Shown: piece after piece, positions 1 to 64,000 of the stretch
How positions within the stretch are numbered: the stretch's first letter is position 1
Layout of the letters: each line of letters begins with the position of its first letter
Source of the DNA: a virus
Reading direction: 5' to 3' (one strand)
Length of the DNA stretch: 64,000 nucleotides
Virus record (IMG/VR): IMGVR_UViG_3300023281_001121
Location: 6,250-70,249 of that record
The notes under the pieces: generated by a model
Databases searched by the model: none
The model's input: the letters and a program-made list of their open reading frames with translations, nothing else
Told to the model about the DNA's origin: nothing
Position numbers and translations under genes: made by a program

Positions 1-297
1 GTTTCCGCCCGAGATCTGGTACCGCTCCTGCATCATCTCCAGCGACTTACGGAGCATCCTGTAGAGCTTCCGCTTGCCCCAGAACGTGATCGCCGCCGAA
101 TCGTCATCTCCCGGCCTGTGAATGAACGGACCCTGGCGGTTATCCGGCATCCAACCCTCATTCGGATCGTCCACCTCATTGATCGTCACCGGCAGATACT
201 GGTACATCCGCAAGCCCACGAAATCACCGTCATCAGTGGACTTCTCAACCCACTCGATTCGATCGGTCATCTCCTCAGCGTAGACGTTAATCCTCAT
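1..297 (-). CDS. conserved phage hypothetical protein, truncated at window start
   Basis: Own translation, not in ORF track: MRINVYAEEMTDRIEWVEKS...GPFIHRPGDDDSAAITFWGKRKL; open to position 1; ATGA overlap with the upstream gene. Confidence 0.7.
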   Translation of the reverse strand, partial: MRINVYAEEMTDRIEWVEKSTDDGDFVGLRMYQYLPVTINEVDDPNEGWMPDNRQGPFIHRPGDDDSAAITFWGKRKLYRMLRKSLEMMQERYQISGGN

Positions 298-437
298 TTT
301 TTTTTCTCCTGGATTGGGGGAAGACAAAAAACCGACTTCCCGGTGCATAGGTACCCGCAATTCGGGCAAATTTTGGCCTGCTCGATTCTCCACCAGCCTA
401 GGACACGTTCCCACCACCCCTTACCGCTCCTAGCCAT
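294..437 (-). CDS. small Cys-rich (CPNC..C..C) zinc-finger-like protein
   Basis: ATG at 437 preceded by AGGAG; MARSGKGWWERVLGWWRIEQAKICPNCGYLCTGKSVFC. Confidence 0.6.
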   Translation of the reverse strand: MARSGKGWWERVLGWWRIEQAKICPNCGYLCTGKSVFCLPPIQEKKK

Positions 438-500
438 CTCTGGGACTCCTGTTAATTCGATTTGAAGAAAGTGGGTACAACTGACTGATTGAAGGATCAA

Positions 501-529
501 TATATAAGATAAGTACCTTTAAGTATCAA
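501..529 (-). promoter_or_regulatory. sigma70-like promoter TTGATA-N17-TATATA driving the leftward small genes
   Basis: Minus-strand hexamers at 529-524 and 506-501 with 17-bp spacing in an AT-rich patch upstream of the ORF starting at 437. Confidence 0.5.
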
Positions 530-588
530 GGGGTACCCCCTATATGTCTATGATTCCTAAAGACTTTAATCATTATTCTAGCGCGCGT

Positions 589-629
589 GGGGTGGGCAGG
601 GGGGGAGGGGGGAGGGGGGGGTGCCCCCC
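589..629 (+). repeat. G-tract cluster (G4-T-G3-CA-G7-A-G6-A-G8) followed by C6
   Basis: Read directly from the sequence; lies in a non-coding interval. Confidence 0.85.
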
Positions 630-883
630 TGGTCGACATGCAATGCGTATAATAATTATTATGGAAAGCGGGGGTATAAAACGTAGGATCTATGCGGGTT
701 GTAGCGCCACGCGCTGTGCTGGCTGTGTGCTGCTGGCCACCAGGCCACACGTAAGCTACTGATTTATATATGTGATGATGCATGTTCGATCAATCTCATA
801 TGCGATGCACACACACACGCACATCAACCTGCATCACGTACCCCCATGGCCTGTACCCTATGTAGTACGTGGGCTGCATGGTG

Positions 884-1477
884 CTAGGCCTGGGGTGCAG
901 GCAGGGTGCGTGCATCAGGTAGTGCTTCAGCATGTAGTGCAGCATGGGCCTTGTCCCTGTCACCTATCAGTACGACCTGGCCTAGTGTGTAAGCCCCTGT
1001 ATTGTCTAGGCTTTCTATCCTACCTGCCAGGTGGCGTGGGCCTGGGCCTGGTGGCCTGGCATGGTAGGCCTCGTATACCGAAGTGAAGTCTTTTCCTATG
1101 TAGGACAATGACTTAGTGGTCTGCTCGCAGAGCCAGATCCACCCCCCGATACGCTCCACTGTGGGCACCACCAGGGCATCGTCGAAGGCGATCGATCGAT
1201 ACGAGCCGTGAGACCTGATCGCTCCCAGGACCTTGTGCCATGCGGCCTGAGCGCGGTCTGTGGCCGATCCCTGGATGAGTGTGACCAGGTCTGCCGGGCG
1301 GGGCATGAACTTGGAGCTTGCCAGGTGCAGGTGCGTGGCCTTGCTGATCTGCTCGATCGTGAAGCTCTCCAGGACGCTCCACCAAAGCTCCAGGGCCGAG
1401 TCGGTGATCTCTTGACCGTAGACCTCAGCTGCTCCCAGGACGATCGTCGCGAACGCTGGGCGGTCGTCGTTCTTCAC
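884..1477 (-). CDS. DUF6475-like protein, lambda P-position partner of the replication initiator
   Basis: GTG at 1477 overlaps the initiator stop (GTGA); ELWWSVL...SKFMPRPADL...AWHKVLGAIRSHGSYRSIAFDD...IGGW motifs. Confidence 0.65.
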   Translation of the reverse strand: MKNDDRPAFATIVLGAAEVYGQEITDSALELWWSVLESFTIEQISKATHLHLASSKFMPRPADLVTLIQGSATDRAQAAWHKVLGAIRSHGSYRSIAFDDALVVPTVERIGGWIWLCEQTTKSLSYIGKDFTSVYEAYHARPPGPGPRHLAGRIESLDNTGAYTLGQVVLIGDRDKAHAALHAEALPDARTLPAPQA

Positions 1478-2313
1478 TCGTTGCCCCGGTCGATGAAGCG
1501 TTGCGCTGCTCCGACGTTCTGCTGGGTACGCGTCCCGTGTTCCTGCACCGGGTACGCTTCGGTCCACAGCTGGGCTTCACGCGACAGAAAGAATTCAGCC
1601 CTCTTCACGTAGCTTGTCCCGATCTTGCCAGCGGCCTGCTGTTGATCGCGATACCGTCTGGCCCCTGCCATGATCTCAGCCCAGTCTGTTCCTGTGTCGA
1701 CGAGCGCGTTCGCTTTGTCGAGGGCCTTCGCCCAGCCTTGTGTGCCGTCGCGCTCTGGGTACGTTGCTCTGAACGCTTGCCACATTGCGTTGCTGACTGG
1801 CTTCGACTTCGAACGTTTAGAGTCTTCTCCGTTGGCTCTGGGTTTTGATCTTGATGTGGATATGGATGTGGATCTGGATACCATTGCTAACCCATGGCCT
1901 TCAGCATGTGCTTCAGCATCTGCCGGAGCATGTGCTGCAGCATGTGCATCAGCATCCTCATCGGCCTCAGGCATCACACTGTCATCGATGTCCTGGACGC
2001 GTCCGTGCCACCTCACCTGAGCAGCCTTGCGTCCCTGTTCAACGCGATCGGCCATCGTGCCGCGTATCTCTTCCAGCCGTGGATTGATTCCGCCGGGGAA
2101 CTTCGGCCCCAGGACATCGAGATGCGTCGCAGCAGAATCAGCGATGCGTGACAGCGCCTTGTGGTTGTCGATCGGCACCTGGCCGTTGATCCACTGGTAA
2201 GACAACAGGCGGATGTATGCGCCGACTTGCTCGTCGTCCCACGCCATCGTCGCCGTCGCGAAGTCACTCGCGTAAAATTGAAACCAGGGCCTGAGGCGGC
2301 TCTTGTCAGACAT
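1474..2313 (-). CDS. phage replication initiator, DUF1376/YdaU N-terminal domain (lambda O-like)
   Basis: PWFQFYASDF...EQVGAYIRLLSYQW N-terminus; internal iteron-like repeats; C-terminal FWxxYP-type helical domain. Confidence 0.8.
   Translation of the reverse strand: MSDKSRLRPWFQFYASDFATATMAWDDEQVGAYIRLLSYQWINGQVPIDNHKALSRIADSAATHLDVLGPKFPGGINPRLEEIRGTMADRVEQGRKAAQVRWHGRVQDIDDSVMPEADEDADAHAAAHAPADAEAHAEGHGLAMVSRSTSISTSRSKPRANGEDSKRSKSKPVSNAMWQAFRATYPERDGTQGWAKALDKANALVDTGTDWAEIMAGARRYRDQQQAAGKIGTSYVKRAEFFLSREAQLWTEAYPVQEHGTRTQQNVGAAQRFIDRGNE
1847..1961. other. putative replication origin inside the initiator gene
   Basis: Five tandem 12-bp units (consensus CAGCATGTGCtt, 1902-1961) next to six tandem GATnTG-type hexamers (1847-1882); same arrangement as lambda ori within O. 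Confidence 0.6.
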
Positions 2314-2324
2314 CGCGTGCCCGG

Positions 2325-2624
2325 TCAGGCAGCGGCAGTGTCTGGATCTGGAGCGTGCGAACGCGGTACGCGATCGTCCGGCACGTTCACCTCTCCGAGC
2401 AGGTCATCCTTCATCACATCGAAACCCTTCGCCCGTGCTGCGCGACTCAAAATGCCCGCGTACAAATCAGCGGACAAGAAAGGCAACGCGCCCGCCTTGT
2501 GCCATTTGCCAACGGCCTGGCGCGAGACGCTGAAGCCTGCGCGCTTGGTGACGAGCTTCGCCACATCTTCGCGTGTTCCCAGGTGGTCGAGGACCTTCTG
2601 GGTTAGGGTTTTCTCAGTGGTCAT
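2325..2624 (-). CDS. Cro-like HTH transcriptional regulator
   Basis: VAKLVTKRAGFSVSRQAVGKWHKAGALP resembles a Cro-type HTH; first gene of the unit leading to the initiator. Confidence 0.6.
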   Translation of the reverse strand: MTTEKTLTQKVLDHLGTREDVAKLVTKRAGFSVSRQAVGKWHKAGALPFLSADLYAGILSRAARAKGFDVMKDDLLGEVNVPDDRVPRSHAPDPDTAAA

Positions 2625-2662
2625 TTTTTGATCAATCGGTTGGTCTGCGGAGGCAGCTGAGA

Positions 2663-2697
2663 CTACTCCGGTTGACGCGCAAATGCTACTTCGGTTG
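2663..2697. promoter_or_regulatory. operator-like direct repeats CTACTCCGGTTG / CTACTTCGGTTG
   Basis: 11/12 identical, 23-bp period, in the divergent intergenic region; partial third TCGGTTG at 2636-2642. Confidence 0.45.
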
Positions 2698-2738
2698 CGG
2701 TCTTTTCCACCGTCGAATAAGGCCTAGCGAAACCTAGG

Positions 2739-2767
2739 TTGACAGGGACACGTCCTGGGTATACGGT
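2739..2767 (+). promoter_or_regulatory. sigma70 promoter TTGACA-N17-TACGGT for the early operon
   Basis: Perfect -35, TAnnnT -10, 17-bp spacer; palindrome CGGTCG-TACG-CGACCG (2764-2779) overlaps the -10/start region. Confidence 0.6.
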
Positions 2768-2824
2768 CGTACGCGACCGAGTTGGTCAGCCGGGAAACCG
2801 GTCCAGAAACAACGGAGAGCCAGG

Positions 2825-2986
2825 ATGGACAGCAACAAATTCGACTACATCAACCACCCCAATTTCGCCTCCTCAACCGGGCCTTGGAGCCTGGGTCTTG
2901 AGGTCCGCGAAGCGGTCAACCTAGAAGACCGCGACGACGACCACAAAGCCGAAGCTGCGCAGCTGCAGCAGGTTCTCTGGTCATGA
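2825..2986 (+). CDS. small hypothetical early protein (53 aa)
   Basis: Own translation MDSNKFDYINHPNF...QQVLWS; GGAGA SD; ATGA overlap with the next gene. Confidence 0.6.
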   Translation: MDSNKFDYINHPNFASSTGPWSLGLEVREAVNLEDRDDDHKAEAAQLQQVLWS

Positions 2987-3237
2987 GCGCCGCATCCAAC
3001 AATCGATTCCACGGGCGCGCTCGCGACCAGGTCGAGCTAGTCGCTCGCCGCGTCGTCGAGATCGAGATCCGCGACGTGTACGGAAAATCCCTGGCGTATC
3101 CATTGAACCGCGAAGCCGGACTGATCGCTGAGCTATCCGGCCATCGCACCCTGACACGCGGCGCGCTCAGCCTGGCCGAAGGTCTCGGATTCGAGATCGA
3201 GGTTGTGAACCGTCGCAGCGTGGAGGAGTTGGGTTGA
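2983..3237 (+). CDS. conserved small phage protein
   Basis: IRDVYGKSLAYPLNREAGLIAELSGHRTLT pattern typical of phage early genes. Confidence 0.65.
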   Translation: MSAASNNRFHGRARDQVELVARRVVEIEIRDVYGKSLAYPLNREAGLIAELSGHRTLTRGALSLAEGLGFEIEVVNRRSVEELG

Positions 3238-3244
3238 GAGGAGG

Positions 3245-3278
3245 CAACGCAGAGCGGCTTGCGGGCCGCTCGACGGTG
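3245..3278 (+). repeat. conserved intergenic hairpin, copy 1
   Basis: CAACG-CA-GAGCGGC-ttgcgg-GCCGCTC-GA-CGGTG. Confidence 0.75.
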
Positions 3279-3311
3279 TCACTTCCGGCATCCACCAACG
3301 GAGAATCCAAG

Positions 3312-3593
3312 ATGGAAATTCAATCAGCAGTAATACGAGTCACCGACCTTCGCGTCCACGTCGATGTGGTAGTCGATGGCCAGGAGCAGCGCAGCTTTGT
3401 CATCTACGACGGCAACACCGAGGCTCACGAGGAAGCCGCTGTGCAGTATCTCTTCCAGTCGATCGGTCTCCCCTTCCGCAAGATCGGCCTGGTCGATGAG
3501 CGCAGCGAGGAGGAGGTCGAGGAGGTCTCGCCCTGGCGTCCGGACCCGATCTACTCCGCAGGCCTGGCCTACGCTGCGGGGTACCCGGATTAG
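3312..3593 (+). CDS. hypothetical acidic early protein
   Basis: ATG at 3312 after CAACGGAGA SD. Confidence 0.65.
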   Translation: MEIQSAVIRVTDLRVHVDVVVDGQEQRSFVIYDGNTEAHEEAAVQYLFQSIGLPFRKIGLVDERSEEEVEEVSPWRPDPIYSAGLAYAAGYPD

Positions 3594-3689
3594 ATCAACG
3601 CCGAAACCGGGGTTACAATCCCCGGTCGATCTGCGGGTGGTCTCGCAGGTCCTGAAGATGGCAGACCCATTTAGATTCGGAGAAGCAAG

Positions 3690-4745
3690 ATGCAAACGAA
3701 AGTTCAGTTGACACAAATGACAAGCGACGTGCTGCTGCAGACGTTGCGAGTCAACGCGCTGGCCCAGGAGCCATCGTTCACCTGGGGATCGCCTGGCATT
3801 GGCAAGTCAGACGTTCACCAGCAATTGGCCGACAGTCTCAACGCGCCGCTGATCGATCTCAGAGCGAGCCAGTGGGACGCGGTCGACACTCGCGGCATTC
3901 CCTTTGTCGATCGCGCCGATGGCGCGGCACCGACGACTCGTTGGGCTGTGCCGGACGTGTTCCCATCAGCTGAGTACGCTGCGAAGCACGAATGGGTGGT
4001 GCTGTTCCTGGACGAGCTAAACCTGGCCGCGCCTTCGGTGCAGTCCGCGCTCTACCAGCTGATCTTGTCGCGCCGCCTTGGCGACTACGTCCTGCCGGAC
4101 AACGTCGTCCTGTTCGCAGCTGGCAACCTGGAGACCGATCGCAGTGGCGTGCATCGGATGAGCCAGGCGCTGGCCGATCGGTTCTTTCACTACCAGCTGA
4201 TCGTCGACAACCTGGCCTGGGAAAAATGGGCGCTCGAAAATGACCTGCACGTTGCGACCATCGCGTACAACCGATGGCGTCCGCAGCATCTGCACGACTG
4301 GGACGCGAAGTCGGTGAGCAAAGCTCAGGCGACACCGCGCTCCTGGTACAAGGTCAGCAAGGTCCTGAAGATCATCGAGGCCGAGGGCATCAACGGCCAG
4401 GTCGAAGCGGGCCTGGTCACCGGCAAGATCGGTGAGAGTGTCGGCGCGGAGTTCATCGGCTTCCTGAAGATCTACCGCAACCTGCCGGACCCAGATGGCG
4501 TGATACTCGCGCCGGATGCGGCCCCGGTGTCTGAGGACCCAGCCGTGAGTTACGCGCTCTGCGGCGCGCTGGCTGAGCGTGCGACCGATGGCAACATCGA
4601 CCGCATCATTCAGTACGCGGAGCGGCTGCAGCCTGAGTTCATGACGCTGCTGATTCGCAGCGCAGCCGTGCGTCATCCTGAGGTGCAATCCACCAAGGGC
4701 TTCATGAAATGGGCGAGCAAAAACGCTGACGTTTTAATCAAGTAG
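3690..4745 (+). CDS. MoxR/dynein-related AAA+ ATPase
   Basis: Walker A GSPGIGKS, Walker B VLFLDELN, FAAGN, ALADRF arginine finger, TPRSW sensor. Confidence 0.9.
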   Translation: MQTKVQLTQMTSDVLLQTLRVNALAQEPSFTWGSPGIGKSDVHQQLADSLNAPLIDLRASQWDAVDTRGIPFVDRADGAAPTTRWAVPDVFPSAEYAAKHEWVVLFLDELNLAAPSVQSALYQLILSRRLGDYVLPDNVVLFAAGNLETDRSGVHRMSQALADRFFHYQLIVDNLAWEKWALENDLHVATIAYNRWRPQHLHDWDAKSVSKAQATPRSWYKVSKVLKIIEAEGINGQVEAGLVTGKIGESVGAEFIGFLKIYRNLPDPDGVILAPDAAPVSEDPAVSYALCGALAERATDGNIDRIIQYAERLQPEFMTLLIRSAAVRHPEVQSTKGFMKWASKNADVLIK

Positions 4746-4749
4746 GGGG

Positions 4750-4790
4750 GCATCGCAGAGCGGCCTGGCTATGAGGCCGCTCGACGATGC
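4750..4790 (+). repeat. conserved intergenic hairpin, copy 2
   Basis: GCATCG-CA-GAGCGGCCT-ggctatg-AGGCCGCTC-GA-CGATGC. Confidence 0.8.
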
Positions 4791-4812
4791 AATCCCGCAT
4801 CAACGGAGAACC

Positions 4813-5718
4813 ATGATGGAAACCAAAAACAGTAATGAGCGACTAATGATCGTTCGGCTGGGCATCCACCAGTGGTACCCGCGCAAGTTTGACCTGAAGG
4901 CAACGAAGACGATCGCCGACGTGCATGGCGTGAGCATCGAGCGAGCCGGACGGTTCAATAAAATCCTGGTCGACCTGGCCGAGATTAAGCCGCTGCAGAA
5001 ACGTCTGCGGCTACTGCGCGATGACCACTACGCGATGACCTGCCCGTTCGGTGATAACGGTCAACGCGCGCTGTGCGCCGAGTTGTATTTCGATCACGTC
5101 GCAATGGTGCGCGATGCGATCGTGGACATCGACCGCCTGGCCGATGACTACGCGGCGAAGTACGACGACGAGCGTGCGAAGGCGAAGCTCGCGCTGAATG
5201 GTCTGTTCAATCCGGATGACTATCCTGACTCGAACGAATTGCGCGCGCGCTTCAGTGTCGACTTCGGTTACGAGCCGCTGCCCAGTGGTGACGGTGTCAA
5301 CGCGTGGACCGCGCTCGACGACTCGGCACGCGAGGCAATTCGCGAAGAGCTTCAGGCATCGATGGACGCGGCGGTCGAAGGCGCGCACAAGGATGTCGTC
5401 AATCGAATCGTCGAGAAGGCGCAGCACTTTGTGAAGCGCGTTCGCGAGATCGATGAAGAGGTGAAGCTGACCGATAAGAACAGCGGCAAGGGCCGGATTC
5501 ACGACAGCGTCGTTGGTCATCTGCGCGACATCGTCGACCTGGTTTTGCGCGGGCTGAATGTCACGGGCGACCAAGCCCTGGCGAAGCTCGCAGCTGACCT
5601 GGACGAGGCCCTGGCAGGTGTCACGACCGATCGCATTCGCAACGGCTCGACTCTCAGACTTGAGCGCGCCGACGCGGTCGAGAATGCCGTCGCGAAATTC
5701 GCGGGAGTGTACGGATGA
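4813..5718 (+). CDS. DUF3150-like helical protein, partner of the AAA/vWA pair
   Basis: RLGIHQW...GRFNK...GLFNPDDYP..ELR.RF pattern; lies between the AAA and vWA genes. Confidence 0.55.
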   Translation: MMETKNSNERLMIVRLGIHQWYPRKFDLKATKTIADVHGVSIERAGRFNKILVDLAEIKPLQKRLRLLRDDHYAMTCPFGDNGQRALCAELYFDHVAMVRDAIVDIDRLADDYAAKYDDERAKAKLALNGLFNPDDYPDSNELRARFSVDFGYEPLPSGDGVNAWTALDDSAREAIREELQASMDAAVEGAHKDVVNRIVEKAQHFVKRVREIDEEVKLTDKNSGKGRIHDSVVGHLRDIVDLVLRGLNVTGDQALAKLAADLDEALAGVTTDRIRNGSTLRLERADAVENAVAKFAGVYG

Positions 5719-7106
5719 GCGACAAAGCGGCACAGGCCAAAGCCGAGAAGGCCTTGCACGATGCAACGCGCATCCTGCGAAATCACCGGGCGAAGGTGGT
5801 GCAGTCGCACCCCTTCTTCGGTGCGCTACTGCTGAAGCAGAAACTCGTCGCGTCTCGCGATGTGCAGACGCTCGCGACAAATGGCAAAGAGCTTTTCTAC
5901 AATCCGGACTACGTCAACGGTCAGCGTACCGAGTACCTGACATTCGACGTTGCGCATGAAGCTCTGCACCCGGCACTGGGTCATCACGTCCGACGCGGCG
6001 ATCGTCGCTTCGACTGGTGGAACGAGGCCTGCGACTTTGTCATTAACCCGATCCTGCGCGATGCAGGATTCCATGTGCCGGACGATGCGTTGATGCGTCC
6101 GGACCTGGAGGGCATGCACTCCGAAGGCGCTTACAAGATCCTGGAAGGCGAGCGTGCCCAGCCCGATACCGGTGGCGGTGGTGACGACGGTGACCAGGGC
6201 CAGGAGCCGGACGAGGCTGGCCAGGACACGTCCCAGGCACCTCCTCAGCCCAAGCCGATCGAGGAGCCGCAGGACGAGCCTGGCGATTCCGAGGGTCAGG
6301 ACGACGGCGACCAGGGCGAAGGCTCTGGTGACGGCTCTGGTGACGCCCAGGACGGCGATTCGGGCCAGCAGCAGCAGGTCCCGAGCTTTGGAGGTGCGGG
6401 TGCGGTTCTCGATGCGCCCGTGGCCACCGAGGCTGAGCGCGTCGCTGAGGAGCAGGACTGGAAGGTGTCACTGACCCAGGCGGCAAACCTGGCAGCGGCC
6501 AGCAAGTCGGCTGGGAATCTCCCGGCTGACCTGCTGCGGCACATCGAGGAGATCCTGGAGCCGAAGGCAAACTGGCGCGAGATCTTGCGCCGGTTCATGG
6601 ATCAATTCTCCCAGGAAGATTCGACCTGGGCGGTGCCGAATCGAAAGATGATCGGCGAAGGTCTCTACCTGCCCAGCATGCGCTCCGAGAAGCTGCCGCC
6701 GATCTTGTTTGTGATCGACGCGTCGTCGTCCATGCCTGACGAGTCACTGCAGCAGGCGGGCGGCGAATTGCAATCGATCATCGACGAGCTTAAGCCTGAG
6801 TTCCTGGACGTGATCGTCCACGACACAAGCGTGCGCGGCGAGCCTGAGCGATTCGCGCCTGACGAGCCGGTGGTTCTGAAGGCGCGTGCCGGTGGCGGTA
6901 CCGCATTCGCTCCAGTGTGCGAGTGGATCGAGAACGCCGAGGAGGAGTACGCGTGCGTCGTCTGGTTCACTGACCTGGACCCGTGGGACTGGGACGACTG
7001 TAAGCCGCCTGAGGTGCCGTTGGTCTGGATCGACTGGACGGGCCAGGACAATCCCGATGTGCCGTTTGGCGATGAGGTGGTGCCGCTGGATGACGACTGG
7101 AGTTGA
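5715..7106 (+). CDS. DUF2201-type metallopeptidase-like plus vWA domain protein
   Basis: LATNG, HEALHPALGH (HExxH), NEACDFVIN, acidic linker, VIDASSSM (MIDAS DxSxS), GGGTAF, WFTD. Confidence 0.85.
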   Translation: MSDKAAQAKAEKALHDATRILRNHRAKVVQSHPFFGALLLKQKLVASRDVQTLATNGKELFYNPDYVNGQRTEYLTFDVAHEALHPALGHHVRRGDRRFDWWNEACDFVINPILRDAGFHVPDDALMRPDLEGMHSEGAYKILEGERAQPDTGGGGDDGDQGQEPDEAGQDTSQAPPQPKPIEEPQDEPGDSEGQDDGDQGEGSGDGSGDAQDGDSGQQQQVPSFGGAGAVLDAPVATEAERVAEEQDWKVSLTQAANLAAASKSAGNLPADLLRHIEEILEPKANWREILRRFMDQFSQEDSTWAVPNRKMIGEGLYLPSMRSEKLPPILFVIDASSSMPDESLQQAGGELQSIIDELKPEFLDVIVHDTSVRGEPERFAPDEPVVLKARAGGGTAFAPVCEWIENAEEEYACVVWFTDLDPWDWDDCKPPEVPLVWIDWTGQDNPDVPFGDEVVPLDDDWS

Positions 7107-7149
7107 TACCGCAGAGCGGCCTGGCTTCGGCCAGGCTGCTCGACGGTGT
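7106..7149 (+). repeat. conserved intergenic hairpin, copy 3
   Basis: ATACCG-CA-GAGCGGCCTGGC-ttcg-GCCAGGCTGCTC-GA-CGGTGT. Confidence 0.8.
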
Positions 7150-7169
7150 TAATTGAAGAGGAGGAGAGC

Positions 7170-7490
7170 ATGGCAGAAAACGAGAACTGGGTGCGGCGCA
7201 CGGTCAGCAACATGAAGGCGCTGATCGCTGCGACCGAAGCGAAGAAGATCGACCATTTGCCGGGCGAGCCGTTCCCGCGAACCGAGGGCGAGAAGCAGCA
7301 GCTGCACGTCGATGCATCGACCGATCGATGCCGACGTTGCGGCGACTACACTCCGATCCTGGTAGCGGACACTGGGCCGTTGGTGATCTGCCGATCGTGC
7401 GAGGCTGAACTGAAGGCGAGCGACGGTGGCGCGATGTGGTTCACCGATATGCTGGCGAAGCTGTCGAAGGCGGGAGAAAAGGCTGCGTGA
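7170..7490 (+). CDS. hypothetical protein with CxxC...CxxC zinc finger
   Basis: CRRCGD / CRSCE; strong SD GAGGAGGAG. Confidence 0.65.
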   Translation: MAENENWVRRTVSNMKALIAATEAKKIDHLPGEPFPRTEGEKQQLHVDASTDRCRRCGDYTPILVADTGPLVICRSCEAELKASDGGAMWFTDMLAKLSKAGEKAA

Positions 7491-7623
7491 GAGGCCGCAG
7501 GGGGCGACATCGGCGCGCGACCCTGCCCATGGTATTCACCAAGGTGAGCCAAATTCTGGGCAGGGACGCGACGCCGGGGTCCGGCGCGCATTACACGAAA
7601 GATATAGTCCGACGAGGGAATCC

Positions 7624-8112
7624 ATGATGGGAAATCAACAAGCTGTTCTTGATGAAATGACCGACGAATTCGAACTACAGATCTGGGACGGTGAAAAGTA
7701 CGAGGTCGAAGATTCTGGCGACGATCCGGAGATGCGGATGAAACCGTCGTGGTTGAGTCCGACCGTCTGGTGTTCGGTGTTCGCACCGCGTGCATCGACG
7801 AGGTCGTGGCGACGTGTCCGTACCAGCAAGCTGCGCGACGACAAGCCGAAGTATCGGCGACCGCGCAAGAAGGCCGAGCGCGGCTTCCTGGTCGAGTTGC
7901 AAGCTGAAGCATACGTCGACTGGTTGATCGCAACGCGTGGCAAAGATGATCTCTGCGACATACCGATGTGGTCGTGCGGGAAAACAGGCTACGCGCTGGA
8001 AGCGCAGCAGTGCATGAACGCCGAATTGAACAGGCGAAAAATTAAGCGGTGGGGATTCAAGATCCTGCCGCGCAATCACAACGAGGTGGTCGAGGAGCAT
8101 GACGATGGTTGA
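7624..8112 (+). CDS. hypothetical early protein
   Basis: 3' part of track ORF 7426-8112; ATG at 7624 after GAGGG SD. Confidence 0.6.
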   Translation: MMGNQQAVLDEMTDEFELQIWDGEKYEVEDSGDDPEMRMKPSWLSPTVWCSVFAPRASTRSWRRVRTSKLRDDKPKYRRPRKKAERGFLVELQAEAYVDWLIATRGKDDLCDIPMWSCGKTGYALEAQQCMNAELNRRKIKRWGFKILPRNHNEVVEEHDDG

Positions 8113-8554
8113 TCGCATCCCGATGGACGCCCCATCCGAGTGGGTCCAGGATCTGCTCAAGACCTGGATCGACCAGATAGAGGACGATGAGACGTTGATC
8201 ATGATCACGATGATGATCACTCATCGCCGTCGCGTCGTGTCCGCAGAGAAAGCACAGCGCCTCATGGCCGACTACTGGGTTGACTTCGGTTCCCTGGAGA
8301 GAGGCACGCAGCTGTTCTTGAATCAGCCGCTGAATGTCGACGGTCGACCGGTTGGTATAGGGCGGGGCCGCGCACGCACCGTGCTTACCTTTCAATCGTA
8401 CAACGCGCAGCACGCGTCGATCATGGTGACGCTGCCATGGACGAGCGTGGCGACCAACATGCATGAGATGCAGATCGACGAAATAATTCTGCACGGCGTC
8501 TCGCTTGAAAAGCACAGACATCTCAAACCAGCAGACGATGGGTTACCGTTTTGA
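8099..8554 (+). CDS. hypothetical protein, paralog A of a tandem pair
   Basis: PSEWVQDLL..W..QI...ETL and FQSY...VTLPW shared with the next gene. Confidence 0.65.
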   Translation: MTMVDRIPMDAPSEWVQDLLKTWIDQIEDDETLIMITMMITHRRRVVSAEKAQRLMADYWVDFGSLERGTQLFLNQPLNVDGRPVGIGRGRARTVLTFQSYNAQHASIMVTLPWTSVATNMHEMQIDEIILHGVSLEKHRHLKPADDGLPF

Positions 8555-8973
8555 AAAAGAGTGAACGAGGAAAGCCGAGCGAGTGGGTGCAGGAGTTACT
8601 GCAGGAATGGGTGAGCCAGATCACCAGTGCCGAAACGCTCGACCACCTGGTGCGCGTGATCATGAAGCGCAAGAAGGATCTGCACCTGTTGAGCGATAAA
8701 GAAAAGATCGCTCGACTCATCGCGACGTACAAAGACATCGAGTACGGTGAAGTGCTATGGCTGAAAGAGCCATACGGCATTCCGCCCGCAGCGTTGGACC
8801 CGAAAAGGCGACGCAAATATCAGCGCGTGAAATTCTACTCGTATCAGCCGCGCAAGAAATTACTTTGGGTCACGTTGCCATGGCTTCCGGCTGATAAGAG
8901 AACCGTGCCGATGCGCATGCGTGACATCGAACGGTACCAACCATCACGAACAGAACCTGAGATCAGGAGGTAG
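8551..8973 (+). CDS. hypothetical protein, paralog B of a tandem pair
   Basis: PSEWVQELL..W..QI...ETL and FYSY...VTLPW; TTGA overlap. Confidence 0.65.
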   Translation: MKKSERGKPSEWVQELLQEWVSQITSAETLDHLVRVIMKRKKDLHLLSDKEKIARLIATYKDIEYGEVLWLKEPYGIPPAALDPKRRRKYQRVKFYSYQPRKKLLWVTLPWLPADKRTVPMRMRDIERYQPSRTEPEIRR

Positions 8974-8976
8974 GAC

Positions 8977-9543
8977 ATGCCCAGAGTTACGCACGTTAAA
9001 AAAGCCCAGAAGGACAACCCCGTCTGCAAGAAAGGTGAGTCCTACTACTGGTGGAAATTCCGCTACGGTGGCAAACGCTACTCGCTCACGCGACCGAAGG
9101 CCAGCCAGCTTACGCAGTCGGCCTACTACGGAAGTCTGTATGAGGTGGAGGAGCGCATCGCGGAAGAGGCCTGCGGCACGGCTGAGGAGATGGAGGCCCT
9201 GCGCGATGAGATCTCTGAGGAGATCCGCAACATCGGCCAGGAGTGCCAGGACAGTCTCGACAACATGCCCGACTCGTTGCAGCAAGGACCGACTGGCGAA
9301 CTGTTGCAGGAGCGGATCGACGCCTGCGATGGAGCAGCGGACGAGATCGAAAGCATCGACATCGACATCGAGTTCGAGGCTGAGGAGATGGACGACGATC
9401 CCGAGTGGGACGAGACCGAGCGCGAGGAAGCGATCGAGAACCATCGTGCCGAGGAGGAGGAGCGTGAGGCGAACGAGCTTATTGACTGGCTCGACGAGAA
9501 GCGCACCGAGATGACCGAAGCCATTGGTAACTGCCACGTATAG
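8977..9543 (+). CDS. phage protein with a basic/aromatic N-terminus and a very acidic helical C-terminus
   Basis: GESYYWWKFRYGGKRYS N-terminus; DSLDNMPDSLQ.GPTGELLQERID motif; GGAGG SD. Confidence 0.75.
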   Translation: MPRVTHVKKAQKDNPVCKKGESYYWWKFRYGGKRYSLTRPKASQLTQSAYYGSLYEVEERIAEEACGTAEEMEALRDEISEEIRNIGQECQDSLDNMPDSLQQGPTGELLQERIDACDGAADEIESIDIDIEFEAEEMDDDPEWDETEREEAIENHRAEEEEREANELIDWLDEKRTEMTEAIGNCHV

Positions 9544-9553
9544 GAGGCAAGAC

Positions 9554-9790
9554 ATGAAGAGATTCACAGTTAAGGGCACGGGGGCATTCCCCATCGACAT
9601 GCTTCGGTACGATGCATGCTGGCCAGATCACGCAGCGGACGCTATCGCTATCCAGGACACGTACCACCGACGTGAGCGCCAGCAAAACAGACGCTTCACC
9701 GTGACGCTTTGCGGGGTAGGTCAGGGCGCTCCCACGGTCGCGAGGTGGGAATCCTTCGGGGTGACCATCGAGGCGGTGCAGCCGCTGTGA
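9554..9790 (+). CDS. conserved small phage protein
   Basis: FTVKGTGAFPIDMLRYDACWP motif; GGAGG SD. Confidence 0.7.
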   Translation: MKRFTVKGTGAFPIDMLRYDACWPDHAADAIAIQDTYHRRERQQNRRFTVTLCGVGQGAPTVARWESFGVTIEAVQPL

Positions 9791-10113
9791 GTCGCGTCAC
9801 GATCGCGGCGGTCGAGCGCATCATCTTCGACTCGTACCTGCAGGACGGGGTACCACTAACGGTCAACGAGATCCGTGAGCGCAGCGCACTGAGCGCCAGT
9901 GCTGTCAGGGACGCGTTGTCATTATCTCGAAAGCTCTCGCGAACGAGACGAGAGGTGGTGATCATGTCGAAGCGGTTCAACGCGGCGAACCTGGTGCATC
10001 AGCATCGAGAAGTCGCGGCCTATTATCCGACGCGCGACTGGCTGCGCGAGATCATCGGCCAGTTGCGACGCGAGAAACACTACAACGACACAGAGAGGAA
10101 ATTTTGCAGATGA
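9787..10113 (+). CDS. putative winged-HTH DNA-binding protein
   Basis: GTGA overlap; PLTVNEIRERSALSASAVRDAL. Confidence 0.5.
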   Translation: MSRVTIAAVERIIFDSYLQDGVPLTVNEIRERSALSASAVRDALSLSRKLSRTRREVVIMSKRFNAANLVHQHREVAAYYPTRDWLREIIGQLRREKHYNDTERKFCR

Positions 10114-10271
10114 ACATACTGAACGACAGTGACCATAAAAAGCTGACCGAGTTCGCTATGCAAGGTCAGTCCGAGGGCAGCAAGTACCCAGGCATGAGCT
10201 ACGAGGATGGCATCATGGCTGTGCTGGACGTGATCGATGAGAACCAGACTGCGGACGAGGTGATCGAGTGA
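10110..10271 (+). CDS. small conserved phage protein (53 aa)
   Basis: Own translation with SKYPGMSYEDGI motif; overlaps both neighbours. Confidence 0.65.
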   Translation: MNILNDSDHKKLTEFAMQGQSEGSKYPGMSYEDGIMAVLDVIDENQTADEVIE

Positions 10272-10468
10272 GCGCGGTACGTGAGTTGATTGAGGGAGAA
10301 GGCCTGACCGTGGAAGACGTTCGCATTTTCCTGGACGAGCTACGCGAGTCAGGTGAGAAGAACATGTACGCGTCAGGTCAGGATCTGGAGGAGCATTTCG
10401 GTTTCGACAAGAGGCAAGCCAGGCCCATCGTCACGGCGTACCTTAGGACGGGCTTACGTGACATCTAG
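10268..10468 (+). CDS. small conserved phage protein
   Basis: FLDELRESGEKNMY motif. Confidence 0.65.
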   Translation: MSAVRELIEGEGLTVEDVRIFLDELRESGEKNMYASGQDLEEHFGFDKRQARPIVTAYLRTGLRDI

Positions 10469-10694
10469 GGTCCGACTGATTGCGGTGCCGCTGTTCGAGC
10501 TACTTGCTCAGCAGTTCGAAGCGCGCCGCACAGACTGGTTTATCCGCTGGTTGTACGCAGACGGGATAGACCTGCGGGTGGACGACTACGACGCGATGAC
10601 GACGGCACACTATCGAGTGCCGGTAGAAGTGTTAACCCCGGCGTTTCTGAAAGAGGCGCGGGCCTTGTGGCGATCATTACCAAGAAGGAGATAA
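10458..10694 (+). CDS. hypothetical protein
   Basis: GTG at 10458; fills the gap between neighbours. Confidence 0.45.
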   Translation: MTSRVRLIAVPLFELLAQQFEARRTDWFIRWLYADGIDLRVDDYDAMTTAHYRVPVEVLTPAFLKEARALWRSLPRRR

Positions 10695-10696
10695 TC

Positions 10697-11134
10697 ATGG
10701 GATACACACACTACTGGCGACACGGCGATTTAGATCAGGCGAAGTGGGATGAGTTCGCGAGACGTGCGAAGCTGCTCATCGAGGCGAGCGATGTGCCTGT
10801 TGTTTGGGAGTACGATGAGCCTAAGCGCAAGCCCGAAATAACAGGCCTAGTGGTTCGGTTCAACGGCGTGGGTGAGGACGGACATGAGACGTTCTATTTT
10901 CAGCGACAGCCGAGGCATCATGAGTGGGAAGACAAGTCCAAGCACCCGTTTAATTTCACCAAGACCGCGCGCAAACCGTACGACGAGATCTGCGTCGCGA
11001 TACTTATCGAAGCTGAGCGCATCTTCGGCGAAGATTTCAGCTGGTCGAGCGACGGCGAAGGCGAGCGTGGCTACAAAAAGGCAGGCCTTGCTCTCATCGC
11101 GCTAATAGATCAGCAGCTGCAGATGTCTATCTAG
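10697..11134 (+). CDS. conserved phage early protein
   Basis: MGYTHYW...RFNG....HETF...FTKTARKPYD...SSDG family pattern; AAGGAG SD. Confidence 0.75.
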   Translation: MGYTHYWRHGDLDQAKWDEFARRAKLLIEASDVPVVWEYDEPKRKPEITGLVVRFNGVGEDGHETFYFQRQPRHHEWEDKSKHPFNFTKTARKPYDEICVAILIEAERIFGEDFSWSSDGEGERGYKKAGLALIALIDQQLQMSI

Positions 11135-11142
11135 GAGGGACT

Positions 11143-11655
11143 ATGAGCGAGAGGCAGATACCTATCCATCCGGAGCGCGGGCTGGACCCGCATCTGACGT
11201 TCTGTCCGCGTTGTGGCGGCGAGACTAACGGGCTGACGATCGGTGTAATCCGAAAGGCAGAGATCCCCAACGGTCAGCTGGTCTACGCCCAGCGCGGCAG
11301 CGAACAGAAGATGCGAAAGCGTTTGCTGGAGCAGGGAATGATCTCCGACCATGAGCGCCTTGACTGGCGCGAACTTGGTGAGAACGAACGCGTACCAGAT
11401 AGCAGTGTCTGCGAGCAGTGCAAAACGGAACTGACCGACTGGGCCGACCTGGTGAAGCAGGGCGGATGTTATTTCAAATGCAATCAGTGCGGCTGCAATG
11501 GGGTCATCAACCCCGGATCGGAAATGGCAGCAGCTGTGCGCAAGGCAACGGGCAAGCCGCCACCCCAACCGTGTGGCGTCGCGTTCGAAACGTGTGACTC
11601 ACACAAAGCAACCATAGAAGAGGAGACCGACGATGGGAAGACCGAGGAAACCTAG
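11143..11655 (+). CDS. multi-CxxC zinc-binding protein
   Basis: CPRCGG, CEQC, CNQCGC; GGAGG SD. Confidence 0.65.
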   Translation: MSERQIPIHPERGLDPHLTFCPRCGGETNGLTIGVIRKAEIPNGQLVYAQRGSEQKMRKRLLEQGMISDHERLDWRELGENERVPDSSVCEQCKTELTDWADLVKQGGCYFKCNQCGCNGVINPGSEMAAAVRKATGKPPPQPCGVAFETCDSHKATIEEETDDGKTEET

Positions 11656-11872
11656 GTGTGTAATTGATGGGTGCGACGATATTGCTGTGTACAAGAAAGC
11701 GCAGCTATGTCATCGATGCTACAACCGTATCGCTTGGCAGCTGAAGCAGGGAGTGTCGTGGGCAGTTCGCCGCGCGCGTAGGCTCCAATCGTGGCAGTCA
11801 GGGCTTGAGGTGGTGCTGGGTAACGTCAGCACAATCGAGTCGAAGCAGGATCGCCGAAGGCGACGCGCGTGA
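11633..11872 (+). CDS. small zinc-finger protein with a basic tail
   Basis: CVIDGC...LCHRCY. Confidence 0.6.
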   Translation: MGRPRKPRCVIDGCDDIAVYKKAQLCHRCYNRIAWQLKQGVSWAVRRARRLQSWQSGLEVVLGNVSTIESKQDRRRRRA

Positions 11873-12090
11873 CGTTACCCGTCGACATTCCGATGGTGCC
11901 AATCTACATTCCGAAACAGCCAGAGGAATGTATCAAGCTCCCGTTGTTCACCCATGAAGTGATCAACGAGGGCACGCGCGAGGAAGCACTCGTCATCTTC
12001 AATCACGGGCGAACGTATCGCGTCGAGTACGCCTGGGGCTGGTTCATGCGATTGTGTTTACGGGTGAAGGAATGGAAACCTATCACGTAA
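11869..12090 (+). CDS. hypothetical protein
   Basis: GTGA-coupled ORF in the operon. Confidence 0.5.
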   Translation: MTLPVDIPMVPIYIPKQPEECIKLPLFTHEVINEGTREEALVIFNHGRTYRVEYAWGWFMRLCLRVKEWKPIT

Positions 12091-12854
12091 GAGCGTCGAG
12101 CATAGCCCCGTTCGCGGATTGTGCGGCAATGTGGGCGGCGAGGGTATTGGAGGGGCTGAACCTTCCATCCTCGCCGCCTGCGACGATCGGTACCGCCGTG
12201 CATAAGAGTACGGGCGTGTTCGATCAGGCCAAGCTCGACGGCGAGATCGTGACTGCGGATGACGCAGCCGAGGTGTGTTTGGCTCACATCAAGGACCCTG
12301 GTGAGGACGTGGACTGGACAGGTGTCAGCATAAAGAAAGCTGCCGAGGTGGCGCTAGGCGTGCATACACGCTATTGCAAAGACATCGCTCCGATCCACGA
12401 CTACCTCGCGATCGAGCAGACCATGGACGAATTGGAATTGGTCTGGGACGATCTTGGGATCAAGCTCATCCTCACGGGCACGCTCGACAGGTTGTTCGCT
12501 AAGGGTGAAGAGATAGGTGTCGCCGACCTGAAGACCGGCGCACGGGCCTGCTCGCAGACGAGCGGCAAACACAAGGCCCAAGTCGGCGCGTACGAATTAC
12601 TCGCCGAGAAGAAAACGGGTATGATGGTGACAATGCCTGGGGAACTGATTCAGCTGCAGACGAGCAGCAACTACCGCGCTGCTGTGCATCCGGTGGTTAA
12701 CGCTCGCGTCGCTCTTCTAGGCGACGACAATCACGCTGGCATCCTGACCCACATGGCCAAGTCACTCAAGAGTGGTGATTTTTTAGGCAACCCATCGTCA
12801 TGGTTGTGCAGTCCGAAATACTGCCCAGCGTGGGAACGATGTATTTACAAATAG
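12072..12854 (+). CDS. PD-(D/E)XK exonuclease, Cas4/AddB-like with Fe-S cysteine staple
   Basis: IGTAVH, GTLDRL, ADLKTG, QVGAY; N-terminal Cys plus C-terminal CSPKYCPAWERC; directly upstream of RecT. Confidence 0.8.
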   Translation: METYHVRASSIAPFADCAAMWAARVLEGLNLPSSPPATIGTAVHKSTGVFDQAKLDGEIVTADDAAEVCLAHIKDPGEDVDWTGVSIKKAAEVALGVHTRYCKDIAPIHDYLAIEQTMDELELVWDDLGIKLILTGTLDRLFAKGEEIGVADLKTGARACSQTSGKHKAQVGAYELLAEKKTGMMVTMPGELIQLQTSSNYRAAVHPVVNARVALLGDDNHAGILTHMAKSLKSGDFLGNPSSWLCSPKYCPAWERCIYK

Positions 12855-12861
12855 GAGAGTC

Positions 12862-13902
12862 ATGATGACGACCGTAGCAGACTTACGAAAGCCCAAGACC
12901 GCGCTCGCTGAGGTGATGAAGCAGCCGCCGAAGCAGCGCATCCAGACGTTGTTGCAGGAGAACAAGAAAGAGATCGCCGCAGCGTTACCGAAGCATCTCA
13001 ACATCGATCGCATGCTGACGATCGCGCAGACAGCAGCGACATCGGTACCGGCGCTACTTGAGTGCTACACGCCATCTCTGTTCGGCGCGATGATCAAATG
13101 CACGCAGCTGGGCCTGGAGCCGAATAACGCGATGGGCCAGGCGTATCTGGTTCCATTCCGCAATCGGAAGCAGAACCGCAAAGACGTGCAGCTGATCATT
13201 GGCTACAAGGGATTGATCGACCTGGCACGCAGGTCAGGACACGTTGTCAGTATCAACGCCCAGGCAGTGCGCGAGGGCGACAAGTTCGAATGGGAGTTCG
13301 GACTGAATGAGAAGCTCGTTCATGTTCCCGGCGACAATCGCGGCGAGATCACGCACTTCTATGCGTACGCAAAACTCGTTGGCGGGGGGCACCAGTTCGA
13401 CGTGCAGACGCGCGCAGACATCGACAAGCTCATGCAGTCAACGCAGTCGAAAGGCGAGTACGGTCCATGGGCGGATTATTACGAGCAGATGGGGCGGAAA
13501 TCGATGATTAGACGCATAAGCTCTTACTTGCCGATGTCCATTAGTCAGGCCGAAGCGACGTCTCTAGATAGCCGCGCAGACGCAGGTCTCGACCAGGGAC
13601 TGGAAGGTGTACTCAGTGGCGACTACACGGTGCTGCCGGACACTGAGGAGCCTCAGGCGTTGCCCGAGCCGATCACCGACATCAACGGTGAGATCTTCGA
13701 TCCGGAGCAACACCAGGAATCGGATGGTGAGCCGGTCTACAACAAGGATCAGTCGTTCAGAAAGAAACGCGCGAAGCCATCGCAACCGGCTACGTCGCAA
13801 GAACAACCGCCGACAACGGGAGACCCAGGAGCAGGAGCCGAAGACCCCGGCACAGGAGAAGCACCACCACCGGGAGGCGATGAAGGCTTCGGCATCGAGT
13901 AA
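12862..13902 (+). CDS. recT: RecT-family single-strand annealing recombinase
   Basis: LLECYTPSLFGAMI...LGLEP...GQAYLVPF...QLIIGYKGLIDLARRSG; PW.DYYEQMGRKS. Confidence 0.92.
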   Translation: MMTTVADLRKPKTALAEVMKQPPKQRIQTLLQENKKEIAAALPKHLNIDRMLTIAQTAATSVPALLECYTPSLFGAMIKCTQLGLEPNNAMGQAYLVPFRNRKQNRKDVQLIIGYKGLIDLARRSGHVVSINAQAVREGDKFEWEFGLNEKLVHVPGDNRGEITHFYAYAKLVGGGHQFDVQTRADIDKLMQSTQSKGEYGPWADYYEQMGRKSMIRRISSYLPMSISQAEATSLDSRADAGLDQGLEGVLSGDYTVLPDTEEPQALPEPITDINGEIFDPEQHQESDGEPVYNKDQSFRKKRAKPSQPATSQEQPPTTGDPGAGAEDPGTGEAPPPGGDEGFGIE

Positions 13903-13926
13903 TTAACCGCAAACCAGGAGGGACGC

Positions 13927-14139
13927 ATGTTAGTTCTAGAGAGATACTTAAAGCAGGGAGTGAAGATCGGCGACGACGTGCTGATACAGGTTCTGGAGAT
14001 CCGCCCTGTTCTGGGTGGTAAGCCAGCAGCCGTTAGGCTAGGTATCGCCGCACCCGATAGCACCCGCATCCAGAAAGAGGAAGTCTGGATCGAGCAGCAG
14101 AATCCGGAGTTTAAGAAAAATGCAACTAACGAAACTTAG
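13927..14139 (+). CDS. csrA: CsrA/RsmA-like carbon storage regulator
   Basis: MLVLER...VKIGDDVLIQVLEI...VRLGIAAP..TRIQKEEV matches the CsrA consensus. Confidence 0.85.
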   Translation: MLVLERYLKQGVKIGDDVLIQVLEIRPVLGGKPAAVRLGIAAPDSTRIQKEEVWIEQQNPEFKKNATNET

Positions 14140-15547
14140 TATCGATTCGTTCCTGCAGATAAAGGCGATGGACCTGGACCTCAGCGAGGCCCCGGTCCAT
14201 CTGATCTGCGGTCACAACGAATGCGGCAAGTCCAGCATCCATGAGGCAATACGGTATGCGATGTTGGGCGAGACAGATCGGGTCTCTCTAAAAAGGGAGT
14301 ACCCACTTATGGTCCGTGCTGGCGCGAAAACTGCGTCAGTACGGATCGATTTTGTCGACAACGAAGGTAACCATGACTTCATCGCTCGCGATGTTGGTAG
14401 CGGCAAGGTGACCGATGGTGACGACACTGACCCACAGTTCGGTATCGATACTGTCATGGATGCAACCAAGTATCCACTGATGGACCCGAAGCATCAGCGT
14501 ACGTTCCTGACAGACCTTCTACAGATCCGAATCGATCGCGGTAAGGTCAGGGCCAACATGTTGCGCAAGGGACTGCCGGAATCGTTCTGCGAGATCTTGC
14601 AGCCGATGTTGCGTGCCGGGTTCGATCCCACGCACAAGGAAGCGAAGTCTCAACAGAGCCAGGCACGGGCACGTTGGGAGCAGCTTACCGGCGAGAAGTG
14701 GGGATCGACGAAGGGCGGCGAATGGAAGCCCGAGAAGAGGCCAGTCATCCAGGCGATGAGGGACGCAGCGAGCCGTGAAGCTGAGAAGTATCGGCTCGCG
14801 TATAACTCGGCGCTCGAAAATCTCGGCGAGGTGAAAGCCCACCAGGGCGGGTTCGGTGGACCGTGCCCCAACTGCGAGACGATGCTGGTATGGAGCGGGA
14901 GGCACATGAAGCTCCAATCGGACGAGCCGACGCGGGAAGAGCTAGGCGACGCCGCGAAAGCGGCTAAGGAAGTTGAGGGCCTGGAGAAGGTGTGGGTCCA
15001 AGAGCGTGAGCGAGTCGCACAGATGGAAGCCGACATCGAGTTCAATGGCCGCATGGCAGAGATCCAAGTCGAGGCTCAGGAGATCAACGCGGAGATCCTG
15101 AACTGGATGATGGCAGCAGAGATGTTAGCGCCGGACGGCATCCCGAGTCAGATGATCGCCGAGGAACTGAAGCCGATCAATGAGCGGTTACGTGAGACTT
15201 CTATTGCCACGTCGTGGGAACAAGTTGTCATCACCCCCACAGTGCAGATCACGATCGGTTCGCTGCCCTATTCCCTTTGTAGTGAAAGCTCGCAGTGGCG
15301 TGCGCAAGCCGCAATCGCTGAGGCGATCAGCACGCTTGGTGAACTGGGCATTCTTTGTCTCGATCGAATCGACGTACTGGACATACCGAATCGTGCGCGA
15401 CTGCTGAAGTGGATCAACTCGGTGGCAGACCAGCACAACACGATCCTTTTGTTTGGTACCCTTAAAGAAAAGCCGCAGAAGCTGCCCGGTACCTTCAGCG
15501 TTCACTGGCTCGACAGGGGCGAGGAGTTAACGGACGCGCCGTTTTGA
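14120..15547 (+). CDS. SbcC/Rad50-like ABC ATPase with coiled coil and Zn hook
   Basis: GHNECGKSS Walker A, central CPNC, CSESSQWR signature-like, LCLDRIDVLD Walker B-like. Confidence 0.75.
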   Translation: MQLTKLSIDSFLQIKAMDLDLSEAPVHLICGHNECGKSSIHEAIRYAMLGETDRVSLKREYPLMVRAGAKTASVRIDFVDNEGNHDFIARDVGSGKVTDGDDTDPQFGIDTVMDATKYPLMDPKHQRTFLTDLLQIRIDRGKVRANMLRKGLPESFCEILQPMLRAGFDPTHKEAKSQQSQARARWEQLTGEKWGSTKGGEWKPEKRPVIQAMRDAASREAEKYRLAYNSALENLGEVKAHQGGFGGPCPNCETMLVWSGRHMKLQSDEPTREELGDAAKAAKEVEGLEKVWVQERERVAQMEADIEFNGRMAEIQVEAQEINAEILNWMMAAEMLAPDGIPSQMIAEELKPINERLRETSIATSWEQVVITPTVQITIGSLPYSLCSESSQWRAQAAIAEAISTLGELGILCLDRIDVLDIPNRARLLKWINSVADQHNTILLFGTLKEKPQKLPGTFSVHWLDRGEELTDAPF

Positions 15548-15660
15548 TAGAAGGGGTCTACGGTCATATGGTGAAGGCAGGTGCGACTGCTGGTAGCCAC
15601 TCGCATATAGAGCCGTACTGTCTGGGCGGGTCAGACGCCCCTTTCCACCGGAGTTAAACG

Positions 15661-15933
15661 ATGGCTTACACGCAGGCACAATTCGAAGCGATCTTCCAGA
15701 CTGTCACGGCAGTCAGTCATCAGATCGTCAAAATAGACTGGGAAGAGATGCGGGTCTGGGTAGACAAAATCGTCGGACCAGATTCAGTGAAAAATCCCGA
15801 TCGGATGGAAGATCTGCAGAACCTGCAAATTGCGATCGGTGCGTTCGGAAAAATGCAAGATGTCCTTAGAGAGACGGGGATTCCGATCCGGAACCCCATC
15901 CACATGATTCCTAAGGAACCGCCAGGCCCGTAG
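15661..15933 (+). CDS. hypothetical protein, last gene of the rightward unit
   Basis: GGAG SD, 90-aa ORF. Confidence 0.6.
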   Translation: MAYTQAQFEAIFQTVTAVSHQIVKIDWEEMRVWVDKIVGPDSVKNPDRMEDLQNLQIAIGAFGKMQDVLRETGIPIRNPIHMIPKEPPGP

Positions 15934-16081
15934 ACGGCGGCTCTAGGTGCGGGGCAATGCCCCAAGGGTGGCTAACGGCGCAAAGACCACGTTAGCACTT
16001 CACCATACCTTTCGATGTTCATCTCTGCTGAATTACCACCGTGTGCTTGCAGCAACGACGGTGCAACCTCAGCTTCAATGC

Positions 16082-16168
16082 CTACGGGCCTGACGTCTCT
16101 ACCGCTTTCTTTGGCTTAACGCCCAACCAGATCCCAATGACAATCCCGATGAGTATCAGTAACCGAAT
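16082..16168 (-). CDS. candidate 28-aa membrane peptide (ATT start or -1 frameshift extension of the upstream gene)
   Basis: IRLLILIGIVIGIWLGVKPKKAVETSGP; TAATT overlap with the upstream stop. Confidence 0.35.
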   Translation of the reverse strand: MRLLILIGIVIGIWLGVKPKKAVETSGP

Positions 16169-16500
16169 TATTCGGTCACGGTCAGAATCGGGGGGAGCGG
16201 GGGGGATGGTGGTGGGGCTACCGTAAAACTGACTGCGTTACTGGGCGCTGATGTGAGTCCGTTCGCAGTTTCCGCTGTCGCGACACATTGGTAAGTGCCC
16301 GGCGCGAAGTCCTCCGTACTCATCGTTTCGCCCATCGTATAGACGAACGTCTGACCCTCACAGATCAGCGTGACGTTCACCAGATCGCCTGCCACGATCG
16401 GCGTGCCATCTTCATAGTCGGTGGGGTTCTGCCATTCGAAGTCGGTCGCAAAAGCCGTGCCGACAAACAGCAGCATCACTAACGTAATCAATCGTTTCAT
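16168..16500 (-). CDS. secreted FN3-like beta-sandwich protein
   Basis: Signal peptide MKRLITLVMLLFVGTAFA; WQNPTDYEDGTP...GTYQCVATA...SAPSNAVSF; Pro-rich tail. Confidence 0.65.
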   Translation of the reverse strand: MKRLITLVMLLFVGTAFATDFEWQNPTDYEDGTPIVAGDLVNVTLICEGQTFVYTMGETMSTEDFAPGTYQCVATAETANGLTSAPSNAVSFTVAPPPSPPLPPILTVTE

Positions 16501-16802
16501 TTCGCCTCCTTATTGGCTGGTGCTGCCCAAACACCTAACAGTGTCGTGAGCAGCGTGACAAATTGCTCCATGGTCTGAGCGTCGTTGAACATAGGGCCGA
16601 GGAACGGCATCTGAGTGACCAGCCACCCGATGCCACCCCCGACTGTAGCTCCTATGAGTTTGTTGTACTGGCTGAGGCCTGCATCGTCCAGAGCCTTCTC
16701 GGTCGCCTTCTTGAAACGCTTCGCGACCTTGACGGCACGATGCGCGCGAAACGCATCGTACCCCTTGCCAGCCAGTTTGCCGACGCCCAGGAGATCCGGC
16801 AC
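16497..16802 (-). CDS. holin-like two-TM membrane protein
   Basis: GTG at 16802; YNKLIGATVGGGIGWLV and FVTLLTTLLGVWAAPAN hydrophobic segments. Confidence 0.55.
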   Translation of the reverse strand: MPDLLGVGKLAGKGYDAFRAHRAVKVAKRFKKATEKALDDAGLSQYNKLIGATVGGGIGWLVTQMPFLGPMFNDAQTMEQFVTLLTTLLGVWAAPANKEAK

Positions 16803-16996
16803 TAGATTACGCCGGGGGCACTCGGTGTCTTGTTGAAGCGGGCGAAGACCCACGCGACAACGCCGACGATGCCCAGCTGGACTTGCGGGTCCAGTAGGAA
16901 CGCTAACGCCGGAACGTACCCAACGATTAGGGTTGCCACGTATCCGACCACACCACCTATCACGGTGGCACTTGAAGTTCGAAGTCCTGTTTCCAC
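16802..16996 (-). CDS. putative holin (64 aa, two TM)
   Basis: VIGGVVGYVATLIVGYV and VQLGIVGVVAWVFARF; close to the endolysin. Confidence 0.6.
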   Translation of the reverse strand: METGLRTSSATVIGGVVGYVATLIVGYVPALAFLLDPQVQLGIVGVVAWVFARFNKTPSAPGVI

Positions 16997-17005
16997 GGTT
17001 TTCTC

Positions 17006-17344
17006 CTATTGACGAGTGACGGTTACTTTCCAGGTCATGCTTGGTGTCGTGCCGCCGACCACCCATGCGGTCGAGATGTTTCGCGGGCAATTCGGGATCG
17101 TGATCACTTCCAGTGCAGCGACGGATTGCTGCGCGAAGCTCGCCAGAACATGGCGCTTGCCGTCGATGATGCCGATGATGTCAACGTCCAAAGTCATCGC
17201 GCCACCGCCAGCGGTGACATCGAGATAGGCGCGAACGTCCGGATGCTCTGACGGGTATCGCTTGCTGATTGTTTCGAGATCAGGTCCGTCGCCACTGCCC
17301 GTGCCTTGCGGTCCTCGTTCGTCTAATACGCGTTCCTGATACAT
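17006..17344 (-). CDS. small beta-sandwich protein, probably virion-associated
   Basis: ATG at 17344 (TGATG overlap, AAAGGAG SD); RAYLDVTAGGG.MTLDV...VVGGTTPSMTWKV. Confidence 0.6.
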   Translation of the reverse strand: MYQERVLDERGPQGTGSGDGPDLETISKRYPSEHPDVRAYLDVTAGGGAMTLDVDIIGIIDGKRHVLASFAQQSVAALEVITIPNCPRNISTAWVVGGTTPSMTWKVTVTRQ

Positions 17345-17802
17345 CAGTCTCTCCTTTGAAGGTTCCGCCACCAATCTTTGACATCGAAATTGGGGCAGGT
17401 TTTCGACTTGGTGAAATCGTTGTGCCCGTAGACTCCGCAACCGGGATATTTCTGATCGAGGCCACGCACTATAAGCTCCAGAGTAGCCCACTGCTTGTCG
17501 GTGTAGTCGTTAACCGCCTTTCCTGTGGACTTGTGCATACCACCTACAAGGCAGATGCCGATGCTATTCGTATTTTTGCCGCGAATGTGCGCGCCTTGCT
17601 GCTCGACCGGTCTGCCAAGCTCTAGAGTTCCGTCGCGCTTAATAACGTAGTGGTAACCAATATCTCGCCATCCACGACCGCCCTCTGATTTCGGGTCAGT
17701 GTGCCATCGTCTAATTGTCTTCGCGCCGATAGTCGGATGCTGGCGCGGGTCACGCGGTTTCGTGAACGAACAATGGATCGCGATTAGGTTAATCAACCTC
17801 AT
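17344..17802 (-). CDS. endolysin, N-acetylmuramoyl-L-alanine amidase (Amidase_2, T7 lysozyme-like)
   Basis: IAIHCS, IRRWH, GWRDIGYHYVI, GAH, NSIGICLVGG, GHNDF..KTCPNFDV. Confidence 0.93.
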   Translation of the reverse strand: MRLINLIAIHCSFTKPRDPRQHPTIGAKTIRRWHTDPKSEGGRGWRDIGYHYVIKRDGTLELGRPVEQQGAHIRGKNTNSIGICLVGGMHKSTGKAVNDYTDKQWATLELIVRGLDQKYPGCGVYGHNDFTKSKTCPNFDVKDWWRNLQRRD

Positions 17803-18128
17803 CCGGCGAGTCTCTCGATCGATTCGGTGATCCGAATGGTGTCTTCTCGCTGTTCTTTGCGCAAGGTTTCGTGCTGCCGTGATAGTTCTTTTCGAAGCTC
17901 ACTGTGCTGCTGCGTGCCTTCCGTACGCACGACACTGACAGCCTTGAACAGCGAAGCACGGTCACTCTTGGATTCTTGCGCAAGTCCGGTAAGCGTTTCG
18001 CACTGTTTTTCCATTACCGCCAATTTGGCCTCATGGTCTCCCACAGTAGCCTGGACGCTGTTTAGCGCCTTCCAGATCACGCCGAATGGCACGATCAAAA
18101 CGGCCCAGGCGAATTGCAGATAGTCCAT
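17799..18128 (-). CDS. single-TM plus coiled-coil protein (holin/antiholin or i-spanin-like)
   Basis: MDYLQFAWAVLIVPFGVIWKAL followed by a heptad-rich region; start could be 18197. Confidence 0.55.
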   Translation of the reverse strand: MDYLQFAWAVLIVPFGVIWKALNSVQATVGDHEAKLAVMEKQCETLTGLAQESKSDRASLFKAVSVVRTEGTQQHSELRKELSRQHETLRKEQREDTIRITESIERLAG

Positions 18129-18233
18129 GCCTTTGTCCTTAAATTTCGAAAAATAGCCGTCGCGCGAAATTCGACTTTCCAAGTCTTTAAAGCTCACACG
18201 AATTCACTCCTATATGCTACAGACGTTTTCACT

Positions 18234-21200
18234 TTAGAAGAAATCGATCAGCGGTTCGACCTGTGCCGCGAGTGCGTTACGTTGCTTTGTCAAGGTATCA
18301 GTTAACGCTTGTCGACGTTGAGGAGAGAGTCTGCGATCCATCGATATGATGTTCATCTGCTTATTGACTGCGCTGATCTCGCGGGTCACTCGACGTAGAT
18401 GCGGGAGGGCAGCGAGTTTCTGGCTTTCATTCGCAGCGATACCGAACGCTGCATCACCTCGACCCTCTTCCTGATAGATCTTCAGTGTGCGGGCAAGGCC
18501 ATCAGCCTCGCTTAGCATCTCCCATATCAGTCGGTTGTACTTGGTCGTCGTTGGGATCTCGCCGCGCTTGAATCTCTCGATTACCGGCAACTCATGCAGT
18601 CTCTTCGACGTTAGCTCACCGAGCGTGCGCTCAGGTCCGTATAGGATGGACTCGGTCATCACATTGCCGACGCCCATTGCATACACACCTAGCGCACCGA
18701 AGTAACCGCGAACGAAATGCTCAAGTCGCTTAGGTGACTGCAACCAGTCCGGAGCAGCTTCAGGCATCGCGTCGCCAACCCACTTCGCGAACTCCCCCGT
18801 GCGCCAGTCGTACTGACGTTCAGGCAGAAGGTTCTCCATGCCAGCCGGGATGATCGGAGAATCGGTGAAGAAGCTTGTGTTGTAGTAGCTCTCCATCCAC
18901 GGCTTAACAAGCTGCGGGACCGGGTTGAACGCGAACGTGTCAGTCGTCGCTGCGAGCATGCGCTCTGCAAATAGATCCCACCCATCAAGACCCTTCATGG
19001 ACCGAAGCATTCTCTCTGGTATCGTCGAGAAGATGACTCCAGACTCAAATGGTTTCGGGATGCGGAAATGTTCGTCGCCGACCCAGAAATGATAGTAGGT
19101 GTCTTTGTCCCACTCGCTCACTTCGTCATACCGCTCGTCGTCGTCGTTGTACAACGCTAACGCGATCGACGCCATCATCAAGCCGCCGCCCTTGGCGAGG
19201 AAGTTCATGGGATGTTCTTTCGCGCCGCGATACAGTCGATTGAGTCCCTGCACTCTCGCATTCAGGAACGGCACGATCTGGATCATCGTCTGCGTTGCAG
19301 CCCAGTCTCCGGAGCGCGTGAAGTTGAGGAGATCCTGCGCCTGGTATGCAGCCTCCGCAGGCGACGGGATGCCCTCATTTATAGCTTGTCTGGACGCGTC
19401 CGCACCAGACATGCCGGTGGCAGTAAGCTCAGCGATCCTTCCATCCCACCGAGCTTTCAGTGTGTTGTACACGCGAACTCGATTACCGAACTCGGATGCG
19501 GTACCGACTCGACGCCACCACTTGAGCATATTCTTTGGTGACACGACGGTCTTCATGAATCCGCTGACGTCCTTGACGCCCATGTCTTTGAGCAGTCCAC
19601 GGATCTGATCAGGATGTGAGTCGTAGAACCCGCCGCCGCCTCGACCTGCATACGCAAGCGCAAGCATCGCCGGGCTGTCGTTGTACGCTTCACGCAGCGA
19701 ACTGATCGGCGCACCGAGAGACTTGATCGGGACGTCGCTCACTACGAACGTGGTCACCGTGTCACGTATCCAGTTGGCGATCATGAAGGCTGGATCGACA
19801 GTGACACCAATCGTCAGCCACTTCTTCGACGTCCTAAATAGCGACATCATCCCGCCGAACTGTTGGCCAGTCATGCCGCCGATCGAGCGCATGAGCATGC
19901 GGTCAGTCACTGCGTAGTATTGGGGCTTGCCCTTCTCCCACACGGTAACGACATCACCACCCGGAGGCTTCATCCTCGTCCAGAACGTAGCCCATCGCTC
20001 CTGCTCACTCTTCGGCCACTGGTTGTAGATCGCTTCCGCGCCAGCGGCGTCAGAAGCATTGATCATGCCAGCCTTCAGCATCAGTTCTGAGATCTGCTTG
20101 GCGTTCAGAGAGAGGATCGGGCGCGCGACCTGGTCGAGCTTGATCATCGACCTCGTTACCAGTCCGACCTTGGCGATGCGCTTCATTGCCTCGTTGCGAT
20201 AGGTGCGCTCCAACAGGTACGCCGTGTTCATAAACATGGACTCGACGACGTTACCCTCTAGTCGCAGCGCGTCACCTTCACGATCAACGCCACCAGTCAG
20301 CTTAAAGATACCGCTCCCGCCGACATCAATTCGTTGACGTCCTGCTCCTGGTTCGCTGCGCCCTTCCAGCTGCATCGCCTCGCGCCAGAAAGGAACGTAT
20401 TCGTACTGCCTCCACAGCGCCGCTTCCTTCTTATCGAGTACGCCACGGTTGATCGCGAGATCGATGTTGGCCTGGTTCAAGCTATCCCACTTCGACAGGA
20501 CCTCTTCGAAGACCTGCTCGTACGTGCGTCCGTCTGGAGCGGTACGAGTTTTCGCCCAGTCCAATGTCTCCGTCACCAGCTGCTCATCGAGCAACTTCTC
20601 TCTGGCTCTAGGCGTGCCGTGAGTACCCTTGGCCTTGTCTTGTTGAATGATTCGCTGCGCTCGTCGAGCGACCATCCATTTCTCCCAGTTGCGCAGCTGA
20701 CTGGTACCACCAATAGCTGATAGCGGCTGGAAGATCTCGGTGAATCCTTGACCGTTGACTGGGTTTGAGAACTGACCGCCTTTGAATGATGGGATGCCAT
20801 GACGCATGACCGCGCCCATCACGTTGTTGAAATTTCGTAACGTGCTGTAGGCTTTGTACGCACTGGCAGAAGCGTCGAGCAGCCCGTCTGCCAGCTGTAT
20901 CTTCAGGCTCTTCGCAGCCTTCGTTTCCAGTACCTTGATCTGATTGCCCGAGTCGAGCAGTCCCTGCGTAAGCTCGTCGTACGCATTGTCATGGAATTCC
21001 TGGAGCCGCTTCTTCAGGCGGTCAACGAACGACATCTCTCGCTGAGGGATGTTCATCTTCTCTTCCCAACGACCGTCGAGATCATCGTTCATTGGGGCGC
21101 TCTCTTGCGAGAGGTACGGCACATCGAATTCTTCCGCAAGATCTTCAAGCGCGGAGCCTAGCTCCTGATCGTTGCTCGCTTTACGAACGCGGTCGAGGTT

Positions 21201-24200
21201 CTTCGACTTCAGGAACTCGCTGTACTTGTCGCTACTGCGATCGATTCCAAGCCCACCAGCCATCAGCGCACGGCGCTCCGCTCGTCTCTTGCTGGTACGG
21301 ATGAGTCCTATCACGTCGGCGTCTGTCGGTGTCACCGTGAATCCCAGCTGCCGGACGAAAATCTTGACGCGGGCGATGATCTCCTTCATGACAGCGGCCC
21401 TACCGTTCATCGTCTCGGCTAGGTACGCAACGATCTCTTCAGTGAAGATGTCTTCGCCATTCTTCTCGATCGAGTAGCCTCGACCCATCATCACTCCGAT
21501 AGCGTCGTTGATCGCATCGTTATCAGAGTTCAGGATGATCTTCTTTAGCTCAGGCAGTAGAGCCGTCTTCCACTTAGGCATCTGGCTCATCGTGAAGTGT
21601 CCGAACGTCTCATGCTGAATTGTTGCTTCGATGTCCGCAACGCTTTGCATGTTACCGGCAACGATCCAGATCTCTTTCTTGCTTGGCTGATACATCCCCT
21701 TGATGGTGGAGGCTCTGCCTCTTACGTTAGCCGGAAGATCATTCTGCGTCTCCACAACCCGAATGCGGACCAACGACGACAGGCTATTGATGACGTCAAG
21801 GATCTGGAACCGAACCTCACCGGCAGTGAAACTGCGTTGCTTGCCCTTGCGACCTCGCGGGTTCTTGACGACGCGATCGTCTGAGGTTAGGAGCGTCTGT
21901 CCTTCGGCTGGATCGGTAAGCTGTTCAGCAGCCCCCTCTGCTGCTGACGCAGGCCTGGCAGTCTCGGAGAGGCGGGGTTCGTCTGTTCCAGCCCGCTGAT
22001 CTGACGATTCAGAAACCGTGCCTGAGCCTGGTTCCCCGGCGGCAGGGGCCTGCGTGGTCTGTAGACTGGCATCGCGTTCTCCTACTTTTGCTTTCGGGGT
22101 TTGGAGTCCTTTTGCGGACTCGGCTTTGATTGCTGCCCTGATGATGGACTGGACTTCTTTGGCAGCACTATCGAGCTTCCCTCTGAGAAGATTGGATCGT
22201 CCTCTGGAACGGAGGCTCTTACGGTACGAATTGCCATTGCCTGTCTCCCATTCGCCTTCGGAGCCGTGCTTCTCCAGGCGAGTCTCAACTAGATCAACGT
22301 CGATGGTGAGATTGTGCCGGTCTGTCAGTGCAAGGAACTCACCCTCTTTGACGTCAGATATTGTACCAGCCGTATCGGTGCCAAGCGTGAGACGTTCCAT
22401 GATCATTTGTTTCATGGCTTTGACACTGCGGAACTGACCGGTCTCCTTTCCTGCCTTGGTTTTGATCTCTGTGCGCTCGACCGTGATAGCAATTCCAGGA
22501 GCCTGATCACCTAGGCGCTGCGCTCCGCGCCACCCAACAGCCAACTCTGGGAACAGTTCGGTGAACTCCTTCATGAACGCTTCGGATACGGCAGCGTCAC
22601 CTAACCCGCCTTCGCCCTGAGGATCAGAATACATGTAGATCGTGATGGAATTAGCGCCTGACTTTTGCGGCTTGGTTCGGTACACCTCGCTCTGCTGGAG
22701 CAGAAGACCGATGACGTCAGCGAGATCTGCGGCGCGTGCCTCACTCGCCAGTGTGGTTAGCTGTGCCGATGGGTTAGGACTGAAGTCGGCGTACCCACCT
22801 GGAACGTATTCAATGCTAGTGGTCTGGCTTTGAACTAGACCCTTAGCAATCGGGATGACCTTGTCGACGACCTCCTGAGTAACTCGCGTGCGCTGCTCGA
22901 CTGACAGCTTCGCCCACGCTGCAGCGAACAACTTCTCCATCGGCGAGCCAGACCCAAACTCAACCTCGAATGAGAGCAGCTGCTCGTTCTTGGTGAAGGC
23001 AGCACTCGGAGTTTCTGGGCCACGACCGGTAGTAGGCAGCGACACCGTGGTAACCATGTGAGTCCAGTCGACTGCCTGAACTTCAGCTGCTGTCCATCCA
23101 CCGCCGTCGAAGCCTTCCTTGTTCAGCTGTCTGGCAACGGCATTGTAGAACGCGACGCCTGACTGGTATGCGGGTTCACCTGGCACGCCACTCTTCTGAT
23201 CAATGACCAGTTTCGCTGCCTTCTTTCCGAACCTCTCCTGCAGATACGCCAGATAGGTGTCATCGATGAAGCCAACACCTCTTGATGCGTGGACATCTAT
23301 AACTGCTGGCTGCATCCCACGGATGTCATGCCCCATGACGGTCCTGGTCAGCGTACCGATTGCACTATCGAGGAAGTCGTGGAGCTTCAGGCCGATGCCC
23401 TTCTCAACGACGCCTCCTGAGAAGAACGTCTTCAGCTGCTCTTCGCTAAGGCCTGCCTTCGATAGGTCTGGTGCGCCGCGAGACTTCTCGTCAGCGTTCA
23501 GCAAATTACGCATCGCTCCAGATGGTGACTCGTTCTTGTTCGCCATCAGCCAGCCGACCATCAACTCGTCCGCTCTCTCTGATCCGAACTTCTGATGGAA
23601 TACCTTGCGAACGTCTCGATACCAGGTGCGAAACTCCTTGGTCGACTCAAAGTTATCGCGGATCTGTTTGACCTTGTCGCGAGGTTTCTGCTGACCGACG
23701 ACTATCGTCCCGTCTTTGTCCTTCAGCACCGTGCGTGCGTTGCCTGCCGGTAACGCTCCACCGGTCACGGCTTTTGCTAGTCGTTTAAGATGCCTCCGCA
23801 CATTACCAACCGCGTCTTTCGGTACTGGTCTCTGCACAGTTGGATTGTCACGACGGATCTCGAACGCTTCCTGATCGAAGGTCCCGCTGGGTGGCCGCGT
23901 CAACGTACCAGCATTACCTTGCTCTGCAACGAAGCCAGCTGCCTCGTAGAACTGCCGAAGCTCAGCGACCTTCATGCCCTGGTCGGCTGCGTCTTCCTTG
24001 GTCGGCGTGACAGTTAGTGTGACGTCGTTCTTGTCAGCTATCTGAGTGGTCTCGAAAAGCACGTCACCGGCTGCAGCCTGCGCTGGAGTCTCGTCACCGC
24101 GCTTGATCAACTCCTCGATCTTGACCGTGCCACGTTTCGGGCTTGAGACCTGGACGACAGCATCGCTCTTCACGACCTGCTGCGGAGCCGCCTTGTTCTG

Positions 24201-27191
24201 AACAACGCTCTTCGACAGATCCTTGGCGAAGCCGTCGACCCTCTCGTCACCAGTCTTGCGCGAGTTGGGGGAACCATCCTTCGGCGTGCTGCTGAACAGA
24301 GGCTCACTGCCAGACTGTTTCGATCGCACAGCTTCGGCAAGATTCTCGGCGATCGTCTGACGATTATCGCGAGATTTGACAGTGACGCCTAACTCGGCAG
24401 CAGTTTCCTGAAGATCCTTACGTGACTGCTTTGCCAACTCCTCAACTGGTGACTGGGCGCGAGCTATGGCAGCAGCCCGAGTTTCGCGAGCGCGCTGTCT
24501 TTCTCGTTGCTCTACGGTCGGACCTTTTTGTGCAGCCGTTTTCGGAATTTTGGCCGCGCCGATTTTTTCGGATTTGGCATCTGCGGGCCGCTGTGCATTC
24601 ACTTTTGTGAGCAGATTCGATAATGCTTTCGACGCACCGCGAGCGGCTTTGTCGTTCTGCTCGATTGCCTGCGCGTCCTCAGCATTAGACGCCTCGTTAA
24701 TTGCATCCACTGCAGCATCGAAGTCGGTAACGACTAGATGTCCGTCCTCGATCGTCAGCCCATCGACCTGGACACCTCCGTCTGTGCGAACCTCAAGCGC
24801 GCTGGCCTGCGCTGTCGTTAGCTTGACCCGAACGGCTTCGGCTTCGGAGACTTGGTTGTCTACTAGCCTCTGAAGCTGGGCTGCTTTGTTACCGCTGACA
24901 GGCAGATCATTGTTCTGCAGCACGGTGCGCAGTTCGTCCGAAGTGACTACATCTATGCGGACGTCTTCTACAGTCAGGGTACGAGAAGGATCTTTGAATG
25001 CGGCGTCGAGTTGACGGTCATCAAGTATCTCTACCTTCGGACTCGCCCCGGTGGTCTCGGTAACGGGTTGCGCTGCTGCGGCGACTGGTTGCTCCGCTGG
25101 TTCGCCTTCAACTCCCCGTGGCTGTTCTTGCCTATCGGGTTCCGCGCTCCGCTCTGCACGTCCGTCCGGCTGTTGAACATCCTCGCTGCCTTCCCCGCTG
25201 ACGCCTTCGGGCTTAGCCCTTGGCTTCGAAACTTTTTCTTGAGGCTGTTGAACTGTTTCGGCACTGGGAGTCTCCTTGGCAGCAGCAGCTGCCTGCGTTC
25301 CGATGTCTTCCTCTTGGACGGTGGTCTCATCCACCTCTTCGGCCTGGGCCTGTGCCGTACCGATGGCTTCGTCTGTCGTGACGTTGACCGCCTGACCAGC
25401 AGGTCCAGCTGGCGGCGCGACGTCTGGCTTCTCACCAGGCTCACCTTCCTGAGTTGAAGCTGCAGCCTCTTCGGCATCACCGAGAGGTCGATCGCCCGGT
25501 CGGCCCGTGACGAAGTTCGCGCCTGCGCCTGGTACTAACATGCCAACGATCGTGGCTGGCAGTAGCACGTTGGTTTCGTCTTTGAATTTCTGGAACGCCT
25601 GCTCTACGGTGATCGTTTCCTGGCCGAGCATTATCATCGCTTCAGCCGGACCCTCAAGGTACTCAGTGAGACCCTCGACCAGCCCGCCCAGCAGGCGAAG
25701 GCCAGCACCAGCAGCGAGCGAGTGTGGTGTCTTAATTGGAGCCAACAGAGCAGCTGCACCTGCCGAGTTTAAGATACCGCTGGCTGCGGTCATCATCAGG
25801 AACGCATTGTTGGCGGTAGACTGCGCGACGTCTTCCGGTACGCCTTGCTCGCGCAAGATGTTCAGCGTTTCGCGATAGGTCTGCGACCCTTCCAACATAC
25901 CGCCAGCGATGCCGCCGACTGCTGTTGCTGTACCGATCGCTGCTCTACCGATGCGAGCCATCTTCGCCTGCACCAGAGGATCTGCCATGTCAATCTGACG
26001 CCCGCCGACCCTCAGGAACCTGCCTGGCTGAGCTTGCCGTCGCACTCTACGCGGGAGTGCTTGACGCTGCGCTGCAGTCAGAGCGCCTTTCTTCAGCACC
26101 TCTGTCTCTGCCGCTCCACCGACTGTGCCTGCTACTCCTGCTCTCCTCGCAAGCTGAGACATGGCGAGCTTGCGGACTGCAGCGCGAGTGAGACCAATGG
26201 GGGTGAGGGTAGCGAACAGCGATGGAATGATCTGCCCTATCTGGTACGTCAGAAAGTCACCGTCTAGCAGAAGCTCAGGGTTCTCAAACACGTTGCCATC
26301 TGGGATGACTGCGCGCTCCGCGAACCCCTGGATGCGTGGCTGAAAGAACTCCTCGATACTCGTTCCCATGTTGGCAACAGCATCGATGCCTGTGATATTG
26401 CCCAGGTAGTTCAGGATCGTACCGGTGGACTCAGCCAAGCCAAGCCCACCTACTGATAGACCTCTGCCAAGGTTCGCGAACAGACCGCCGCCCTCGCCCT
26501 GAGCTACGCGCTGAGCGCGCTGAGCGACAGCCTCTGGTGGCTCGTCAGGGGTGGGGTCAGCCCTGAGCCTGATGTCCTGCGTTGTAACCGGGGGCACAGA
26601 CTCTGGATCTGGGGTCACAGCAGGCGTCGACTGAGCCATCATCTGGCGCTGAGCTTGCTGAGCTTGCCGTGTAAGGTTGCGGGCTTCTCTCAGGTTGGCC
26701 CCACCAGACGGCGGGAGAGGCTGCTCAGGAGGCGTGCCAGGTGGGCGGGGCAAGTCCGCACCACCACGGTCGATCGCTTGAGCTACAGCACGCTGGGCTG
26801 GTCCCTGCACGGTTGGCGGGGCAGGTAAGTCTGCCGGTGTGCTGGGGTCAGCCATCTGAGCCAGGCTCACCCGAGCAGGAGGCTCTTCCAGAGTGGCGTT
26901 GAAAGCCTCTCTGAACCGGCGAGTATGCGTCGGCAGATCGTCGGTGATCTCAGCGGGCTTGATCTCGGTGGGCTGGCGGGTACCTTCCTGGAAGCCACGG
27001 ATGGCGTCGACCATCTCACGTCCACTCTCAGGACTGATCGCACCAGACCCCATGCCAGCCTCTAGATTTCTGACGTTGCGCGCCCTGAGATCTAGGCTGT
27101 TGGCGTCCTCAAGAATCCTCGATGGATCAAGAGGATTCCTGGGCCTGGCTCCCTGAGCGACAGGCGGTGGGCGTGGTAGATCGATTGCCAT
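18234..27191 (-). CDS. giant (2985 aa) polyvalent internal virion / ejection protein with C-terminal LPD38-like domain
   Basis: QIVPFLNARVQGL..DKDTYYHF..RIPKPFESG (LPD38-like); HETFGH zincin; SAP-like, HeH-like, GNAT-like and HhH-like segments. Confidence 0.8.
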   Translation of the reverse strand: MAIDLPRPPPVAQGARPRNPLDPSRILEDANSLDLRARNVRNLEAGMGSGAISPESGREMVDAIRGFQEGTRQPTEIKPAEITDDLPTHTRRFREAFNATLEEPPARVSLAQMADPSTPADLPAPPTVQGPAQRAVAQAIDRGGADLPRPPGTPPEQPLPPSGGANLREARNLTRQAQQAQRQMMAQSTPAVTPDPESVPPVTTQDIRLRADPTPDEPPEAVAQRAQRVAQGEGGGLFANLGRGLSVGGLGLAESTGTILNYLGNITGIDAVANMGTSIEEFFQPRIQGFAERAVIPDGNVFENPELLLDGDFLTYQIGQIIPSLFATLTPIGLTRAAVRKLAMSQLARRAGVAGTVGGAAETEVLKKGALTAAQRQALPRRVRRQAQPGRFLRVGGRQIDMADPLVQAKMARIGRAAIGTATAVGGIAGGMLEGSQTYRETLNILREQGVPEDVAQSTANNAFLMMTAASGILNSAGAAALLAPIKTPHSLAAGAGLRLLGGLVEGLTEYLEGPAEAMIMLGQETITVEQAFQKFKDETNVLLPATIVGMLVPGAGANFVTGRPGDRPLGDAEEAAASTQEGEPGEKPDVAPPAGPAGQAVNVTTDEAIGTAQAQAEEVDETTVQEEDIGTQAAAAAKETPSAETVQQPQEKVSKPRAKPEGVSGEGSEDVQQPDGRAERSAEPDRQEQPRGVEGEPAEQPVAAAAQPVTETTGASPKVEILDDRQLDAAFKDPSRTLTVEDVRIDVVTSDELRTVLQNNDLPVSGNKAAQLQRLVDNQVSEAEAVRVKLTTAQASALEVRTDGGVQVDGLTIEDGHLVVTDFDAAVDAINEASNAEDAQAIEQNDKAARGASKALSNLLTKVNAQRPADAKSEKIGAAKIPKTAAQKGPTVEQRERQRARETRAAAIARAQSPVEELAKQSRKDLQETAAELGVTVKSRDNRQTIAENLAEAVRSKQSGSEPLFSSTPKDGSPNSRKTGDERVDGFAKDLSKSVVQNKAAPQQVVKSDAVVQVSSPKRGTVKIEELIKRGDETPAQAAAGDVLFETTQIADKNDVTLTVTPTKEDAADQGMKVAELRQFYEAAGFVAEQGNAGTLTRPPSGTFDQEAFEIRRDNPTVQRPVPKDAVGNVRRHLKRLAKAVTGGALPAGNARTVLKDKDGTIVVGQQKPRDKVKQIRDNFESTKEFRTWYRDVRKVFHQKFGSERADELMVGWLMANKNESPSGAMRNLLNADEKSRGAPDLSKAGLSEEQLKTFFSGGVVEKGIGLKLHDFLDSAIGTLTRTVMGHDIRGMQPAVIDVHASRGVGFIDDTYLAYLQERFGKKAAKLVIDQKSGVPGEPAYQSGVAFYNAVARQLNKEGFDGGGWTAAEVQAVDWTHMVTTVSLPTTGRGPETPSAAFTKNEQLLSFEVEFGSGSPMEKLFAAAWAKLSVEQRTRVTQEVVDKVIPIAKGLVQSQTTSIEYVPGGYADFSPNPSAQLTTLASEARAADLADVIGLLLQQSEVYRTKPQKSGANSITIYMYSDPQGEGGLGDAAVSEAFMKEFTELFPELAVGWRGAQRLGDQAPGIAITVERTEIKTKAGKETGQFRSVKAMKQMIMERLTLGTDTAGTISDVKEGEFLALTDRHNLTIDVDLVETRLEKHGSEGEWETGNGNSYRKSLRSRGRSNLLRGKLDSAAKEVQSIIRAAIKAESAKGLQTPKAKVGERDASLQTTQAPAAGEPGSGTVSESSDQRAGTDEPRLSETARPASAAEGAAEQLTDPAEGQTLLTSDDRVVKNPRGRKGKQRSFTAGEVRFQILDVINSLSSLVRIRVVETQNDLPANVRGRASTIKGMYQPSKKEIWIVAGNMQSVADIEATIQHETFGHFTMSQMPKWKTALLPELKKIILNSDNDAINDAIGVMMGRGYSIEKNGEDIFTEEIVAYLAETMNGRAAVMKEIIARVKIFVRQLGFTVTPTDADVIGLIRTSKRRAERRALMAGGLGIDRSSDKYSEFLKSKNLDRVRKASNDQELGSALEDLAEEFDVPYLSQESAPMNDDLDGRWEEKMNIPQREMSFVDRLKKRLQEFHDNAYDELTQGLLDSGNQIKVLETKAAKSLKIQLADGLLDASASAYKAYSTLRNFNNVMGAVMRHGIPSFKGGQFSNPVNGQGFTEIFQPLSAIGGTSQLRNWEKWMVARRAQRIIQQDKAKGTHGTPRAREKLLDEQLVTETLDWAKTRTAPDGRTYEQVFEEVLSKWDSLNQANIDLAINRGVLDKKEAALWRQYEYVPFWREAMQLEGRSEPGAGRQRIDVGGSGIFKLTGGVDREGDALRLEGNVVESMFMNTAYLLERTYRNEAMKRIAKVGLVTRSMIKLDQVARPILSLNAKQISELMLKAGMINASDAAGAEAIYNQWPKSEQERWATFWTRMKPPGGDVVTVWEKGKPQYYAVTDRMLMRSIGGMTGQQFGGMMSLFRTSKKWLTIGVTVDPAFMIANWIRDTVTTFVVSDVPIKSLGAPISSLREAYNDSPAMLALAYAGRGGGGFYDSHPDQIRGLLKDMGVKDVSGFMKTVVSPKNMLKWWRRVGTASEFGNRVRVYNTLKARWDGRIAELTATGMSGADASRQAINEGIPSPAEAAYQAQDLLNFTRSGDWAATQTMIQIVPFLNARVQGLNRLYRGAKEHPMNFLAKGGGLMMASIALALYNDDDERYDEVSEWDKDTYYHFWVGDEHFRIPKPFESGVIFSTIPERMLRSMKGLDGWDLFAERMLAATTDTFAFNPVPQLVKPWMESYYNTSFFTDSPIIPAGMENLLPERQYDWRTGEFAKWVGDAMPEAAPDWLQSPKRLEHFVRGYFGALGVYAMGVGNVMTESILYGPERTLGELTSKRLHELPVIERFKRGEIPTTTKYNRLIWEMLSEADGLARTLKIYQEEGRGDAAFGIAANESQKLAALPHLRRVTREISAVNKQMNIISMDRRLSPQRRQALTDTLTKQRNALAAQVEPLIDFF

Positions 27192-27194
27192 GCA

Positions 27195-28283
27195 TTACAG
27201 ACCGAATTCTTGCTCGACGAGTAACCTAGCCTCTTCACGTTGGATGCCCCGCTCCCGCATCAGCTGAATGATGCCAGCTTCGATTGCAATATCCTCGTTA
27301 CTAGCATTGAGCGGAACGGTGTTTCCACTCGTCGTTTCAAGCAAGAACTTCTCACCAAGCGGGAACTCAGGAGTAGCATCACCCGTCTCGACGCTCCAAC
27401 TCTGGGAAGGATCTAGCAACGCCGTCTCTAACGGACTGCCGGGGATGTTCACAAACTCGCCCTGAGCGTTACGCTCCTGAGTTAACAACCTGCCCGAGCC
27501 ATCGTCAGCATGGATCGTGCGTCGACTCAGACGCTGTTCAGACAGTCCTTGAATCCTTGCCAGTTCTGACGAGGTGGCAGCGCCACGCTCGTCGACCCTA
27601 AGACGTCGCTCCTCGAACCCGCGTTCACGTACTGCCGCGAGGCCTGGATCGAGTTCGTTCGCAGCTTCCAGTGCGTCGTCGAAGCGACCGCTAGGTGTCG
27701 CGGCGAATTGAGTACCGCCCGCTGTGCTGAAACCAACGCGACTGCCTTTGATTAACTGCACCGCCCCTTCGGGCAGGCCAAGCTCTTCCCTCAACTCAGA
27801 ACGAGGTGGCGTGGAGATCGTGCGGCCTGATCCCGCGTTAGCAGTAAGCGGCACACTTTGTCGCGGACTGCCGACAGCCAAAGGACGTTCACCTAGATCC
27901 GGTGGCGCAACTTCAGGCGGTCGAACGCCAGGGAGCGCAGCAACAGTAGGGATGTTTTCACGTCGCTCTATTGTCTCTCCCTCACGCACCGGTCCCTGAA
28001 GCTCCGGACGTGTGACGCTACCGTCTGGCTGACGCGTTGAGCCAGGAGCAACAGGAGCAAGTGGCCCTGCGGTCTCTGGTTCTCGTACCGGACCAACGAA
28101 GCGTTCGCCTCCCTCATTGCGCTCCGCTCGAAACTCTGCGAACGCAGGGTTCGGAACCCGCTGGCCAGATCCTTGCCCGCGACTGCCCGGCCTTCGAATG
28201 GTTTCTGATGGCGGGGTATTAGCGCGCTGGAACGCGATGCGCTCGCGCCTCTGTCGCTCAATTTCTGCTCTGCCTCTAGCCAT
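27195..28283 (-). CDS. putative ejection (pilot) protein, low complexity
   Basis: R/P/G/E-rich 362 aa directly upstream of the giant protein. Confidence 0.55.
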   Translation of the reverse strand: MARGRAEIERQRRERIAFQRANTPPSETIRRPGSRGQGSGQRVPNPAFAEFRAERNEGGERFVGPVREPETAGPLAPVAPGSTRQPDGSVTRPELQGPVREGETIERRENIPTVAALPGVRPPEVAPPDLGERPLAVGSPRQSVPLTANAGSGRTISTPPRSELREELGLPEGAVQLIKGSRVGFSTAGGTQFAATPSGRFDDALEAANELDPGLAAVRERGFEERRLRVDERGAATSSELARIQGLSEQRLSRRTIHADDGSGRLLTQERNAQGEFVNIPGSPLETALLDPSQSWSVETGDATPEFPLGEKFLLETTSGNTVPLNASNEDIAIEAGIIQLMRERGIQREEARLLVEQEFGL

Positions 28284-28292
28284 GTCTACCTC

Positions 28293-30665
28293 CTAGCACG
28301 GGCAAGACTTGATCTTGGTCTCGCCAGCAAATGCGTTTTCGATTCTGGACTCACCAGTGTTCTCGTTCTTGTTCGTGTTATTCGTGCCACCGTGCATGGT
28401 CGTGTCCTGGTCAACCTTCGACTCATGGAACCGACCAAGCTGCGCGGCAGAGATCTGGGCTGCTGATCTAGAAGCTGCCGCTGAAGCTGTCGCGCCTGAC
28501 GTTGATGCGGCTGCTGAAGATGTGGCATTCGCCTGGGTAGCAGATTCGATAGTTCCGCCAACGTGACCCTGGAAATCAACCCGCTCACCGAATAGCGAAA
28601 CGTACTGCTGGAATCTTCCCACCTCTCCATTTACTTCAGCCGCGAACCCGCGCACCTTGGAGTCATAGATCGACGCAACTGCATTCGATTGATCGACCAG
28701 CACGCGTGCCGCGTCCACCTCTCTCTGACTCTCGGCGGTGAATGCCTGCACATCGACGCCGAACCTGCTCACCTCACCTTCGAATCGTCGAACCTCTGCG
28801 TCCACTTGGGACGCGTACTGACGAACCCGAGAGTCGAACGACTCGTTGTTCGCACGCTTGGTGTCGACGATGATCTGAGATGCGCTAACGTCTCGACCTA
28901 TCTGCGCGTTGAACGCCTGGACGTCACCCTGGTACCGCTGCACTTCAGAATTGTATCGACCTGTCTCTGCCTGACTCTCAGCTGTGAGCCTGTTGACCTG
29001 CGCGGCAAACACCTGAGTCTCTGAGTTCAACTCGGCAGTGATCGCCTCAATCTGAGCGCGCACCGCCTCGATGCTCGCGCGGAAGCTCTCGATCTTGAAC
29101 CGTTCAACATCGATTTCCTGTTGCTTGGACTGGCTTTCAGCACTCACCACCGCGCTGTACGCCTCGACCTCGTTCTTGAAAGCCTCGACTTCACTGGAGA
29201 ACGTGTCGATCTTCAGGCGCTCAGCGCCAACGCGTGACGTGTAGATGTCGGTCGCGATAGCAGCGGCCCGCACCTCCGTGGCGTAGCCCTCGATCTCAGC
29301 GGAGAACTTATCAATGATCAGGCGGTTGCTATCGATGACGAATCGCGATGCTTCCAGCTGCGATTTGAATAGCTCGAACGTCGCTAGAACGGCTTCGATC
29401 TGCGCCCGATAGTTGTCGACCTTCGCCGCGTTGATCTCGCCCTTGATCCGCTCTCCGTCAAGCTCCGCTCTGAACACATCGAGCTTCAGGACTTCGCCTT
29501 CCAACTCAGTCTTGAACACCTCTGACTCGGTGCGGTACGCCACCACGTCCGCGTTGTACCGCGTGACCTGAGCGTTGAATAACTGCAGCGCCAGATCAAC
29601 AGTCGTCCTGGCGATCTCGAACCCAAGCTGCTGTCGATTCAGATCATCCGTGACTAGGGCAATCTCTAGTCGCCCAGACTCAGTGACAGCGAACCTGACA
29701 TTCTCCACCTCCATCTCGGCCTGCTTGATGGCCTGGTCCCTGGAGAGAGAACTGCTCTTGTCCTGATTGCCCTGAAGTATTTCCTGGTTGCGTTTAACGA
29801 GCGCACCTGGAGGCATCGAGAATCCGCGAGCGGAAAACTCTTCGAAGGCTTCCTCTCTCGCCTGCAATCCGATGGCATCTTCACGCTCGCGCGCACGTTG
29901 CCAGATTGCCTGGTAGATGGCGTCCGACAACCCGGTCGATGTATCGCTTAACCAGAGATCGAGCTTTGTCTGCAGCGACGATAGAAGTGACGAGACGTAC
30001 GCCGACTGAGTGAACGAGAAAGTCGCAGTCGGATCTGCCGGACTGCCAACCAGGACCGCATCGAACGACGGGATGATTACCGTTGGCGATGACGGCAGAA
30101 CGATCTGCTCCAGTGTCGGAGCAGCAGGGAGAGCAGACGAAGGTGTTGGCGGCAACGTAACTGCAGCGAACGAGCCGATGGTAGGAGCGACCTTCGTGAA
30201 CTCACTGGGAGGCAGCGGCAGATTGATTGCAGGCTTGATCGCAGTCAGCTGCGGCGCAGGGTCAACCACATTGGCCGAGATGCTCGCCAACGATGGAGCG
30301 TCAGGAGATGATGGGAACGCGTCCGCGACAGGTACCGTGCCGAAGAACGACGGAGAGTTGAATGAGCCGCCGCTGAATGACGGTGCTGTCGCACTGCCAA
30401 CAGAAGGAGGAGCGAGGTCAGCCGGTGGGGCGGGCGGGGCCGGAATGAATAGCGCCGCACCAGAGAACAATGGCGAAGTGATCGCCGAGAGTCCAGGCAC
30501 AACCGGATCGGGTGGAGCTACCGGAGGAGCAGGTATCGCGACAGTCCCGCCCTGAAATGGCGGCTCGCTCAAAGTACCTACAGTGCTGAACGACGCCGCT
30601 GTAAGTGGGGTGTTGATACCCTGCTGGATGATTGCCAGCCCTTCGTCTGCAAAATCAACAGCCAT
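28293..30665 (-). CDS. virion protein with Pro-rich N-terminus and long coiled coil (ejection/tail-associated)
   Basis: 790 aa; heptad-rich YxAxVxAF-type region; position typical of Bcep22-like virion genes. Confidence 0.6.
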   Translation of the reverse strand: MAVDFADEGLAIIQQGINTPLTAASFSTVGTLSEPPFQGGTVAIPAPPVAPPDPVVPGLSAITSPLFSGAALFIPAPPAPPADLAPPSVGSATAPSFSGGSFNSPSFFGTVPVADAFPSSPDAPSLASISANVVDPAPQLTAIKPAINLPLPPSEFTKVAPTIGSFAAVTLPPTPSSALPAAPTLEQIVLPSSPTVIIPSFDAVLVGSPADPTATFSFTQSAYVSSLLSSLQTKLDLWLSDTSTGLSDAIYQAIWQRAREREDAIGLQAREEAFEEFSARGFSMPPGALVKRNQEILQGNQDKSSSLSRDQAIKQAEMEVENVRFAVTESGRLEIALVTDDLNRQQLGFEIARTTVDLALQLFNAQVTRYNADVVAYRTESEVFKTELEGEVLKLDVFRAELDGERIKGEINAAKVDNYRAQIEAVLATFELFKSQLEASRFVIDSNRLIIDKFSAEIEGYATEVRAAAIATDIYTSRVGAERLKIDTFSSEVEAFKNEVEAYSAVVSAESQSKQQEIDVERFKIESFRASIEAVRAQIEAITAELNSETQVFAAQVNRLTAESQAETGRYNSEVQRYQGDVQAFNAQIGRDVSASQIIVDTKRANNESFDSRVRQYASQVDAEVRRFEGEVSRFGVDVQAFTAESQREVDAARVLVDQSNAVASIYDSKVRGFAAEVNGEVGRFQQYVSLFGERVDFQGHVGGTIESATQANATSSAAASTSGATASAAASRSAAQISAAQLGRFHESKVDQDTTMHGGTNNTNKNENTGESRIENAFAGETKIKSCPC

Positions 30666-30705
30666 CTCTACGCTCCATCTAGATCTCGGCTGAGTGTATC
30701 AAAGG

Positions 30706-32202
30706 CTAAGCCCTGAAGGCGATGTCACCGCCCACAGATTGACCCTGGCTCCCGCCTTTGTCTTGGTCAAGCAATGCTGGCTGCGCCAGCCCTGCCGCTT
30801 CAAGTCCTCCTGATGCGCCAGCACTAACTTTTGGGGAACCATCACCGTCAAGGAGGAACCAGAACGTGCGGCTGTTGAGATTTGACTCAGCGCCAACATT
30901 GTAATTGCCAGACGTCGTATTCCCCTGAATCCAAGCCAAGCCTGCTAGGTTAGCCCCCATCAAGAAGCCACTAACCAGTCCCGGAAGGTGAAATGCTGAC
31001 CTCCCCCAGTTCGAACAGTATTGCGGTGACAGCCAGACGTCCTTGTCCTTTTCAATGTGAGACTCGAACGGATCTACACCAGCAAAAGGTTTGAACCCAG
31101 TAGCATGCTTACCATCAGGCCCTCCGTAAAAGAATCCGATCGCGGCGTCACAGCCTGCGTTCTTGTAAAGCAAGACGATCTCTCGCTCTGAAAGCACCTC
31201 GCCAGTTTCGTCATTCCGCTCAGTCCAGTTGATGATCGCAAAGTCGCGACGTAACCCTGCTCCTAAGTTCCGTGCGTCAAGCAAAGTAGGCATCGGTTTG
31301 TCACCACGATCCAGTGCCGTCGCACTGCTAGTCAAAGACTGGCCTCGCGCTTTCGATGCGTCTTTTTGCAAACCGCCCATGTCCCTACTGATAACGATAG
31401 TTTCATCCTGAACGCTTGGCGATGTGTAGAAGCCCTCATACAGCGTCGGAACGATATTATTTCCGTTGCACAACGTCGACCCTAGGGGGGAACCCAGCAT
31501 GGTGATGATGGCATTCAGATGGATATTGGTGCCTATGACGTCGCCACCTTCCGTGATGTCCTGCTGATCACAAGGCGCAAGCCTCGCGACGTGCCCGTTG
31601 TCGTTTATGTTGAAATGATTGCCGCCTTCGAATGCTATCCAGGAGTCCTGCGTGTACATATTTTCGTAGACCGCACCGTTGTAGAGGAATTCGTTTCTCA
31701 ATCTTAGGTACCCACCGACTGGGTCTTCCCCCTGAGTGCAATAGAGAACTCCCTCAAAGATGCTGGGGAGGTAGGGCCATGATAGGTCGGTCGCCTCTGA
31801 GACCTGCGCCGAACCTCCCGGCTCGTCCACCCCTAATATCTGAGAGAACATTCGCTTCCCTGGTATGCCGTACGGGAATGGGCATTGAACCATTCCGGCA
31901 AGCAAGGTCTGTATCCTCTGATTCTCTTCAGCACCTCGTTGCTGCACGGTAGCCCTAGCCATCGGTGTCGGACCAGTTGCGTCGTAAACAACAGTAATTT
32001 CTGTGTTCTCATCCGCACTGAATCTACCGACCGCCCTACCGCCCTCTGCATCTCCGGTGTGCGACTCGTTCTGCAGACGCGAGACCATGTTCTCGACCAT
32101 CATCTTGATTTGTCCAGAGACTGGAGAGTCAGACGCAAAGTAGATGTCGACAGTCTCGATGTCGCCGTCTTCGTTATCGTCTAGACCAGACCAGAGAGCC
32201 AT
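30706..32202 (-). CDS. putative tail/virion structural protein
   Basis: 498-aa ORF tightly coupled within the late operon. Confidence 0.55.
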   Translation of the reverse strand: MALWSGLDDNEDGDIETVDIYFASDSPVSGQIKMMVENMVSRLQNESHTGDAEGGRAVGRFSADENTEITVVYDATGPTPMARATVQQRGAEENQRIQTLLAGMVQCPFPYGIPGKRMFSQILGVDEPGGSAQVSEATDLSWPYLPSIFEGVLYCTQGEDPVGGYLRLRNEFLYNGAVYENMYTQDSWIAFEGGNHFNINDNGHVARLAPCDQQDITEGGDVIGTNIHLNAIITMLGSPLGSTLCNGNNIVPTLYEGFYTSPSVQDETIVISRDMGGLQKDASKARGQSLTSSATALDRGDKPMPTLLDARNLGAGLRRDFAIINWTERNDETGEVLSEREIVLLYKNAGCDAAIGFFYGGPDGKHATGFKPFAGVDPFESHIEKDKDVWLSPQYCSNWGRSAFHLPGLVSGFLMGANLAGLAWIQGNTTSGNYNVGAESNLNSRTFWFLLDGDGSPKVSAGASGGLEAAGLAQPALLDQDKGGSQGQSVGGDIAFRA

Positions 32203-33765
32203 CTATTTTTTGAGCCTCTTCTCGGCGATCTTGGTTTCCAGTTCGAGCGTATCGAGCTTGACATCTCCACCGGCAACATTCTCGATGTCGACCTGGTGGT
32301 ACCTGCTCTTAATCCCGCGTTTGAATTTGCTTCGCTCTGTGGTCCTCGCGCTCGCCGACTGTCGCAAGTTGTACGGTCCACTGGAGATCCCCTGATCCGT
32401 AACGAGCGTGAGTTGAAGCTGACCGGATGAACCCACACCTATGTATGCTCCGGTCACCCTCTTGAGAAGAGACGCCTCTGGACCGTTCTCATAGAACGCA
32501 CCGAAGTCTGTTGATCCGATCGTAGCTATAGCGTCGATGTCTATTCCATCGTCGTCGTCTCCATCGAGGAGATAGATGCCATCACTGCGAGCGCCAAGGA
32601 AGTCCTGTCCGATCGCAGCGAAGGCATCAAAGTCGTAGTTCTCGTATCGCGCTGGTGCGCCCGTGTTCTGATTAAGCACCCATGTGTAAAGCTCCTCTGT
32701 TGTGTCCAGGAAGTAAGCGCCCTGCGCGTAGCCGGTCAACTCGGCAAGGGCTTGGATCAGGTAGGCCGAGTCACCGAATCCAGTCAGGGCAGCATAGACA
32801 TTGAGTCCGTACTGACCATCAGTGAACCCGTTCTCTGCCTGGTATGCGTTGAGGACTGCCGTGGCATCAACGAACCCGTTCAGCGCGTTGTAAATAGCAA
32901 GCGTGTACTGACTGTCGGTTCTGAGTTGAGCTAACTGAAGGACCGAGATCGCGTACGCGCTATCGACACGTCCTTCCAGTTGCAGCAGAGCGTTGAGGTC
33001 GTAGTGGACACCAAACTTTTCTTCTATGAGTTGGTATACATCTATAGCCGACTGCGCATCCAGATGACCGTTCGACTCAATGAATGTGTTCAGAGCATAC
33101 TGGGCAATCGCAGCTTGCTCGCGCGCCTCCCAGGCGTTGAGGTCGTAGGCCCCTGTCGCGATTCCATTCTCTTGCTGCTGATACGTCAGGTAGTCGTACG
33201 AACTGACGGCGCTCATCAACAGGTCAACATAGATGTCTATGCTGTACAGGCCACCGAGATAACCCTGAGCGAGAAGATAGATGTCCAGCTGATACTGCGA
33301 ATTGAAGACTTGTTCATCAGCCTCGAATGCCAGGAGGTCGTAGTTGCCCTGCTTCTGATCGTCGAGTTCAACAAAAGCGAGTAGCTGGTATTCCATCTCG
33401 CCAGCGGACCCTTCCAACTCGGCGTAGGCATTGAGAACGTACTTGCCAGAACCGATGATGTCGCCTTCTGCCTGGTATGCGTTTAGGTCTGCGTTGCCTT
33501 GAAGGACTGTGTTCTCAAACTCTTCGAACCCAGCGAGGAAATACGCACCGCCAAAGATCCCTCCCTTGGGATCTGTTTCGCCTTGACCGAGAGTGGCGTC
33601 GCCCGCTTGATACTGGACCCCGATCTCGACCTGGTACTCACTGTTGGCCTGCTGATCGTAGGAGGTGTAGTTGTGGAGGTATTGCCCCACGCCCAACGGA
33701 CCCTGGAGAGCCGACTTACCTTTATGTAAGACCTGCAGATGAACCGAAGTGACACGAATAGCCAT
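32203..33765 (-). CDS. tail protein: N-terminal docking-like motif, ~16-aa Tyr repeats, C-terminal podovirus tail domain
   Basis: MAIRVTSVHLQVLH; NGFxDxxYxLxxYxA-type repeats; WVLNQNTGAPARYENYDFDAF...DGIYLLDGDDDDG..IDA. Confidence 0.65.
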   Translation of the reverse strand: MAIRVTSVHLQVLHKGKSALQGPLGVGQYLHNYTSYDQQANSEYQVEIGVQYQAGDATLGQGETDPKGGIFGGAYFLAGFEEFENTVLQGNADLNAYQAEGDIIGSGKYVLNAYAELEGSAGEMEYQLLAFVELDDQKQGNYDLLAFEADEQVFNSQYQLDIYLLAQGYLGGLYSIDIYVDLLMSAVSSYDYLTYQQQENGIATGAYDLNAWEAREQAAIAQYALNTFIESNGHLDAQSAIDVYQLIEEKFGVHYDLNALLQLEGRVDSAYAISVLQLAQLRTDSQYTLAIYNALNGFVDATAVLNAYQAENGFTDGQYGLNVYAALTGFGDSAYLIQALAELTGYAQGAYFLDTTEELYTWVLNQNTGAPARYENYDFDAFAAIGQDFLGARSDGIYLLDGDDDDGIDIDAIATIGSTDFGAFYENGPEASLLKRVTGAYIGVGSSGQLQLTLVTDQGISSGPYNLRQSASARTTERSKFKRGIKSRYHQVDIENVAGGDVKLDTLELETKIAEKRLKK

Positions 33766-34967
33766 TAGCTAACGATCTCGTAGCCGATCTCTGCGGCGTT
33801 CACCTCTGCCATCGTCCATGGCGCTGTGGTATCAGGGTTGTCCTCATAGATGTGGTAGAGCGCCTGGAATTCAGATTCCGTCAGCGTCAGAGTCGTGCCG
33901 ACTCCCTCCGTAGTGCCTTCGAAGATGACAACGCGAGCAGTGCGCGTGCCTGTATCAAGCGTGTCCTTTGCGATGGCCATGACCTGCACCGCCTGGACCG
34001 ATCCGAACAGATCCTCCGGGACCACCGAAGTGAACGTGTCAACACGGTCCTTGTTAGTCGCGACGTTGGCCTCGTTGTACGTGGTGTCGAAATCATGCTG
34101 GACCTCGTCCACCATCAGCGCGTTGTTGGTGCCAGATTGAGGAGTGAAGTCAATCTCGCCGACAACTTCGGCTGATGGGTAGAGGACGTCGATGGTTGCA
34201 GGGTAAATAAAGTCCTGCTCCCCAGCGACAGCCGGATCAATAATGTGGAGATCAGTGATTCGATAGATAGCTCCGGAACCAATAGTTGAGTTGGGATACA
34301 GATCTCCAGACGAGAACCAGATCTGATCCATGACATCGGTGCCTCCGATCGACGTGTCGAGGCCATTACCAAGGAACCAAACGTCTCCGTCGACTCGGAC
34401 CTCTATCTCACCTACAGAGTTATCAATCTTGACCCGGAACTCAACGTAGTACCACTTGCCTAGCTCCAACGCATGGAAGGTCGAGTCGCCCGCAGCCTCT
34501 GCGTCGTCCTCTCCCTCCCAGAAGAATCCACTGCCGGTGCCCAACTGAATCCGCATGTACGCAAGGTTAGTCTCACCCTGATCACCGAAGAAGTTGAACT
34601 CAGTCGTGACGTGAGTGAAGTTACCGGAGTCGTCTCGGAAATAGAGGAACGTGTCATCACCATGGATCTGCGCTGGGTTCCATCCCTCCAACATCAGATT
34701 GAAGCCGACGATGTACTCGTCTTTCGACGGTAGATCTATCTTCACGTTCGCTGACTGCGACGCTCCGATGTTTCCCTTGAACCTCAAACATCCAGGCGCA
34801 GGGGAACGCGGCGACTGGGTACCCGAAGGCATAGTCGTCGGTCCACCTGTTGGCAGGATCTCGATGTTGTTACCGAGAACCGCTCCATCTTTCGTGAGCG
34901 TGTAACGCGCCTCCAGGTCCTGGAAGCCGCGATACTGGCTCCAGGATTCCATCCACACGACACTCAT
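33765..34967 (-). CDS. ConA/LamG-like putative receptor-binding protein, paralog 5 (diverged)
   Basis: ATG at 34967 (TAATG); MSVVWMESW, WYYVEFRVKIDNSVGEIEVRVDG, FTPQSG.N..MVDEV..DFDTTY, WTMAEVNAAEIG. Confidence 0.7.
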   Translation of the reverse strand: MSVVWMESWSQYRGFQDLEARYTLTKDGAVLGNNIEILPTGGPTTMPSGTQSPRSPAPGCLRFKGNIGASQSANVKIDLPSKDEYIVGFNLMLEGWNPAQIHGDDTFLYFRDDSGNFTHVTTEFNFFGDQGETNLAYMRIQLGTGSGFFWEGEDDAEAAGDSTFHALELGKWYYVEFRVKIDNSVGEIEVRVDGDVWFLGNGLDTSIGGTDVMDQIWFSSGDLYPNSTIGSGAIYRITDLHIIDPAVAGEQDFIYPATIDVLYPSAEVVGEIDFTPQSGTNNALMVDEVQHDFDTTYNEANVATNKDRVDTFTSVVPEDLFGSVQAVQVMAIAKDTLDTGTRTARVVIFEGTTEGVGTTLTLTESEFQALYHIYEDNPDTTAPWTMAEVNAAEIGYEIVS

Positions 34968-35752
34968 TACACAAAGATCCTTACCCCGATGCGGAACGCA
35001 TTGTTGGTCTGCGACTGGTTCGTTCCAGCAGGAACCGTTCGCTTGAGCCACCAACCTTGGTAGTCGCCTGCACTGAGATCAGGGATCACGATGCCGCTCG
35101 CGTAGTCGACCGGGTTGTTGTCATCGAAGTCGATCGTGAGTGCCGGGTCCGTATCCTCGTTGGCGATCACGCCGAGCGCGATGTTCTTCGCCTCGTCACC
35201 GATAGCGATCTGAATCACGTCCTGTCCAGGCGTGTTCTGCTCGACCCACATACGGATGTCGACCATCGCGTCCGTAGCGTGATCATTCTCCCAGTAGACA
35301 CCACGGAACTCGATGTCTCCCGCCTTGGCGTCAGCCTTGGCCACATCATCGAACATGTTGTTCGCGATGTTGGTGATCGTGATCGTGTTGGTCTGATCAC
35401 TGGATGGCAATGCGCCTGAGGTCACGGTGACCTTCAGCACTCCACCATTGCTCGCTCCCTGAATGGCGTAGGCACCATTCGTGGACACGTCCACCGCGAC
35501 ACCCGCTGTGCCGTTGAGAGGCGTCCACCGTAACGTGGTGTTGACACTGTCGAACGCCAGCGTGCCGTCACCCTCGTCGTTGCCAGCGGCGTCATCGATA
35601 ACCACGCCTGTGATGGTCGTTGGCGCGCTGGGCGTCTGCGAAAGAATGTCCTTGGTGCCCGCAGTGGATTTGGCTCCACCCAGGTCCAGGTTCGGATCGG
35701 TGTTCGCGGCACCTCCCGAGTGGACGATTTTCAGATCAGCTAATGTAGCCAT
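34967..35752 (-). CDS. tail/collar structural protein
   Basis: SGGAANTDPNLDLGGA...NMFDDV...IEFRGVYWEN...GWWLKRTVPAG family pattern. Confidence 0.65.
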   Translation of the reverse strand: MATLADLKIVHSGGAANTDPNLDLGGAKSTAGTKDILSQTPSAPTTITGVVIDDAAGNDEGDGTLAFDSVNTTLRWTPLNGTAGVAVDVSTNGAYAIQGASNGGVLKVTVTSGALPSSDQTNTITITNIANNMFDDVAKADAKAGDIEFRGVYWENDHATDAMVDIRMWVEQNTPGQDVIQIAIGDEAKNIALGVIANEDTDPALTIDFDDNNPVDYASGIVIPDLSAGDYQGWWLKRTVPAGTNQSQTNNAFRIGVRIFV

Positions 35753-35762
35753 GATTCACTCC

Positions 35763-37016
35763 TCAAATTGCACTGCCCCTGCGAGCGGTCTCCAGGGTTA
35801 CATAGTCAGGCGCGAGATAGGACGATTCCACTCCCGTACCCATCGTTGCAACGATCTGCCGCAAGCCTCTCTGCTCACGGAAGATCATCGCACCATTCTC
35901 AAAGTTGCTAACTGCAGACTTGTCTTCTTGGACGTTCGTGATCTGAGCCTCAAGGCCACCGATCACGATCCCGAAATCACTGAACCATGCGACGTTGTCA
36001 GACTTGGGGATGTCGAGTCCAGTGCCCTTCACCGCACCGTACGGCAGCACAGCACGTTGCTGGAACTCGTTCGTGTCAACCCCACTGATCCAATAGGTCT
36101 GATCGGCACAGATGTAAATGCCATCAGCCACTGCCTTCATCACGGTCACGTCGCTTGGGAACTGCAGATAGTTCATGTGCGGCTTCACAAGCCCGTAACG
36201 CATCGCGTCGGTGTACCAGACCACCTTCCCTTGAGCGATGTAGATGCGCCCGTTGTGGTACTCCAGGACCGTTCCGGGTGCCGGTGTGACCCCATGTTGA
36301 GTCTGCAGCCTGATGTCCTGATTGTTGGACACCTGGGTGATCCGGAACGAAGGCACGCCAGTGATGAACTCTCCGACTCGATACAGGCCTTCGCCGTTAA
36401 CTTCCGAACAGTAGACCCGCACCTTGCTGGCTTCCGTTGACGTGGGTATGTCGGTCAGCGTTATCGTTCCGCCGTCCGCTGTCACCTCAGCGATCTTCGC
36501 TAACGGTGTGCCACTTTCCTCGCCGTCGTCAGCGACGAACGTCATGGCAACCTGGTAGGTTCCTGCTGTTAATCCACCGCCGGTATCAGAGACAACCAGT
36601 GTTGGCTGATCAACAGGTGGAGTGATGCCCCACGGCTTGACGAGTCCATCCGCTGTGAGCCTGCCGGTCAGGAGTCCGTTCGAGTAATAGATGTCATTGT
36701 TCACGCTCACGTAGAACATCGGGTGTGGCCCTACGCCCATACGAATCATCAGGCGCACCCAGCTGCCAGACATCTTGACCAGTTCCCATAGGGTACCGCT
36801 CTCGACGAACAGAACTTTTTCACCGTTGGAGTAAAGCGTTCCGCGCTCGATCGTGCCGGTCCAGATTTTTGTCCGGCCACGACGACGTAAGAGGTTGCCC
36901 GTGTCGGTGATGTCGTAGTTGACGCTGCGCCTGAGCGCAGTGACCGGCAACTCCTCAGCACCAAGGATGTTGTTCTCACCGTCAGGGAAGCCAGTGTATT
37001 TCGGATACGTCGGCAT
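35763..37016 (-). CDS. podovirus tail tubular/stabilisation-like protein
   Basis: LRRSVNYDITDTGNLLRRRG N-terminus, Ig-like GGGLTAGTYQVAMTFV insert, NGRIYIA...WYTDAM. Confidence 0.6.
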   Translation of the reverse strand: MPTYPKYTGFPDGENNILGAEELPVTALRRSVNYDITDTGNLLRRRGRTKIWTGTIERGTLYSNGEKVLFVESGTLWELVKMSGSWVRLMIRMGVGPHPMFYVSVNNDIYYSNGLLTGRLTADGLVKPWGITPPVDQPTLVVSDTGGGLTAGTYQVAMTFVADDGEESGTPLAKIAEVTADGGTITLTDIPTSTEASKVRVYCSEVNGEGLYRVGEFITGVPSFRITQVSNNQDIRLQTQHGVTPAPGTVLEYHNGRIYIAQGKVVWYTDAMRYGLVKPHMNYLQFPSDVTVMKAVADGIYICADQTYWISGVDTNEFQQRAVLPYGAVKGTGLDIPKSDNVAWFSDFGIVIGGLEAQITNVQEDKSAVSNFENGAMIFREQRGLRQIVATMGTGVESSYLAPDYVTLETARRGSAI

Positions 37017-37333
37017 CAGCGATCAATAACTAGAAGCAGCCCTTCGGCTTCAAGTGTATTGCCCAGGTCTGTGCTGACGGTGTACGTCACCTTGTAGGTC
37101 TTGCCGTCGACCCCCGCATCGATACGCTGCTGTGCGATCTGCCCAGTGAACGTCGCACTCGACGGGAACGTGAGATCGGTGGTCGCGACGACAGAGCCAT
37201 CAGCCAGCACTTCCTCCTGCCCGACCGAGTCGACGGCGCTGATGGTTTCAGCTGGCGTCTGCACCATCTTCGGGGCGAAGTCCATGTCATAGAGGCGGGA
37301 CTCAGCCGGTTGCTTTTCAAGCAGGTCTGGCAT
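37016..37333 (-). CDS. phage fibre-tail adaptor-like protein
   Basis: KQPAESRLYDMDF...AGVDGKTYKVTYTVSTDLGNTLE. Confidence 0.7.
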   Translation of the reverse strand: MPDLLEKQPAESRLYDMDFAPKMVQTPAETISAVDSVGQEEVLADGSVVATTDLTFPSSATFTGQIAQQRIDAGVDGKTYKVTYTVSTDLGNTLEAEGLLLVIDR

Positions 37334-37342
37334 GATGTTCCC

Positions 37343-38098
37343 CTAGACCGTGTTCCCGCTCACCCGCATGGTGACAGTCGTGTTCTGCGCGCCAAGGCCA
37401 GCAGTCAACGTAAGCTCCAACCAGCAACCTTGTGCGGCACCCGCTGTCAGGTTCTGGGAGTTCGCCACGTTCTTGTTGGCTGAGTCGAACGTGCCTGCTG
37501 GGGCTGTTTGCCGATTGGACGCACCGTTGTCGCCAGTGTCATCCAGTGTCGCTGGCAGCATGAAAGCCACCACCGTCTGAGGATCGGCCTGCTCGATGAT
37601 GACCGCACTGGTCAGCGTTAGCGTGCCGTGGTTGTTCTTGAAGAAGATCTTGTCGTAGTACGTTCTGGTACTTCCTCCGGACGCGTCCGCAGCAGCATCA
37701 TAGAAAGGCCTGCGTATCTCTAGGACCGCTGGCTCCATGCTCGCGATCGTGGTGTCGGTATCCTGGTCACGGACGGTCACCGTTCCCGTAGTCGACGCCG
37801 ACTTGATTATCTTCAGCACGCGCTCGAATGCAGTTCCCGAGATGAGTACGACGCCCACACCGCTCAGTGTTGCGACATCGTTGACCAGTTCGCCAGCTGC
37901 ATTACGCCCATGGACGGTGATCGTCTGGGTCGTATCGCCAGAATTACTGGACAGGATCTCGATCTCATCCGTGGCCACGATGTCGACAAACACAACACGC
38001 TTGGTCAGCGAGATCGCCCCGCCGATGTTTGTCGGAGTGTCATCATCGGGCATCGTGGCTGAGCCATAAGCGACGATGTCAGCAGCTACGATTGGCAT
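37343..38098 (-). CDS. tail/collar structural protein, probable paralog of 34967-35752
   Basis: IVAADIVAYGS...GGAIS...YDKIFFKNNH...QGCWLELTLTAG. Confidence 0.65.
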   Translation of the reverse strand: MPIVAADIVAYGSATMPDDDTPTNIGGAISLTKRVVFVDIVATDEIEILSSNSGDTTQTITVHGRNAAGELVNDVATLSGVGVVLISGTAFERVLKIIKSASTTGTVTVRDQDTDTTIASMEPAVLEIRRPFYDAAADASGGSTRTYYDKIFFKNNHGTLTLTSAVIIEQADPQTVVAFMLPATLDDTGDNGASNRQTAPAGTFDSANKNVANSQNLTAGAAQGCWLELTLTAGLGAQNTTVTMRVSGNTV

Positions 38099-38101
38099 AA
38101 T

Positions 38102-38320
38102 CTATCTCCTAGTCAAAACTCGGCAGAAATCATCTGCCAGCCATAATGATCTGGTGCCTTCGGCAGTCCACAAGGACCCAGCGCCACCGCCTTCGATGCC
38201 AAGGCGAAGTCGCCCAAAGTGCGCACGAAGAAAAACGCTAGGCGCACCAGCAGGGAGCGTACCAAGTCTCCCGCGATGCATCCGCGTGTCGACTGAGCCT
38301 GGCTGGACATGCGAAGACAC
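38102..38320 (-). CDS. small putative tail protein
   Basis: Fills the operon gap; LWTAEGTRSLWLAD resembles the WxA tail of the 1021-aa protein. Confidence 0.4.
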   Translation of the reverse strand: MSSHVQPGSVDTRMHRGRLGTLPAGAPSVFLRAHFGRLRLGIEGGGAGSLWTAEGTRSLWLADDFCRVLTRR

Positions 38321-38321
38321 A

Positions 38322-38873
38322 TCACACTCTCGTTAGAGTGATCTCGCCTGGGTTAGGCGTGTTGGCATCGAACGTCTGATCGATCTGAATTCCGCTGATA
38401 CCAGGAGGGGAATTCCTGCCAGTGGGAGACTCCACGACTGGAGATCCAGCAAGCAGACCGAAGAACTGATACATCTCATCGATCTTCGGCTGCTGAATAG
38501 ACACGCCTGAGACCGCCTGAGAGATGCTGACGTTGACGAAGGCACCTGGTGCGATCGGGTTGCCACCACCGTCAGAGACGATGACGCCTGACCCTACTGA
38601 GGCCTGCACATGAGTCGGACCAGGACGATCAGCGAACTGAATGCGCCATCCATCCAGCATGGTCATGACGATGAGCGAGTTGCCGATCCCTGGAATGGGG
38701 ATCTTGCCCTCAGCCTTAGCGATCTCAGAGTCATCGATGAAGTCTGGCTGCATACGATGGAACGCTATCGCATCGAAGACTTCCTGGATCGTGATGTCCA
38801 GAGTAGGCAACTCGATCTCCACGATCGCGGTGTCGTGATGGAACGTGAACCTGAGGTCTTGAGTTTCAGGCAT
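38322..38873 (-). CDS. virion structural protein
   Basis: ATG at 38873; ITIQEVFDAI...MLDGWRIQF. Confidence 0.6.
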   Translation of the reverse strand: MPETQDLRFTFHHDTAIVEIELPTLDITIQEVFDAIAFHRMQPDFIDDSEIAKAEGKIPIPGIGNSLIVMTMLDGWRIQFADRPGPTHVQASVGSGVIVSDGGGNPIAPGAFVNVSISQAVSGVSIQQPKIDEMYQFFGLLAGSPVVESPTGRNSPPGISGIQIDQTFDANTPNPGEITLTRV

Positions 38874-38874
38874 G

Positions 38875-39147
38875 TCACTGCTTAGTGGCAATCGCGGATA
38901 GGGCTAAGTCTCGCTTCTCGCATTGAGCGATCAGTGCTGTCCACTCGCGCTTCACCCGCTGGGCTTTCTGAATCGCCTCTTCGAAATGAGCGATGTCCTT
39001 GTCTGCCTGCGCGACCGCCGCCTTGAGTTGGTCGGCATCGTACATAGGCCATTTCTCCCTGAAGGCCTGGCGCTCCTCCGGAGTACGGAGTATCGCTCTG
39101 ACCTGGTCCTCCAGGGAGATTTCGGCATGCCCGTTCGTCTCGCTCAT
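38875..39147 (-). CDS. small coiled-coil protein (possible tail chaperone)
   Basis: 90 aa, helical heptads. Confidence 0.5.
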   Translation of the reverse strand: MSETNGHAEISLEDQVRAILRTPEERQAFREKWPMYDADQLKAAVAQADKDIAHFEEAIQKAQRVKREWTALIAQCEKRDLALSAIATKQ

Positions 39148-41648
39148 GTCGCGATAGTATCAGGCGTACGAATCGCGGCCTGTATCAGACCGCCGCTGCT
39201 GATGGTGTTCTCAATCTCGAACGGCTGGATGGGATCAACCGAGCCACCGTTGCGCACCCTGATCAACACCGGGATGTCTGTCAGGTACACCAGGTTGGCG
39301 CTTGAGATCGTTACCGGGTCACCGCCACTAGCGATTACATCGAGGATCGGGATGTACGCGGTGTCGGCAGCGTTCAGATCGTACGGGATCTCATTGATGC
39401 CGTAGACGTCCGACGTATCCCAGTTGTTATCACCACCACCACTCAGAGGAGTGTGCGTGATCGTCGTCGTGCCGATCGCAGTTGCCACGCCCCAGCTGTT
39501 GTCCGTGCGGTTGTTGATGATGTCGCCAATCTGCGCGGCGTTGCCGTCAGAGAAGTCGACGCCCGAGTCGGTTAGCACCGTGGCTGGCGCAGCATCTGTG
39601 CCTGTGATCGTGCCACCCGAGTGATCGACCGCGCTCAGGACTAGATCTGTGCCAGTGAACGATGAGTATCGGAACCGAAGCTCCCGGATATTCACCGTGT
39701 CGACCACGCGGATCACACCGCTCTCTGGCGTGTCGTTCGGAACCGTCGCATCGAGACGGATCTGAGTGTCGTCGACACCGTTGAACACCGTCGCTGGAGC
39801 AGCCATACCGTGCTGTGCTTTATCGATTGAGCCAGCAGGCCCTGTCAGCACGAAGATGCCGACGCGATCAGAGTCCGTTCCGTTCACACCCGTCACCGAC
39901 GCGTTGATGAACAGCGGTGGGTTGCGGACATTACCATCGTCATCGATCAGCTGGAACGCCTGCACGTCGGCAGGGGCAACATCGGTCAGAACCACACCAG
40001 GCGCACCGAAGTAGATGCCACCAGCGAAGGTGCCGAGAGGTGCTGACTTCGGTGTCGTGATCGTTCTCGTTGATGCAACGGTGGCGAAATCGGTGTACGA
40101 CGCCTGCACAGGGTTGTCGCCAACCTGGGTGATCGCGTTCTGAGTGAAGAACCGCGTGTTGCGCATGATCAGGTCGCCGGTCGCGCCATCGTCATGGTCA
40201 GCGACTACCGTGCCCTGAGCAACCAGCGCATCGCCCGAGTCATGGAAGTAGAGCGTCTCGCCTTCGACGAACGCGCCTGTCTGCGTGTTGTACTGGGCCT
40301 GGAGATCCTCGCCGATGTAGAACTCTCCGCGAATGCCTTCGGCATCGGTGAGGTAGGTACCGCCGCCACCTCGACCACGTCGACACTCAGCCTTGTGGAA
40401 CTCGTACAGGTCAGTCACCGTGTTGGCGTTGCAGTCGACCGCGATCGAGTAAGGGAACGCCGCCTGGCCACCGCCGAGCGACACATCTGTGGCCGCGAAC
40501 ACGATCGTTGGATCTAACGTCAAGTTGGCTGGGCCGATGTCGGAAGGGGCTACCGCTGTCATGGCACCGCCGCCAGCACCACTCAAGGTACCCGTCGCGC
40601 CAGTGAAGTCAGCGAGCGCGGGTCCGATGAGGTAATAGCTCAGGACGATGTTCGGGTTAGAAGCTCCAACTTCGGTGACGATGCCCTGGATCGTCGAGTC
40701 CGAATCATCGGTGATCACCTCGCCAACGACGAACGTACCGGAACTGGTACCGGCAGCTGTCATCTGACGCAGCCCGGTGGCGTTGTTCAGGTCACCGCCT
40801 GTCGCCAACGGGACAGGCTGTCTGCCGCCCGTGGTCAGATCGATGATGAAGTTGTCGTACAGCGAACCGTACTGACGAGCGAACACCGTGATCTCTGCGT
40901 CGTCGATCTCGACATTGGTCGACTTCACTTTTACCAGGATGTCGACCTGCCCAGAACCCCACCAACGAACACCGGAGCCGACCGCGCGCGAGACTAGCTC
41001 CGCACCGTCCTGAAGGATGTACAGCGTGCTGTTGACGAAGATCGTACCCAGTGTGAATACGTTCGTCCAAAGGCTCTCGCCGGTCTCAGATGCGAGACCG
41101 CCGCCTGACGCGGCAGCGTAGGTGTCGGTGAAGTCTCCCGCAGCGGACGAGCCACCCACCGTGTAGGGTTCTGTCGCGGCGTCATCGAACAGGTCGGTAG
41201 CAGGATCATCAGGACGTATCCAAACGACGCCCACCTCCGCACTGTAGCGTTCATCGAACGCCAGGATGGTGGCTGTGTCACCGGTCGTCGTGCCGGTGAT
41301 CGTGCGGCCCAGGTCGGCAGTGCCGAACGGTGTGCCCGCGCCTGAGCCATCGTACGAGATCGCGCGGATCTCCCCAGCTGCCCAGCCTAATGTCGCGAAC
41401 GCGCCTCCTGTGATGTACTCAGAGGATTCATCATCGAAGAACCACTGGTTGATCCAGGTGAAGGCTGTCGGTGTCTGAGCCGACATCGGGACGGGGTCGT
41501 CCATCTGATCCGGCTCATCGAAAAGGTCTTGGAGGGCGCTGTAAAGTGCGATAGCGGTGTCGGTAACCGTGGGAGATACAGCTGTGTCGCGGTAGACCCG
41601 CTTCGCTGTGTAGTCGATGTCCCAGCGGTTGCCTAGAAATGTGCCCAT
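39144..41648 (-). CDS. large tail fibre/adhesin-like structural protein
   Basis: ATG at 41648 after GGAGGAG; LYSALQDLFDE..MDDPVPMSAQTPT; G/T/D-rich beta repeats. Confidence 0.65.
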   Translation of the reverse strand: MGTFLGNRWDIDYTAKRVYRDTAVSPTVTDTAIALYSALQDLFDEPDQMDDPVPMSAQTPTAFTWINQWFFDDESSEYITGGAFATLGWAAGEIRAISYDGSGAGTPFGTADLGRTITGTTTGDTATILAFDERYSAEVGVVWIRPDDPATDLFDDAATEPYTVGGSSAAGDFTDTYAAASGGGLASETGESLWTNVFTLGTIFVNSTLYILQDGAELVSRAVGSGVRWWGSGQVDILVKVKSTNVEIDDAEITVFARQYGSLYDNFIIDLTTGGRQPVPLATGGDLNNATGLRQMTAAGTSSGTFVVGEVITDDSDSTIQGIVTEVGASNPNIVLSYYLIGPALADFTGATGTLSGAGGGAMTAVAPSDIGPANLTLDPTIVFAATDVSLGGGQAAFPYSIAVDCNANTVTDLYEFHKAECRRGRGGGGTYLTDAEGIRGEFYIGEDLQAQYNTQTGAFVEGETLYFHDSGDALVAQGTVVADHDDGATGDLIMRNTRFFTQNAITQVGDNPVQASYTDFATVASTRTITTPKSAPLGTFAGGIYFGAPGVVLTDVAPADVQAFQLIDDDGNVRNPPLFINASVTGVNGTDSDRVGIFVLTGPAGSIDKAQHGMAAPATVFNGVDDTQIRLDATVPNDTPESGVIRVVDTVNIRELRFRYSSFTGTDLVLSAVDHSGGTITGTDAAPATVLTDSGVDFSDGNAAQIGDIINNRTDNSWGVATAIGTTTITHTPLSGGGDNNWDTSDVYGINEIPYDLNAADTAYIPILDVIASGGDPVTISSANLVYLTDIPVLIRVRNGGSVDPIQPFEIENTISSGGLIQAAIRTPDTIAT

Positions 41649-41740
41649 GAGTGACTCCTCCAAATGGATGGGGGGCTTTAGAGTCACTCTTGCGACTTAC
41701 GAGCCGAGTTTTACCAGAATTCCTGTCTCGCTGCTACCTG

Positions 41741-44524
41741 CTAGTCCGCAAAGGTCGCGCCAGCACTGACGTAGCTCTTTGACGAAGCGTCATAAGTCGC
41801 GCCAATACTGTGAGCGCCAGTGGCTGCACGATCAGCACGAATGATGGTCAGCTGAAGCCCACCGTCGACCAGTTTGTCCGCACGCCGGATCGAGCCGACG
41901 CCGCTGGCAGCTGGTGGGAACGTGTCCAGGTCGTCCGTGACAGAGAACATCACGTCGATCGCTGGCTGTGTCGTGTTGTTCAGAGAGATCGACGGGTTCG
42001 ACGTCACTGCCTGGCCGACGCTGTTGGCGTCATCCTCTTCGGCACCAGTCCCTGCCAGGTTGATGATGGCGAACGCGAGGAACCGAATCGGTGCAGCGGC
42101 ACTCAGCGTCAAGACGATGTCCTTGGTTCCTTCGTCAGCGTCTGGGATGTCGTACCGGTACAGGAACATCTCATGGAACTCAGATCCCTCCTGGACGAAG
42201 TTACCGCCAGCCGTGTCGACCATCGCGTTGCCGTCGTAGTTGAGCGACGTGACGGTGAGGTTTGCAGTCGCGTCCCAGTACCCGCAGCCAACGACGAGCT
42301 TGCGTCGAGTGCCTCCCGGCAGCTTGACCTTCGCCGTGAGCGTCGTGCCTGACACGTCGTTAGAGATCTGTCCGTGCTTGGAGATGTCGAAGCGCGTGGC
42401 GTCGATCAATCCGGCGTTGGTGTCTTCGTTCAGGGCGACGGTGGTGGACAAGCCAGTACCAATGATCAGCCCTGGGTTGGCTGCTGGGAAGTACCTTGTG
42501 TCTCCTGGGGAGGACTTGCGGACATTGATTACGACCGGCGTGTCTGAAGCATAATTGTAGGTCGCATCTGCATAGACTCCCGATGCGTTCGTTCGTCCTT
42601 GCGAGATCAAGCTATTATCGCTGGCATCTCGGATGCTAACGATCACGTCTTCCAAGCCGGTTCCGCCGACATCCTCTACTGTCACGCTCAGCGTTACCGT
42701 ACTCACAAAATTGACAGTAGTCCCAGCGTCAACCAGGTCCTGGTTCGCCTCCACGAACGAGGTGTCCGATGAAGTGTTATCCACCAGATTGATCGTTACC
42801 GTATCTGTTGGGCCGTAATCAACTCGAAAGTCATTCGTGTTGCCCGAGAAAACGAATCCACGAATGTTGTACGTGGTGTTTCCAGACCCTTTAAGCAAGA
42901 TTCCTTTCGAGCAGTTCTGAATCGTTACATCTCGCACGGTGTCGGCTGATGGGTCGGCAGACCCCAGGTCAAGGGCGGCATGCTTTGCCGGAACCACCGA
43001 GCTATCAATGGTCGTCTTTTTAAGGAACGCGCCGTTACGAACTCGGACGGACCCCATGCCGGTAAGTGAGCAGCCAACCATATCGACGTTCGGGTCTTCA
43101 AGCCTGATGTCGCCAGCCATATCTACCGTCGTGCCGTCCGTGTTGGACTCCTGCGTCGGGTTCGTGCCGGAACTGGTGAAGGCGCTGATACGGAAGCGCA
43201 CCCAGTAACGTGTGTCAGAGTCGATTGCAGTTGCAGCCCAGTCGTCGGGTATCGCCCAGTTGACGGCTTGAGCGCCGGTCGTAGCGTAATTCGCTGTGCC
43301 ATCAGTGACATCGGTCAGGCTCGACCATGTGGTGCCGTCGTAATACTCCCACGTCCCGGTCCACGTCCCGCCCTTCGCCGTTACCAGGTTCAGGTTCAAC
43401 GCATAGAAGCGTTCATCGTGACCGAAATAAGTCGCGTCGTTCAGTGCTTGCGTAGCAGGCATCAACACTTGATCGGTACGACCAGTCCCACCATTGGCGT
43501 TAGAAGTAACGTCCGTGAAGCCAGTACCGTTGTCTTCTACCTTGACGTTCCTCAGCTGGTCGGCGTAGACCGCGTCATTTCCAAGCATCGTCACGCCGTA
43601 GTAGTTGACCGCATCTACGTCGGCGTCTATCGCCTCAACACGAAACGGAGCAGCCCCGGCTGCGCGAAGAACGCCACCACCCGCACCTTCCTGATCTACA
43701 CCGCTGCCGCTCGTCGTCCCAAGCTGAAAATGATTGATCGAGGCGTCAGCATTGCCAACGTGCCGGAACTTGTACATTGAACCGGAGACCGGCAAGTCTT
43801 CAAAAATGACAACAGCGTTAGTGTCCTCGAAATAGCTGGCGGCAGTACCCGGTCCCTGAAACAGAGCGCCAGCGTTCAAGTAGAACACGCCACCCACATC
43901 TCGCAGGATGCCGTAACCAGCCGCCACGTCTGCCGCCGACCACTCAAGGAACGTGCCGCGAGCGCCAGTCGTGCCTCCCTCGATGCTGACCTCGTTGCCC
44001 TCCCAGAGCATGTCGTGAACTGCCAGTGCCTTGCCGTTGGCGTCCACGAAATCCACTCGGCAACCTGCGTCAACGACCGCAAGAATATCGGATGGGACCG
44101 TACCGATTACCTCGTCAAACGGTTTGCGGGGATCGACCACCAACATCAACCAACCGTTGTATACGGCTACTTGTTTGTCCGATCCATAAACAGTCCATGC
44201 GCCGAGATTTGTTTGGTCGCCAATCTGCAAGCGCGCACCGTAAGTCGCCAAGGCACTGATGCTCTGCGACAACTTGCACCACATTCTCAAATGAACATTC
44301 TCAAGACTGCGAGAGGTGAAACTAGCAAAAGAAATGCCGACCCCAGCATTGACCTTGCCAGCCTCGATGCAGCCGGTGTTCTCCACCTGTGATGCCGTAT
44401 TCAACGCGATCATCGACCACCCATTGACCGGAGTAGTCGTAGGCAACGTCCAACCACCCGTACCGTCTGCCCGATCTATGCGAGTGAAGTCTCCGTTAGT
44501 GATCGGGTCTACTGTTACTGCCAC
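41741..44524 (-). CDS. large multidomain tailspike/adhesin (beta-helix-like plus carboxypeptidase-regulatory-like domain)
   Basis: VRDVTIQNCSKGILL..NIRGFVFSGN beta-helix pattern; LSVTVEDVGGTGLEDVIVSI...GRTNASGVY. Confidence 0.6.
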   Translation of the reverse strand: MAVTVDPITNGDFTRIDRADGTGGWTLPTTTPVNGWSMIALNTASQVENTGCIEAGKVNAGVGISFASFTSRSLENVHLRMWCKLSQSISALATYGARLQIGDQTNLGAWTVYGSDKQVAVYNGWLMLVVDPRKPFDEVIGTVPSDILAVVDAGCRVDFVDANGKALAVHDMLWEGNEVSIEGGTTGARGTFLEWSAADVAAGYGILRDVGGVFYLNAGALFQGPGTAASYFEDTNAVVIFEDLPVSGSMYKFRHVGNADASINHFQLGTTSGSGVDQEGAGGGVLRAAGAAPFRVEAIDADVDAVNYYGVTMLGNDAVYADQLRNVKVEDNGTGFTDVTSNANGGTGRTDQVLMPATQALNDATYFGHDERFYALNLNLVTAKGGTWTGTWEYYDGTTWSSLTDVTDGTANYATTGAQAVNWAIPDDWAATAIDSDTRYWVRFRISAFTSSGTNPTQESNTDGTTVDMAGDIRLEDPNVDMVGCSLTGMGSVRVRNGAFLKKTTIDSSVVPAKHAALDLGSADPSADTVRDVTIQNCSKGILLKGSGNTTYNIRGFVFSGNTNDFRVDYGPTDTVTINLVDNTSSDTSFVEANQDLVDAGTTVNFVSTVTLSVTVEDVGGTGLEDVIVSIRDASDNSLISQGRTNASGVYADATYNYASDTPVVINVRKSSPGDTRYFPAANPGLIIGTGLSTTVALNEDTNAGLIDATRFDISKHGQISNDVSGTTLTAKVKLPGGTRRKLVVGCGYWDATANLTVTSLNYDGNAMVDTAGGNFVQEGSEFHEMFLYRYDIPDADEGTKDIVLTLSAAAPIRFLAFAIINLAGTGAEEDDANSVGQAVTSNPSISLNNTTQPAIDVMFSVTDDLDTFPPAASGVGSIRRADKLVDGGLQLTIIRADRAATGAHSIGATYDASSKSYVSAGATFAD

Positions 44525-44934
44525 GACCTACTCCAACGATCGCAGCACAAAGCGATCAGGCAGGGGATAGCGTGACCTTCCCCTTCCATCACCCGAACAT
44601 GCGTGCCAGGGGTCTCTGAATCTCCGTAACCCGTATCGTCATGCCCTGCGACGTAGACCACGTTGTCTGCTGGATGCTGATACTCGCTAACGTGCTTCGT
44701 CGCAGTCGGATCGAGGTACACCCACTCATGATCAGGGTGAGCTGCCTGAGCCTGCTCTAGCGACTCGAACACAGTCGGAGCGACGGCAGGGTAATCAGCA
44801 CCAGCGGGGTGAATGCACGCAATCTCGCCGCCAAACATATACGCGAACTGATCGAGAATAGACGCCACAGAAGCAGCCGACAGCACTCCTCCTCGGTCGT
44901 CGTCTTCGGTGTAGAAAAGGTAGATAACGGCCAT
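44515..44934 (-). CDS. TrmL/SpoU-like SPOUT methyltransferase-fold protein
   Basis: By-eye colinear match to TrmL: IYLFYTE, IACIHP, WVYLDPTA, VVYVAGHDDTGY (cf. FGPExxGL), HVRV, ALCCDRW. Confidence 0.55.
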   Translation of the reverse strand: MAVIYLFYTEDDDRGGVLSAASVASILDQFAYMFGGEIACIHPAGADYPAVAPTVFESLEQAQAAHPDHEWVYLDPTATKHVSEYQHPADNVVYVAGHDDTGYGDSETPGTHVRVMEGEGHAIPCLIALCCDRWSRSWQ

Positions 44935-44940
44935 CAGCAA

Positions 44941-47900
44941 TCAGCCCCCTCGTGGGTTAGGCTCGAACACGGTCCAACGCGTCCCTTGAGCATCCGCTGT
45001 CCAGGCGGTGGGCTGTGATTGTGAACGCCAGCCGGTAGGGCATTGCTCTGCGTACCAGACTTGGGGTGGGTCTGCGTTCCATAGGGTTGGTAAACATGCC
45101 GCCTCCCACGCGGTGTCATCTGCTTCAGCAAGCCAGACGCCACCGATCTCTTCATCGGGGGCTTGCCATTCTGTCCCAGGTTCGTCTGATTGTGCATCAA
45201 CCAGTAGCGTCTCGGCTACCCATAGGCTCTTACACTTCGCAGCAACCCAGACCGTTGGGTCACAATCTGCCACCCAGAAGTTGCAATCTTCAAGGGCGTG
45301 GTCGACGAATAGCGCAAAAGTTGGGTCGAGCCACTCGTACGGAATGACGTAAACAGCATCCGGATCTCCACCCCATGAGATCGGGATCACCCGAGTCTCA
45401 TCGAGAATACCGCGAGCTTCCCACGGTATGCCGTGGCTGAATTCTTTGAAGAAGATCTGCTGCCATGCGATCGGGATGAGGTTATCGAACGTCACGAAGG
45501 TCTCTTGCAGCCACTCGATCGGACTCGAATGATCGGACGCAAAGCCACCTCTGAACTCGTAGGGTATGACCGAGTCAGCAGCAGTGAATGGTGATGTCCA
45601 GTCGAACGGAATCGAGTCGCCAGCAGTCGCATCGAGGACCCATTCGACCGGCATGGAGTGCTGAGCATCGAAGCTGCCTTGCCACTCGATCGGCATGACG
45701 TTACCGGAGGCGACGACTCCACCCCATGAGATGGGCATCGGATGATCCGTGTCGAGGAACCCAGACCAGTCGATCGGTATCTGATGATCCAGCAGTAGCT
45801 CAGCGAACCACTCTATCGGCATGCCGTTATTTTTCAGCACGTCCTGGGTCCACTCGACCGGGATCGCATTGTCCTTGTCGATGATGATCGTCAGCCGCCA
45901 CTGATACGGGATGACATGATCCATCAGCAACTCAAGCTGCCACTCAACCGGAATAACATGATCGAGATTCAGCGCCTGCTGCCATTCGATAGGCGTCTCA
46001 TGCAGGGACACAATGACGTTCTCAAGCAACCACTCGATCGGCATCTGATGATCTAAGTCGAGTTCGGTAAGCCACTCGATCGGTGCTGGCTCGTCGACCT
46101 GTAGATCAGTCTTCCATTCGAACAGGATCGCTAAGTCCGCACCCGGATCTGCGAACGGTCCTTTCCATGAAGCAGGTATCTGTCGATCGAGAGCTAACTC
46201 AGTCGTCCATGTGATGGGAATAACCGAGTCGTGCGACGGGAACATCCGCACGTTCCACTCGTACGGAATGATGTGATCTTGCCTGATGCCAGTGACCCAC
46301 TCGACCGGAATGCTGTTGTCGAGATCGAGGACTCCGGACCAGTTGATCGGGATCTGATAATCGACACCGAACGGTCCTTGCCATTCTATTGGTGGGAGGT
46401 GGTCAGAACTTATCCCTGCCAGCCATGAGACAGGAATCTGATGGTCGCCGGGGGTAGTTACGTTGATCCATTCGAATGGCACCTGGTGATCGAGCAGGAG
46501 ATCGAGCTTCCACTCGACCGGGATGGAATTGTCAGGCTCAACGAACCCAGACCAGTTTATGTTGAGAGCATTATCAGACGCGATGCCTTGCAACCATGAG
46601 ACCAGGATGATCGAGTCGTGTGGCACGATCTCGTTGATCCACTCGAACGGGGCCTGGTGATCGAGCAGTAACTCTGTTATCCACTCGACTGGTATCACAT
46701 GATCCGACTGAACCTGCGGCTGTCGCCAGTCAATCGGGGTCTGATGATCGAGGCCAAGACCCTGCAACCATGAAACGGGGATGACGTGATCGAGGCCAAG
46801 ACCCTGCAGCCACTCGACAGGTATCTGCCGGTCCATCAACAGTTCGGTTGTCCACTCGTACGGAATGATGTGATCGATCAGTAACTCACCACTCCACTCG
46901 ACAGGTATCTGATGATCGAGAGCTAGTTCGGTTGTCCACTCGATAGGAATTATGTGATCCGAATCGACCGGCGTCTCAGCCGGGACGTTGTACAACACCT
47001 CAACCGCTAGGGACGAAACTCGCAGATTCGGGTTAGCTTCTGTCTGAAGCACCTCGACAGTTTCAGAAGTGACCCGCACAGGAGCGGTCGAATCAGCGTG
47101 CAGCGCCTCTGTCGCCAGAGTAGAGACACGCGTGGTTGCTACCGCCGGTTTGTAGAGAACCTTGATCGCAGCATGGCTAAGGCGAACTGGAGCCGTGTCG
47201 TCCTGCGTCAGGACCTTAATTGCAGCATGACTAAGGCGAACGGGAGCCGTGTCGTCCTGCGTCAGGACCTTGATCGCTGAATGGGTAAGGCGAACTGGAA
47301 GCGCGGTGTCTGCTACGATCGGAGCCGCGTCTCCGTTCGTGCCGATCCCCAGATAGTCCAGGTGCATCGTACCGGTGTGAACAGTCCGACCAACGCCACC
47401 CCAACCGGCTGCAGTTATTCTGCTTCCGCTTGTGTCAGTAGTGTCGACGTCCCAACCGGACGGCTCCTCCTGGCCATCAGCCCAGAACTTCGCCTGGAGA
47501 GTGACAGTCGCTCCAGTGCCGTTGATCCTGAGCCTGATCCAGAGCCACTCATTCGTTGGAACCCACGAACCGAAATCACCGAAGCGATCGAACCATGGTC
47601 CCTGTAAGTCGACATTCGACCCATCAGCTATGTTAGTGAATGACCCGGCGTCCCAACGACCAATGTTGAAAACACCTGTATCGCGAATCCCAGCGTAATA
47701 GGCAGTCCCACTACCACTGCCGCCAGAGGCTCTTCCATATAAGTGAAACTGATTGTCGTCGTCGTTCGTTTGCCGGAACCGAGCAACCAATTCGATGTTG
47801 GCGCGGTTAGTATCGCCATCAATCGCATCAAGACTTTGGAGTTGTTGACCGCTATCGCCAGTGGTGAACCTAAGAGTCCGGTCGTCCTCCTCACCTACAG

Positions 47901-48006
47901 CGGGATTCTCAACAGAGATCGCGGTTTCAGTAGCCCACCTGTTGGTGAAGGTCGTGCTATTGGAGCCAGTAGTTTGGCCCGCCAGCGTCTCGGAATAGGT
48001 GGTCAT
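44941..48006 (-). CDS. 1021-aa modular tail scaffold/fibre: lectin-like head, six docking-like motifs, 38 x 14-aa repeats
   Basis: WLWIRLRING...LQAKFWADG.EEPSGW lectin-like domain; DHxIPxEW repeats; WxA C-terminal repeats. Confidence 0.7.
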   Translation of the reverse strand: MTTYSETLAGQTTGSNSTTFTNRWATETAISVENPAVGEEDDRTLRFTTGDSGQQLQSLDAIDGDTNRANIELVARFRQTNDDDNQFHLYGRASGGSGSGTAYYAGIRDTGVFNIGRWDAGSFTNIADGSNVDLQGPWFDRFGDFGSWVPTNEWLWIRLRINGTGATVTLQAKFWADGQEEPSGWDVDTTDTSGSRITAAGWGGVGRTVHTGTMHLDYLGIGTNGDAAPIVADTALPVRLTHSAIKVLTQDDTAPVRLSHAAIKVLTQDDTAPVRLSHAAIKVLYKPAVATTRVSTLATEALHADSTAPVRVTSETVEVLQTEANPNLRVSSLAVEVLYNVPAETPVDSDHIIPIEWTTELALDHQIPVEWSGELLIDHIIPYEWTTELLMDRQIPVEWLQGLGLDHVIPVSWLQGLGLDHQTPIDWRQPQVQSDHVIPVEWITELLLDHQAPFEWINEIVPHDSIILVSWLQGIASDNALNINWSGFVEPDNSIPVEWKLDLLLDHQVPFEWINVTTPGDHQIPVSWLAGISSDHLPPIEWQGPFGVDYQIPINWSGVLDLDNSIPVEWVTGIRQDHIIPYEWNVRMFPSHDSVIPITWTTELALDRQIPASWKGPFADPGADLAILFEWKTDLQVDEPAPIEWLTELDLDHQMPIEWLLENVIVSLHETPIEWQQALNLDHVIPVEWQLELLMDHVIPYQWRLTIIIDKDNAIPVEWTQDVLKNNGMPIEWFAELLLDHQIPIDWSGFLDTDHPMPISWGGVVASGNVMPIEWQGSFDAQHSMPVEWVLDATAGDSIPFDWTSPFTAADSVIPYEFRGGFASDHSSPIEWLQETFVTFDNLIPIAWQQIFFKEFSHGIPWEARGILDETRVIPISWGGDPDAVYVIPYEWLDPTFALFVDHALEDCNFWVADCDPTVWVAAKCKSLWVAETLLVDAQSDEPGTEWQAPDEEIGGVWLAEADDTAWEAACLPTLWNADPPQVWYAEQCPTGWRSQSQPTAWTADAQGTRWTVFEPNPRGG
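45330..46960 (-). repeat. about 38 coding repeats of 14-17 aa, consensus DHxIPxEWxxxLxL
   Basis: Counted in the translation of 44941-48006. Confidence 0.9.
47159..47320 (-). repeat. three tandem 54-bp coding repeats (DTAPVRLSHAAIKVLTQD)
   Basis: Unit starts at 47159, 47213 and 47267; near-identical DNA. Confidence 0.9.
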
Positions 48007-48015
48007 CTAGAACAT

Positions 48016-49044
48016 CTAGGTAACTAATTTAATGCCAAACTGCGCGGCGTTAACAGATGTCTCTGTCCAGTTGATTCCACCGTTAGGATCATTCTCGTAC
48101 ATGGCTTCTTTGTAATGGTAGTCAACGCCGAGAGACAGATTTGCACTGTCTACCTCCGTCACGTTGCTCCTGGCCACCGTAGCTATCTCTCTGAACCCCG
48201 CCTCTTCTTTGCGAGCCAACAGAGACACCTGAACACCGAACACGTCACCGATACTTGCCCCGGCTAGAGCGGCAAACCCATAGAGATCTTTATTGGTGGC
48301 TGTGGCCGAGTGAACGTACGTGGTGTCGTCATCGGGTGGGGCCATTTCATCGACGCGATCGGCGTTGGTCGAGCCAGCACCAACCGCCGTGAAATTATTA
48401 GTGGCCCCATCTGCGTCTGGCAGCAGCGTCTCGACAAACACATCCCCTAACCTGGCAGTGTTGTCTGAACCGCTATCGTCCAGAACATAAACGTCATCGA
48501 CCAAAGCATCAGTGAAGCTATGCCCGAAGAACCGAATCGTATCGATGAACGCGTCGGTGCCGTTCAGAGTATCCGCTGATGTCCCGGTGATGACGTTCTG
48601 CCCGTCAACGTAGACATCGTAGGTGCCGGTCGAGTCATGGAGCGTGACGTCCACCTCGATGTAATACCAGGTAGACATGGCAAGCCCCAACCCGCTACTA
48701 ATCCCAAGTTGCGTCGACCCTCGATCGATTGAGATCTCGCCGCTGGCATTCGTTCTTAGGGTTATCTTCTCCACGCCTACGCCGAACGTATTGAAGATGT
48801 CTACGAGTTGAGGACCGGCGTTAACCAGGCGGTATGCGAATCCCACCACGAACGATGCAGTAGTTGGCGGAACGGCGTGAGAAGCAAAGCCATTAGTGAA
48901 GACCATCTGCATGGCTCTGCCCACGCCATCTCTTCCTGCCGTGGACTGCGTCACGTAAGCGTCATTGTCGAAGTTCCACCCGCCTCGCCTTTGCTCCGCA
49001 TCATCGTCGTACTGTTCGAAACCTTCAATGAAAAGCAATGCCAT
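48016..49044 (-). CDS. ConA/LamG-like putative receptor-binding protein, paralog 4
   Basis: MALLFIEGFEQY; WYYIEV; GDVFVETLLPD; PDDDTTY; WTETSVNAAQFG. Confidence 0.75.
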   Translation of the reverse strand: MALLFIEGFEQYDDDAEQRRGGWNFDNDAYVTQSTAGRDGVGRAMQMVFTNGFASHAVPPTTASFVVGFAYRLVNAGPQLVDIFNTFGVGVEKITLRTNASGEISIDRGSTQLGISSGLGLAMSTWYYIEVDVTLHDSTGTYDVYVDGQNVITGTSADTLNGTDAFIDTIRFFGHSFTDALVDDVYVLDDSGSDNTARLGDVFVETLLPDADGATNNFTAVGAGSTNADRVDEMAPPDDDTTYVHSATATNKDLYGFAALAGASIGDVFGVQVSLLARKEEAGFREIATVARSNVTEVDSANLSLGVDYHYKEAMYENDPNGGINWTETSVNAAQFGIKLVT

Positions 49045-49048
49045 AGTT

Positions 49049-50071
49049 TTACGCCTGTAGTTTGTAACCGAACTCGCCTGCGTCGACCTCACTGGCAGTC
49101 CAGACTGCAGCACCTGATGGGTGGTCAACGAATAGGCTCTGCCACCAACTATAATCTCCGTACGCCGGATAGAAGTCTGCGCTTTCGCCTTCAGTCACTC
49201 CATCGTACGCGACAGCCCTCATCGTTCGCGGACCTGTCTCTGTCTTCCTGGAATGCACATTAACAGCAACCGCATGCACTGTGGTTGGACTGCCGGATAG
49301 ATTGTCGTGCGCATGACGATCGGTACTGGGCGCGACAGTGTCTTCGTTATAGGTTGTGTCATCGTCAGGGTCTCCAACCTCGTCCACGTTCTGCCAGTTC
49401 GCCCCGGCTGACGGAGTGAACTCAGCGTCAGCGCCAACGCCAGACGGATAGAGAGTTTCGATACCACAATCGCCAATGAAGTCGTTCAGCCTGGAGCCAG
49501 TGGTGTCCAAGATGTAGAGGTCGTCGAACCCGCTGTCGAGCGTGTTGCTGCCAAGGAGTTGCAGTGCGTTCGTGCCAACCGGGCCTGAACCGTTAAGCGT
49601 GTCGAGTCCGGTCTCGTTTATCCACACTTCATTGTTGACACGGACCTCAACCGTCCCAACCGTATTGCTAATCAATGCCTTAATCTCGATGTGATTCCAG
49701 ACACCTAACGGAAGAGCTTTGTCGCTGAAGGCAATGTCTGTAGTGCCACCGCGACTGACGACGATCTTGTTCCCGATGCTGGACCCGAACCCGAGATGAA
49801 TCCATTCATTCCCATAGAGTCGCACCCAGTCGCTCGTCTCGCCTCTATCAAGCTTCAGAGCGAATCCAATGATGATCGTTACGCTTAGGGGATAAGGATG
49901 AGCAAGATTCGTATTTCCCAGCAGAACAGTAGCCATGCCAACGCCGTTTCGCCCGGTTTGCGCGTTCGCACCTGTCGCCTCACCGCTGCCGCCTACAGCC
50001 CATTTGTAAGGGAACTTTTTGATCTGATCTGACGAGTAGTAGTCGAACCCGTCCATGAAAAGCAGCGCCAT
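49049..50071 (-). CDS. ConA/LamG-like putative receptor-binding protein, paralog 3
   Basis: MALLFMDGFDYYSS; WNHIEIK; GSRLNDFIGD; PDDDTTY; DHPSGAAVWT. Confidence 0.75.
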   Translation of the reverse strand: MALLFMDGFDYYSSDQIKKFPYKWAVGGSGEATGANAQTGRNGVGMATVLLGNTNLAHPYPLSVTIIIGFALKLDRGETSDWVRLYGNEWIHLGFGSSIGNKIVVSRGGTTDIAFSDKALPLGVWNHIEIKALISNTVGTVEVRVNNEVWINETGLDTLNGSGPVGTNALQLLGSNTLDSGFDDLYILDTTGSRLNDFIGDCGIETLYPSGVGADAEFTPSAGANWQNVDEVGDPDDDTTYNEDTVAPSTDRHAHDNLSGSPTTVHAVAVNVHSRKTETGPRTMRAVAYDGVTEGESADFYPAYGDYSWWQSLFVDHPSGAAVWTASEVDAGEFGYKLQA

Positions 50072-51093
50072 CAAACCACCTCGAATCCGAATTGCCCACT
50101 GTTTATTTCTGCCGCAGTCCAGACCGCAGCGCCTGATGGATGATCTTCGAATATGGTTTGCGCCCACTGATACGTGTTGAGAGTAGGAGTGAAGACTGCG
50201 CCGACACCTTCGGTTGTCCCGTCATGAGCAACAGCCCTCACATCACCAACTCCATTCACCGTTCGCTTAGCATACGCGTTAACGGCTACTGCATGAACGG
50301 TGTCAGGGGTTCCCACTAGATTCCCGTGAGCGTGACGATCTTTGTCGGTAGAAGTAGATGACTCAACGTAAGTCGTATCGTCGTCTGGCACCAACTCATC
50401 GACAGCCTCCCAGTTAGTTCCTGCTAGAGGGGTCCAATCGGAACTCGCTCCGACGCCCGTAGGATAGATAGTCTCTATCCGCACATCCCCGATAAAGTCA
50501 TTCAGCCTAGAGCCGCTGGTATTCAAAATGTAGACGTCATCGAGAATAGGAGCGATGTCATTCGACCCGAAGAAGATGATGCTGTCGCATTCAGCGTCTC
50601 CTGACAGGGACGTGTCCAGGCTAGTTATCTCTGGGATGCCAGCGACACTAGATCCGTTAAGGCGCATCTCCAGCGTGCCTGCCGTGTTATGGAACGCTAT
50701 CTTTATCTCGATGTAGTTCCAAGTGTCAGGCGAGATCAGCGTAGCGGAACGACCGATTTCAACGGTGCCTCCAGTCTGAAACTGCAGCGCCCCACCGTTA
50801 GTCATAAAGACGCCGACTTGCGTGGTTGCGCCATCTCTGAATCGAAGGAATTCAGTATTCGCTTGGCGGGAATACTTAAACGCAAACCCGATCACCACGG
50901 TCGAAGTAACCGTGAATGCCTTCTCTATGTTAGCGAGCGCGAGCATGTTGATTGCCTGACCAACACCGTCGCGTCCCACGACAGCATTCAGCCCTGTCGA
51001 GACGAAGAACCCGCTAGGGGTGAACTTGTTCTCCAGGTCGTCTGTCTGATCGCTGGTGTAGTGATCGAACCCTTCCATTAAGATCAGCGACAC
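50071..51093 (-). CDS. ConA/LamG-like putative receptor-binding protein, paralog 2
   Basis: MSLILMEGFDHY; WNYIEIK; GSRLNDFIGDVRIETIYP; PDDDTTY. Confidence 0.75.
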   Translation of the reverse strand: MSLILMEGFDHYTSDQTDDLENKFTPSGFFVSTGLNAVVGRDGVGQAINMLALANIEKAFTVTSTVVIGFAFKYSRQANTEFLRFRDGATTQVGVFMTNGGALQFQTGGTVEIGRSATLISPDTWNYIEIKIAFHNTAGTLEMRLNGSSVAGIPEITSLDTSLSGDAECDSIIFFGSNDIAPILDDVYILNTSGSRLNDFIGDVRIETIYPTGVGASSDWTPLAGTNWEAVDELVPDDDTTYVESSTSTDKDRHAHGNLVGTPDTVHAVAVNAYAKRTVNGVGDVRAVAHDGTTEGVGAVFTPTLNTYQWAQTIFEDHPSGAAVWTAAEINSGQFGFEVV

Positions 51094-51102
51094 CGTTCTC
51101 TC

Positions 51103-52122
51103 CTACGCCTGGATCTTGTAACCGAACTCGCCAGAGTTTACTTCGCTCTCGGTCCACACGGCAGCGCCAGTAGGATGATCCTCAAAGAGAGCCTGCTGCC
51201 AAAAGTAGTCACCAAACGTAAAATACTGATCTGCGCTCTCGCCCTCGGTCGTTCCGTCGTAAGCGACCATCCTCACTGTTCTCGCTCCAGCTTCTGTCTT
51301 CTTCGCCCGAGCGTTAACGGCCACCGCGTGAATGTCGCCAATGTCTCCGACTAGATTCCCCACAGTGAATCTGTCCTTGCTGGAGACAACCGTGTCCTCG
51401 TTGTAGGTGGTGTCGTCGTCAGGCACGACCTCATCGACGTTCTGCCAATTCGATCCAGCAGAAGGTGTGAAGTCAGTAGCCGCTCCAGCGCCATCAGGGT
51501 AAATGGTCTCGATGTACACCGGGCCTAGAAAGTCGTTGAGACGAGACCCTGTTGTATCAAGAATGTAGAAATCATCGATCACCGGCACATTGGAGTTGTC
51601 ACCAATGATGTTCACCATGTCGATGGTCGCGTTGGCGCTAACCTGCGTGTCTTGATTGGTCAGCGGACCTATCTCTACATTCCCATCGACGCGCAGTTCA
51701 ATCGTCCCGACCGAGTTATCGATCTTGATTCGCAATTCAACGTGAAACCAGGTGTCCACGGCGAACGTGCTTGACGACGTACCCAGAACCGTAGTCGTGC
51801 CTCGACGCACAACGAAATGATCCGAAGCATCGAACCCGAGAGACAGCTGGATGGTGGCTAGATCATAGAACCGAATGTGTGAAACGCTAAGATTATTCGT
51901 GAACTTGTGATTGAACCCGATGATGATCTCACCGACACTCGTAAAGTTCCTGGCGATGTCTCCCAGACCCTGTAGCGAAATGGCAGATCCGCTGCCGATC
52001 GCACCGGTTACTGCGTTCATCGAGGAGGTGTAGAAGAGTCCTGTGCGTTGCCACTTGGTGGCAAGGTCTTCGTATTGGTCGCTACTGTAGTAGTCGAACC
52101 CATCCATAAAAAGAAGGGCCAT
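51103..52122 (-). CDS. ConA/LamG-like putative receptor-binding protein, paralog 1
   Basis: MALLFMDGFDYYSS; WFHVELRIKIDNSVG; GSRLNDFLG; PDDDTTY. Confidence 0.75.
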   Translation of the reverse strand: MALLFMDGFDYYSSDQYEDLATKWQRTGLFYTSSMNAVTGAIGSGSAISLQGLGDIARNFTSVGEIIIGFNHKFTNNLSVSHIRFYDLATIQLSLGFDASDHFVVRRGTTTVLGTSSSTFAVDTWFHVELRIKIDNSVGTIELRVDGNVEIGPLTNQDTQVSANATIDMVNIIGDNSNVPVIDDFYILDTTGSRLNDFLGPVYIETIYPDGAGAATDFTPSAGSNWQNVDEVVPDDDTTYNEDTVVSSKDRFTVGNLVGDIGDIHAVAVNARAKKTEAGARTVRMVAYDGTTEGESADQYFTFGDYFWQQALFEDHPTGAAVWTESEVNSGEFGYKIQA

Positions 52123-52125
52123 TTT

Positions 52126-52419
52126 TCACTCTTCCGCTTCTTCGCAGCCCGTACCTCTGCCCATCGATCGCCCGACAAGATCTTCGTACTGAGCCTGCGC
52201 AAGATCGAACGCGACTCGCTGGTCGTCCTCCAGCATGCCTTCGCATTCCAAAGCCCGGTAATTATTTATACGAGTCACTAGCGACGCCCTGATGACCGGA
52301 GCCATCTTGTCCATGAACCACCAGTTATGCACGGCGACTGCCGCGCCGCCACACGCGACCAGCGTTGTCATAGCGCCGCCGACAGAGTTAATCCAGGCTA
52401 TGGACTTGTGCAGACTCAC
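52126..52419 (-). CDS. small membrane protein with two Cys
   Basis: N-terminal hydrophobic segment VGGAMTTLVACGGAAVAVHNWWF. Confidence 0.55.
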   Translation of the reverse strand: MSLHKSIAWINSVGGAMTTLVACGGAAVAVHNWWFMDKMAPVIRASLVTRINNYRALECEGMLEDDQRVAFDLAQAQYEDLVGRSMGRGTGCEEAEE

Positions 52420-52709
52420 AGCTGCAGGAAGGTCATCTCTACGCCAGCCGCAGGATCGATCGCGCCAGCTGTCGGATTGACGAATCTCACGGTCAACTCA
52501 CCATCCGCCGTTGCCCACGCGGTTGCCGCGTAACTGACGCCATCGTCCAGGCCAGAGGCACCCAGATCGAATGCGACCAGGTATAGCTCACCGACCTTCA
52601 CGCCCTGCAGTCCTGTTATTGCCACGTCGGTCGTCGTGATAGTGGCGAGCGACGGCAGGTCCACATCGACCTGGTGGACTTCGTCGGCATTGATTCTGAA
52701 TACGCTCAT
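52416..52709 (-). CDS. head decoration/head-fibre-like small protein
   Basis: DLPSLA...DVAITG..VGE...GL...ATADGELTVRFVNPTAGAIDPA pattern. Confidence 0.6.
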   Translation of the reverse strand: MSVFRINADEVHQVDVDLPSLATITTTDVAITGLQGVKVGELYLVAFDLGASGLDDGVSYAATAWATADGELTVRFVNPTAGAIDPAAGVEMTFLQL

Positions 52710-52718
52710 GAAGATCTC

Positions 52719-53498
52719 CTAAAAGAAGTGCGGGCGCACCCGGCGCGGATAGTTTCGTTCCTGTCGACGGACACGCAGTAAACGGGCGCTGGGCCTCTCA
52801 CCGACCTTCGCGTTGAATCTGGAAAGCGCATCAGCTGAGAGCTTCTTGTCCTCAGTCTCCGAATCACGTTTCAGGTACGCGAGATGCTGCATGTAATCCA
52901 GCAGGTCGTAGTGATGACGCGCCTCGATCTCTAGCTCGTCCAGGTGTCTACTGGCCCACTTCATCGCTTTGACAGGAAGTCTCTGCACTGACAGGTGGAC
53001 GACTCCAGCTACCTCAGGGATCGGATACAGATTGAACGAGCGCAGATCGAAGTCCTCAACGTAGAACTTCGGATCTCCCTTCGTGCCAGCACTGGACTCC
53101 AGATCCCACTCTGGATGCAGCCGGTCCATCCATGCGTGCGTACGCTTTTCGAGGTGATGCTCGTCGCCGGTAGCGTTTTCTACAAACTTCGCTTCGGTGA
53201 TCGAGAGAATGCGCTCACTGAACTGATACCTCTGCTGATTGGCAGGGATCGAGATGTGAGTGATTGCCAGCCCGGCAGCGAGGTTTGCATCGGTGATCGG
53301 CTGGCGAAAGCAGAACTCGTCTTGTGCAGCGTTTGCGTATCTAACCAGTTCCGCGTTCTTCCACAGAAGACCGGTGTCGTCGTTCTTCCAGTTGACGTCG
53401 GTCACCGTGTCGCCAGGCAGGTCGTCTAAGTCCTGCCTGGCGAGAGTGACGAGGCCTTCCAGCTTGAACGGTGGAACAATATCCTGGACCGACGCCAT
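52719..53498 (-). CDS. head-to-tail adaptor (DUF6682-like)
   Basis: ARQDLDD...LWKNAELVRYANAAQDE...GDPKFYV...YPIP...LLDYMQHLAYLKRDSE. Confidence 0.65.
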   Translation of the reverse strand: MASVQDIVPPFKLEGLVTLARQDLDDLPGDTVTDVNWKNDDTGLLWKNAELVRYANAAQDEFCFRQPITDANLAAGLAITHISIPANQQRYQFSERILSITEAKFVENATGDEHHLEKRTHAWMDRLHPEWDLESSAGTKGDPKFYVEDFDLRSFNLYPIPEVAGVVHLSVQRLPVKAMKWASRHLDELEIEARHHYDLLDYMQHLAYLKRDSETEDKKLSADALSRFNAKVGERPSARLLRVRRQERNYPRRVRPHFF

Positions 53499-53506
53499 TC
53501 ATCCTC

Positions 53507-54025
53507 CTACGCAGTTGCTATGGCACGGATCTCCTGCTCTTCCTCGATCGCCTTGAGAAGAGTTGTCCGTGCCTGACCGCCCTCTTCTGCACCAGACAGC
53601 AGCACCAGCTGCGCGTCTGTGAGACCGGCGAGTTGATCACTCGCGTCGTGAACCGTCATCTCCGAGATCGTCTTCACCATCTCGACTTCCAGGTCGTCGT
53701 CCTCTGGCCCTTCCTTCAGCGTCGGATCAGTGTCCGTGTCGCCAACCGGTACGTCTGGTCCGGACGCGTCCGTGTCAGCCGGTGAAGTTTCTTCTTCAGG
53801 CTCTACTGCCGGGGAGTCATCACCGTAGATGGTGAAGCCCTCTGTGATGGACAGCAGGCGTTGGATGTGCGCCTTGTCGGTGACTTCGCAAACGTGCGCT
53901 TCGCTGTCACCGTCCGTGAGATCCGGTCTCGGCTCGAACCGATACCTGACGCCTCCCGGAAAATTGGCGTCACTGCCTTGGACGCCACGCTTCGTGGCCC
54001 TGCGAATTAACGACTCGATGATCAT
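53507..54025 (-). CDS. conserved head-region protein
   Basis: YRFEP...HVCEVTDKAHIQRLLSI.EGF; acidic linker; C-terminal EEGGQARTTLLKAI motif. Confidence 0.6.
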   Translation of the reverse strand: MIIESLIRRATKRGVQGSDANFPGGVRYRFEPRPDLTDGDSEAHVCEVTDKAHIQRLLSITEGFTIYGDDSPAVEPEEETSPADTDASGPDVPVGDTDTDPTLKEGPEDDDLEVEMVKTISEMTVHDASDQLAGLTDAQLVLLSGAEEGGQARTTLLKAIEEEQEIRAIATA

Positions 54026-54048
54026 GAGCTACTCCCCAGTCTGTTGAT

Positions 54049-54077
54049 AAAAAGATGGGGGCGTTTAAGCCCCCATC
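54049..54077 (-). terminator. Rho-independent terminator after the capsid genes
   Basis: Minus strand GATGGGGGC-ttaaac-GCCCCCATC followed by TTTTT. Confidence 0.75.
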
Positions 54078-54115
54078 GACTCCACAAACCAACCGTACCG
54101 AAGACAGGTGGTTGA

Positions 54116-54580
54116 TTAACCTTCGAACTGCGAACCGAGTTCCGGTCTGGACGTTAGGGTTGCCGCAACGCCCGCAGCCAGACCCGTCGTTGCCGCGACA
54201 TCGATGTCGATCGTGATGTAACGGTCATAGTCCACCGCCGCCAGTTCGAGCGCAGCCTGCGTCTCGTACCGAACGACCGCAGCCGCCTGAACCGAAACAG
54301 CCGCCCCGAACAGCGTGGCGTCGGACGTCGCGCCGACGTCGTCTTCGATGCCGATGTCGATCGTGCCTGTCGCGCCCGAGTCCAGGTCGTCGTTCTCGAC
54401 CACCAGAGACACGATGCGATGCTGCGCTGGAAGCTTGACCATCCGGACGCTCAGAGTGTTGTCCTCTGGTTCCGTCGCGATCATCTCGTAGCTCCCGCGC
54501 TGGACGGTCACTTGACCAGCTTGCGCCGATGCAATCGCCGGGCCAGCGTTGGAACCCATTACTGATGCTACTGTTGCCAT
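54116..54580 (-). CDS. capsid cement/minor capsid protein
   Basis: MVKLPAQHRIVSLVVENDDLDSG..TIDIGI; follows the MCP. Confidence 0.65.
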   Translation of the reverse strand: MATVASVMGSNAGPAIASAQAGQVTVQRGSYEMIATEPEDNTLSVRMVKLPAQHRIVSLVVENDDLDSGATGTIDIGIEDDVGATSDATLFGAAVSVQAAAVVRYETQAALELAAVDYDRYITIDIDVAATTGLAAGVAATLTSRPELGSQFEG

Positions 54581-54630
54581 GTCTGTTTCCTCTTAAAGTT
54601 GATCGGCTATAGAGTTACTGCCTGGTCCTC

Positions 54631-55749
54631 TTAACCTGGATCAGCCGAGTACGTGTCCAGCGCGATAACGCCGAAGTCCTTAGCCGTTCCCTCGATGGTG
54701 AACCGAGTCTTTTTCAACCCGAAGATTGACGACGTCGAGATGATCAGCTGGTTGCCGTTGTCGCGAGTCTCTTCGTGCCAGTTGAACCGAAGTCCAGTGC
54801 CTGGAGAGCCGAACGCAACCACCGCAGCCTGCGAACCAAGGAACAGGGATCGTGCGGCTGGCTCTGCGCCACCGGCACCGGCATTCGTGAAACGAATTAC
54901 GCCCTTATGGCTGTGCAGCACGACGTTGTTGTGCATGCCCAAGCCGCCCTTGAAGATCGGCGAGGATCGACCCTCTGCCGTCGCCGCTGCTTTCTGGATC
55001 TCCAACCAGTTCGACGCACCCGTCGCGGTTCGAAGATCGAAAGCCTGCCATGGCGACATCAGAAGAACGTAATGCTCTTCGCCGTCGACCATGATCGGCT
55101 GGATCTGCGGCGTGCCTTGCGTGCCGCCGCCCATCATCACCGCCTTGGTGGCAGCACGATCGATCTCTAGCGTAGTGATCTGATCGTTGTCGCTGATCGT
55201 CGCGAACGATGTCGCGTCGCCACCGTACATGACGTGTTCCGCGTCCGGCGTGTCGAGACCGTTATTCGCGAAACCGGTGTAGCTCGTTGGGAAGATGTAC
55301 TCGGTGTTGCCACCGCGTGATCCAGAAATGTAGATGAACAGAAGCTCATCGAAAATGCGGCCCCACCATTCTGCCTGGCGTGACCGAGCAACTCGGCGAA
55401 GATCGTGGATCGTGCGCTTGCGCGTCATGCGTCCACCTGAGTTCGTGCCACCGCGCATCTGGTCGATGAAGACCGCGTCGGTGTAGAACTTGAGATCCTC
55501 CTCGGTGCCTTCCTGCACGTCGTCACCCTCGATGGGCTGTTGACGAAGCTGCATGGAGAGGTCGAAAGTGATCTGTTCGCCAGCGTCACTTTCTAATTGA
55601 GGAAGCATTTGAATGGGCATCGACGCTTCTGGTCCGACCCCCATGAACTTCTTATTGAAGTACGATACTCGCGCTGTGTCGACCGCGAGAAACGCTGAAA
55701 ACCGCTTGACGGCTTTTGCGTCGTTAAGACCGATGATAGTCCGTGCCAT
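54631..55749 (-). CDS. major capsid protein, N4-gp56 family
   Basis: GEQITFDLSMQL..PIEGDD..EGTEE.LKFY.D...IDQMR; MTRKRTIHDLR; WQAFDLR; PIFKGGLGMHNNVVLH. Confidence 0.9.
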   Translation of the reverse strand: MARTIIGLNDAKAVKRFSAFLAVDTARVSYFNKKFMGVGPEASMPIQMLPQLESDAGEQITFDLSMQLRQQPIEGDDVQEGTEEDLKFYTDAVFIDQMRGGTNSGGRMTRKRTIHDLRRVARSRQAEWWGRIFDELLFIYISGSRGGNTEYIFPTSYTGFANNGLDTPDAEHVMYGGDATSFATISDNDQITTLEIDRAATKAVMMGGGTQGTPQIQPIMVDGEEHYVLLMSPWQAFDLRTATGASNWLEIQKAAATAEGRSSPIFKGGLGMHNNVVLHSHKGVIRFTNAGAGGAEPAARSLFLGSQAAVVAFGSPGTGLRFNWHEETRDNGNQLIISTSSIFGLKKTRFTIEGTAKDFGVIALDTYSADPG

Positions 55750-55812
55750 GGTGACAAACCTCCAACTCTGTTGGCTTTGCCGTCACTCTTGCGACGAACT
55801 GGGATGAGAGCT

Positions 55813-56034
55813 TCACGCTCCCTCTGGAGCGAGTTGTACACCATCTGGGGGTAGAACTTCAACTACTACGTCGTCAGGTGCATCAATCGCCAGGCGGGCA
55901 AACTTATTCCCCCGCTTATAGATCAGCTTCACGACGACCTTCCGAGAGTCGGAATCGGTGAACTTCAGCTTGTGATTGGTGGACAGATCCACCTCAACCT
56001 GGCCACCGCATTCGACATCTCGGAAAAGCGCCAC
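55813..56034 (-). CDS. CsrA-fold-like small protein
   Basis: GTG at 56034; VVVKLIYKRGNKFARLAIDAPDDVVVEVL parallels the CsrA IxVxVLxVxGxQVRIGIxAPxxVxI pattern. Confidence 0.5.
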   Translation of the reverse strand: MALFRDVECGGQVEVDLSTNHKLKFTDSDSRKVVVKLIYKRGNKFARLAIDAPDDVVVEVLPPDGVQLAPEGA

Positions 56035-56038
56035 GAAC

Positions 56039-57058
56039 TTAGTAATTCCTTGAATCCAGATACTTATCCGCTTCCGCCTTCGGCAGCTTGGAAAGAGCAG
56101 CCTCCAGGTCCATGCCTTCCAGCTTGTCGATCGCGGAGAACTGATCGCTCGTTTCCTCGTCCTCTGCGGCGGCAGGCACATCTGCCAGCGTCTTTGGCGG
56201 GGCACCCTGAGGCTTGTCCTCGATCTCCTTCTCGATGGCCTCTGCCTTTTTCTCGTCGTCAGGCTTGCCCTCGTCAACAGGCTTCGTGATATTGAAGGCC
56301 TCGCGCACCTGGCCAGCCGCTTCACGCAGGAACCAGCGATACGGCTTACCCTGGTTCTCATCGACCTTGTACATCTCGTCGAGCGCACCACGCAACGCAC
56401 CGTAGATCACAGGATTCTTGAATTCATCGTTCTCCTCGATGAAGCGTTCAACTTCCCACGACCAATGCTGGTCAGCACTCACCTCGTTGTTCGCGGAGAC
56501 GAATTCGGCCTCACGCTTGTTGGCTGTGAGTTCGCTTAGCTTGGTTGTCAGCGTACGGTTTTCTTTCGCATGCGCCGCATACTCAATCTCGCCGTCTTCA
56601 AGCTTCTTGTCGAGCGCCTCGATGGCGTCGTTAGTCGCAGTCAGCTGCTCTTCGAAGTCCTCCGGTATCCCGCGTGCGAGTAGCTGCTGCCGGAACGAAT
56701 CGACGACTGGCGGCGGCGCAGGCTCGTCTGCTGGCGTCTCGTCCGTCTTCGCGTCAGCGGCAGGCGTGCCTTCATCGGCAGGCTTCGCGTCAGCGGCAGG
56801 CTTCTCGTCAGCAGGCTTCTCGTCTTCCGCTGGCGTGTCCTTAGGGTCGGCAGCGGCGGCGGCTGGCTCGTCGTCGGACGCCTGGGGAAGATCATCCGGC
56901 TTAGAGTCAGCTTCGCCGCCGCCGCCGTCTGAATCGTCGGCAGCAGCTGTAGATGATTCTTCGCCGGTTCCCTCTGAGTCCTCTTCTTCCAATGCCGCGA
57001 TCTCCTCTTCCGAGAGTCCCGCGTGCGAGATCTGTTCGTCTGTCACTTTAGTATTCAT
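56039..57058 (-). CDS. capsid scaffolding protein
   Basis: Highly acidic, between portal and MCP; C-terminal APPKTLADVPAA...IDKLEGMDLEAAL. Confidence 0.75.
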   Translation of the reverse strand: MNTKVTDEQISHAGLSEEEIAALEEEDSEGTGEESSTAAADDSDGGGGEADSKPDDLPQASDDEPAAAAADPKDTPAEDEKPADEKPAADAKPADEGTPAADAKTDETPADEPAPPPVVDSFRQQLLARGIPEDFEEQLTATNDAIEALDKKLEDGEIEYAAHAKENRTLTTKLSELTANKREAEFVSANNEVSADQHWSWEVERFIEENDEFKNPVIYGALRGALDEMYKVDENQGKPYRWFLREAAGQVREAFNITKPVDEGKPDDEKKAEAIEKEIEDKPQGAPPKTLADVPAAAEDEETSDQFSAIDKLEGMDLEAALSKLPKAEADKYLDSRNY

Positions 57059-57084
57059 GCGTCACTCCTGCGACTGCTATGGGG

Positions 57085-59331
57085 TTATTGAACGACTCCG
57101 TTGCCATTGGCTGGTGGACGTTGAGGTTGGTCGAGGGGAACGATTGACCCGCTATTGTTCGGGGCAACCTCACCGCTCTCTTCTTTGAAACTGGCGAATA
57201 ATTCATCTACTGCTGCAGCCAGCTGCGGATTCGCAGCCAGCCGTTCTGCAATCTCCATGGCCTTGGCCATTGCCTCGCCTTCGGCGCGTGCTGCGTCGGA
57301 GGTGGTCTTCGCGGAACGTGTGGTCTTCGTCTCGATGTCCGCTTCCTGGTCGCGGATCTCTCGATCGCGATCTTCGGCTTTGGTCGCCTCGCGTGCCTTC
57401 AGCTGCTCTTCAGCATCTGGCGCATCCGGATCGGTCTGTCCGTTAAGCTCACGTATGCGGCGAACCATCTCGTCGCGACCCGGAACGTCAACCAACTCAA
57501 CAACGAGATCCAGCAGTTGCAGCTGGACGTCTGCCTCGAACTGGCCGAGCAGGTTCATCATGGACTCGAACATCGCCAGACGTAACGTCTCGCGGAAGTC
57601 CTGGGTGTCGACGATGAAGTCAGCCTTACTGCGAGCGATGTTGTTCTCGATCTCCGTGCCGTCGTCTGTTTGCTGCGGCATGTTGATGTTGAGAAAATCA
57701 CCGACGCCGCGATCGTTGGTGATTCGGATCACCTTCGGTTCGGTGTAATACTGCTCTGTCAGAGCGAGCTTCTTCTCACCATGCAGCTGAATCGCATAGC
57801 GTAAGTTATCGAACAGGTCTGCGGTCACTACGCTACCTTGCGTCTGCCGCAGATTGATGGCTTTACCAGAGACAGCGTTCGTCACTTCCCCACGGTTTTC
57901 TTCAGTGACTCCTGAAGTGTTCTCCAGGAACTGCATGTCCTGAACCATCAAATTGACATGTTCTTTCGCGATCGTCGTATCGTTCTGGATCTCGAACTCG
58001 GAGCCACGGATCTTCTTGATGATCCCGTCTGGGCGAGCGACCTGCTCTTCAGCCTCATCCCAATCTTCTACGGCATCGTCATCAGCGATGACTCTGTTCG
58101 TCGACAGAATGTGCAAGGCCTTCGATCGGCGCTTGTTCAGATCCTCCTGCGGATCTCGCATGTTACGGATAACACCGTAGGGCTGGTTGTCACGGTCTCG
58201 CTTGAATGCCCAGACCGGCGTGAACGGAAACTTGTCGTGCAGGTACGGTGACGGCATGTCCTGCAGAAGACCCTTGTTGACGAACATCGCAACGTGGACC
58301 TTCATGCGGACTGCGTCATACACCGACGCGTGACCGTCCGCGATCAGACCGTCGATCGCAGGAGTCGACTGCCCGTCCATCTCGCGACCGTTCATGCGCA
58401 TCATCTGGCCACGGAACTGCTCAGACATGAGCGGGTGAACCCTGGTCCTGAGGAGCTTCACTCTGTGAGGTTGCCGGTACCAGCACTCGATCAGGCGAAC
58501 ACGCTTGCGTCGAATACCAATATGGAACGAGTCGTTGAACATCGCGCGACCAGACTGGATGGTCGTCGACCCTGGTGTGTACGCGTGGTAGAGACCGTTG
58601 AAGCCAAGGTCATCGTCCTCCGAGAAGGAGAACAGCTGGTGCGATATGGACGACTGTCGAATCGTCTCTTTACGATCGGGGAACATCGTCATCGCAATGT
58701 CTTCATCGACCCACTTCGATCGGAAGATGAAGCGCGAATCGCTGTTGTCAGGTTCCTTGGCGAGCGGATCGTTCCACATGTTTCGCCATGACTCCCATCG
58801 ATCGAAGAGAGGCTCTTCCGTGGGGTCACTTCGAATCCCGCATTCCAGCCAGCCGCAACCGACTTTGACCGCATCAGCAAACGCAAACGATCGATGCATC
58901 GATGCGTGGTTGATGTCGTCCGTGTACTTTAGGAGCTTCGTCTTGGTCTGTGCTGGCTTGCTGTCTTCCTTCTCGCGTCCGTGAATTTTGAAGTCCACGC
59001 GCGTGCGCCGCTCCGTGCCAAGTATCCACCGGACATGTTGCTGGACGATATTAAAGACCAGCGGAGCCTGACCGCGTTCGCGCAGGACTTCGGCGTCATC
59101 ATCTCGCCACTGCAGACCATCGAAGAAATCGGCATCCAGTGACTGTTCGAACCGATTGTCTGAAGCGGATACGCGAGCCTCATGCCACCATTCCTTCAGC
59201 TTGCGCTCTTTGGCCTTGCCTTCTTGACTGTCTAGCGGGTTGAGTTGCTCCTTCTCGACGGGGGTATCGGGCGTGCGCAGTGCGAACGGGATATGTTCTT
59301 TGCGTACACCGATTTCCATTGAAGCAACCAT
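57085..59331 (-). CDS. portal protein, P22-like
   Basis: DADFFDGLQW, PLVFNIVQQHVRWILGTE, FPFTPVW, MRDPQEDLNKRRSKALH. Confidence 0.9.
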   Translation of the reverse strand: MVASMEIGVRKEHIPFALRTPDTPVEKEQLNPLDSQEGKAKERKLKEWWHEARVSASDNRFEQSLDADFFDGLQWRDDDAEVLRERGQAPLVFNIVQQHVRWILGTERRTRVDFKIHGREKEDSKPAQTKTKLLKYTDDINHASMHRSFAFADAVKVGCGWLECGIRSDPTEEPLFDRWESWRNMWNDPLAKEPDNSDSRFIFRSKWVDEDIAMTMFPDRKETIRQSSISHQLFSFSEDDDLGFNGLYHAYTPGSTTIQSGRAMFNDSFHIGIRRKRVRLIECWYRQPHRVKLLRTRVHPLMSEQFRGQMMRMNGREMDGQSTPAIDGLIADGHASVYDAVRMKVHVAMFVNKGLLQDMPSPYLHDKFPFTPVWAFKRDRDNQPYGVIRNMRDPQEDLNKRRSKALHILSTNRVIADDDAVEDWDEAEEQVARPDGIIKKIRGSEFEIQNDTTIAKEHVNLMVQDMQFLENTSGVTEENRGEVTNAVSGKAINLRQTQGSVVTADLFDNLRYAIQLHGEKKLALTEQYYTEPKVIRITNDRGVGDFLNINMPQQTDDGTEIENNIARSKADFIVDTQDFRETLRLAMFESMMNLLGQFEADVQLQLLDLVVELVDVPGRDEMVRRIRELNGQTDPDAPDAEEQLKAREATKAEDRDREIRDQEADIETKTTRSAKTTSDAARAEGEAMAKAMEIAERLAANPQLAAAVDELFASFKEESGEVAPNNSGSIVPLDQPQRPPANGNGVVQ

Positions 59332-59338
59332 GGCTGTC

Positions 59339-59692
59339 CTACGTCACGTAATCCCGAAGAGAACCGACAATGCCACTGAATAGATCATCTTTGATCTTTT
59401 GTTCAAGGGGCAAGTCGTCATAATCGACAAGACAGGGATGCTGGCGGTTCTGGTGATCGATGATTGGGCCTACGGTATATCCGTCAGCACGCATGTCAGC
59501 CAGCCAGTTTTCGTGCATCTGTGCAGGCGTCGTCTCTGGATGTTTGAGCTTCAGCGTCACCCCGTTCATGATTCGTTCTTGCTGATCGATCGGCAGTATG
59601 TCCCAGCCTTCTGCGACCACGTCGCCATTGATGGCCTGAACGACTCGGTTAGCTTCGTGACAAGTCTGCGCAACTTCTGCAATTTCCATCAC
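59339..59692 (-). CDS. RyR-domain phage protein
   Basis: MHENWL...G..GPIID...QHPCLVDYDDLPLEQKIKD. Confidence 0.8.
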   Translation of the reverse strand: MMEIAEVAQTCHEANRVVQAINGDVVAEGWDILPIDQQERIMNGVTLKLKHPETTPAQMHENWLADMRADGYTVGPIIDHQNRQHPCLVDYDDLPLEQKIKDDLFSGIVGSLRDYVT

Positions 59693-60177
59693 ATATCCTT
59701 TCTTGCTTCTTCTAGTGGAGTCGCTACCGGAGTGTAGTCTTCGGTGCTGTTGATGGTGTCAGGCTCGATGTCCTCAGATATTTCGAATACCTGATCGCCG
59801 ACCTGCATGGTGCCCTCGACGTGAGCGCCTTCCGGCTTGTCCGTCTTCATCGGCTTCATGTTGATCAGATCTTCCAGGCAATCCATGATCGCCTCGGCAA
59901 TGCGATAGCGCGTCATGATGTCGTCACCAAGACCGAGCATAGCTTCGATCACGGACGACGCGCGCACCATGTACTGGGAATGACCTGAGTTTGGTGATTC
60001 TACGTCGTCAACGTATTTCCACGCAGACTCCTGCGTGACGACGTAAGCACGTTTGCGCACCGCGAGGAACCGATGCGCCCTGATGACCAGGGCTGGCTCT
60101 TCGTCGACATACTGAAAATTGATGTCGAAGTCGCCGAAATTCCTGGTCTTTACAATCGTGGGATGGATCTTGGGCAC
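59689..60177 (-). CDS. conserved hypothetical protein between terminase and portal
   Basis: EPALVI...AYVVTQESAWKY...IAEAIMDCLEDLINMKP. Confidence 0.65.
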   Translation of the reverse strand: MPKIHPTIVKTRNFGDFDINFQYVDEEPALVIRAHRFLAVRKRAYVVTQESAWKYVDDVESPNSGHSQYMVRASSVIEAMLGLGDDIMTRYRIAEAIMDCLEDLINMKPMKTDKPEGAHVEGTMQVGDQVFEISEDIEPDTINSTEDYTPVATPLEEARKDM

Positions 60178-60179
60178 GA

Positions 60180-60404
60180 TCAGGGCTTCCGCATCTTCTC
60201 TCCTCGGTCAGTAGTTTGTGGATGTCGAGCCGATTGTTTTTGTATGCTGCTGCCCGGCTCTGGCAGGCTTACTTTGCCACGCAATTGCTGAGATTCCAAG
60301 CCAGCCTCCCAGCGCGCCCGCCAGTCAACGCGTTCCCGGTAGGGAACAATGACCCGTTTGCGGGACTTGTGGTAGTTCGTCGAGTTGCCTCGTCGTGTGC
60401 CCAT
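60180..60404 (-). CDS. small basic hypothetical protein
   Basis: Operon-filling ORF with GGAGGA SD. Confidence 0.45.
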   Translation of the reverse strand: MGTRRGNSTNYHKSRKRVIVPYRERVDWRARWEAGLESQQLRGKVSLPEPGSSIQKQSARHPQTTDRGEKMRKP

Positions 60405-60455
60405 GAGCTAATCCTCCGCTCCTGCCACACCCCACAACTCCGGATAAGAACACCA

Positions 60456-61964
60456 CTATGCCGTCCTCCAGTTCGTTTTTTTCTTCCGCCTGCCCTTCGT
60501 CGCACTTGGGGCTTTGTAGCCAACGGCGAACTGCTCAAAAGCTTTCGCGCCGTGCGATGACCAGTCATGAAGTGGCTTCGTTTTGAAGCACCCCATCTTG
60601 TCGTCCCACTCCTTGCGGTAGTGATCGAGGCATTTAATCAGACCGGCGCAGTTGGCCTGGTCGAACCAGCATGTTGGTAGTATCGAGCGGACGGCATCGA
60701 CCCCATCCATCTCGTCTTCAATTCTGGGAACAACCCTGAGCGGGCGCACGCCGAGTTTCAGCAGCGACTCTCGCCGGGTGACGCCGGAAGACATCTCGCG
60801 CACCTCAACGTCATGCGGAAGGAAATGATTGCCATAGGTGTATGGCAGTTCCTGCAGCTTACGTTTGTAGTGCGACAATGCCTCGCCGGTCGCGGAGTAG
60901 TAGTCGATGAAGCGATGTTCTAATCCGTATCGTTGATGAAATGCGATACAGGTTTCGTCAGCCATTCCGAGATCCCAGAACGTGTTAACTGGGAGTCGCG
61001 GATCGTAAGGTACTCTGCAAATGTGCTTGTTCATTCGCAGCCAGTTCATCTGATGCTTGTAGTACGCTCCCTCGATCGACGCACGGAATGCTTCGTCCGG
61101 CGTTGACGGGAACTCACGGAGCATGTACTCGCCCTGCTCCATCTTCTTTTTCACGTACCAACGTCTCTGACCATCGGTCAGTTTCTCGCCAATCGTGGCT
61201 TCGGTCTCTTCGAAGTATTCTTCGTCGTCGCGAGTTATAACGACGGATTGAGCCATCTCTGGTGGGAGCGCGTACGCAGGCTCTCTCCACCACGGGAAGA
61301 AATGAAATTTCCAGTCCAACGTACTGAGCGGCACGCCCATGCGTTCGTTGTCGCGAGCCTGCTCACAGATCTCATAGAAGTGGCCGAAGGAACCCTCGGC
61401 GGTTGACTCAACCGTAACGCACTGTCCGGCCTGGACGGTGTTGAGTGCGCCTGTGCGCACCTCTGACGCTTTCTCTGGATACTTGGCGCAGAGCTTCCCG
61501 TACTCGGAGATGTGCAGATAGTTGAGCGTGCCTGAACGCATCGAGGTACCGACGCGAATCGACGAGTCGTTGCTGAACAGATATTCGTTGGTGGTGTCTT
61601 GCCTGGGATTCAGGTAAGCGCGGATCTGATCTGGAAGGTGTTCGTATGGGAATTTGACCTTAGTCTGGAAGATGACCTTCGCGTCTTCCCTGGTGTGAGC
61701 GATGATGCCGCAGCGAGTGTTTGCGTAGAAGCAAGCGTTATCCAGGAGGAGGATGTCTATGAACGTCGTCATCCCCAGCTGTCTCGCTTTCAGGATCACG
61801 TTCATGTACCAGAAGTTCTCCAACAACTGCTCTTGCGCCCAGTTGAGCTTGAAGAGGACCTCGTCCCCCTGCTTGTCCTGGATCTTGTACAAGTTGTTGA
61901 GCCGCCACAGCTGGTCCTGGAAGCTGTCGGCTACCGTCTTGAGTTGTACTGTTGAGTCGGCCAA
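60456..61964 (-). CDS. terL: terminase large subunit
   Basis: KARQLGMTT, LHISEYGK, ESTAEG, TFWDLGMAD, HDWSSHGA; TTG at 61964 follows GGAGG (track start 61988). Confidence 0.93.
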   Translation of the reverse strand: MADSTVQLKTVADSFQDQLWRLNNLYKIQDKQGDEVLFKLNWAQEQLLENFWYMNVILKARQLGMTTFIDILLLDNACFYANTRCGIIAHTREDAKVIFQTKVKFPYEHLPDQIRAYLNPRQDTTNEYLFSNDSSIRVGTSMRSGTLNYLHISEYGKLCAKYPEKASEVRTGALNTVQAGQCVTVESTAEGSFGHFYEICEQARDNERMGVPLSTLDWKFHFFPWWREPAYALPPEMAQSVVITRDDEEYFEETEATIGEKLTDGQRRWYVKKKMEQGEYMLREFPSTPDEAFRASIEGAYYKHQMNWLRMNKHICRVPYDPRLPVNTFWDLGMADETCIAFHQRYGLEHRFIDYYSATGEALSHYKRKLQELPYTYGNHFLPHDVEVREMSSGVTRRESLLKLGVRPLRVVPRIEDEMDGVDAVRSILPTCWFDQANCAGLIKCLDHYRKEWDDKMGCFKTKPLHDWSSHGAKAFEQFAVGYKAPSATKGRRKKKTNWRTA

Positions 61965-62562
61965 TCGTGCCTCCAGACTTATTGCCAATGAGGTCCATCA
62001 GCTTAGCGACTCCATCGGCATCAATCTTGTCCTGCTGGAAGTATCCCAGTATCCGAGCGATCGAGTCCAGTGCGCCCTTCTTATCGACCATCTTAATTCG
62101 CGTCGTGTGGCCGACAACCTTGCGCTCATCACCGCGACCGTCGTACTCGGTGTACACATCCAGCTGCGCTATCGCGCGTCTCGCCATCTCCGGGATGTCT
62201 TGGATCTGCCGCAGCGATCCGTACTCATCGAACATCTCTGCCGGGTCGAACATGCCGATGCATGCGAGTTCTTTGAGGATGTCTTCCTGCTTGAGTTCGA
62301 GCTTCTCGCGCATTTTCCGGCGACGCAACGAGAGGTACCGTTGAACCTGCGGACGTCGGTAGATTTTGTAGACGCCGCGATCGACGCTCTGCATGCTCTT
62401 CGAACTGTAGCCAGCCTGCTGGTAGGCCTTGCGACGGTTCTGATCTGGGTCAGCAAGCAGATGATCGCAGAAGCGACGCTCTTTGGTAGTTAACCCGTAC
62501 TCGTCCGTGGCAGCATGGCGCTGCCGCCTCAATACCGCTTTTGTGTTACCCAATCCGCCCAT
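61738..62562 (-). CDS. terS: terminase small subunit
   Basis: LTTKERRFCDHLL...AYQQAGYS...V..YL; ILKELACIG...; KMVDKKGALDSIARILG. Confidence 0.85.
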   Translation of the reverse strand: MGGLGNTKAVLRRQRHAATDEYGLTTKERRFCDHLLADPDQNRRKAYQQAGYSSKSMQSVDRGVYKIYRRPQVQRYLSLRRRKMREKLELKQEDILKELACIGMFDPAEMFDEYGSLRQIQDIPEMARRAIAQLDVYTEYDGRGDERKVVGHTTRIKMVDKKGALDSIARILGYFQQDKIDADGVAKLMDLIGNKSGGTIGRLNSTTQDGSRQLPGPAVAAQQLVQDPGQAGGRGPLQAQLGARAVVGELLVHERDPESETAGDDDVHRHPPPG

Positions 62563-63067
62563 GTTCCGAGATGCTAATCAACGTCCGCTGATTATCCTTG
62601 TTCCTTACGACAGTCTGAAAGTAGTCAGGTTTTATTATCACATCCGGGGTGTCGTTGGCCAGGTAACCGAGATGCACCAGGCCATCGATTATTGGTTTCA
62701 TGCCGCCGACGAGGTTGTCGCCGTCGAGTTCACGGATGCCACGCCGCTCGATTTGGAGCGTAGCAGACTGAATCGGCTTACCGAACTTTCCTAACCCGTA
62801 ATGATGAATCGTGGCCGCATGGAGACGCTTGAGCCAGGCGTCTTTTATTTTCCAGTACGCCCGCCACGACTTAAAGACCCAATCGTTCGGAGTGGGCGTT
62901 GGGACGAAGCAGGTGATTGAGAACCGCCGTTGGTCCGCTTTGGTTTTGAGACTCGATTCGCCGATTCTTTCAGCTGCGCCAGCATGCTTGCGGTGGCCTC
63001 TTGAACTGTTCCCGCTACCTTTTTGGAAGCGTTTATAATCATTTGCCGTCGCTCTGCGCATCCGCAC
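62546..63067 (-). CDS. rusA: RusA-like Holliday junction resolvase
   Basis: RELDGDNLVGGMKPIIDGLVHLGYLANDT matches the RusA DxDN..K...D.L...G...DD motif. Confidence 0.75.
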   Translation of the reverse strand: MRMRRATANDYKRFQKGSGNSSRGHRKHAGAAERIGESSLKTKADQRRFSITCFVPTPTPNDWVFKSWRAYWKIKDAWLKRLHAATIHHYGLGKFGKPIQSATLQIERRGIRELDGDNLVGGMKPIIDGLVHLGYLANDTPDVIIKPDYFQTVVRNKDNQRTLISISEHGRIG

Positions 63068-63073
63068 CCCATA

Positions 63074-63283
63074 CTATCGACCGCCAGCAGCCTCTCGCCT
63101 TTTCTTGCCACGGTCGATCGCTGCTTGGCGTCCCGCCCGACCTCTCTCGATCGCCGCCGCTCGATCTGTCGCGCCTCGATGCTGAGGAGCGTCAGGCGGA
63201 CGCGGTAAGACTTCGCCTCTGAAGAGACTCCTCGCCCGCTGAAGCAGCGTCCTCTTCTTCGGTCTGGGGATCGGTTCTGCCAT
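63074..63283 (-). CDS. small Arg-rich basic protein
   Basis: 69 aa; TAATG overlap with the upstream ORF. Confidence 0.55.
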   Translation of the reverse strand: MAEPIPRPKKRTLLQRARSLFRGEVLPRPPDAPQHRGATDRAAAIERGRAGRQAAIDRGKKRREAAGGR

Positions 63284-64000
63284 TACGCAAACTCCCTGTC
63301 TCGCTCAAAGTCTTGCCTGGTACGACCGCCAGGTCTTGGCGGTGCTACCAGGGCGAGGTTCGGCGAGCGGTCTGACCCTGAAGGGCCTCTGCTCGACGAT
63401 GGTGGACGACCACCTCGACCACGCGCCTGAACCGCAGGAGTTCTCGTTCCTGAGACTCCGCTAGGACGGTCGGCTGGATCTGCTTTGAAGCTCTCGGAGA
63501 ACGCACCTCTGAAAAACTTCTCTCTGAATGCTGACGCTGTTGGATCGTTGCGCTGCTTACCGAAGAATCGTTGTTGCGCCTCGCGCGTCGCCCGGTCTTG
63601 CGTGTCAGGTGCATTTGATACTTGCGCGACCGAAGGCTCGAACCCAGACGTTGAGACACTTTTCAGATTGGCTCCAGTCTGCGGGCCTCTGTCAGCAGTG
63701 CGGGTGAAATCGCCTCTGCTTTCGCGGCCAGTAAGTCGGCTGGCTTCATTCGATCGACCAACGAGCGAGTTCTCGTTCCGAAACTGAGAACCCGTATCAT
63801 CGATAGCGGCAGCGAACCTCTCCTGGCTTCCTCTATTCGCCGCTGCTATCGCGCTGTTTTTCGGGCTGAACTTATCCGCTGTCTCAGCGAAACGGCTGGC
63901 GAACCCTTGACGGCTCGCCTGCTGAGCTTGAGCAAGTCCGCTGTTTGTCGGACTGAAATTTGCCGATGATTCAGCGAATCTGTTAGCGAAACCGGCGCGG
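63283..64000 (-). CDS. low-complexity repeat protein, truncated at window end (>238 aa)
   Basis: Own translation from 63999, open to TAA at 63285-63283; ~28-aa repeats GFAxRFAEx(S/A)xxFSPxNS. Confidence 0.6.
   Translation of the reverse strand, partial: RAGFANRFAESSANFSPTNSGLAQAQQASRQGFASRFAETADKFSPKNSAIAAANRGSQERFAAAIDDTGSQFRNENSLVGRSNEASRLTGRESRGDFTRTADRGPQTGANLKSVSTSGFEPSVAQVSNAPDTQDRATREAQQRFFGKQRNDPTASAFREKFFRGAFSESFKADPADRPSGVSGTRTPAVQARGRGGRPPSSSRGPSGSDRSPNLALVAPPRPGGRTRQDFERDREFA

Follow-up and report, generated by a model that had tools for sequence, protein, structure and literature searches.

The locus analyzed here raises the question of why a short-tailed phage should carry five related lectin-like proteins, and to what structure these proteins would be attached. 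The window, a stretch of 64,000 nucleotides from the 71,247-bp viral record IMGVR_UViG_3300023281_001121, belongs to an uncultured phage related to GP4 (52% MCP identity). A C-domain profile search of the whole record returned exactly five copies, and the four-gene tandem array and single distant copy that had been proposed from the DNA were confirmed as real open reading frames, all on the minus strand. The array opens with paralog D (positions 51103-52122, 339 aa), continues with paralog C (50071-51093, 340 aa, with a GTG start) and paralog B (49049-50071, 340 aa), whose start overlaps the stop of paralog C by 1 nt, and is closed by paralog A (48016-49044, 342 aa). Paralog E, the distant copy (33765-34967, 400 aa), carries insertions in its N-domain according to an alignment of all five. 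Each paralog significantly matches phrog_2448, a family of PHROGs v4 whose function is not annotated, with E values of 4e-56 (A), 3e-35 (B), 2e-48 (C), 8e-42 (D) and 3e-23 (E, residues 160-398); the matches cover positions 1-334 of the 335-position profile in paralogs A-D and 106-333 in paralog E. The motifs originally quoted for the five proteins were all found, and the invariant columns of the alignment include W126, E130, VDE, D.DTTY and W326-T327. Directly upstream of the array, the start of the tail module is marked by an adaptor-like protein of 259 aa (52719-53498, minus strand) that matches phrog_399 ('structural protein') and, weakly, chain 26fb_T of phage A1002; its positional counterparts in the related contigs L001 and L006 match Pfam SU10_adaptor. 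The genes are tightly packed, with intergenic spacings of -1 to 9 nt around the array and of -1 nt between paralog E and the gene that follows it.

The two halves of the paralogs have diverged to a different extent. As predicted, the N-terminal half is the more variable one: the C-terminal half is better conserved in 10 of 10 paralog pairs (N-half versus C-half identity of 41% versus 67% for B and D and of 28% versus 40% for A and D), paralogs C and D are 58% identical in the C-domain and 38% in the N-domain, and the N-domain branches of the trees are about three times as long as those of the C-domain. The age of the duplicates that had been deduced from synonymous divergence is likewise borne out, because both halves show saturation at synonymous sites (pS 0.66-0.88 in paralog pairs) and exact DNA matches between paralogs reach 17 nt at most. 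Paralog A groups with L004_g2 (support 99/99) and paralog B with L001_g4 (82/82, and 91 in the C-domain tree), and the clade to which paralog A belongs, with 21 members, is separate and old (support 0.93); paralogs B, C and D lie outside this clade. No supported conflict was found between the N-domain and C-domain trees. A RecT gene does occur in the phage record; the suggestion that RecT-mediated recombination between the conserved halves reshuffles the heads is nevertheless not supported, given the saturated dS, the shortness of the longest shared tract, the persistence of separate orthologs in other phages and the lack of supported conflict between the domain trees.

Structural modeling of paralog D with AlphaFold2 (pLDDT 93.6) predicted that residues 1-204 form a ConA-like jelly roll and residues 205-339 a CBM-like beta-sandwich, the putative docking domain. 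The modeled N-domain superimposes on 5mqs_A (VIA Z 17.4, rmsd 2.7 Å over 169 residues) and 3zyp_A (Z 17.2, rmsd 2.7 Å over 176 residues), with a Foldseek E value of 6e-7 at a probability of 1.0, and is thus predicted to be a curved two-sheet jelly roll of the ConA-like lectin/glucanase superfamily, in agreement with the lectin-like fold initially claimed. The fold matches of the C-domain are modest (Z up to 7.6) and consist of carbohydrate-binding modules; the same domain also terminates the proteins of other PHROG families, behind N-terminal parts that differ. Since the best fold matches of the N-domain include polysaccharide lyases and glucanases, i.e. glucuronan lyase 2zzj (Z 16.8), the alginate lyases 6kcv and 5gmt, GH16 and GH131, the proteins might be taken for lyases or glycanases which cut capsule or EPS, whether docked or not. 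However, non-catalytic lectin and CBM domains match this fold equally well, the sequences match no enzyme family, and the residues that are invariant across phrog_2448 are scattered. None of the five proteins has a Pfam match above the gathering score; the sole match, of paralog A to Laminin_G_3, is sub-threshold (21.6 bits at a cut-off of 27.6), and paralogs B-E gave no match to any ConA-like superfamily member in Pfam. Neither a catalytic nor a Ca/sugar-site motif was identified in the heads. We regard an enzymatic role as highly improbable. A ConA-like fold alone is insufficient as proof of sugar binding; binding of the heads to host surface glycans is most likely and would widen or strengthen adsorption.

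A candidate attachment site is found in the gene directly downstream of the array (44941-48006, minus strand), which encodes a protein of 1021 aa composed of an N-terminal domain of about 225 aa, six putative docking motifs at aa 239-338, a stretch (aa ~345-895) in which the 14-aa unit DHxIPxEW is repeated about 39 times, and a C-terminus rich in Trp and Cys. The six motifs, located by a regex scan (46993-47292, minus strand), recur with a period of 18 aa and follow the consensus R(V/L)(S/T)x5(V/A)L. Three are of type I (RLTHSAIKVL once and RLSHAAIKVL twice) and three of type II, or E-V-L type (RVSTLATEAL, RVTSETVEVL and RVSSLAVEVL). Residues 291-341 of the protein match phrog_13560, a further match is to phrog_6079 ('tail protein'), and homologs of the protein come after the array in L004, L006 and L010 as well. 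Among the tail open reading frames scanned, the motif is limited to this protein and to the N-terminus of the 520-aa product of the gene following paralog E (32203-33765, minus strand), where it occurs once (RVTSVHLQVL, residues 4-13). The start of this gene overlaps the stop of paralog E in the sequence TAATG; its product further contains a repeat region and a C-terminal domain (residues 357-519) that matches phrog_26502, 'virion structural protein', with an E value of 1e-24. A three-gene module of a 261-aa protein, an E-like copy and a homolog of the 520-aa protein is maintained in the 71-kb relative L010, where the homolog starts MVARVTQTYLEVL.

The association between family genes and motifs extends beyond this phage. 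At least two tandem motifs are present in 31 of the 81 genes located directly downstream of a family gene versus 9 of 1092 other genes, corresponding to an odds ratio of 75 (p 4e-31; 76 non-duplicate loci, counted without regard to shared ancestry). With the strict regex a partner is recognized for no more than about half of the arrays, and variant motifs that escape it are present in many of the other downstream genes. Podovirus contigs, the siphovirus contig L008 and Chi-like phages all show the linkage. In addition, the type of motif goes together with the paralog clade: two or more non-E motifs occur in 13 of 13 arrays with an A-clade member versus 4 of 26 arrays without one (p 3e-7, shared ancestry ignored), arrays consisting of A-clade members only are followed by non-E motifs only, and the four mixed arrays, that of the window included, possess two to three non-E and three E-type motifs. 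Copies and motifs are not in proportion, with one copy to three motifs, two to six, four to six, and four to at least three.

For complex prediction, paralog D was folded together with residues 228-345 of the 1021-aa protein in three runs alongside three controls, using a custom alignment. The motif segment yielded ipSAE values of 0.92, 0.91 and 0.92 versus 0.00 for the best of the controls. In the calibration of the tool, which is approximate for a custom alignment, 58 of 80 solved complexes and 2 of 110 mismatched pairs attained this mark. The three runs have at least 97% of contacts in common. Within the partner, the segment is modeled at a pLDDT of 40-54 and is disordered outside the docked motif; the contact is made by motif 6 (residues 329-338), with the interface spanning residues 321-343. 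In the model, the motif 6 strand lies antiparallel to the C-domain strands 203-209 and 266-275 and touches the DDDTTY loop. The modeled interface extends over those segments that are best conserved within the family (2.67 versus 2.33 bits, p 0.018). The C-domain is thus predicted to take up the motif as an extra beta-strand. Accordingly, the original prediction that variable heads share a common attachment domain is not only supported but also sharpened, as the modeled target of attachment is probably the tandem docking motif of the downstream protein and less likely the tail itself. The paralogs might instead be, as initially proposed, independent receptor-binding proteins whose conserved half fits straight onto the tail hub, next to unrelated fibres that happen to bear the motifs. 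Lectin-like domains, genes within a tail module and a common conserved half would all suit this explanation, but it leaves unexplained the enrichment of motifs in the next gene, the covariation of clade and motif type and the difference in complex score between motif segment and controls. We therefore consider it improbable.

Each paralog might thus be a tail-accessory protein in which a fast-evolving ConA-like beta-sandwich head is joined to a conserved C-terminal beta-sandwich socket, and this socket would capture an R-(V/L)-(S/T)-x5-(V/A)-L strand that is repeated every 18 residues in the directly downstream protein. With sockets of this kind and tandem motifs in the neighboring protein, the phage would assemble, without covalent bonds, 'lectins on a string', i.e. 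fibres whose exposed ends bear several different lectin-like heads. At least two orthogonal plug-socket classes appear to be present: the three motifs of type I would be occupied by paralog A and the three of type II jointly by paralogs B, C and D, and paralog E would bind its own one-site partner, the 520-aa protein. As D and motif 6 are the sole pair that was folded, the assignments of A to type I and of E to the 520-aa protein are based on covariation and synteny. The evidence is computational throughout: it shows the paralogy, the folds, the great age of the copies, the linkage of the genes and the covariation of motif type with clade, and it predicts the geometry of docking. We estimate a probability of roughly 60% that lectin heads are plugged onto motif strings of neighboring fibre proteins by such orthogonal classes.

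A different arrangement might be envisaged in which the paralogs are fixed sockets of the tail, their ConA-like domains contacting adaptor or nozzle, and in which the paralogs hold the fibres by the N-terminal motifs of the latter, so that they would serve as anchors rather than as displayed heads. The array directly follows the adaptor gene, the motifs of many relatives are situated at the extreme N-terminus of the partner, from residue 4, and the N-terminus is the usual end by which fibres are attached to the virion. The partners, however, own tail-type domains at their C-terminal ends (phrog_26502 in the 520-aa protein, Sipho_Gp37 or a 'minor tail protein' domain in that of L045), and in the rope protein of phage A1002 the N-terminal part forms the distal end (PMC13730344). 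The presence of several motifs in each partner and the fast evolution of the head also fit display better than a conserved structural contact. We hold fixed sockets to be unlikely.

The proteins might also be assembly chaperones that bind nascent fibre strands for folding or oligomerisation and are absent from the finished virion. Their genes adjoin fibre genes and are probably co-translated with them, and binding of an extended strand is typical of chaperones. The genes of known fibre chaperones, however, are usually located downstream of the fibre gene, and four or five diverged, two-domain, lectin-like chaperones per fibre would be without precedent. Moreover, phage AchV4 encodes a fold-level homolog named 'virion structural protein', a label which in the AchV4 paper was mostly given on LC-MS/MS detection, and two proteins of ~36-38 kDa encoded after the tail-fibre gene of that phage were detected by this method. 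We consider a chaperone role highly improbable. That the paralogs reside in the virion and that their heads bind sugars are inferences.

At least 817 database proteins belong to the family, which is represented in 149 GenBank phage records, including those of Chi-like Salmonella phages. The view that a multi-copy repertoire is unusual for a podovirus was overstated, as 32 of 86 family loci hold two to five copies within 8 kb, related podovirus contigs carry one, two or four copies at the equivalent position, and Chi-like siphoviruses are multi-copy as well. In a wider reading, the socket would be a beta-sandwich of ~140 aa corresponding to the C-domain of phrog_2448 and related families, and the plug the motif R-V-T/S-Q-x-x-x-E-V-L (phrog_13560), placed with an 18-aa period at the exposed ends of otherwise unrelated tail proteins. 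Orthogonal socket-motif classes would allow several head types to coexist on one fibre, as a viral counterpart of cohesin and dockerin, with a reach from GP4-related podoviruses to flagellotropic Chi-like siphoviruses. Whether this represents a previously undescribed plug-socket system with interchangeable heads that is widespread in tailed phages seems to us an evenly balanced question. If the docking is true, host recognition would be modular at the protein level, beyond the gene level, and heads could be exchanged by the swap of a small gene while the fibre retains a generic string of motifs. The conservation of the C-terminal half would be explained, the PHROG families 2448 and 13560 would gain a function, and testable candidates would be provided for the accessory tail proteins of Chi-like phages. 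The principle of the chain-like fibre would further reach a second, unrelated subunit family, and a simple orthogonal peptide-domain pair would be at hand for the display of binding modules on phage tails.

By analogy, the closest known counterpart is the chain-like fibre of the podophages GP4, VP1 and A1002, in which small beta-sandwich subunits occupy tandem sites on a 'rope' by non-covalent beta-sheet augmentation; the rope of A1002 carries two kinds of subunit protein, each on a stretch of its own (PMC13730344). Similarly, the genes for subunits and rope are neighbors within the tail module, beside adaptor and nozzle genes, and tandem docking sites (here six, with an 18-aa period) are found in a gene adjoining the subunit genes; beta-sheet augmentation is in our case predicted from the complex model alone. 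The subunits differ in that those described here are of 340-400 aa and possess an extra ConA-like head, compared to 140-171 aa for those of the chain-like fibres, that up to five paralogs are present, and that the docking site is a sequence-defined 18-aa repeat (phrog_13560). In GP4-type relatives the array position is taken by a 140-aa gene, the length of gp80, followed by a 325-aa gene which may be the rope; a regex scan of this gene in the GP4 relative Claudette did not find the docking motif. The paralogs gave no match to Pfam Gp80 (PF23140) at E values up to 1 and no PDB sequence match, and no GP4 chain is among the best 50 C-domain fold matches listed. Chi-like siphoviruses encode phrog_2448 proteins as well (tblastn E ~1e-10), likewise in tandem, with three copies plus a relative in phrog_10924, and the N-terminus of the next protein bears about six motif-like repeats; identity is ~22%, and the siphovirus array follows the tail-fibre gene, while that of the window follows the adaptor gene. 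These Chi-like proteins have been predicted to be 'carbohydrate-binding proteins', with sugar or flagellum binding proposed from fold prediction, and no docking partner was described in that study (PMC9409062).

The likeness to cohesin and dockerin, namely a scaffold with tandem sites, interchangeable non-covalent modules and orthogonal types, is one of analogy only. In the cellulosome, a scaffold with tandem sites is loaded non-covalently with carbohydrate-active modules by orthogonal specificity types. That system is bacterial and extracellular, its folds are unrelated, and the site proposed here is a single beta-strand rather than a folded cohesin. Finally, lectin-like jelly rolls also add glycan binding to the tail of Lactobacillus phage J-1, and CBM2 of its evolved Dit resembles the modeled N-domain (5ly8_A; VIA Z 13.3, rmsd 3.4 Å over 172 residues). 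In contrast to such siphophage baseplate CBMs, which are covalent insertions in a tail protein, the paralogs described here would be separately encoded modules that plug onto the fibre.

The five genes recognized in the nucleotide sequence were borne out at 48016-52122 (the tandem array of paralogs A to D, minus strand) and 33765-34967 (the lone paralog E). All five match phrog_2448 and align over their whole length with 33 invariant columns, and a profile search with the C-terminal domain recovered exactly five copies in the whole IMG/VR record, which comprises 71,247 bp, is classed as linear and reaches 91% completeness in CheckV, and is covered by the window over 64 kb. The minus strand of the window carries a podovirus-type structural module with the large terminase (60456-61988), the portal (57085-59331), the major capsid protein (54631-55749) and an adaptor-like protein (52719-53498), from which two 97-aa genes separate the four-gene array. 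The array is followed by a 1021-aa repeat protein (44941-48006), proteins of 927 and 847 aa and an Hc3-like protein (35763-37016), while paralog E directly follows a 261-aa protein (34967-35752) and precedes proteins of 520, 498, 790 and 362 aa, all on the minus strand. The capsid protein shares about 52% identity with that of Pseudomonas phage Itty13 and of the Ralstonia GP4/Gervaisevirus group. A 2985-aa ORF (18234-27191), whose C-terminus matches the LPD38 'large polyvalent protein' domain (Pfam E 8e-44), ends the structural module, and GP4-like phages also have a giant gene at this place. The tail module contains a second pair of paralogs of 251 aa (37343-38098) and 261 aa, both matching phrog_13135, a group of unknown function; the 261-aa protein and its counterpart in a 71-kb relative (L010) share 58% identity.

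A lectin-like fold had been proposed for the paralogs, and structural modeling of paralog D by AlphaFold2 (pLDDT 93.6, 70 homologs in the alignment) agrees with it in that residues 1-204 are predicted to form a ConA-like jelly roll (VIA Z 17.4-16.8; Foldseek probability 1.0), with the lectin-like domain of sialidase BT_1020, Cip1, glucuronan lyase, CBMs and legume lectins as best fold matches. Residues 205-339, modeled alone, yielded a smaller beta-sandwich (pLDDT 93.0) with modest likeness (Z <=7.6) to CBM27, CBM32, CBM35, discoidin-type domains and IFT25. A sequence search of the PDB returned no solved structure related to the paralogs. As originally predicted, the N-terminal half is the more variable one, being less conserved than the C-terminal half in every pair of paralogs; across the family, alignment columns average 31% identity over the whole protein versus 43% over the C-terminal domain.

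The duplicates are also as old as was supposed: synonymous sites are saturated, the longest identical run between any two copies is 17 bases, and in the maximum-likelihood tree the copies of the window predate the split from their relatives, with paralog A, a member of a distinct clade of 21 sequences, pairing with the second copy of the related locus L004 (99/99) and paralog B with L001_g4. The idea that the heads are reshuffled by RecT fared less well. A RecT-family gene is present in the early region (12862-13902, plus strand; Pfam PF03837, E 1e-43), but it would find no usable homology, since the paralogs share no tract longer than 17 nt. Current or recent recombination or gene conversion is likewise not supported, given the saturated dS and trees of the N- and C-terminal domains that lack supported conflict. 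Ancient exchange may nevertheless have taken place, as C-domain identity between paralogs of the same genome (67-76%) is at the level found between orthologs.

A clue to the role of the conserved domain comes from the downstream gene. When the tail ORFs of the window were scanned with the regular expression R[VIL][ST]x5[VAIL][LIY], six matches spaced by 18 residues were found at residues 239-338 of the 1021-aa protein and a single one at residues 4-13 of the 520-aa protein downstream of paralog E, with no match in further tail ORFs. The motif region matches phrog_13560, a group of unknown function, and no Pfam family; our literature search returned no paper describing the motif or docking to it. 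At 76 non-duplicate loci, which were not phylogenetically thinned, at least two tandem motifs occur in 31 of 81 genes directly downstream of a family gene compared to 9 of 1092 others, as counted by the regular expression, and many of the downstream genes it misses bear visibly related variants. The partners are otherwise unrelated tail proteins, comprising long repeat fibres, a tailspike-like protein, Sipho_Gp37 or minor-tail proteins and, in one case, a protein that bears a GP4 Gp80 domain. In the Chi-like Salmonella phage SeF2, a 709-aa protein (L003:12247-14376, phrog_7226), encoded after three phrog_2448 genes and a phrog_10924 gene, starts with about six repeats of 17-18 aa ending in G-E-(A/V)-L, which are likely a diverged form of the docking motif. 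In L001, a relative with four copies, the motif partner (L001:13537-14313) is not a 14-aa-repeat fibre; a Pro-rich N-terminus is followed by three motifs, one DHxxxEW unit and an apparent beta-helix tailspike domain, so that close relatives have the motif string fused to differing modules, distal or proximal.

Complex prediction, carried out for one pair, paralog D and residues 228-345 of the 1021-aa protein, gave an ipSAE of 0.92 in three runs, which had at least 97% of contacts in common, versus 0.00 in three controls. In the calibration of the tool, 58 of 80 solved complexes and 2 of 110 mismatched pairs attained this mark, counts which are a rough guide to the D complex, as this was predicted from an alignment of our own. 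Paralog D is predicted to contact motif six, RVSSLAVEVL (residues 329-338), which would insert antiparallel between the C-domain strands 203-209 (IETIYP) and 266-275 (AVAVNARAKK) and touch the DDDTTY loop; IETIYP and DDDTTY are among the conserved signatures from which the family had been recognized. Positions at the interface are somewhat more conserved than the remaining C-domain. With a pLDDT of 40-54 for the partner, most of the peptide would stay disordered. Motif type also varies with paralog clade: again counted by the regular expression on an unthinned set, at least two motifs without Glu at position 8 were found in the partners of all 13 arrays with an A-clade paralog versus 4 of 26 arrays without. 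Arrays of A-clade paralogs alone have solely such motifs, and the four mixed arrays, including that of the window, have two or three of them followed by three E-V-L motifs. Paralog D, a member of the non-A clade, thus fits this rule in its choice of an E-V-L motif.

Docking to the roughly 39 tandem 14-aa repeats (D-H-x-I-P-x-E-W; window 45330-46975, residues ~345-895) of the 1021-aa protein was considered as well. These repeats recur in homologous proteins of about 1000 aa (L004, L006) and in a 612-aa protein (L007), and matched neither Pfam nor, by sequence, the PDB; family arrays of the siphovirus and Chi type lack them, and the prediction placed D on the 18-aa motif. Motif and copy counts at the various loci rule out a simple 1:1 stoichiometry of motif and paralog. 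Compared with the family profile as a candidate sixth head, the first ~225 residues of the 1021-aa protein gave no significant match (E 0.13).

We favor, with a probability of about 0.6, a non-covalent 'lectin on a string', in which the conserved C-domain would be a socket taking a strand motif, the downstream protein would supply a row of plugs and the variable ConA-like heads would be on display. We infer the orientation (display rather than anchoring), the presence of the proteins in the virion and their binding of sugars, as well as stoichiometry and any dimerisation. Paralog E and its 520-aa partner are a separate, equally old module, which together with the preceding 261-aa gene is kept in order in L010, where the partner begins MVARVTQTYLEVL.

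The family comprises at least 817 proteins (E <=1e-5) and occurs in 331 IMG/VR stretches and in 149 GenBank phage records, the latter mostly Chi-like Salmonella, Proteus, Caulobacter and Brevundimonas phages. Counted over 8 kb, copies number one at 54 loci, two at 19, three at nine and four at three; arrays of several copies are common in phrog_2448, and the repertoire of the window is not the rarity it was taken for. In related podovirus contigs, the slot behind the adaptor gene is likewise occupied by four, two or one copies, a siphovirus contig has two copies 3' of the tape-measure region, and Chi-like phages have three, plus the related phrog_10924 gene, after the tail-fibre gene. The proteins of Chi-like phages have been predicted to be carbohydrate-binding tail proteins (PMC9409062). 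The sole evidence from virions is indirect: a fold homolog of the paralogs in phage AchV4 carries the annotation 'virion structural protein', which the AchV4 paper assigned to most such proteins upon LC-MS/MS detection.

Among solved structures, the nearest analogue is provided by the chain-like fibre of GP4, VP1 and A1002, in which beta-sheet augmentation strings small subunit dimers onto a rope protein, A1002 having two subunit proteins on different rope segments (PMC13730344). Neither Pfam nor a sequence search of the PDB, nor the top 50 fold matches listed by Foldseek and VIA, related the C-domain to GP4 gp80. At the sequence level, the solved GP4 and A1002 chains did not match the 1021-, 927- or 847-aa proteins; the adaptor is the only tail protein of the window with a match, a weak one (26fb_T, E 0.006). 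One 271-aa protein (L029:9064-9879), whose gene lies immediately downstream of a lone phrog_2448 gene, has six docking motifs at its N-terminus and, at its C-terminus, the Pfam Gp80 domain of the GP4 fibre I subunit (E 1e-18), which suggests hierarchical or branched chain-like fibres uniting the phrog_2448 and Gp80 systems. In the GP4 relative Claudette, the adaptor gene is closely followed by a gene of 140 aa, equal to gp80 in length, and one of 325 aa, at about the same place as the array and string of the window. Compared to GP4-type subunits, those of the window belong to a different family, carry an extra head and occur in up to five versions.

What the first reader, a model, noticed from the sequence alone, without database searches (positions are those of the whole stretch)
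46990..47330. Candidate docking-peptide scaffold: xR(V/L)xxxxx(E/K/Q)(V/A)L motifs follow each lectin-paralog block
Seen: the gene right after the four-paralog array (44941-48006) carries six short beta-strand-like motifs in a row (VRLTHSAIKVL, VRLSHAAIKVL x2, TRVSTLATEAL, VRVTSETVEVL, LRVSSLAVEVL). The gene right after the lone fifth paralog (32203-33765) starts with exactly one (IRVTSVHLQVL, about 33727-33759). In both proteins the motifs are followed by a long repeat stalk. Inference: each motif may be a strand-complementation site capturing one lectin paralog, giving a cellulosome-like scaffoldin with swappable binding heads. Three motifs come from a recent 54-bp tandem triplication, so docking-site number may expand or contract. 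This is my best candidate for an undescribed system in the window.
Basis: inference. Interest (0 to 1): 0.85.

Follow-up and report, generated by a model that had tools for sequence, protein, structure and literature searches.

The report
Docking tags for phage lectin heads
A short repeated peptide in two tail proteins of this uncultured phage is most likely a docking tag that holds the sugar-binding "head" proteins encoded just upstream, a tag-and-head pair that recurs in many unrelated phages and extends the recently solved "rope-and-bead" phage fibres.

Summary
Six R(V/L)(S/T)xxxx(E/K/Q)(V/A)L motifs lie exactly 18 residues apart in the 1021-aa protein (44941-48006, minus strand). One more lies at the N-terminus of the 520-aa protein (32203-33765).

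The motif is not private to this phage. It is an unnamed repeat (phrog_13560, no Pfam family) found in many phage tail proteins.

- **Synteny.** In 80 unrelated viral contigs, the gene just downstream of a LamG+C-terminal-domain "paralog" (phrog_2448) carries the motif in 59 of 86 cases. Among other ORFs the figure is 19 of 2209.
- **Reverse test.** Proteins found by the motif alone mostly have a paralog gene upstream.
- **Complex model.** A model places motif 6 on the paralog's conserved C-terminal domain (ipSAE 0.87; best control 0.00).

So docking is supported in silico, not shown. Two sub-claims fail:
- Motif number does not track paralog number (rho 0.17). Three is the usual count.
- The "recent triplication" is an old, conserved three-repeat design.

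The concept has precedent in the rope-and-bead fibres of phages GP4, VP1 and A1002. The 520-aa protein is a homologue of the A1002 nozzle-rope protein. This scan had noted a similar "string" protein on other DNA, but not this pair.

Verdict: a new variant of a known kind.

The parts
44941..48006 (-). P0001, 1021 aa. It has a LamG-like head (aa 1-232), six 18-aa docking-motif units (aa 237-344), about 38 DHxIPxEW repeats and a Trp-rich C-terminal domain. Proposed 'rope' or scaffold.
   Evidence: Translation; phrog_6079 'tail protein' and phrog_13560; AlphaFold2 gives a confident head and pLDDT about 40 for aa 233-360; orthologue alignment A4.
46993..47295 (-). The six motifs. Set A: VRLTHSAIKVL, VRLSHAAIKVL x2. 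Set B: TRVSTLATEAL, VRVTSETVEVL, LRVSSLAVEVL. Register is exactly 54 nt.
   Evidence: Regex scan; TRF; unit-by-unit DNA comparison.
46978..47037 (-). P0001 aa 324-343 (motif 6 and flanks). This is the segment the complex model places on the paralog.
   Evidence: complex prediction interface list.
51103..52122 (-). Paralog 1 (339 aa), a LamG/ConA-like jelly roll plus a conserved C-terminal domain. Proposed lectin 'head' or bead. The predicted contact surface is aa 3-11 and 184-337.
   Evidence: phrog_2448; AlphaFold2 pLDDT 94; fold searches; complex model; interface conservation.
50071..51093 (-). Paralog 2 (340 aa).
   Evidence: phrog_2448 E 2e-48; alignment A1.
49049..50071 (-). Paralog 3 (340 aa from the internal Met that starts MALLFMDGFD).
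   Evidence: phrog_2448; alignment A1.
48016..49044 (-). Paralog 4 (342 aa from the Met that starts MALLFIEGFE). It ends 10 nt before the P0001 start codon.
   Evidence: phrog_2448 E 5e-56 and a weak Laminin_G_3 match; alignment A1.
33765..34967 (-). Paralog 5 (400 aa, diverged). Its stop overlaps the P0002 start codon.
   Evidence: phrog_2448 over aa 189-427 of the long ORF; alignment A1; ORF coordinates.
32203..33765 (-). P0002 (520 aa). It has an N-terminal motif IRVTSVHLQVL (33727-33759), a Tyr-periodic repeat 'rope', and a C-terminal domain (aa 356-518, 32212-32700) homologous to the platform/propeller part of the A1002 nozzle-rope protein gp39.
   Evidence: phrog_26502; PDB chain 26gp_Q E 6.5e-14; PMC13730344 sections 9 and 11.
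35763..37016 (-). Nozzle-base protein homologue (417 aa), the partner that anchors the C-terminus of P0002 in the tail.
   Evidence: PDB chain 26fb_K (A1002 gp42) E 3.5e-37 over aa 10-409; phrog_8040.

Best explanation
The motif is a short docking tag on 'rope' proteins. Each tag, about 11 conserved residues within an 18-residue unit, is unstructured on its own. It binds one LamG+C-terminal-domain protein encoded just upstream. The tag lies against that protein's conserved C-terminal domain and N-terminal strand, most likely by beta-sheet augmentation.

P0002 is the nozzle-rope protein. Its C-terminus is built into the tail nozzle, and its free N-terminal tag would hold paralog 5 at the distal end. 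P0001 carries its own LamG head plus six tags that could load paralogs 1-4, giving a cluster of variable sugar-binding heads on a long repeat stalk.

What is shown:
- the motifs and their register;
- the conserved gene adjacency across unrelated phages;
- the homology of P0002 to a solved nozzle-rope protein;
- virion presence of family members in phage AchV4.

What is inferred: direct binding (a model only), the one-head-per-tag stoichiometry, which paralog sits on which tag, and sugar or receptor binding by the LamG domains.
For: - **Complex model.** ipSAE 0.87 in 3 of 3 runs versus 0.00 for the best of 3 controls. The contact is confined to motif 6 (aa 324-343) and to the paralog C-terminal domain plus N-terminus. 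The mark was reached by 58 of 80 solved complexes and 2 of 110 mismatched pairs; these counts are rough here because my own alignment was used.
- **No memorised template.** No solved sequence relative of either partner exists, so the pass is unlikely to come from a remembered complex.
- **Interface conservation.** Predicted interface residues are the most conserved part of the family: 19 of the top 40 conserved positions against 8.7 expected, p 2.6e-7.
- **Adjacency.** 59 of 86 slots just downstream of a paralog block hold a motif protein, against 19 of 2209 other ORFs of 150 aa or more. Only 9 of the 80 loci share head genes with the window, so the pair travels as a module.
- **Reverse test.** P0008, P0018 and P0016 have a paralog gene directly upstream and P0007 has one two genes away. 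P0006 has a 343-aa gene upstream, but no DNA was available to verify it.
- **Tag region alone.** It is predicted disordered (pLDDT about 40), as expected for a rope.
- **Identical repeats under selection.** The three set-A repeats keep the same peptide within a protein, differ between orthologues, and carry synonymous differences. This fits several sites selected to fit one partner.
- **Virion presence.** Family members AchV4_0025 and AchV4_0026 were detected in virions by LC-MS/MS (PMC7996906; identified as family members).
- **Structural precedent.** Rope proteins hold bead proteins by augmented beta-sheets in GP4, VP1 and A1002. [quoted passage not shown]
Against: - Binding rests on one structure-prediction job with one paralog. 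Only motif 6 was engaged, and the set-A motifs (which lack the conserved Glu) and the P0002 tag were not tested.
- No coordinates could be inspected, so the strand geometry is unknown.
- Motif and paralog numbers do not correlate. Loci exist with 5 paralogs and 3 motifs, or with paralogs and no detectable motif (27 of 86 slots).
- In AchV4 the motif-array protein AchV4_0028 is not in the published virion MS table, although the paralogs are.
- An 18-residue period is tight for 340-residue beads.
- One motif-rich protein (P0010, L088) has no recognisable paralog upstream.
- Synteny alone does not prove contact.
Confidence: 0.6

Rival explanations
1. The 18-aa units are simply a fibrous shaft repeat, for example a trimeric beta-structure, that sets fibre length. 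The paralogs are separate tail proteins that happen to be encoded next door.
For: The period is regular at 18 aa. Arrays of up to 18 units occur in some proteins. Short beta-strands are predicted in each unit. Motif and paralog numbers are uncorrelated.
Against: - A single N-terminal copy (P0002) and 66-111-aa proteins made only of three copies make little sense as shafts.
- The modal array length is three.
- The complex model places the motif on the paralog with controls at 0.00.
- The paralog is the only conserved neighbour across unrelated phages.
Confidence: 0.1
2. The motif is an anchor for some other conserved virion component, or motifs from different proteins zip together. The paralog is co-inherited because it belongs to the same receptor-binding cassette.
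For: Motif arrays are fused to very different virion proteins, such as a phrog_394 tail protein in P0018 and a phrog_1082 tail assembly protein in P0008. N-terminal position is typical of fibre attachment elements. Three motifs per chain, or one per chain of a possibly trimeric protein, would suit a three-fold partner.
Against: No other conserved neighbour was found, because the loci belong to unrelated phage types. The model's interface falls on the paralog's most conserved residues.
Confidence: 0.12
3. The LamG-CTD proteins are assembly chaperones that bind the tag region transiently and are not displayed on the virion.
For: Binding would still explain the model and the synteny. The motif protein AchV4_0028 and the third, diverged paralog-like protein AchV4_0027 were not reported in virions. 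phiCbK gp315 and gp316 are not flagged virion-associated in the record, whereas gp317 is.
Against: AchV4_0025 and AchV4_0026 were found in virions at 75% and 35% coverage. Tandem paralogs with variable lectin-like halves and a conserved C-terminal half look like diversified receptor-binding heads. Known fibre chaperones are usually encoded downstream of their client (general knowledge).
Confidence: 0.08

Closest known systems
Rope-and-bead ('chain-like') fibres of podophages GP4 (PDB 8JOU), VP1 and A1002 (PMC13730344, PLoS Biol, Nov 2026)
   Same: A largely extended rope protein offers tandem short segments, and each holds a small fibre protein by an augmented beta-sheet. Two different bead proteins can share one rope (A1002 gp40 and gp41). 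In GP4 the bead gene (gp80) lies directly upstream of the 325-aa gene gp79. I suspect gp79 is the rope from its Gly/Ala-rich repeats, but neither the record nor the A1002 paper names the GP4 rope gene. If so, the order matches the one seen here. P0002 is a sequence homologue of the A1002 nozzle-rope gp39 C-terminal domain. The window also encodes homologues of the nozzle-base gp42 and of GP4 gp77, and its capsid protein is 52% identical to that of GP4.
   Different: The beads here are 340-aa LamG plus C-terminal-domain proteins (phrog_2448), not 140-170-aa Gp80-fold dimers. There is no PF23140 hit and no PDB sequence relative. The tag (RVTQxAVEVL type, phrog_13560) is a well-defined conserved sequence motif, usually in threes, and is found on many carrier proteins in podo-, sipho- and jumbo-sized phages. 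GP4 itself has neither the paralog family nor the motif.
Branching domain and conserved N-terminal docking peptide of dual receptor-binding proteins in Klebsiella podophages KP32, K11 and KP34 (PMC6872550, PMC13352976)
   Same: A short conserved peptide acts as a portable docking element that attaches one receptor-binding protein to another. It allows several specificities on one virion.
   Different: There the peptide (about 29 aa) is on the secondary tailspike and the receptor is a T4 gp10-like branching domain on the primary spike. Here the tags are arrayed on the carrier and the receptor is the C-terminal domain of the lectin-like head. There is no sequence relation.
Cohesin-dockerin scaffoldins of cellulosomes
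   Same: A scaffold with tandem docking sites and exchangeable functional subunits.
   Different: In cellulosomes the folded cohesin modules are on the scaffold and the dockerin is on the subunit. Here the scaffold carries peptides and the folded acceptor is on the subunit. No Cohesin or Dockerin Pfam match was found. This is an analogy only.

Membership tests
Rope-and-bead chain-like fibre (GP4/VP1/A1002 type) | A rope protein with tandem short docking segments that are extended or unstructured on their own | tested here: met
   Six units in exact 18-aa register. pLDDT is about 40 for aa 233-360 next to a confident head.
Rope-and-bead chain-like fibre (GP4/VP1/A1002 type) | A bead protein of the Gp80 fold (Pfam PF23140, 140-170 aa, dimer) | tested here: not met
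   No PF23140 hit in the paralogs, in the isolated C-terminal domains or in the small neighbouring proteins. The A3 profile finds no GP4, VP1 or A1002 chain in the PDB.
Rope-and-bead chain-like fibre (GP4/VP1/A1002 type) | The bead binds the rope segment by beta-sheet augmentation | tested here: inconclusive
   The complex model gives ipSAE 0.87 versus 0.00 for the best of 3 controls, with a 20-residue tag segment touching 74 paralog residues. The mark was reached by 58 of 80 solved complexes and 2 of 110 mismatched pairs, roughly, since my own alignment was used. No coordinates were available to see the strand pairing.
Rope-and-bead chain-like fibre (GP4/VP1/A1002 type) | The rope is anchored in the tail nozzle through a platform/beta-propeller C-terminal domain (A1002 gp39) | tested here: met
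   Met for P0002: aa 356-518 match gp39 aa 464-616 at E 6.5e-14, and a nozzle-base homologue is present. Not met for P0001, whose anchoring end is unknown.
KP32-type branched receptor-binding proteins | A T4 gp10-like branching domain on a primary tailspike and a conserved N-terminal peptide on the secondary one | tested here: not met
   No such domain was found by Pfam or PHROGs in P0001, P0002 or the paralogs. Only the concept is shared.
phrog_13560 (unnamed 69-aa repeat family) and phrog_2448 (unnamed 335-aa family) | Significant match to the profile | tested here: met
   P0001 aa 291-341 match phrog_13560 at E 2.5e-4, and other motif proteins match at up to 1e-17. All five paralogs match phrog_2448 at 4e-23 to 5e-56.
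Cohesin-dockerin | Cohesin and dockerin domains | tested here: not met
   No Pfam hits.

The most novel reading that the evidence does not exclude
An 11-residue tag (RVTQxAVEVL type) and a LamG plus C-terminal-domain acceptor form a portable plug-and-socket module that unrelated tailed phages use to hang exchangeable lectin heads on any virion protein. Carriers include GP4/A1002-like podophages, Chi-like and AchV4-like siphophages, phiCbK and contigs of 300-600 kb. Tags usually come in threes. Phages with several paralogs would load different heads on one rope and so widen or switch what they bind.
Probability: 0.4. Interest if true: 0.8.

Novelty: new variant of a known kind. Interest (0 to 1): 0.68.

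Why it matters
If the binding is real, it gives a function to two large PHROG families annotated 'unknown function'. Hundreds of cultured phage records carry them, including Chi-like Salmonella phages and Caulobacter phage phiCbK.

It would also take the rope-and-bead fibre principle, solved only in 2023-2026 for three podophages, to a much wider set of phages, with lectin-bearing beads.

It defines a very short sequence-readable tag. With that tag one can predict from a genome which proteins carry heads and roughly how many sites they offer. That helps with annotating receptor-binding machinery and with ordinary laboratory studies of phage host recognition.

Tried and rejected
- **My first reading.** I took the motif for a generic fibre-shaft or anchoring repeat unrelated to the paralogs. 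I dropped this after the synteny statistics and the complex model.
- **One tag per paralog gene.** Rejected: rho 0.17, p 0.13. Within the P0001 family the three six-motif proteins all follow 2 or more paralogs, but these represent only about two independent lineages.
- **A strict multiples-of-three rule.** Three is the clear mode, but arrays of 4, 5, 7 and 8 also occur.
- **N4-like phage with a virion RNA polymerase.** The 2985-aa protein matches only PHROGs of unknown function, and the capsid is GP4-like.
- **Searches of the phage collection.** megablast and tblastn of P0001 and P0002 found nothing.
- **Locus search with the LamG-head alignment A2.** It failed because no conserved stretch was available.
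- **Fold searches of the paralog model.** They returned only generic lectin and glucanase folds for aa 1-204 and no hit for the C-terminal domain.
- **Search for a description of the pair in the literature.** Searches on LamG with tail fibre, and on Chi/YSD1 and AchV4, found none.
- **Covariation between tag and interface residues.** Not attempted, because there are too few independent single-paralog pairs.

Full report
**What is in the sequence**

The window is 64 kb of a 71-kb viral contig. Its minus strand encodes a podophage-type structural module: terminase, portal, capsid protein, many tail genes and a 2985-aa internal protein.

The ORF 44941-48006 (P0001, 1021 aa) has four parts:
- a LamG-like head (aa 1-232);
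- six copies of an 18-aa unit, each with the core R(V/L)(S/T)xxxx(E/K/Q)(V/A)L;
- about 38 DHxIPxEW repeats;
- a Trp-rich C-terminal end.

A six-frame regex scan places the six cores in exact 54-nt register between 46993 and 47295. It places a seventh at aa 3-13 of the ORF 32203-33765 (P0002). Only two unrelated loose matches occur elsewhere in the window. TRF reports the 54-bp unit x2.6 at 87% matches.

**The upstream paralogs**

Four tandem genes (48016-52122) and one diverged copy (33765-34967) all match phrog_2448, a family of unknown function. They share a strongly conserved C-terminal half and a more variable N-terminal half.

An AlphaFold2 model of paralog 1, built on 65 homologues, is confident (pLDDT 94). 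Residues 1-204 form a ConA/LamG-type jelly roll. The C-terminal beta domain found no match. The viral structure library holds full-length look-alikes in cultured phages.

**The motif is a widespread, unnamed repeat**

A phmmer search of the motif region alone against 1.8 billion representatives gave 31 hits. Most are phage proteins with tandem RVTQxAVEVL-type units, often at the N-terminus. The units are fused to quite different domains.

PHROGs recognises them as phrog_13560, a 69-aa family of unknown function. Carriers include a phrog_394 'tail protein' and a phrog_1082 'tail assembly protein'. Pfam has no model.

**Motif and paralog travel together**

I fetched 80 viral loci through the paralog alignment. 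I then scanned them with a paralog HMM and a motif weight matrix. The matrix gave 245 hits in real ORFs against 14 in reversed sequences at the threshold used.
- In 59 of 86 paralog blocks the ORF immediately downstream carries at least one motif.
- Among all other ORFs of 150 aa or more, 19 of 2209 do (odds ratio 252, p about 1e-78).
- Only nine loci share head genes with the window, so this is not common descent of one phage type.

The reverse test agrees. Of the motif proteins found by the motif alone:
- P0008, P0018 and P0016 have paralog genes directly upstream;
- P0007 has one two genes away;
- P0006 has a 343-aa gene upstream, but no DNA was available to check it;
- P0010 has none.

**The module in cultured phages**
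- phiCbK gp316 is a 69-aa protein made of three motifs plus a hydrophobic tail, and it sits next to the paralog gp315.
- AchV4_0025 and AchV4_0026 are family members. They are followed by a diverged paralog-like gene, AchV4_0027, and then by AchV4_0028, which carries about 11 degenerate motifs.
- Chi-like Salmonella phage 37 has three paralogs followed by SP37_57, which has six degenerate hxGE(A/V)L units as judged by eye. These lie just before the YSD1_29-type tail fibre gene.

**Numbers**

Paralog number and motif number are not correlated (Spearman 0.17, p 0.13).

Three is the modal array size instead: 45 of 136 arrays. In the P0001 family, a LamG head plus three motifs is the conserved module. 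Some phages have it as a stand-alone protein of about 300 aa. The window and two relatives have three plus three.

Within a protein the three set-A units are nearly identical. Between orthologues they differ at the variable positions. In the window, units 2 and 3 encode the same 12 residues with six synonymous differences, and in one orthologue the units are only about 56% identical in DNA. So the triplet is old and held alike by selection, not a recent duplication.

**Does the tag bind the paralog?**

Alone, the tag region is predicted unstructured (pLDDT about 40) next to a confident head.

It scored ipSAE 0.87 in all three runs. All three controls scored 0.00, and two of them replaced the partner with an unrelated protein. 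The mark was reached by 58 of 80 solved complexes and 2 of 110 mismatched pairs in the tool's calibration; those counts hold only roughly because I supplied my own alignment.

The contact is confined to aa 324-343, that is motif 6 with short flanks. On the paralog it covers the N-terminal strand and the C-terminal domain.

Those interface residues are significantly more conserved than the rest of the family (p 2.6e-7), and 19 of the 40 most conserved positions fall among them against 8.7 expected. Neither partner has a sequence relative in the PDB, so recall of a solved complex is unlikely.

This supports binding. It does not show it.

**What is already known**

I checked the link directly:
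- the window's capsid protein is 52% identical to that of GP4;
- the 105-aa protein at 37016-37333 matches Pfam PF23148, the GP4 gp77 fibre-tail adaptor;
- P0002 aa 356-518 match the C-terminal platform/propeller part of A1002 gp39, the 'nozzle-rope' protein (E 6.5e-14);
- the 417-aa protein at 35763-37016 matches the A1002 nozzle-base gp42 (E 3.5e-37).

In A1002 the rope carries 11 dimers of two small bead proteins. Each dimer forms an augmented beta-sheet with the rope. GP4 and VP1 have similar fibres.

So the principle of a rope with tandem docking segments and exchangeable small binding proteins is established. The docking-peptide idea is also known from Klebsiella podophages.

What differs here:
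- the bead is a 340-aa lectin-like protein with no Gp80 signature;
- the tag has a crisp consensus;
- the pair is spread across very different phages;
- GP4 itself has neither the paralog family nor the motif.

**Model for this phage (inference)**

P0002 is fixed in the nozzle by its C-terminus. Its N-terminal tag would hold paralog 5 at the far end of the rope. P0001 presents its own LamG head and up to six further heads drawn from paralogs 1-4.

Virion presence of family members is supported by published LC-MS/MS for AchV4_0025 and AchV4_0026. The AchV4 tag protein was not in that table, which is a caveat.

**Verdict**

The number-tracking and recent-expansion claims are rejected. This is a new variant of the rope-and-bead or docking-peptide kind, of good interest because of its breadth and its simple tag.

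Noticed in passing
window 32203-33765 (-), 35763-37016 (-): P0002 and the 417-aa protein are homologues of the split nozzle of Pseudomonas phage A1002: nozzle-rope gp39 and nozzle-base gp42. The Tyr-periodic repeats of P0002 (about aa 100-350) are therefore probably a second kind of fibre-dock for other small proteins. The candidates are the two phrog_13135 proteins at 34967-35752 and 37343-38098.
   Followed up: partly
window 37016-37333 (-); 54631-55749 (-): The 105-aa protein matches Pfam PF23148, the GP4 gp77 fibre-tail adaptor. The capsid protein is 52% identical to those of Ralstonia phage GP4 and Pseudomonas phage Itty13, and it is related to capsids of Stx-converting phages.
   Followed up: partly
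L092 (Caulobacter phage phiCbK NC_019405.1) 4622-5921: gp316 (69 aa) consists of three perfect tags plus a hydrophobic C-terminal strand. It sits next to the paralog-family protein gp315, between the 1412-aa tail protein and the lysis genes. Both are annotated hypothetical.
   Followed up: partly
L093 (Achromobacter phage AchV4 MW269554) 12050-16991: AchV4_0025 and AchV4_0026 are paralog-family members that LC-MS/MS detected in virions. AchV4_0027 looks like a diverged third copy. AchV4_0028 starts with about 11 degenerate tags but is absent from the published virion table.
   Followed up: partly
L089 (Salmonella phage 37, Chi-like) 4971-10026: Three paralog-family genes and an apparently split fourth are followed by SP37_57 (annotated 'site-specific recombinase'). 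Its N-terminus has six units of 15-20 aa ending in GE(A/V)L or CEA(L/I), a possible degenerate tag array. It lies just upstream of the YSD1_29-type tail fibre gene. The repeats were seen by eye only.
   Followed up: no
L016, L022, L025, L036, L039 (ORFs listed): These are stand-alone proteins of about 300 aa made of the P0001-type LamG head, two or three tags and a short hydrophobic C-terminal strand (for example QTVICTIT, SIQCIIMT). The mini tag proteins end in a similar strand, which may be how they are fixed to the virion.
   Followed up: no
L088 402-3017 (P0010): An 871-aa protein has about 18 units of a variant tag, G(R/Y)(F/L)TQxxxE(V/I)L, alternating with a second type ending in SVL. 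No recognisable paralog lies in the 131 aa of the upstream gene that the contig holds.
   Followed up: no
one search hits H2-H4: The paralog family also occurs in 'Tetraselmis viridis virus' S20 and SI1 (39-kb records filed under an algal host) and in a 595-kb uncultured phage record.
   Followed up: no
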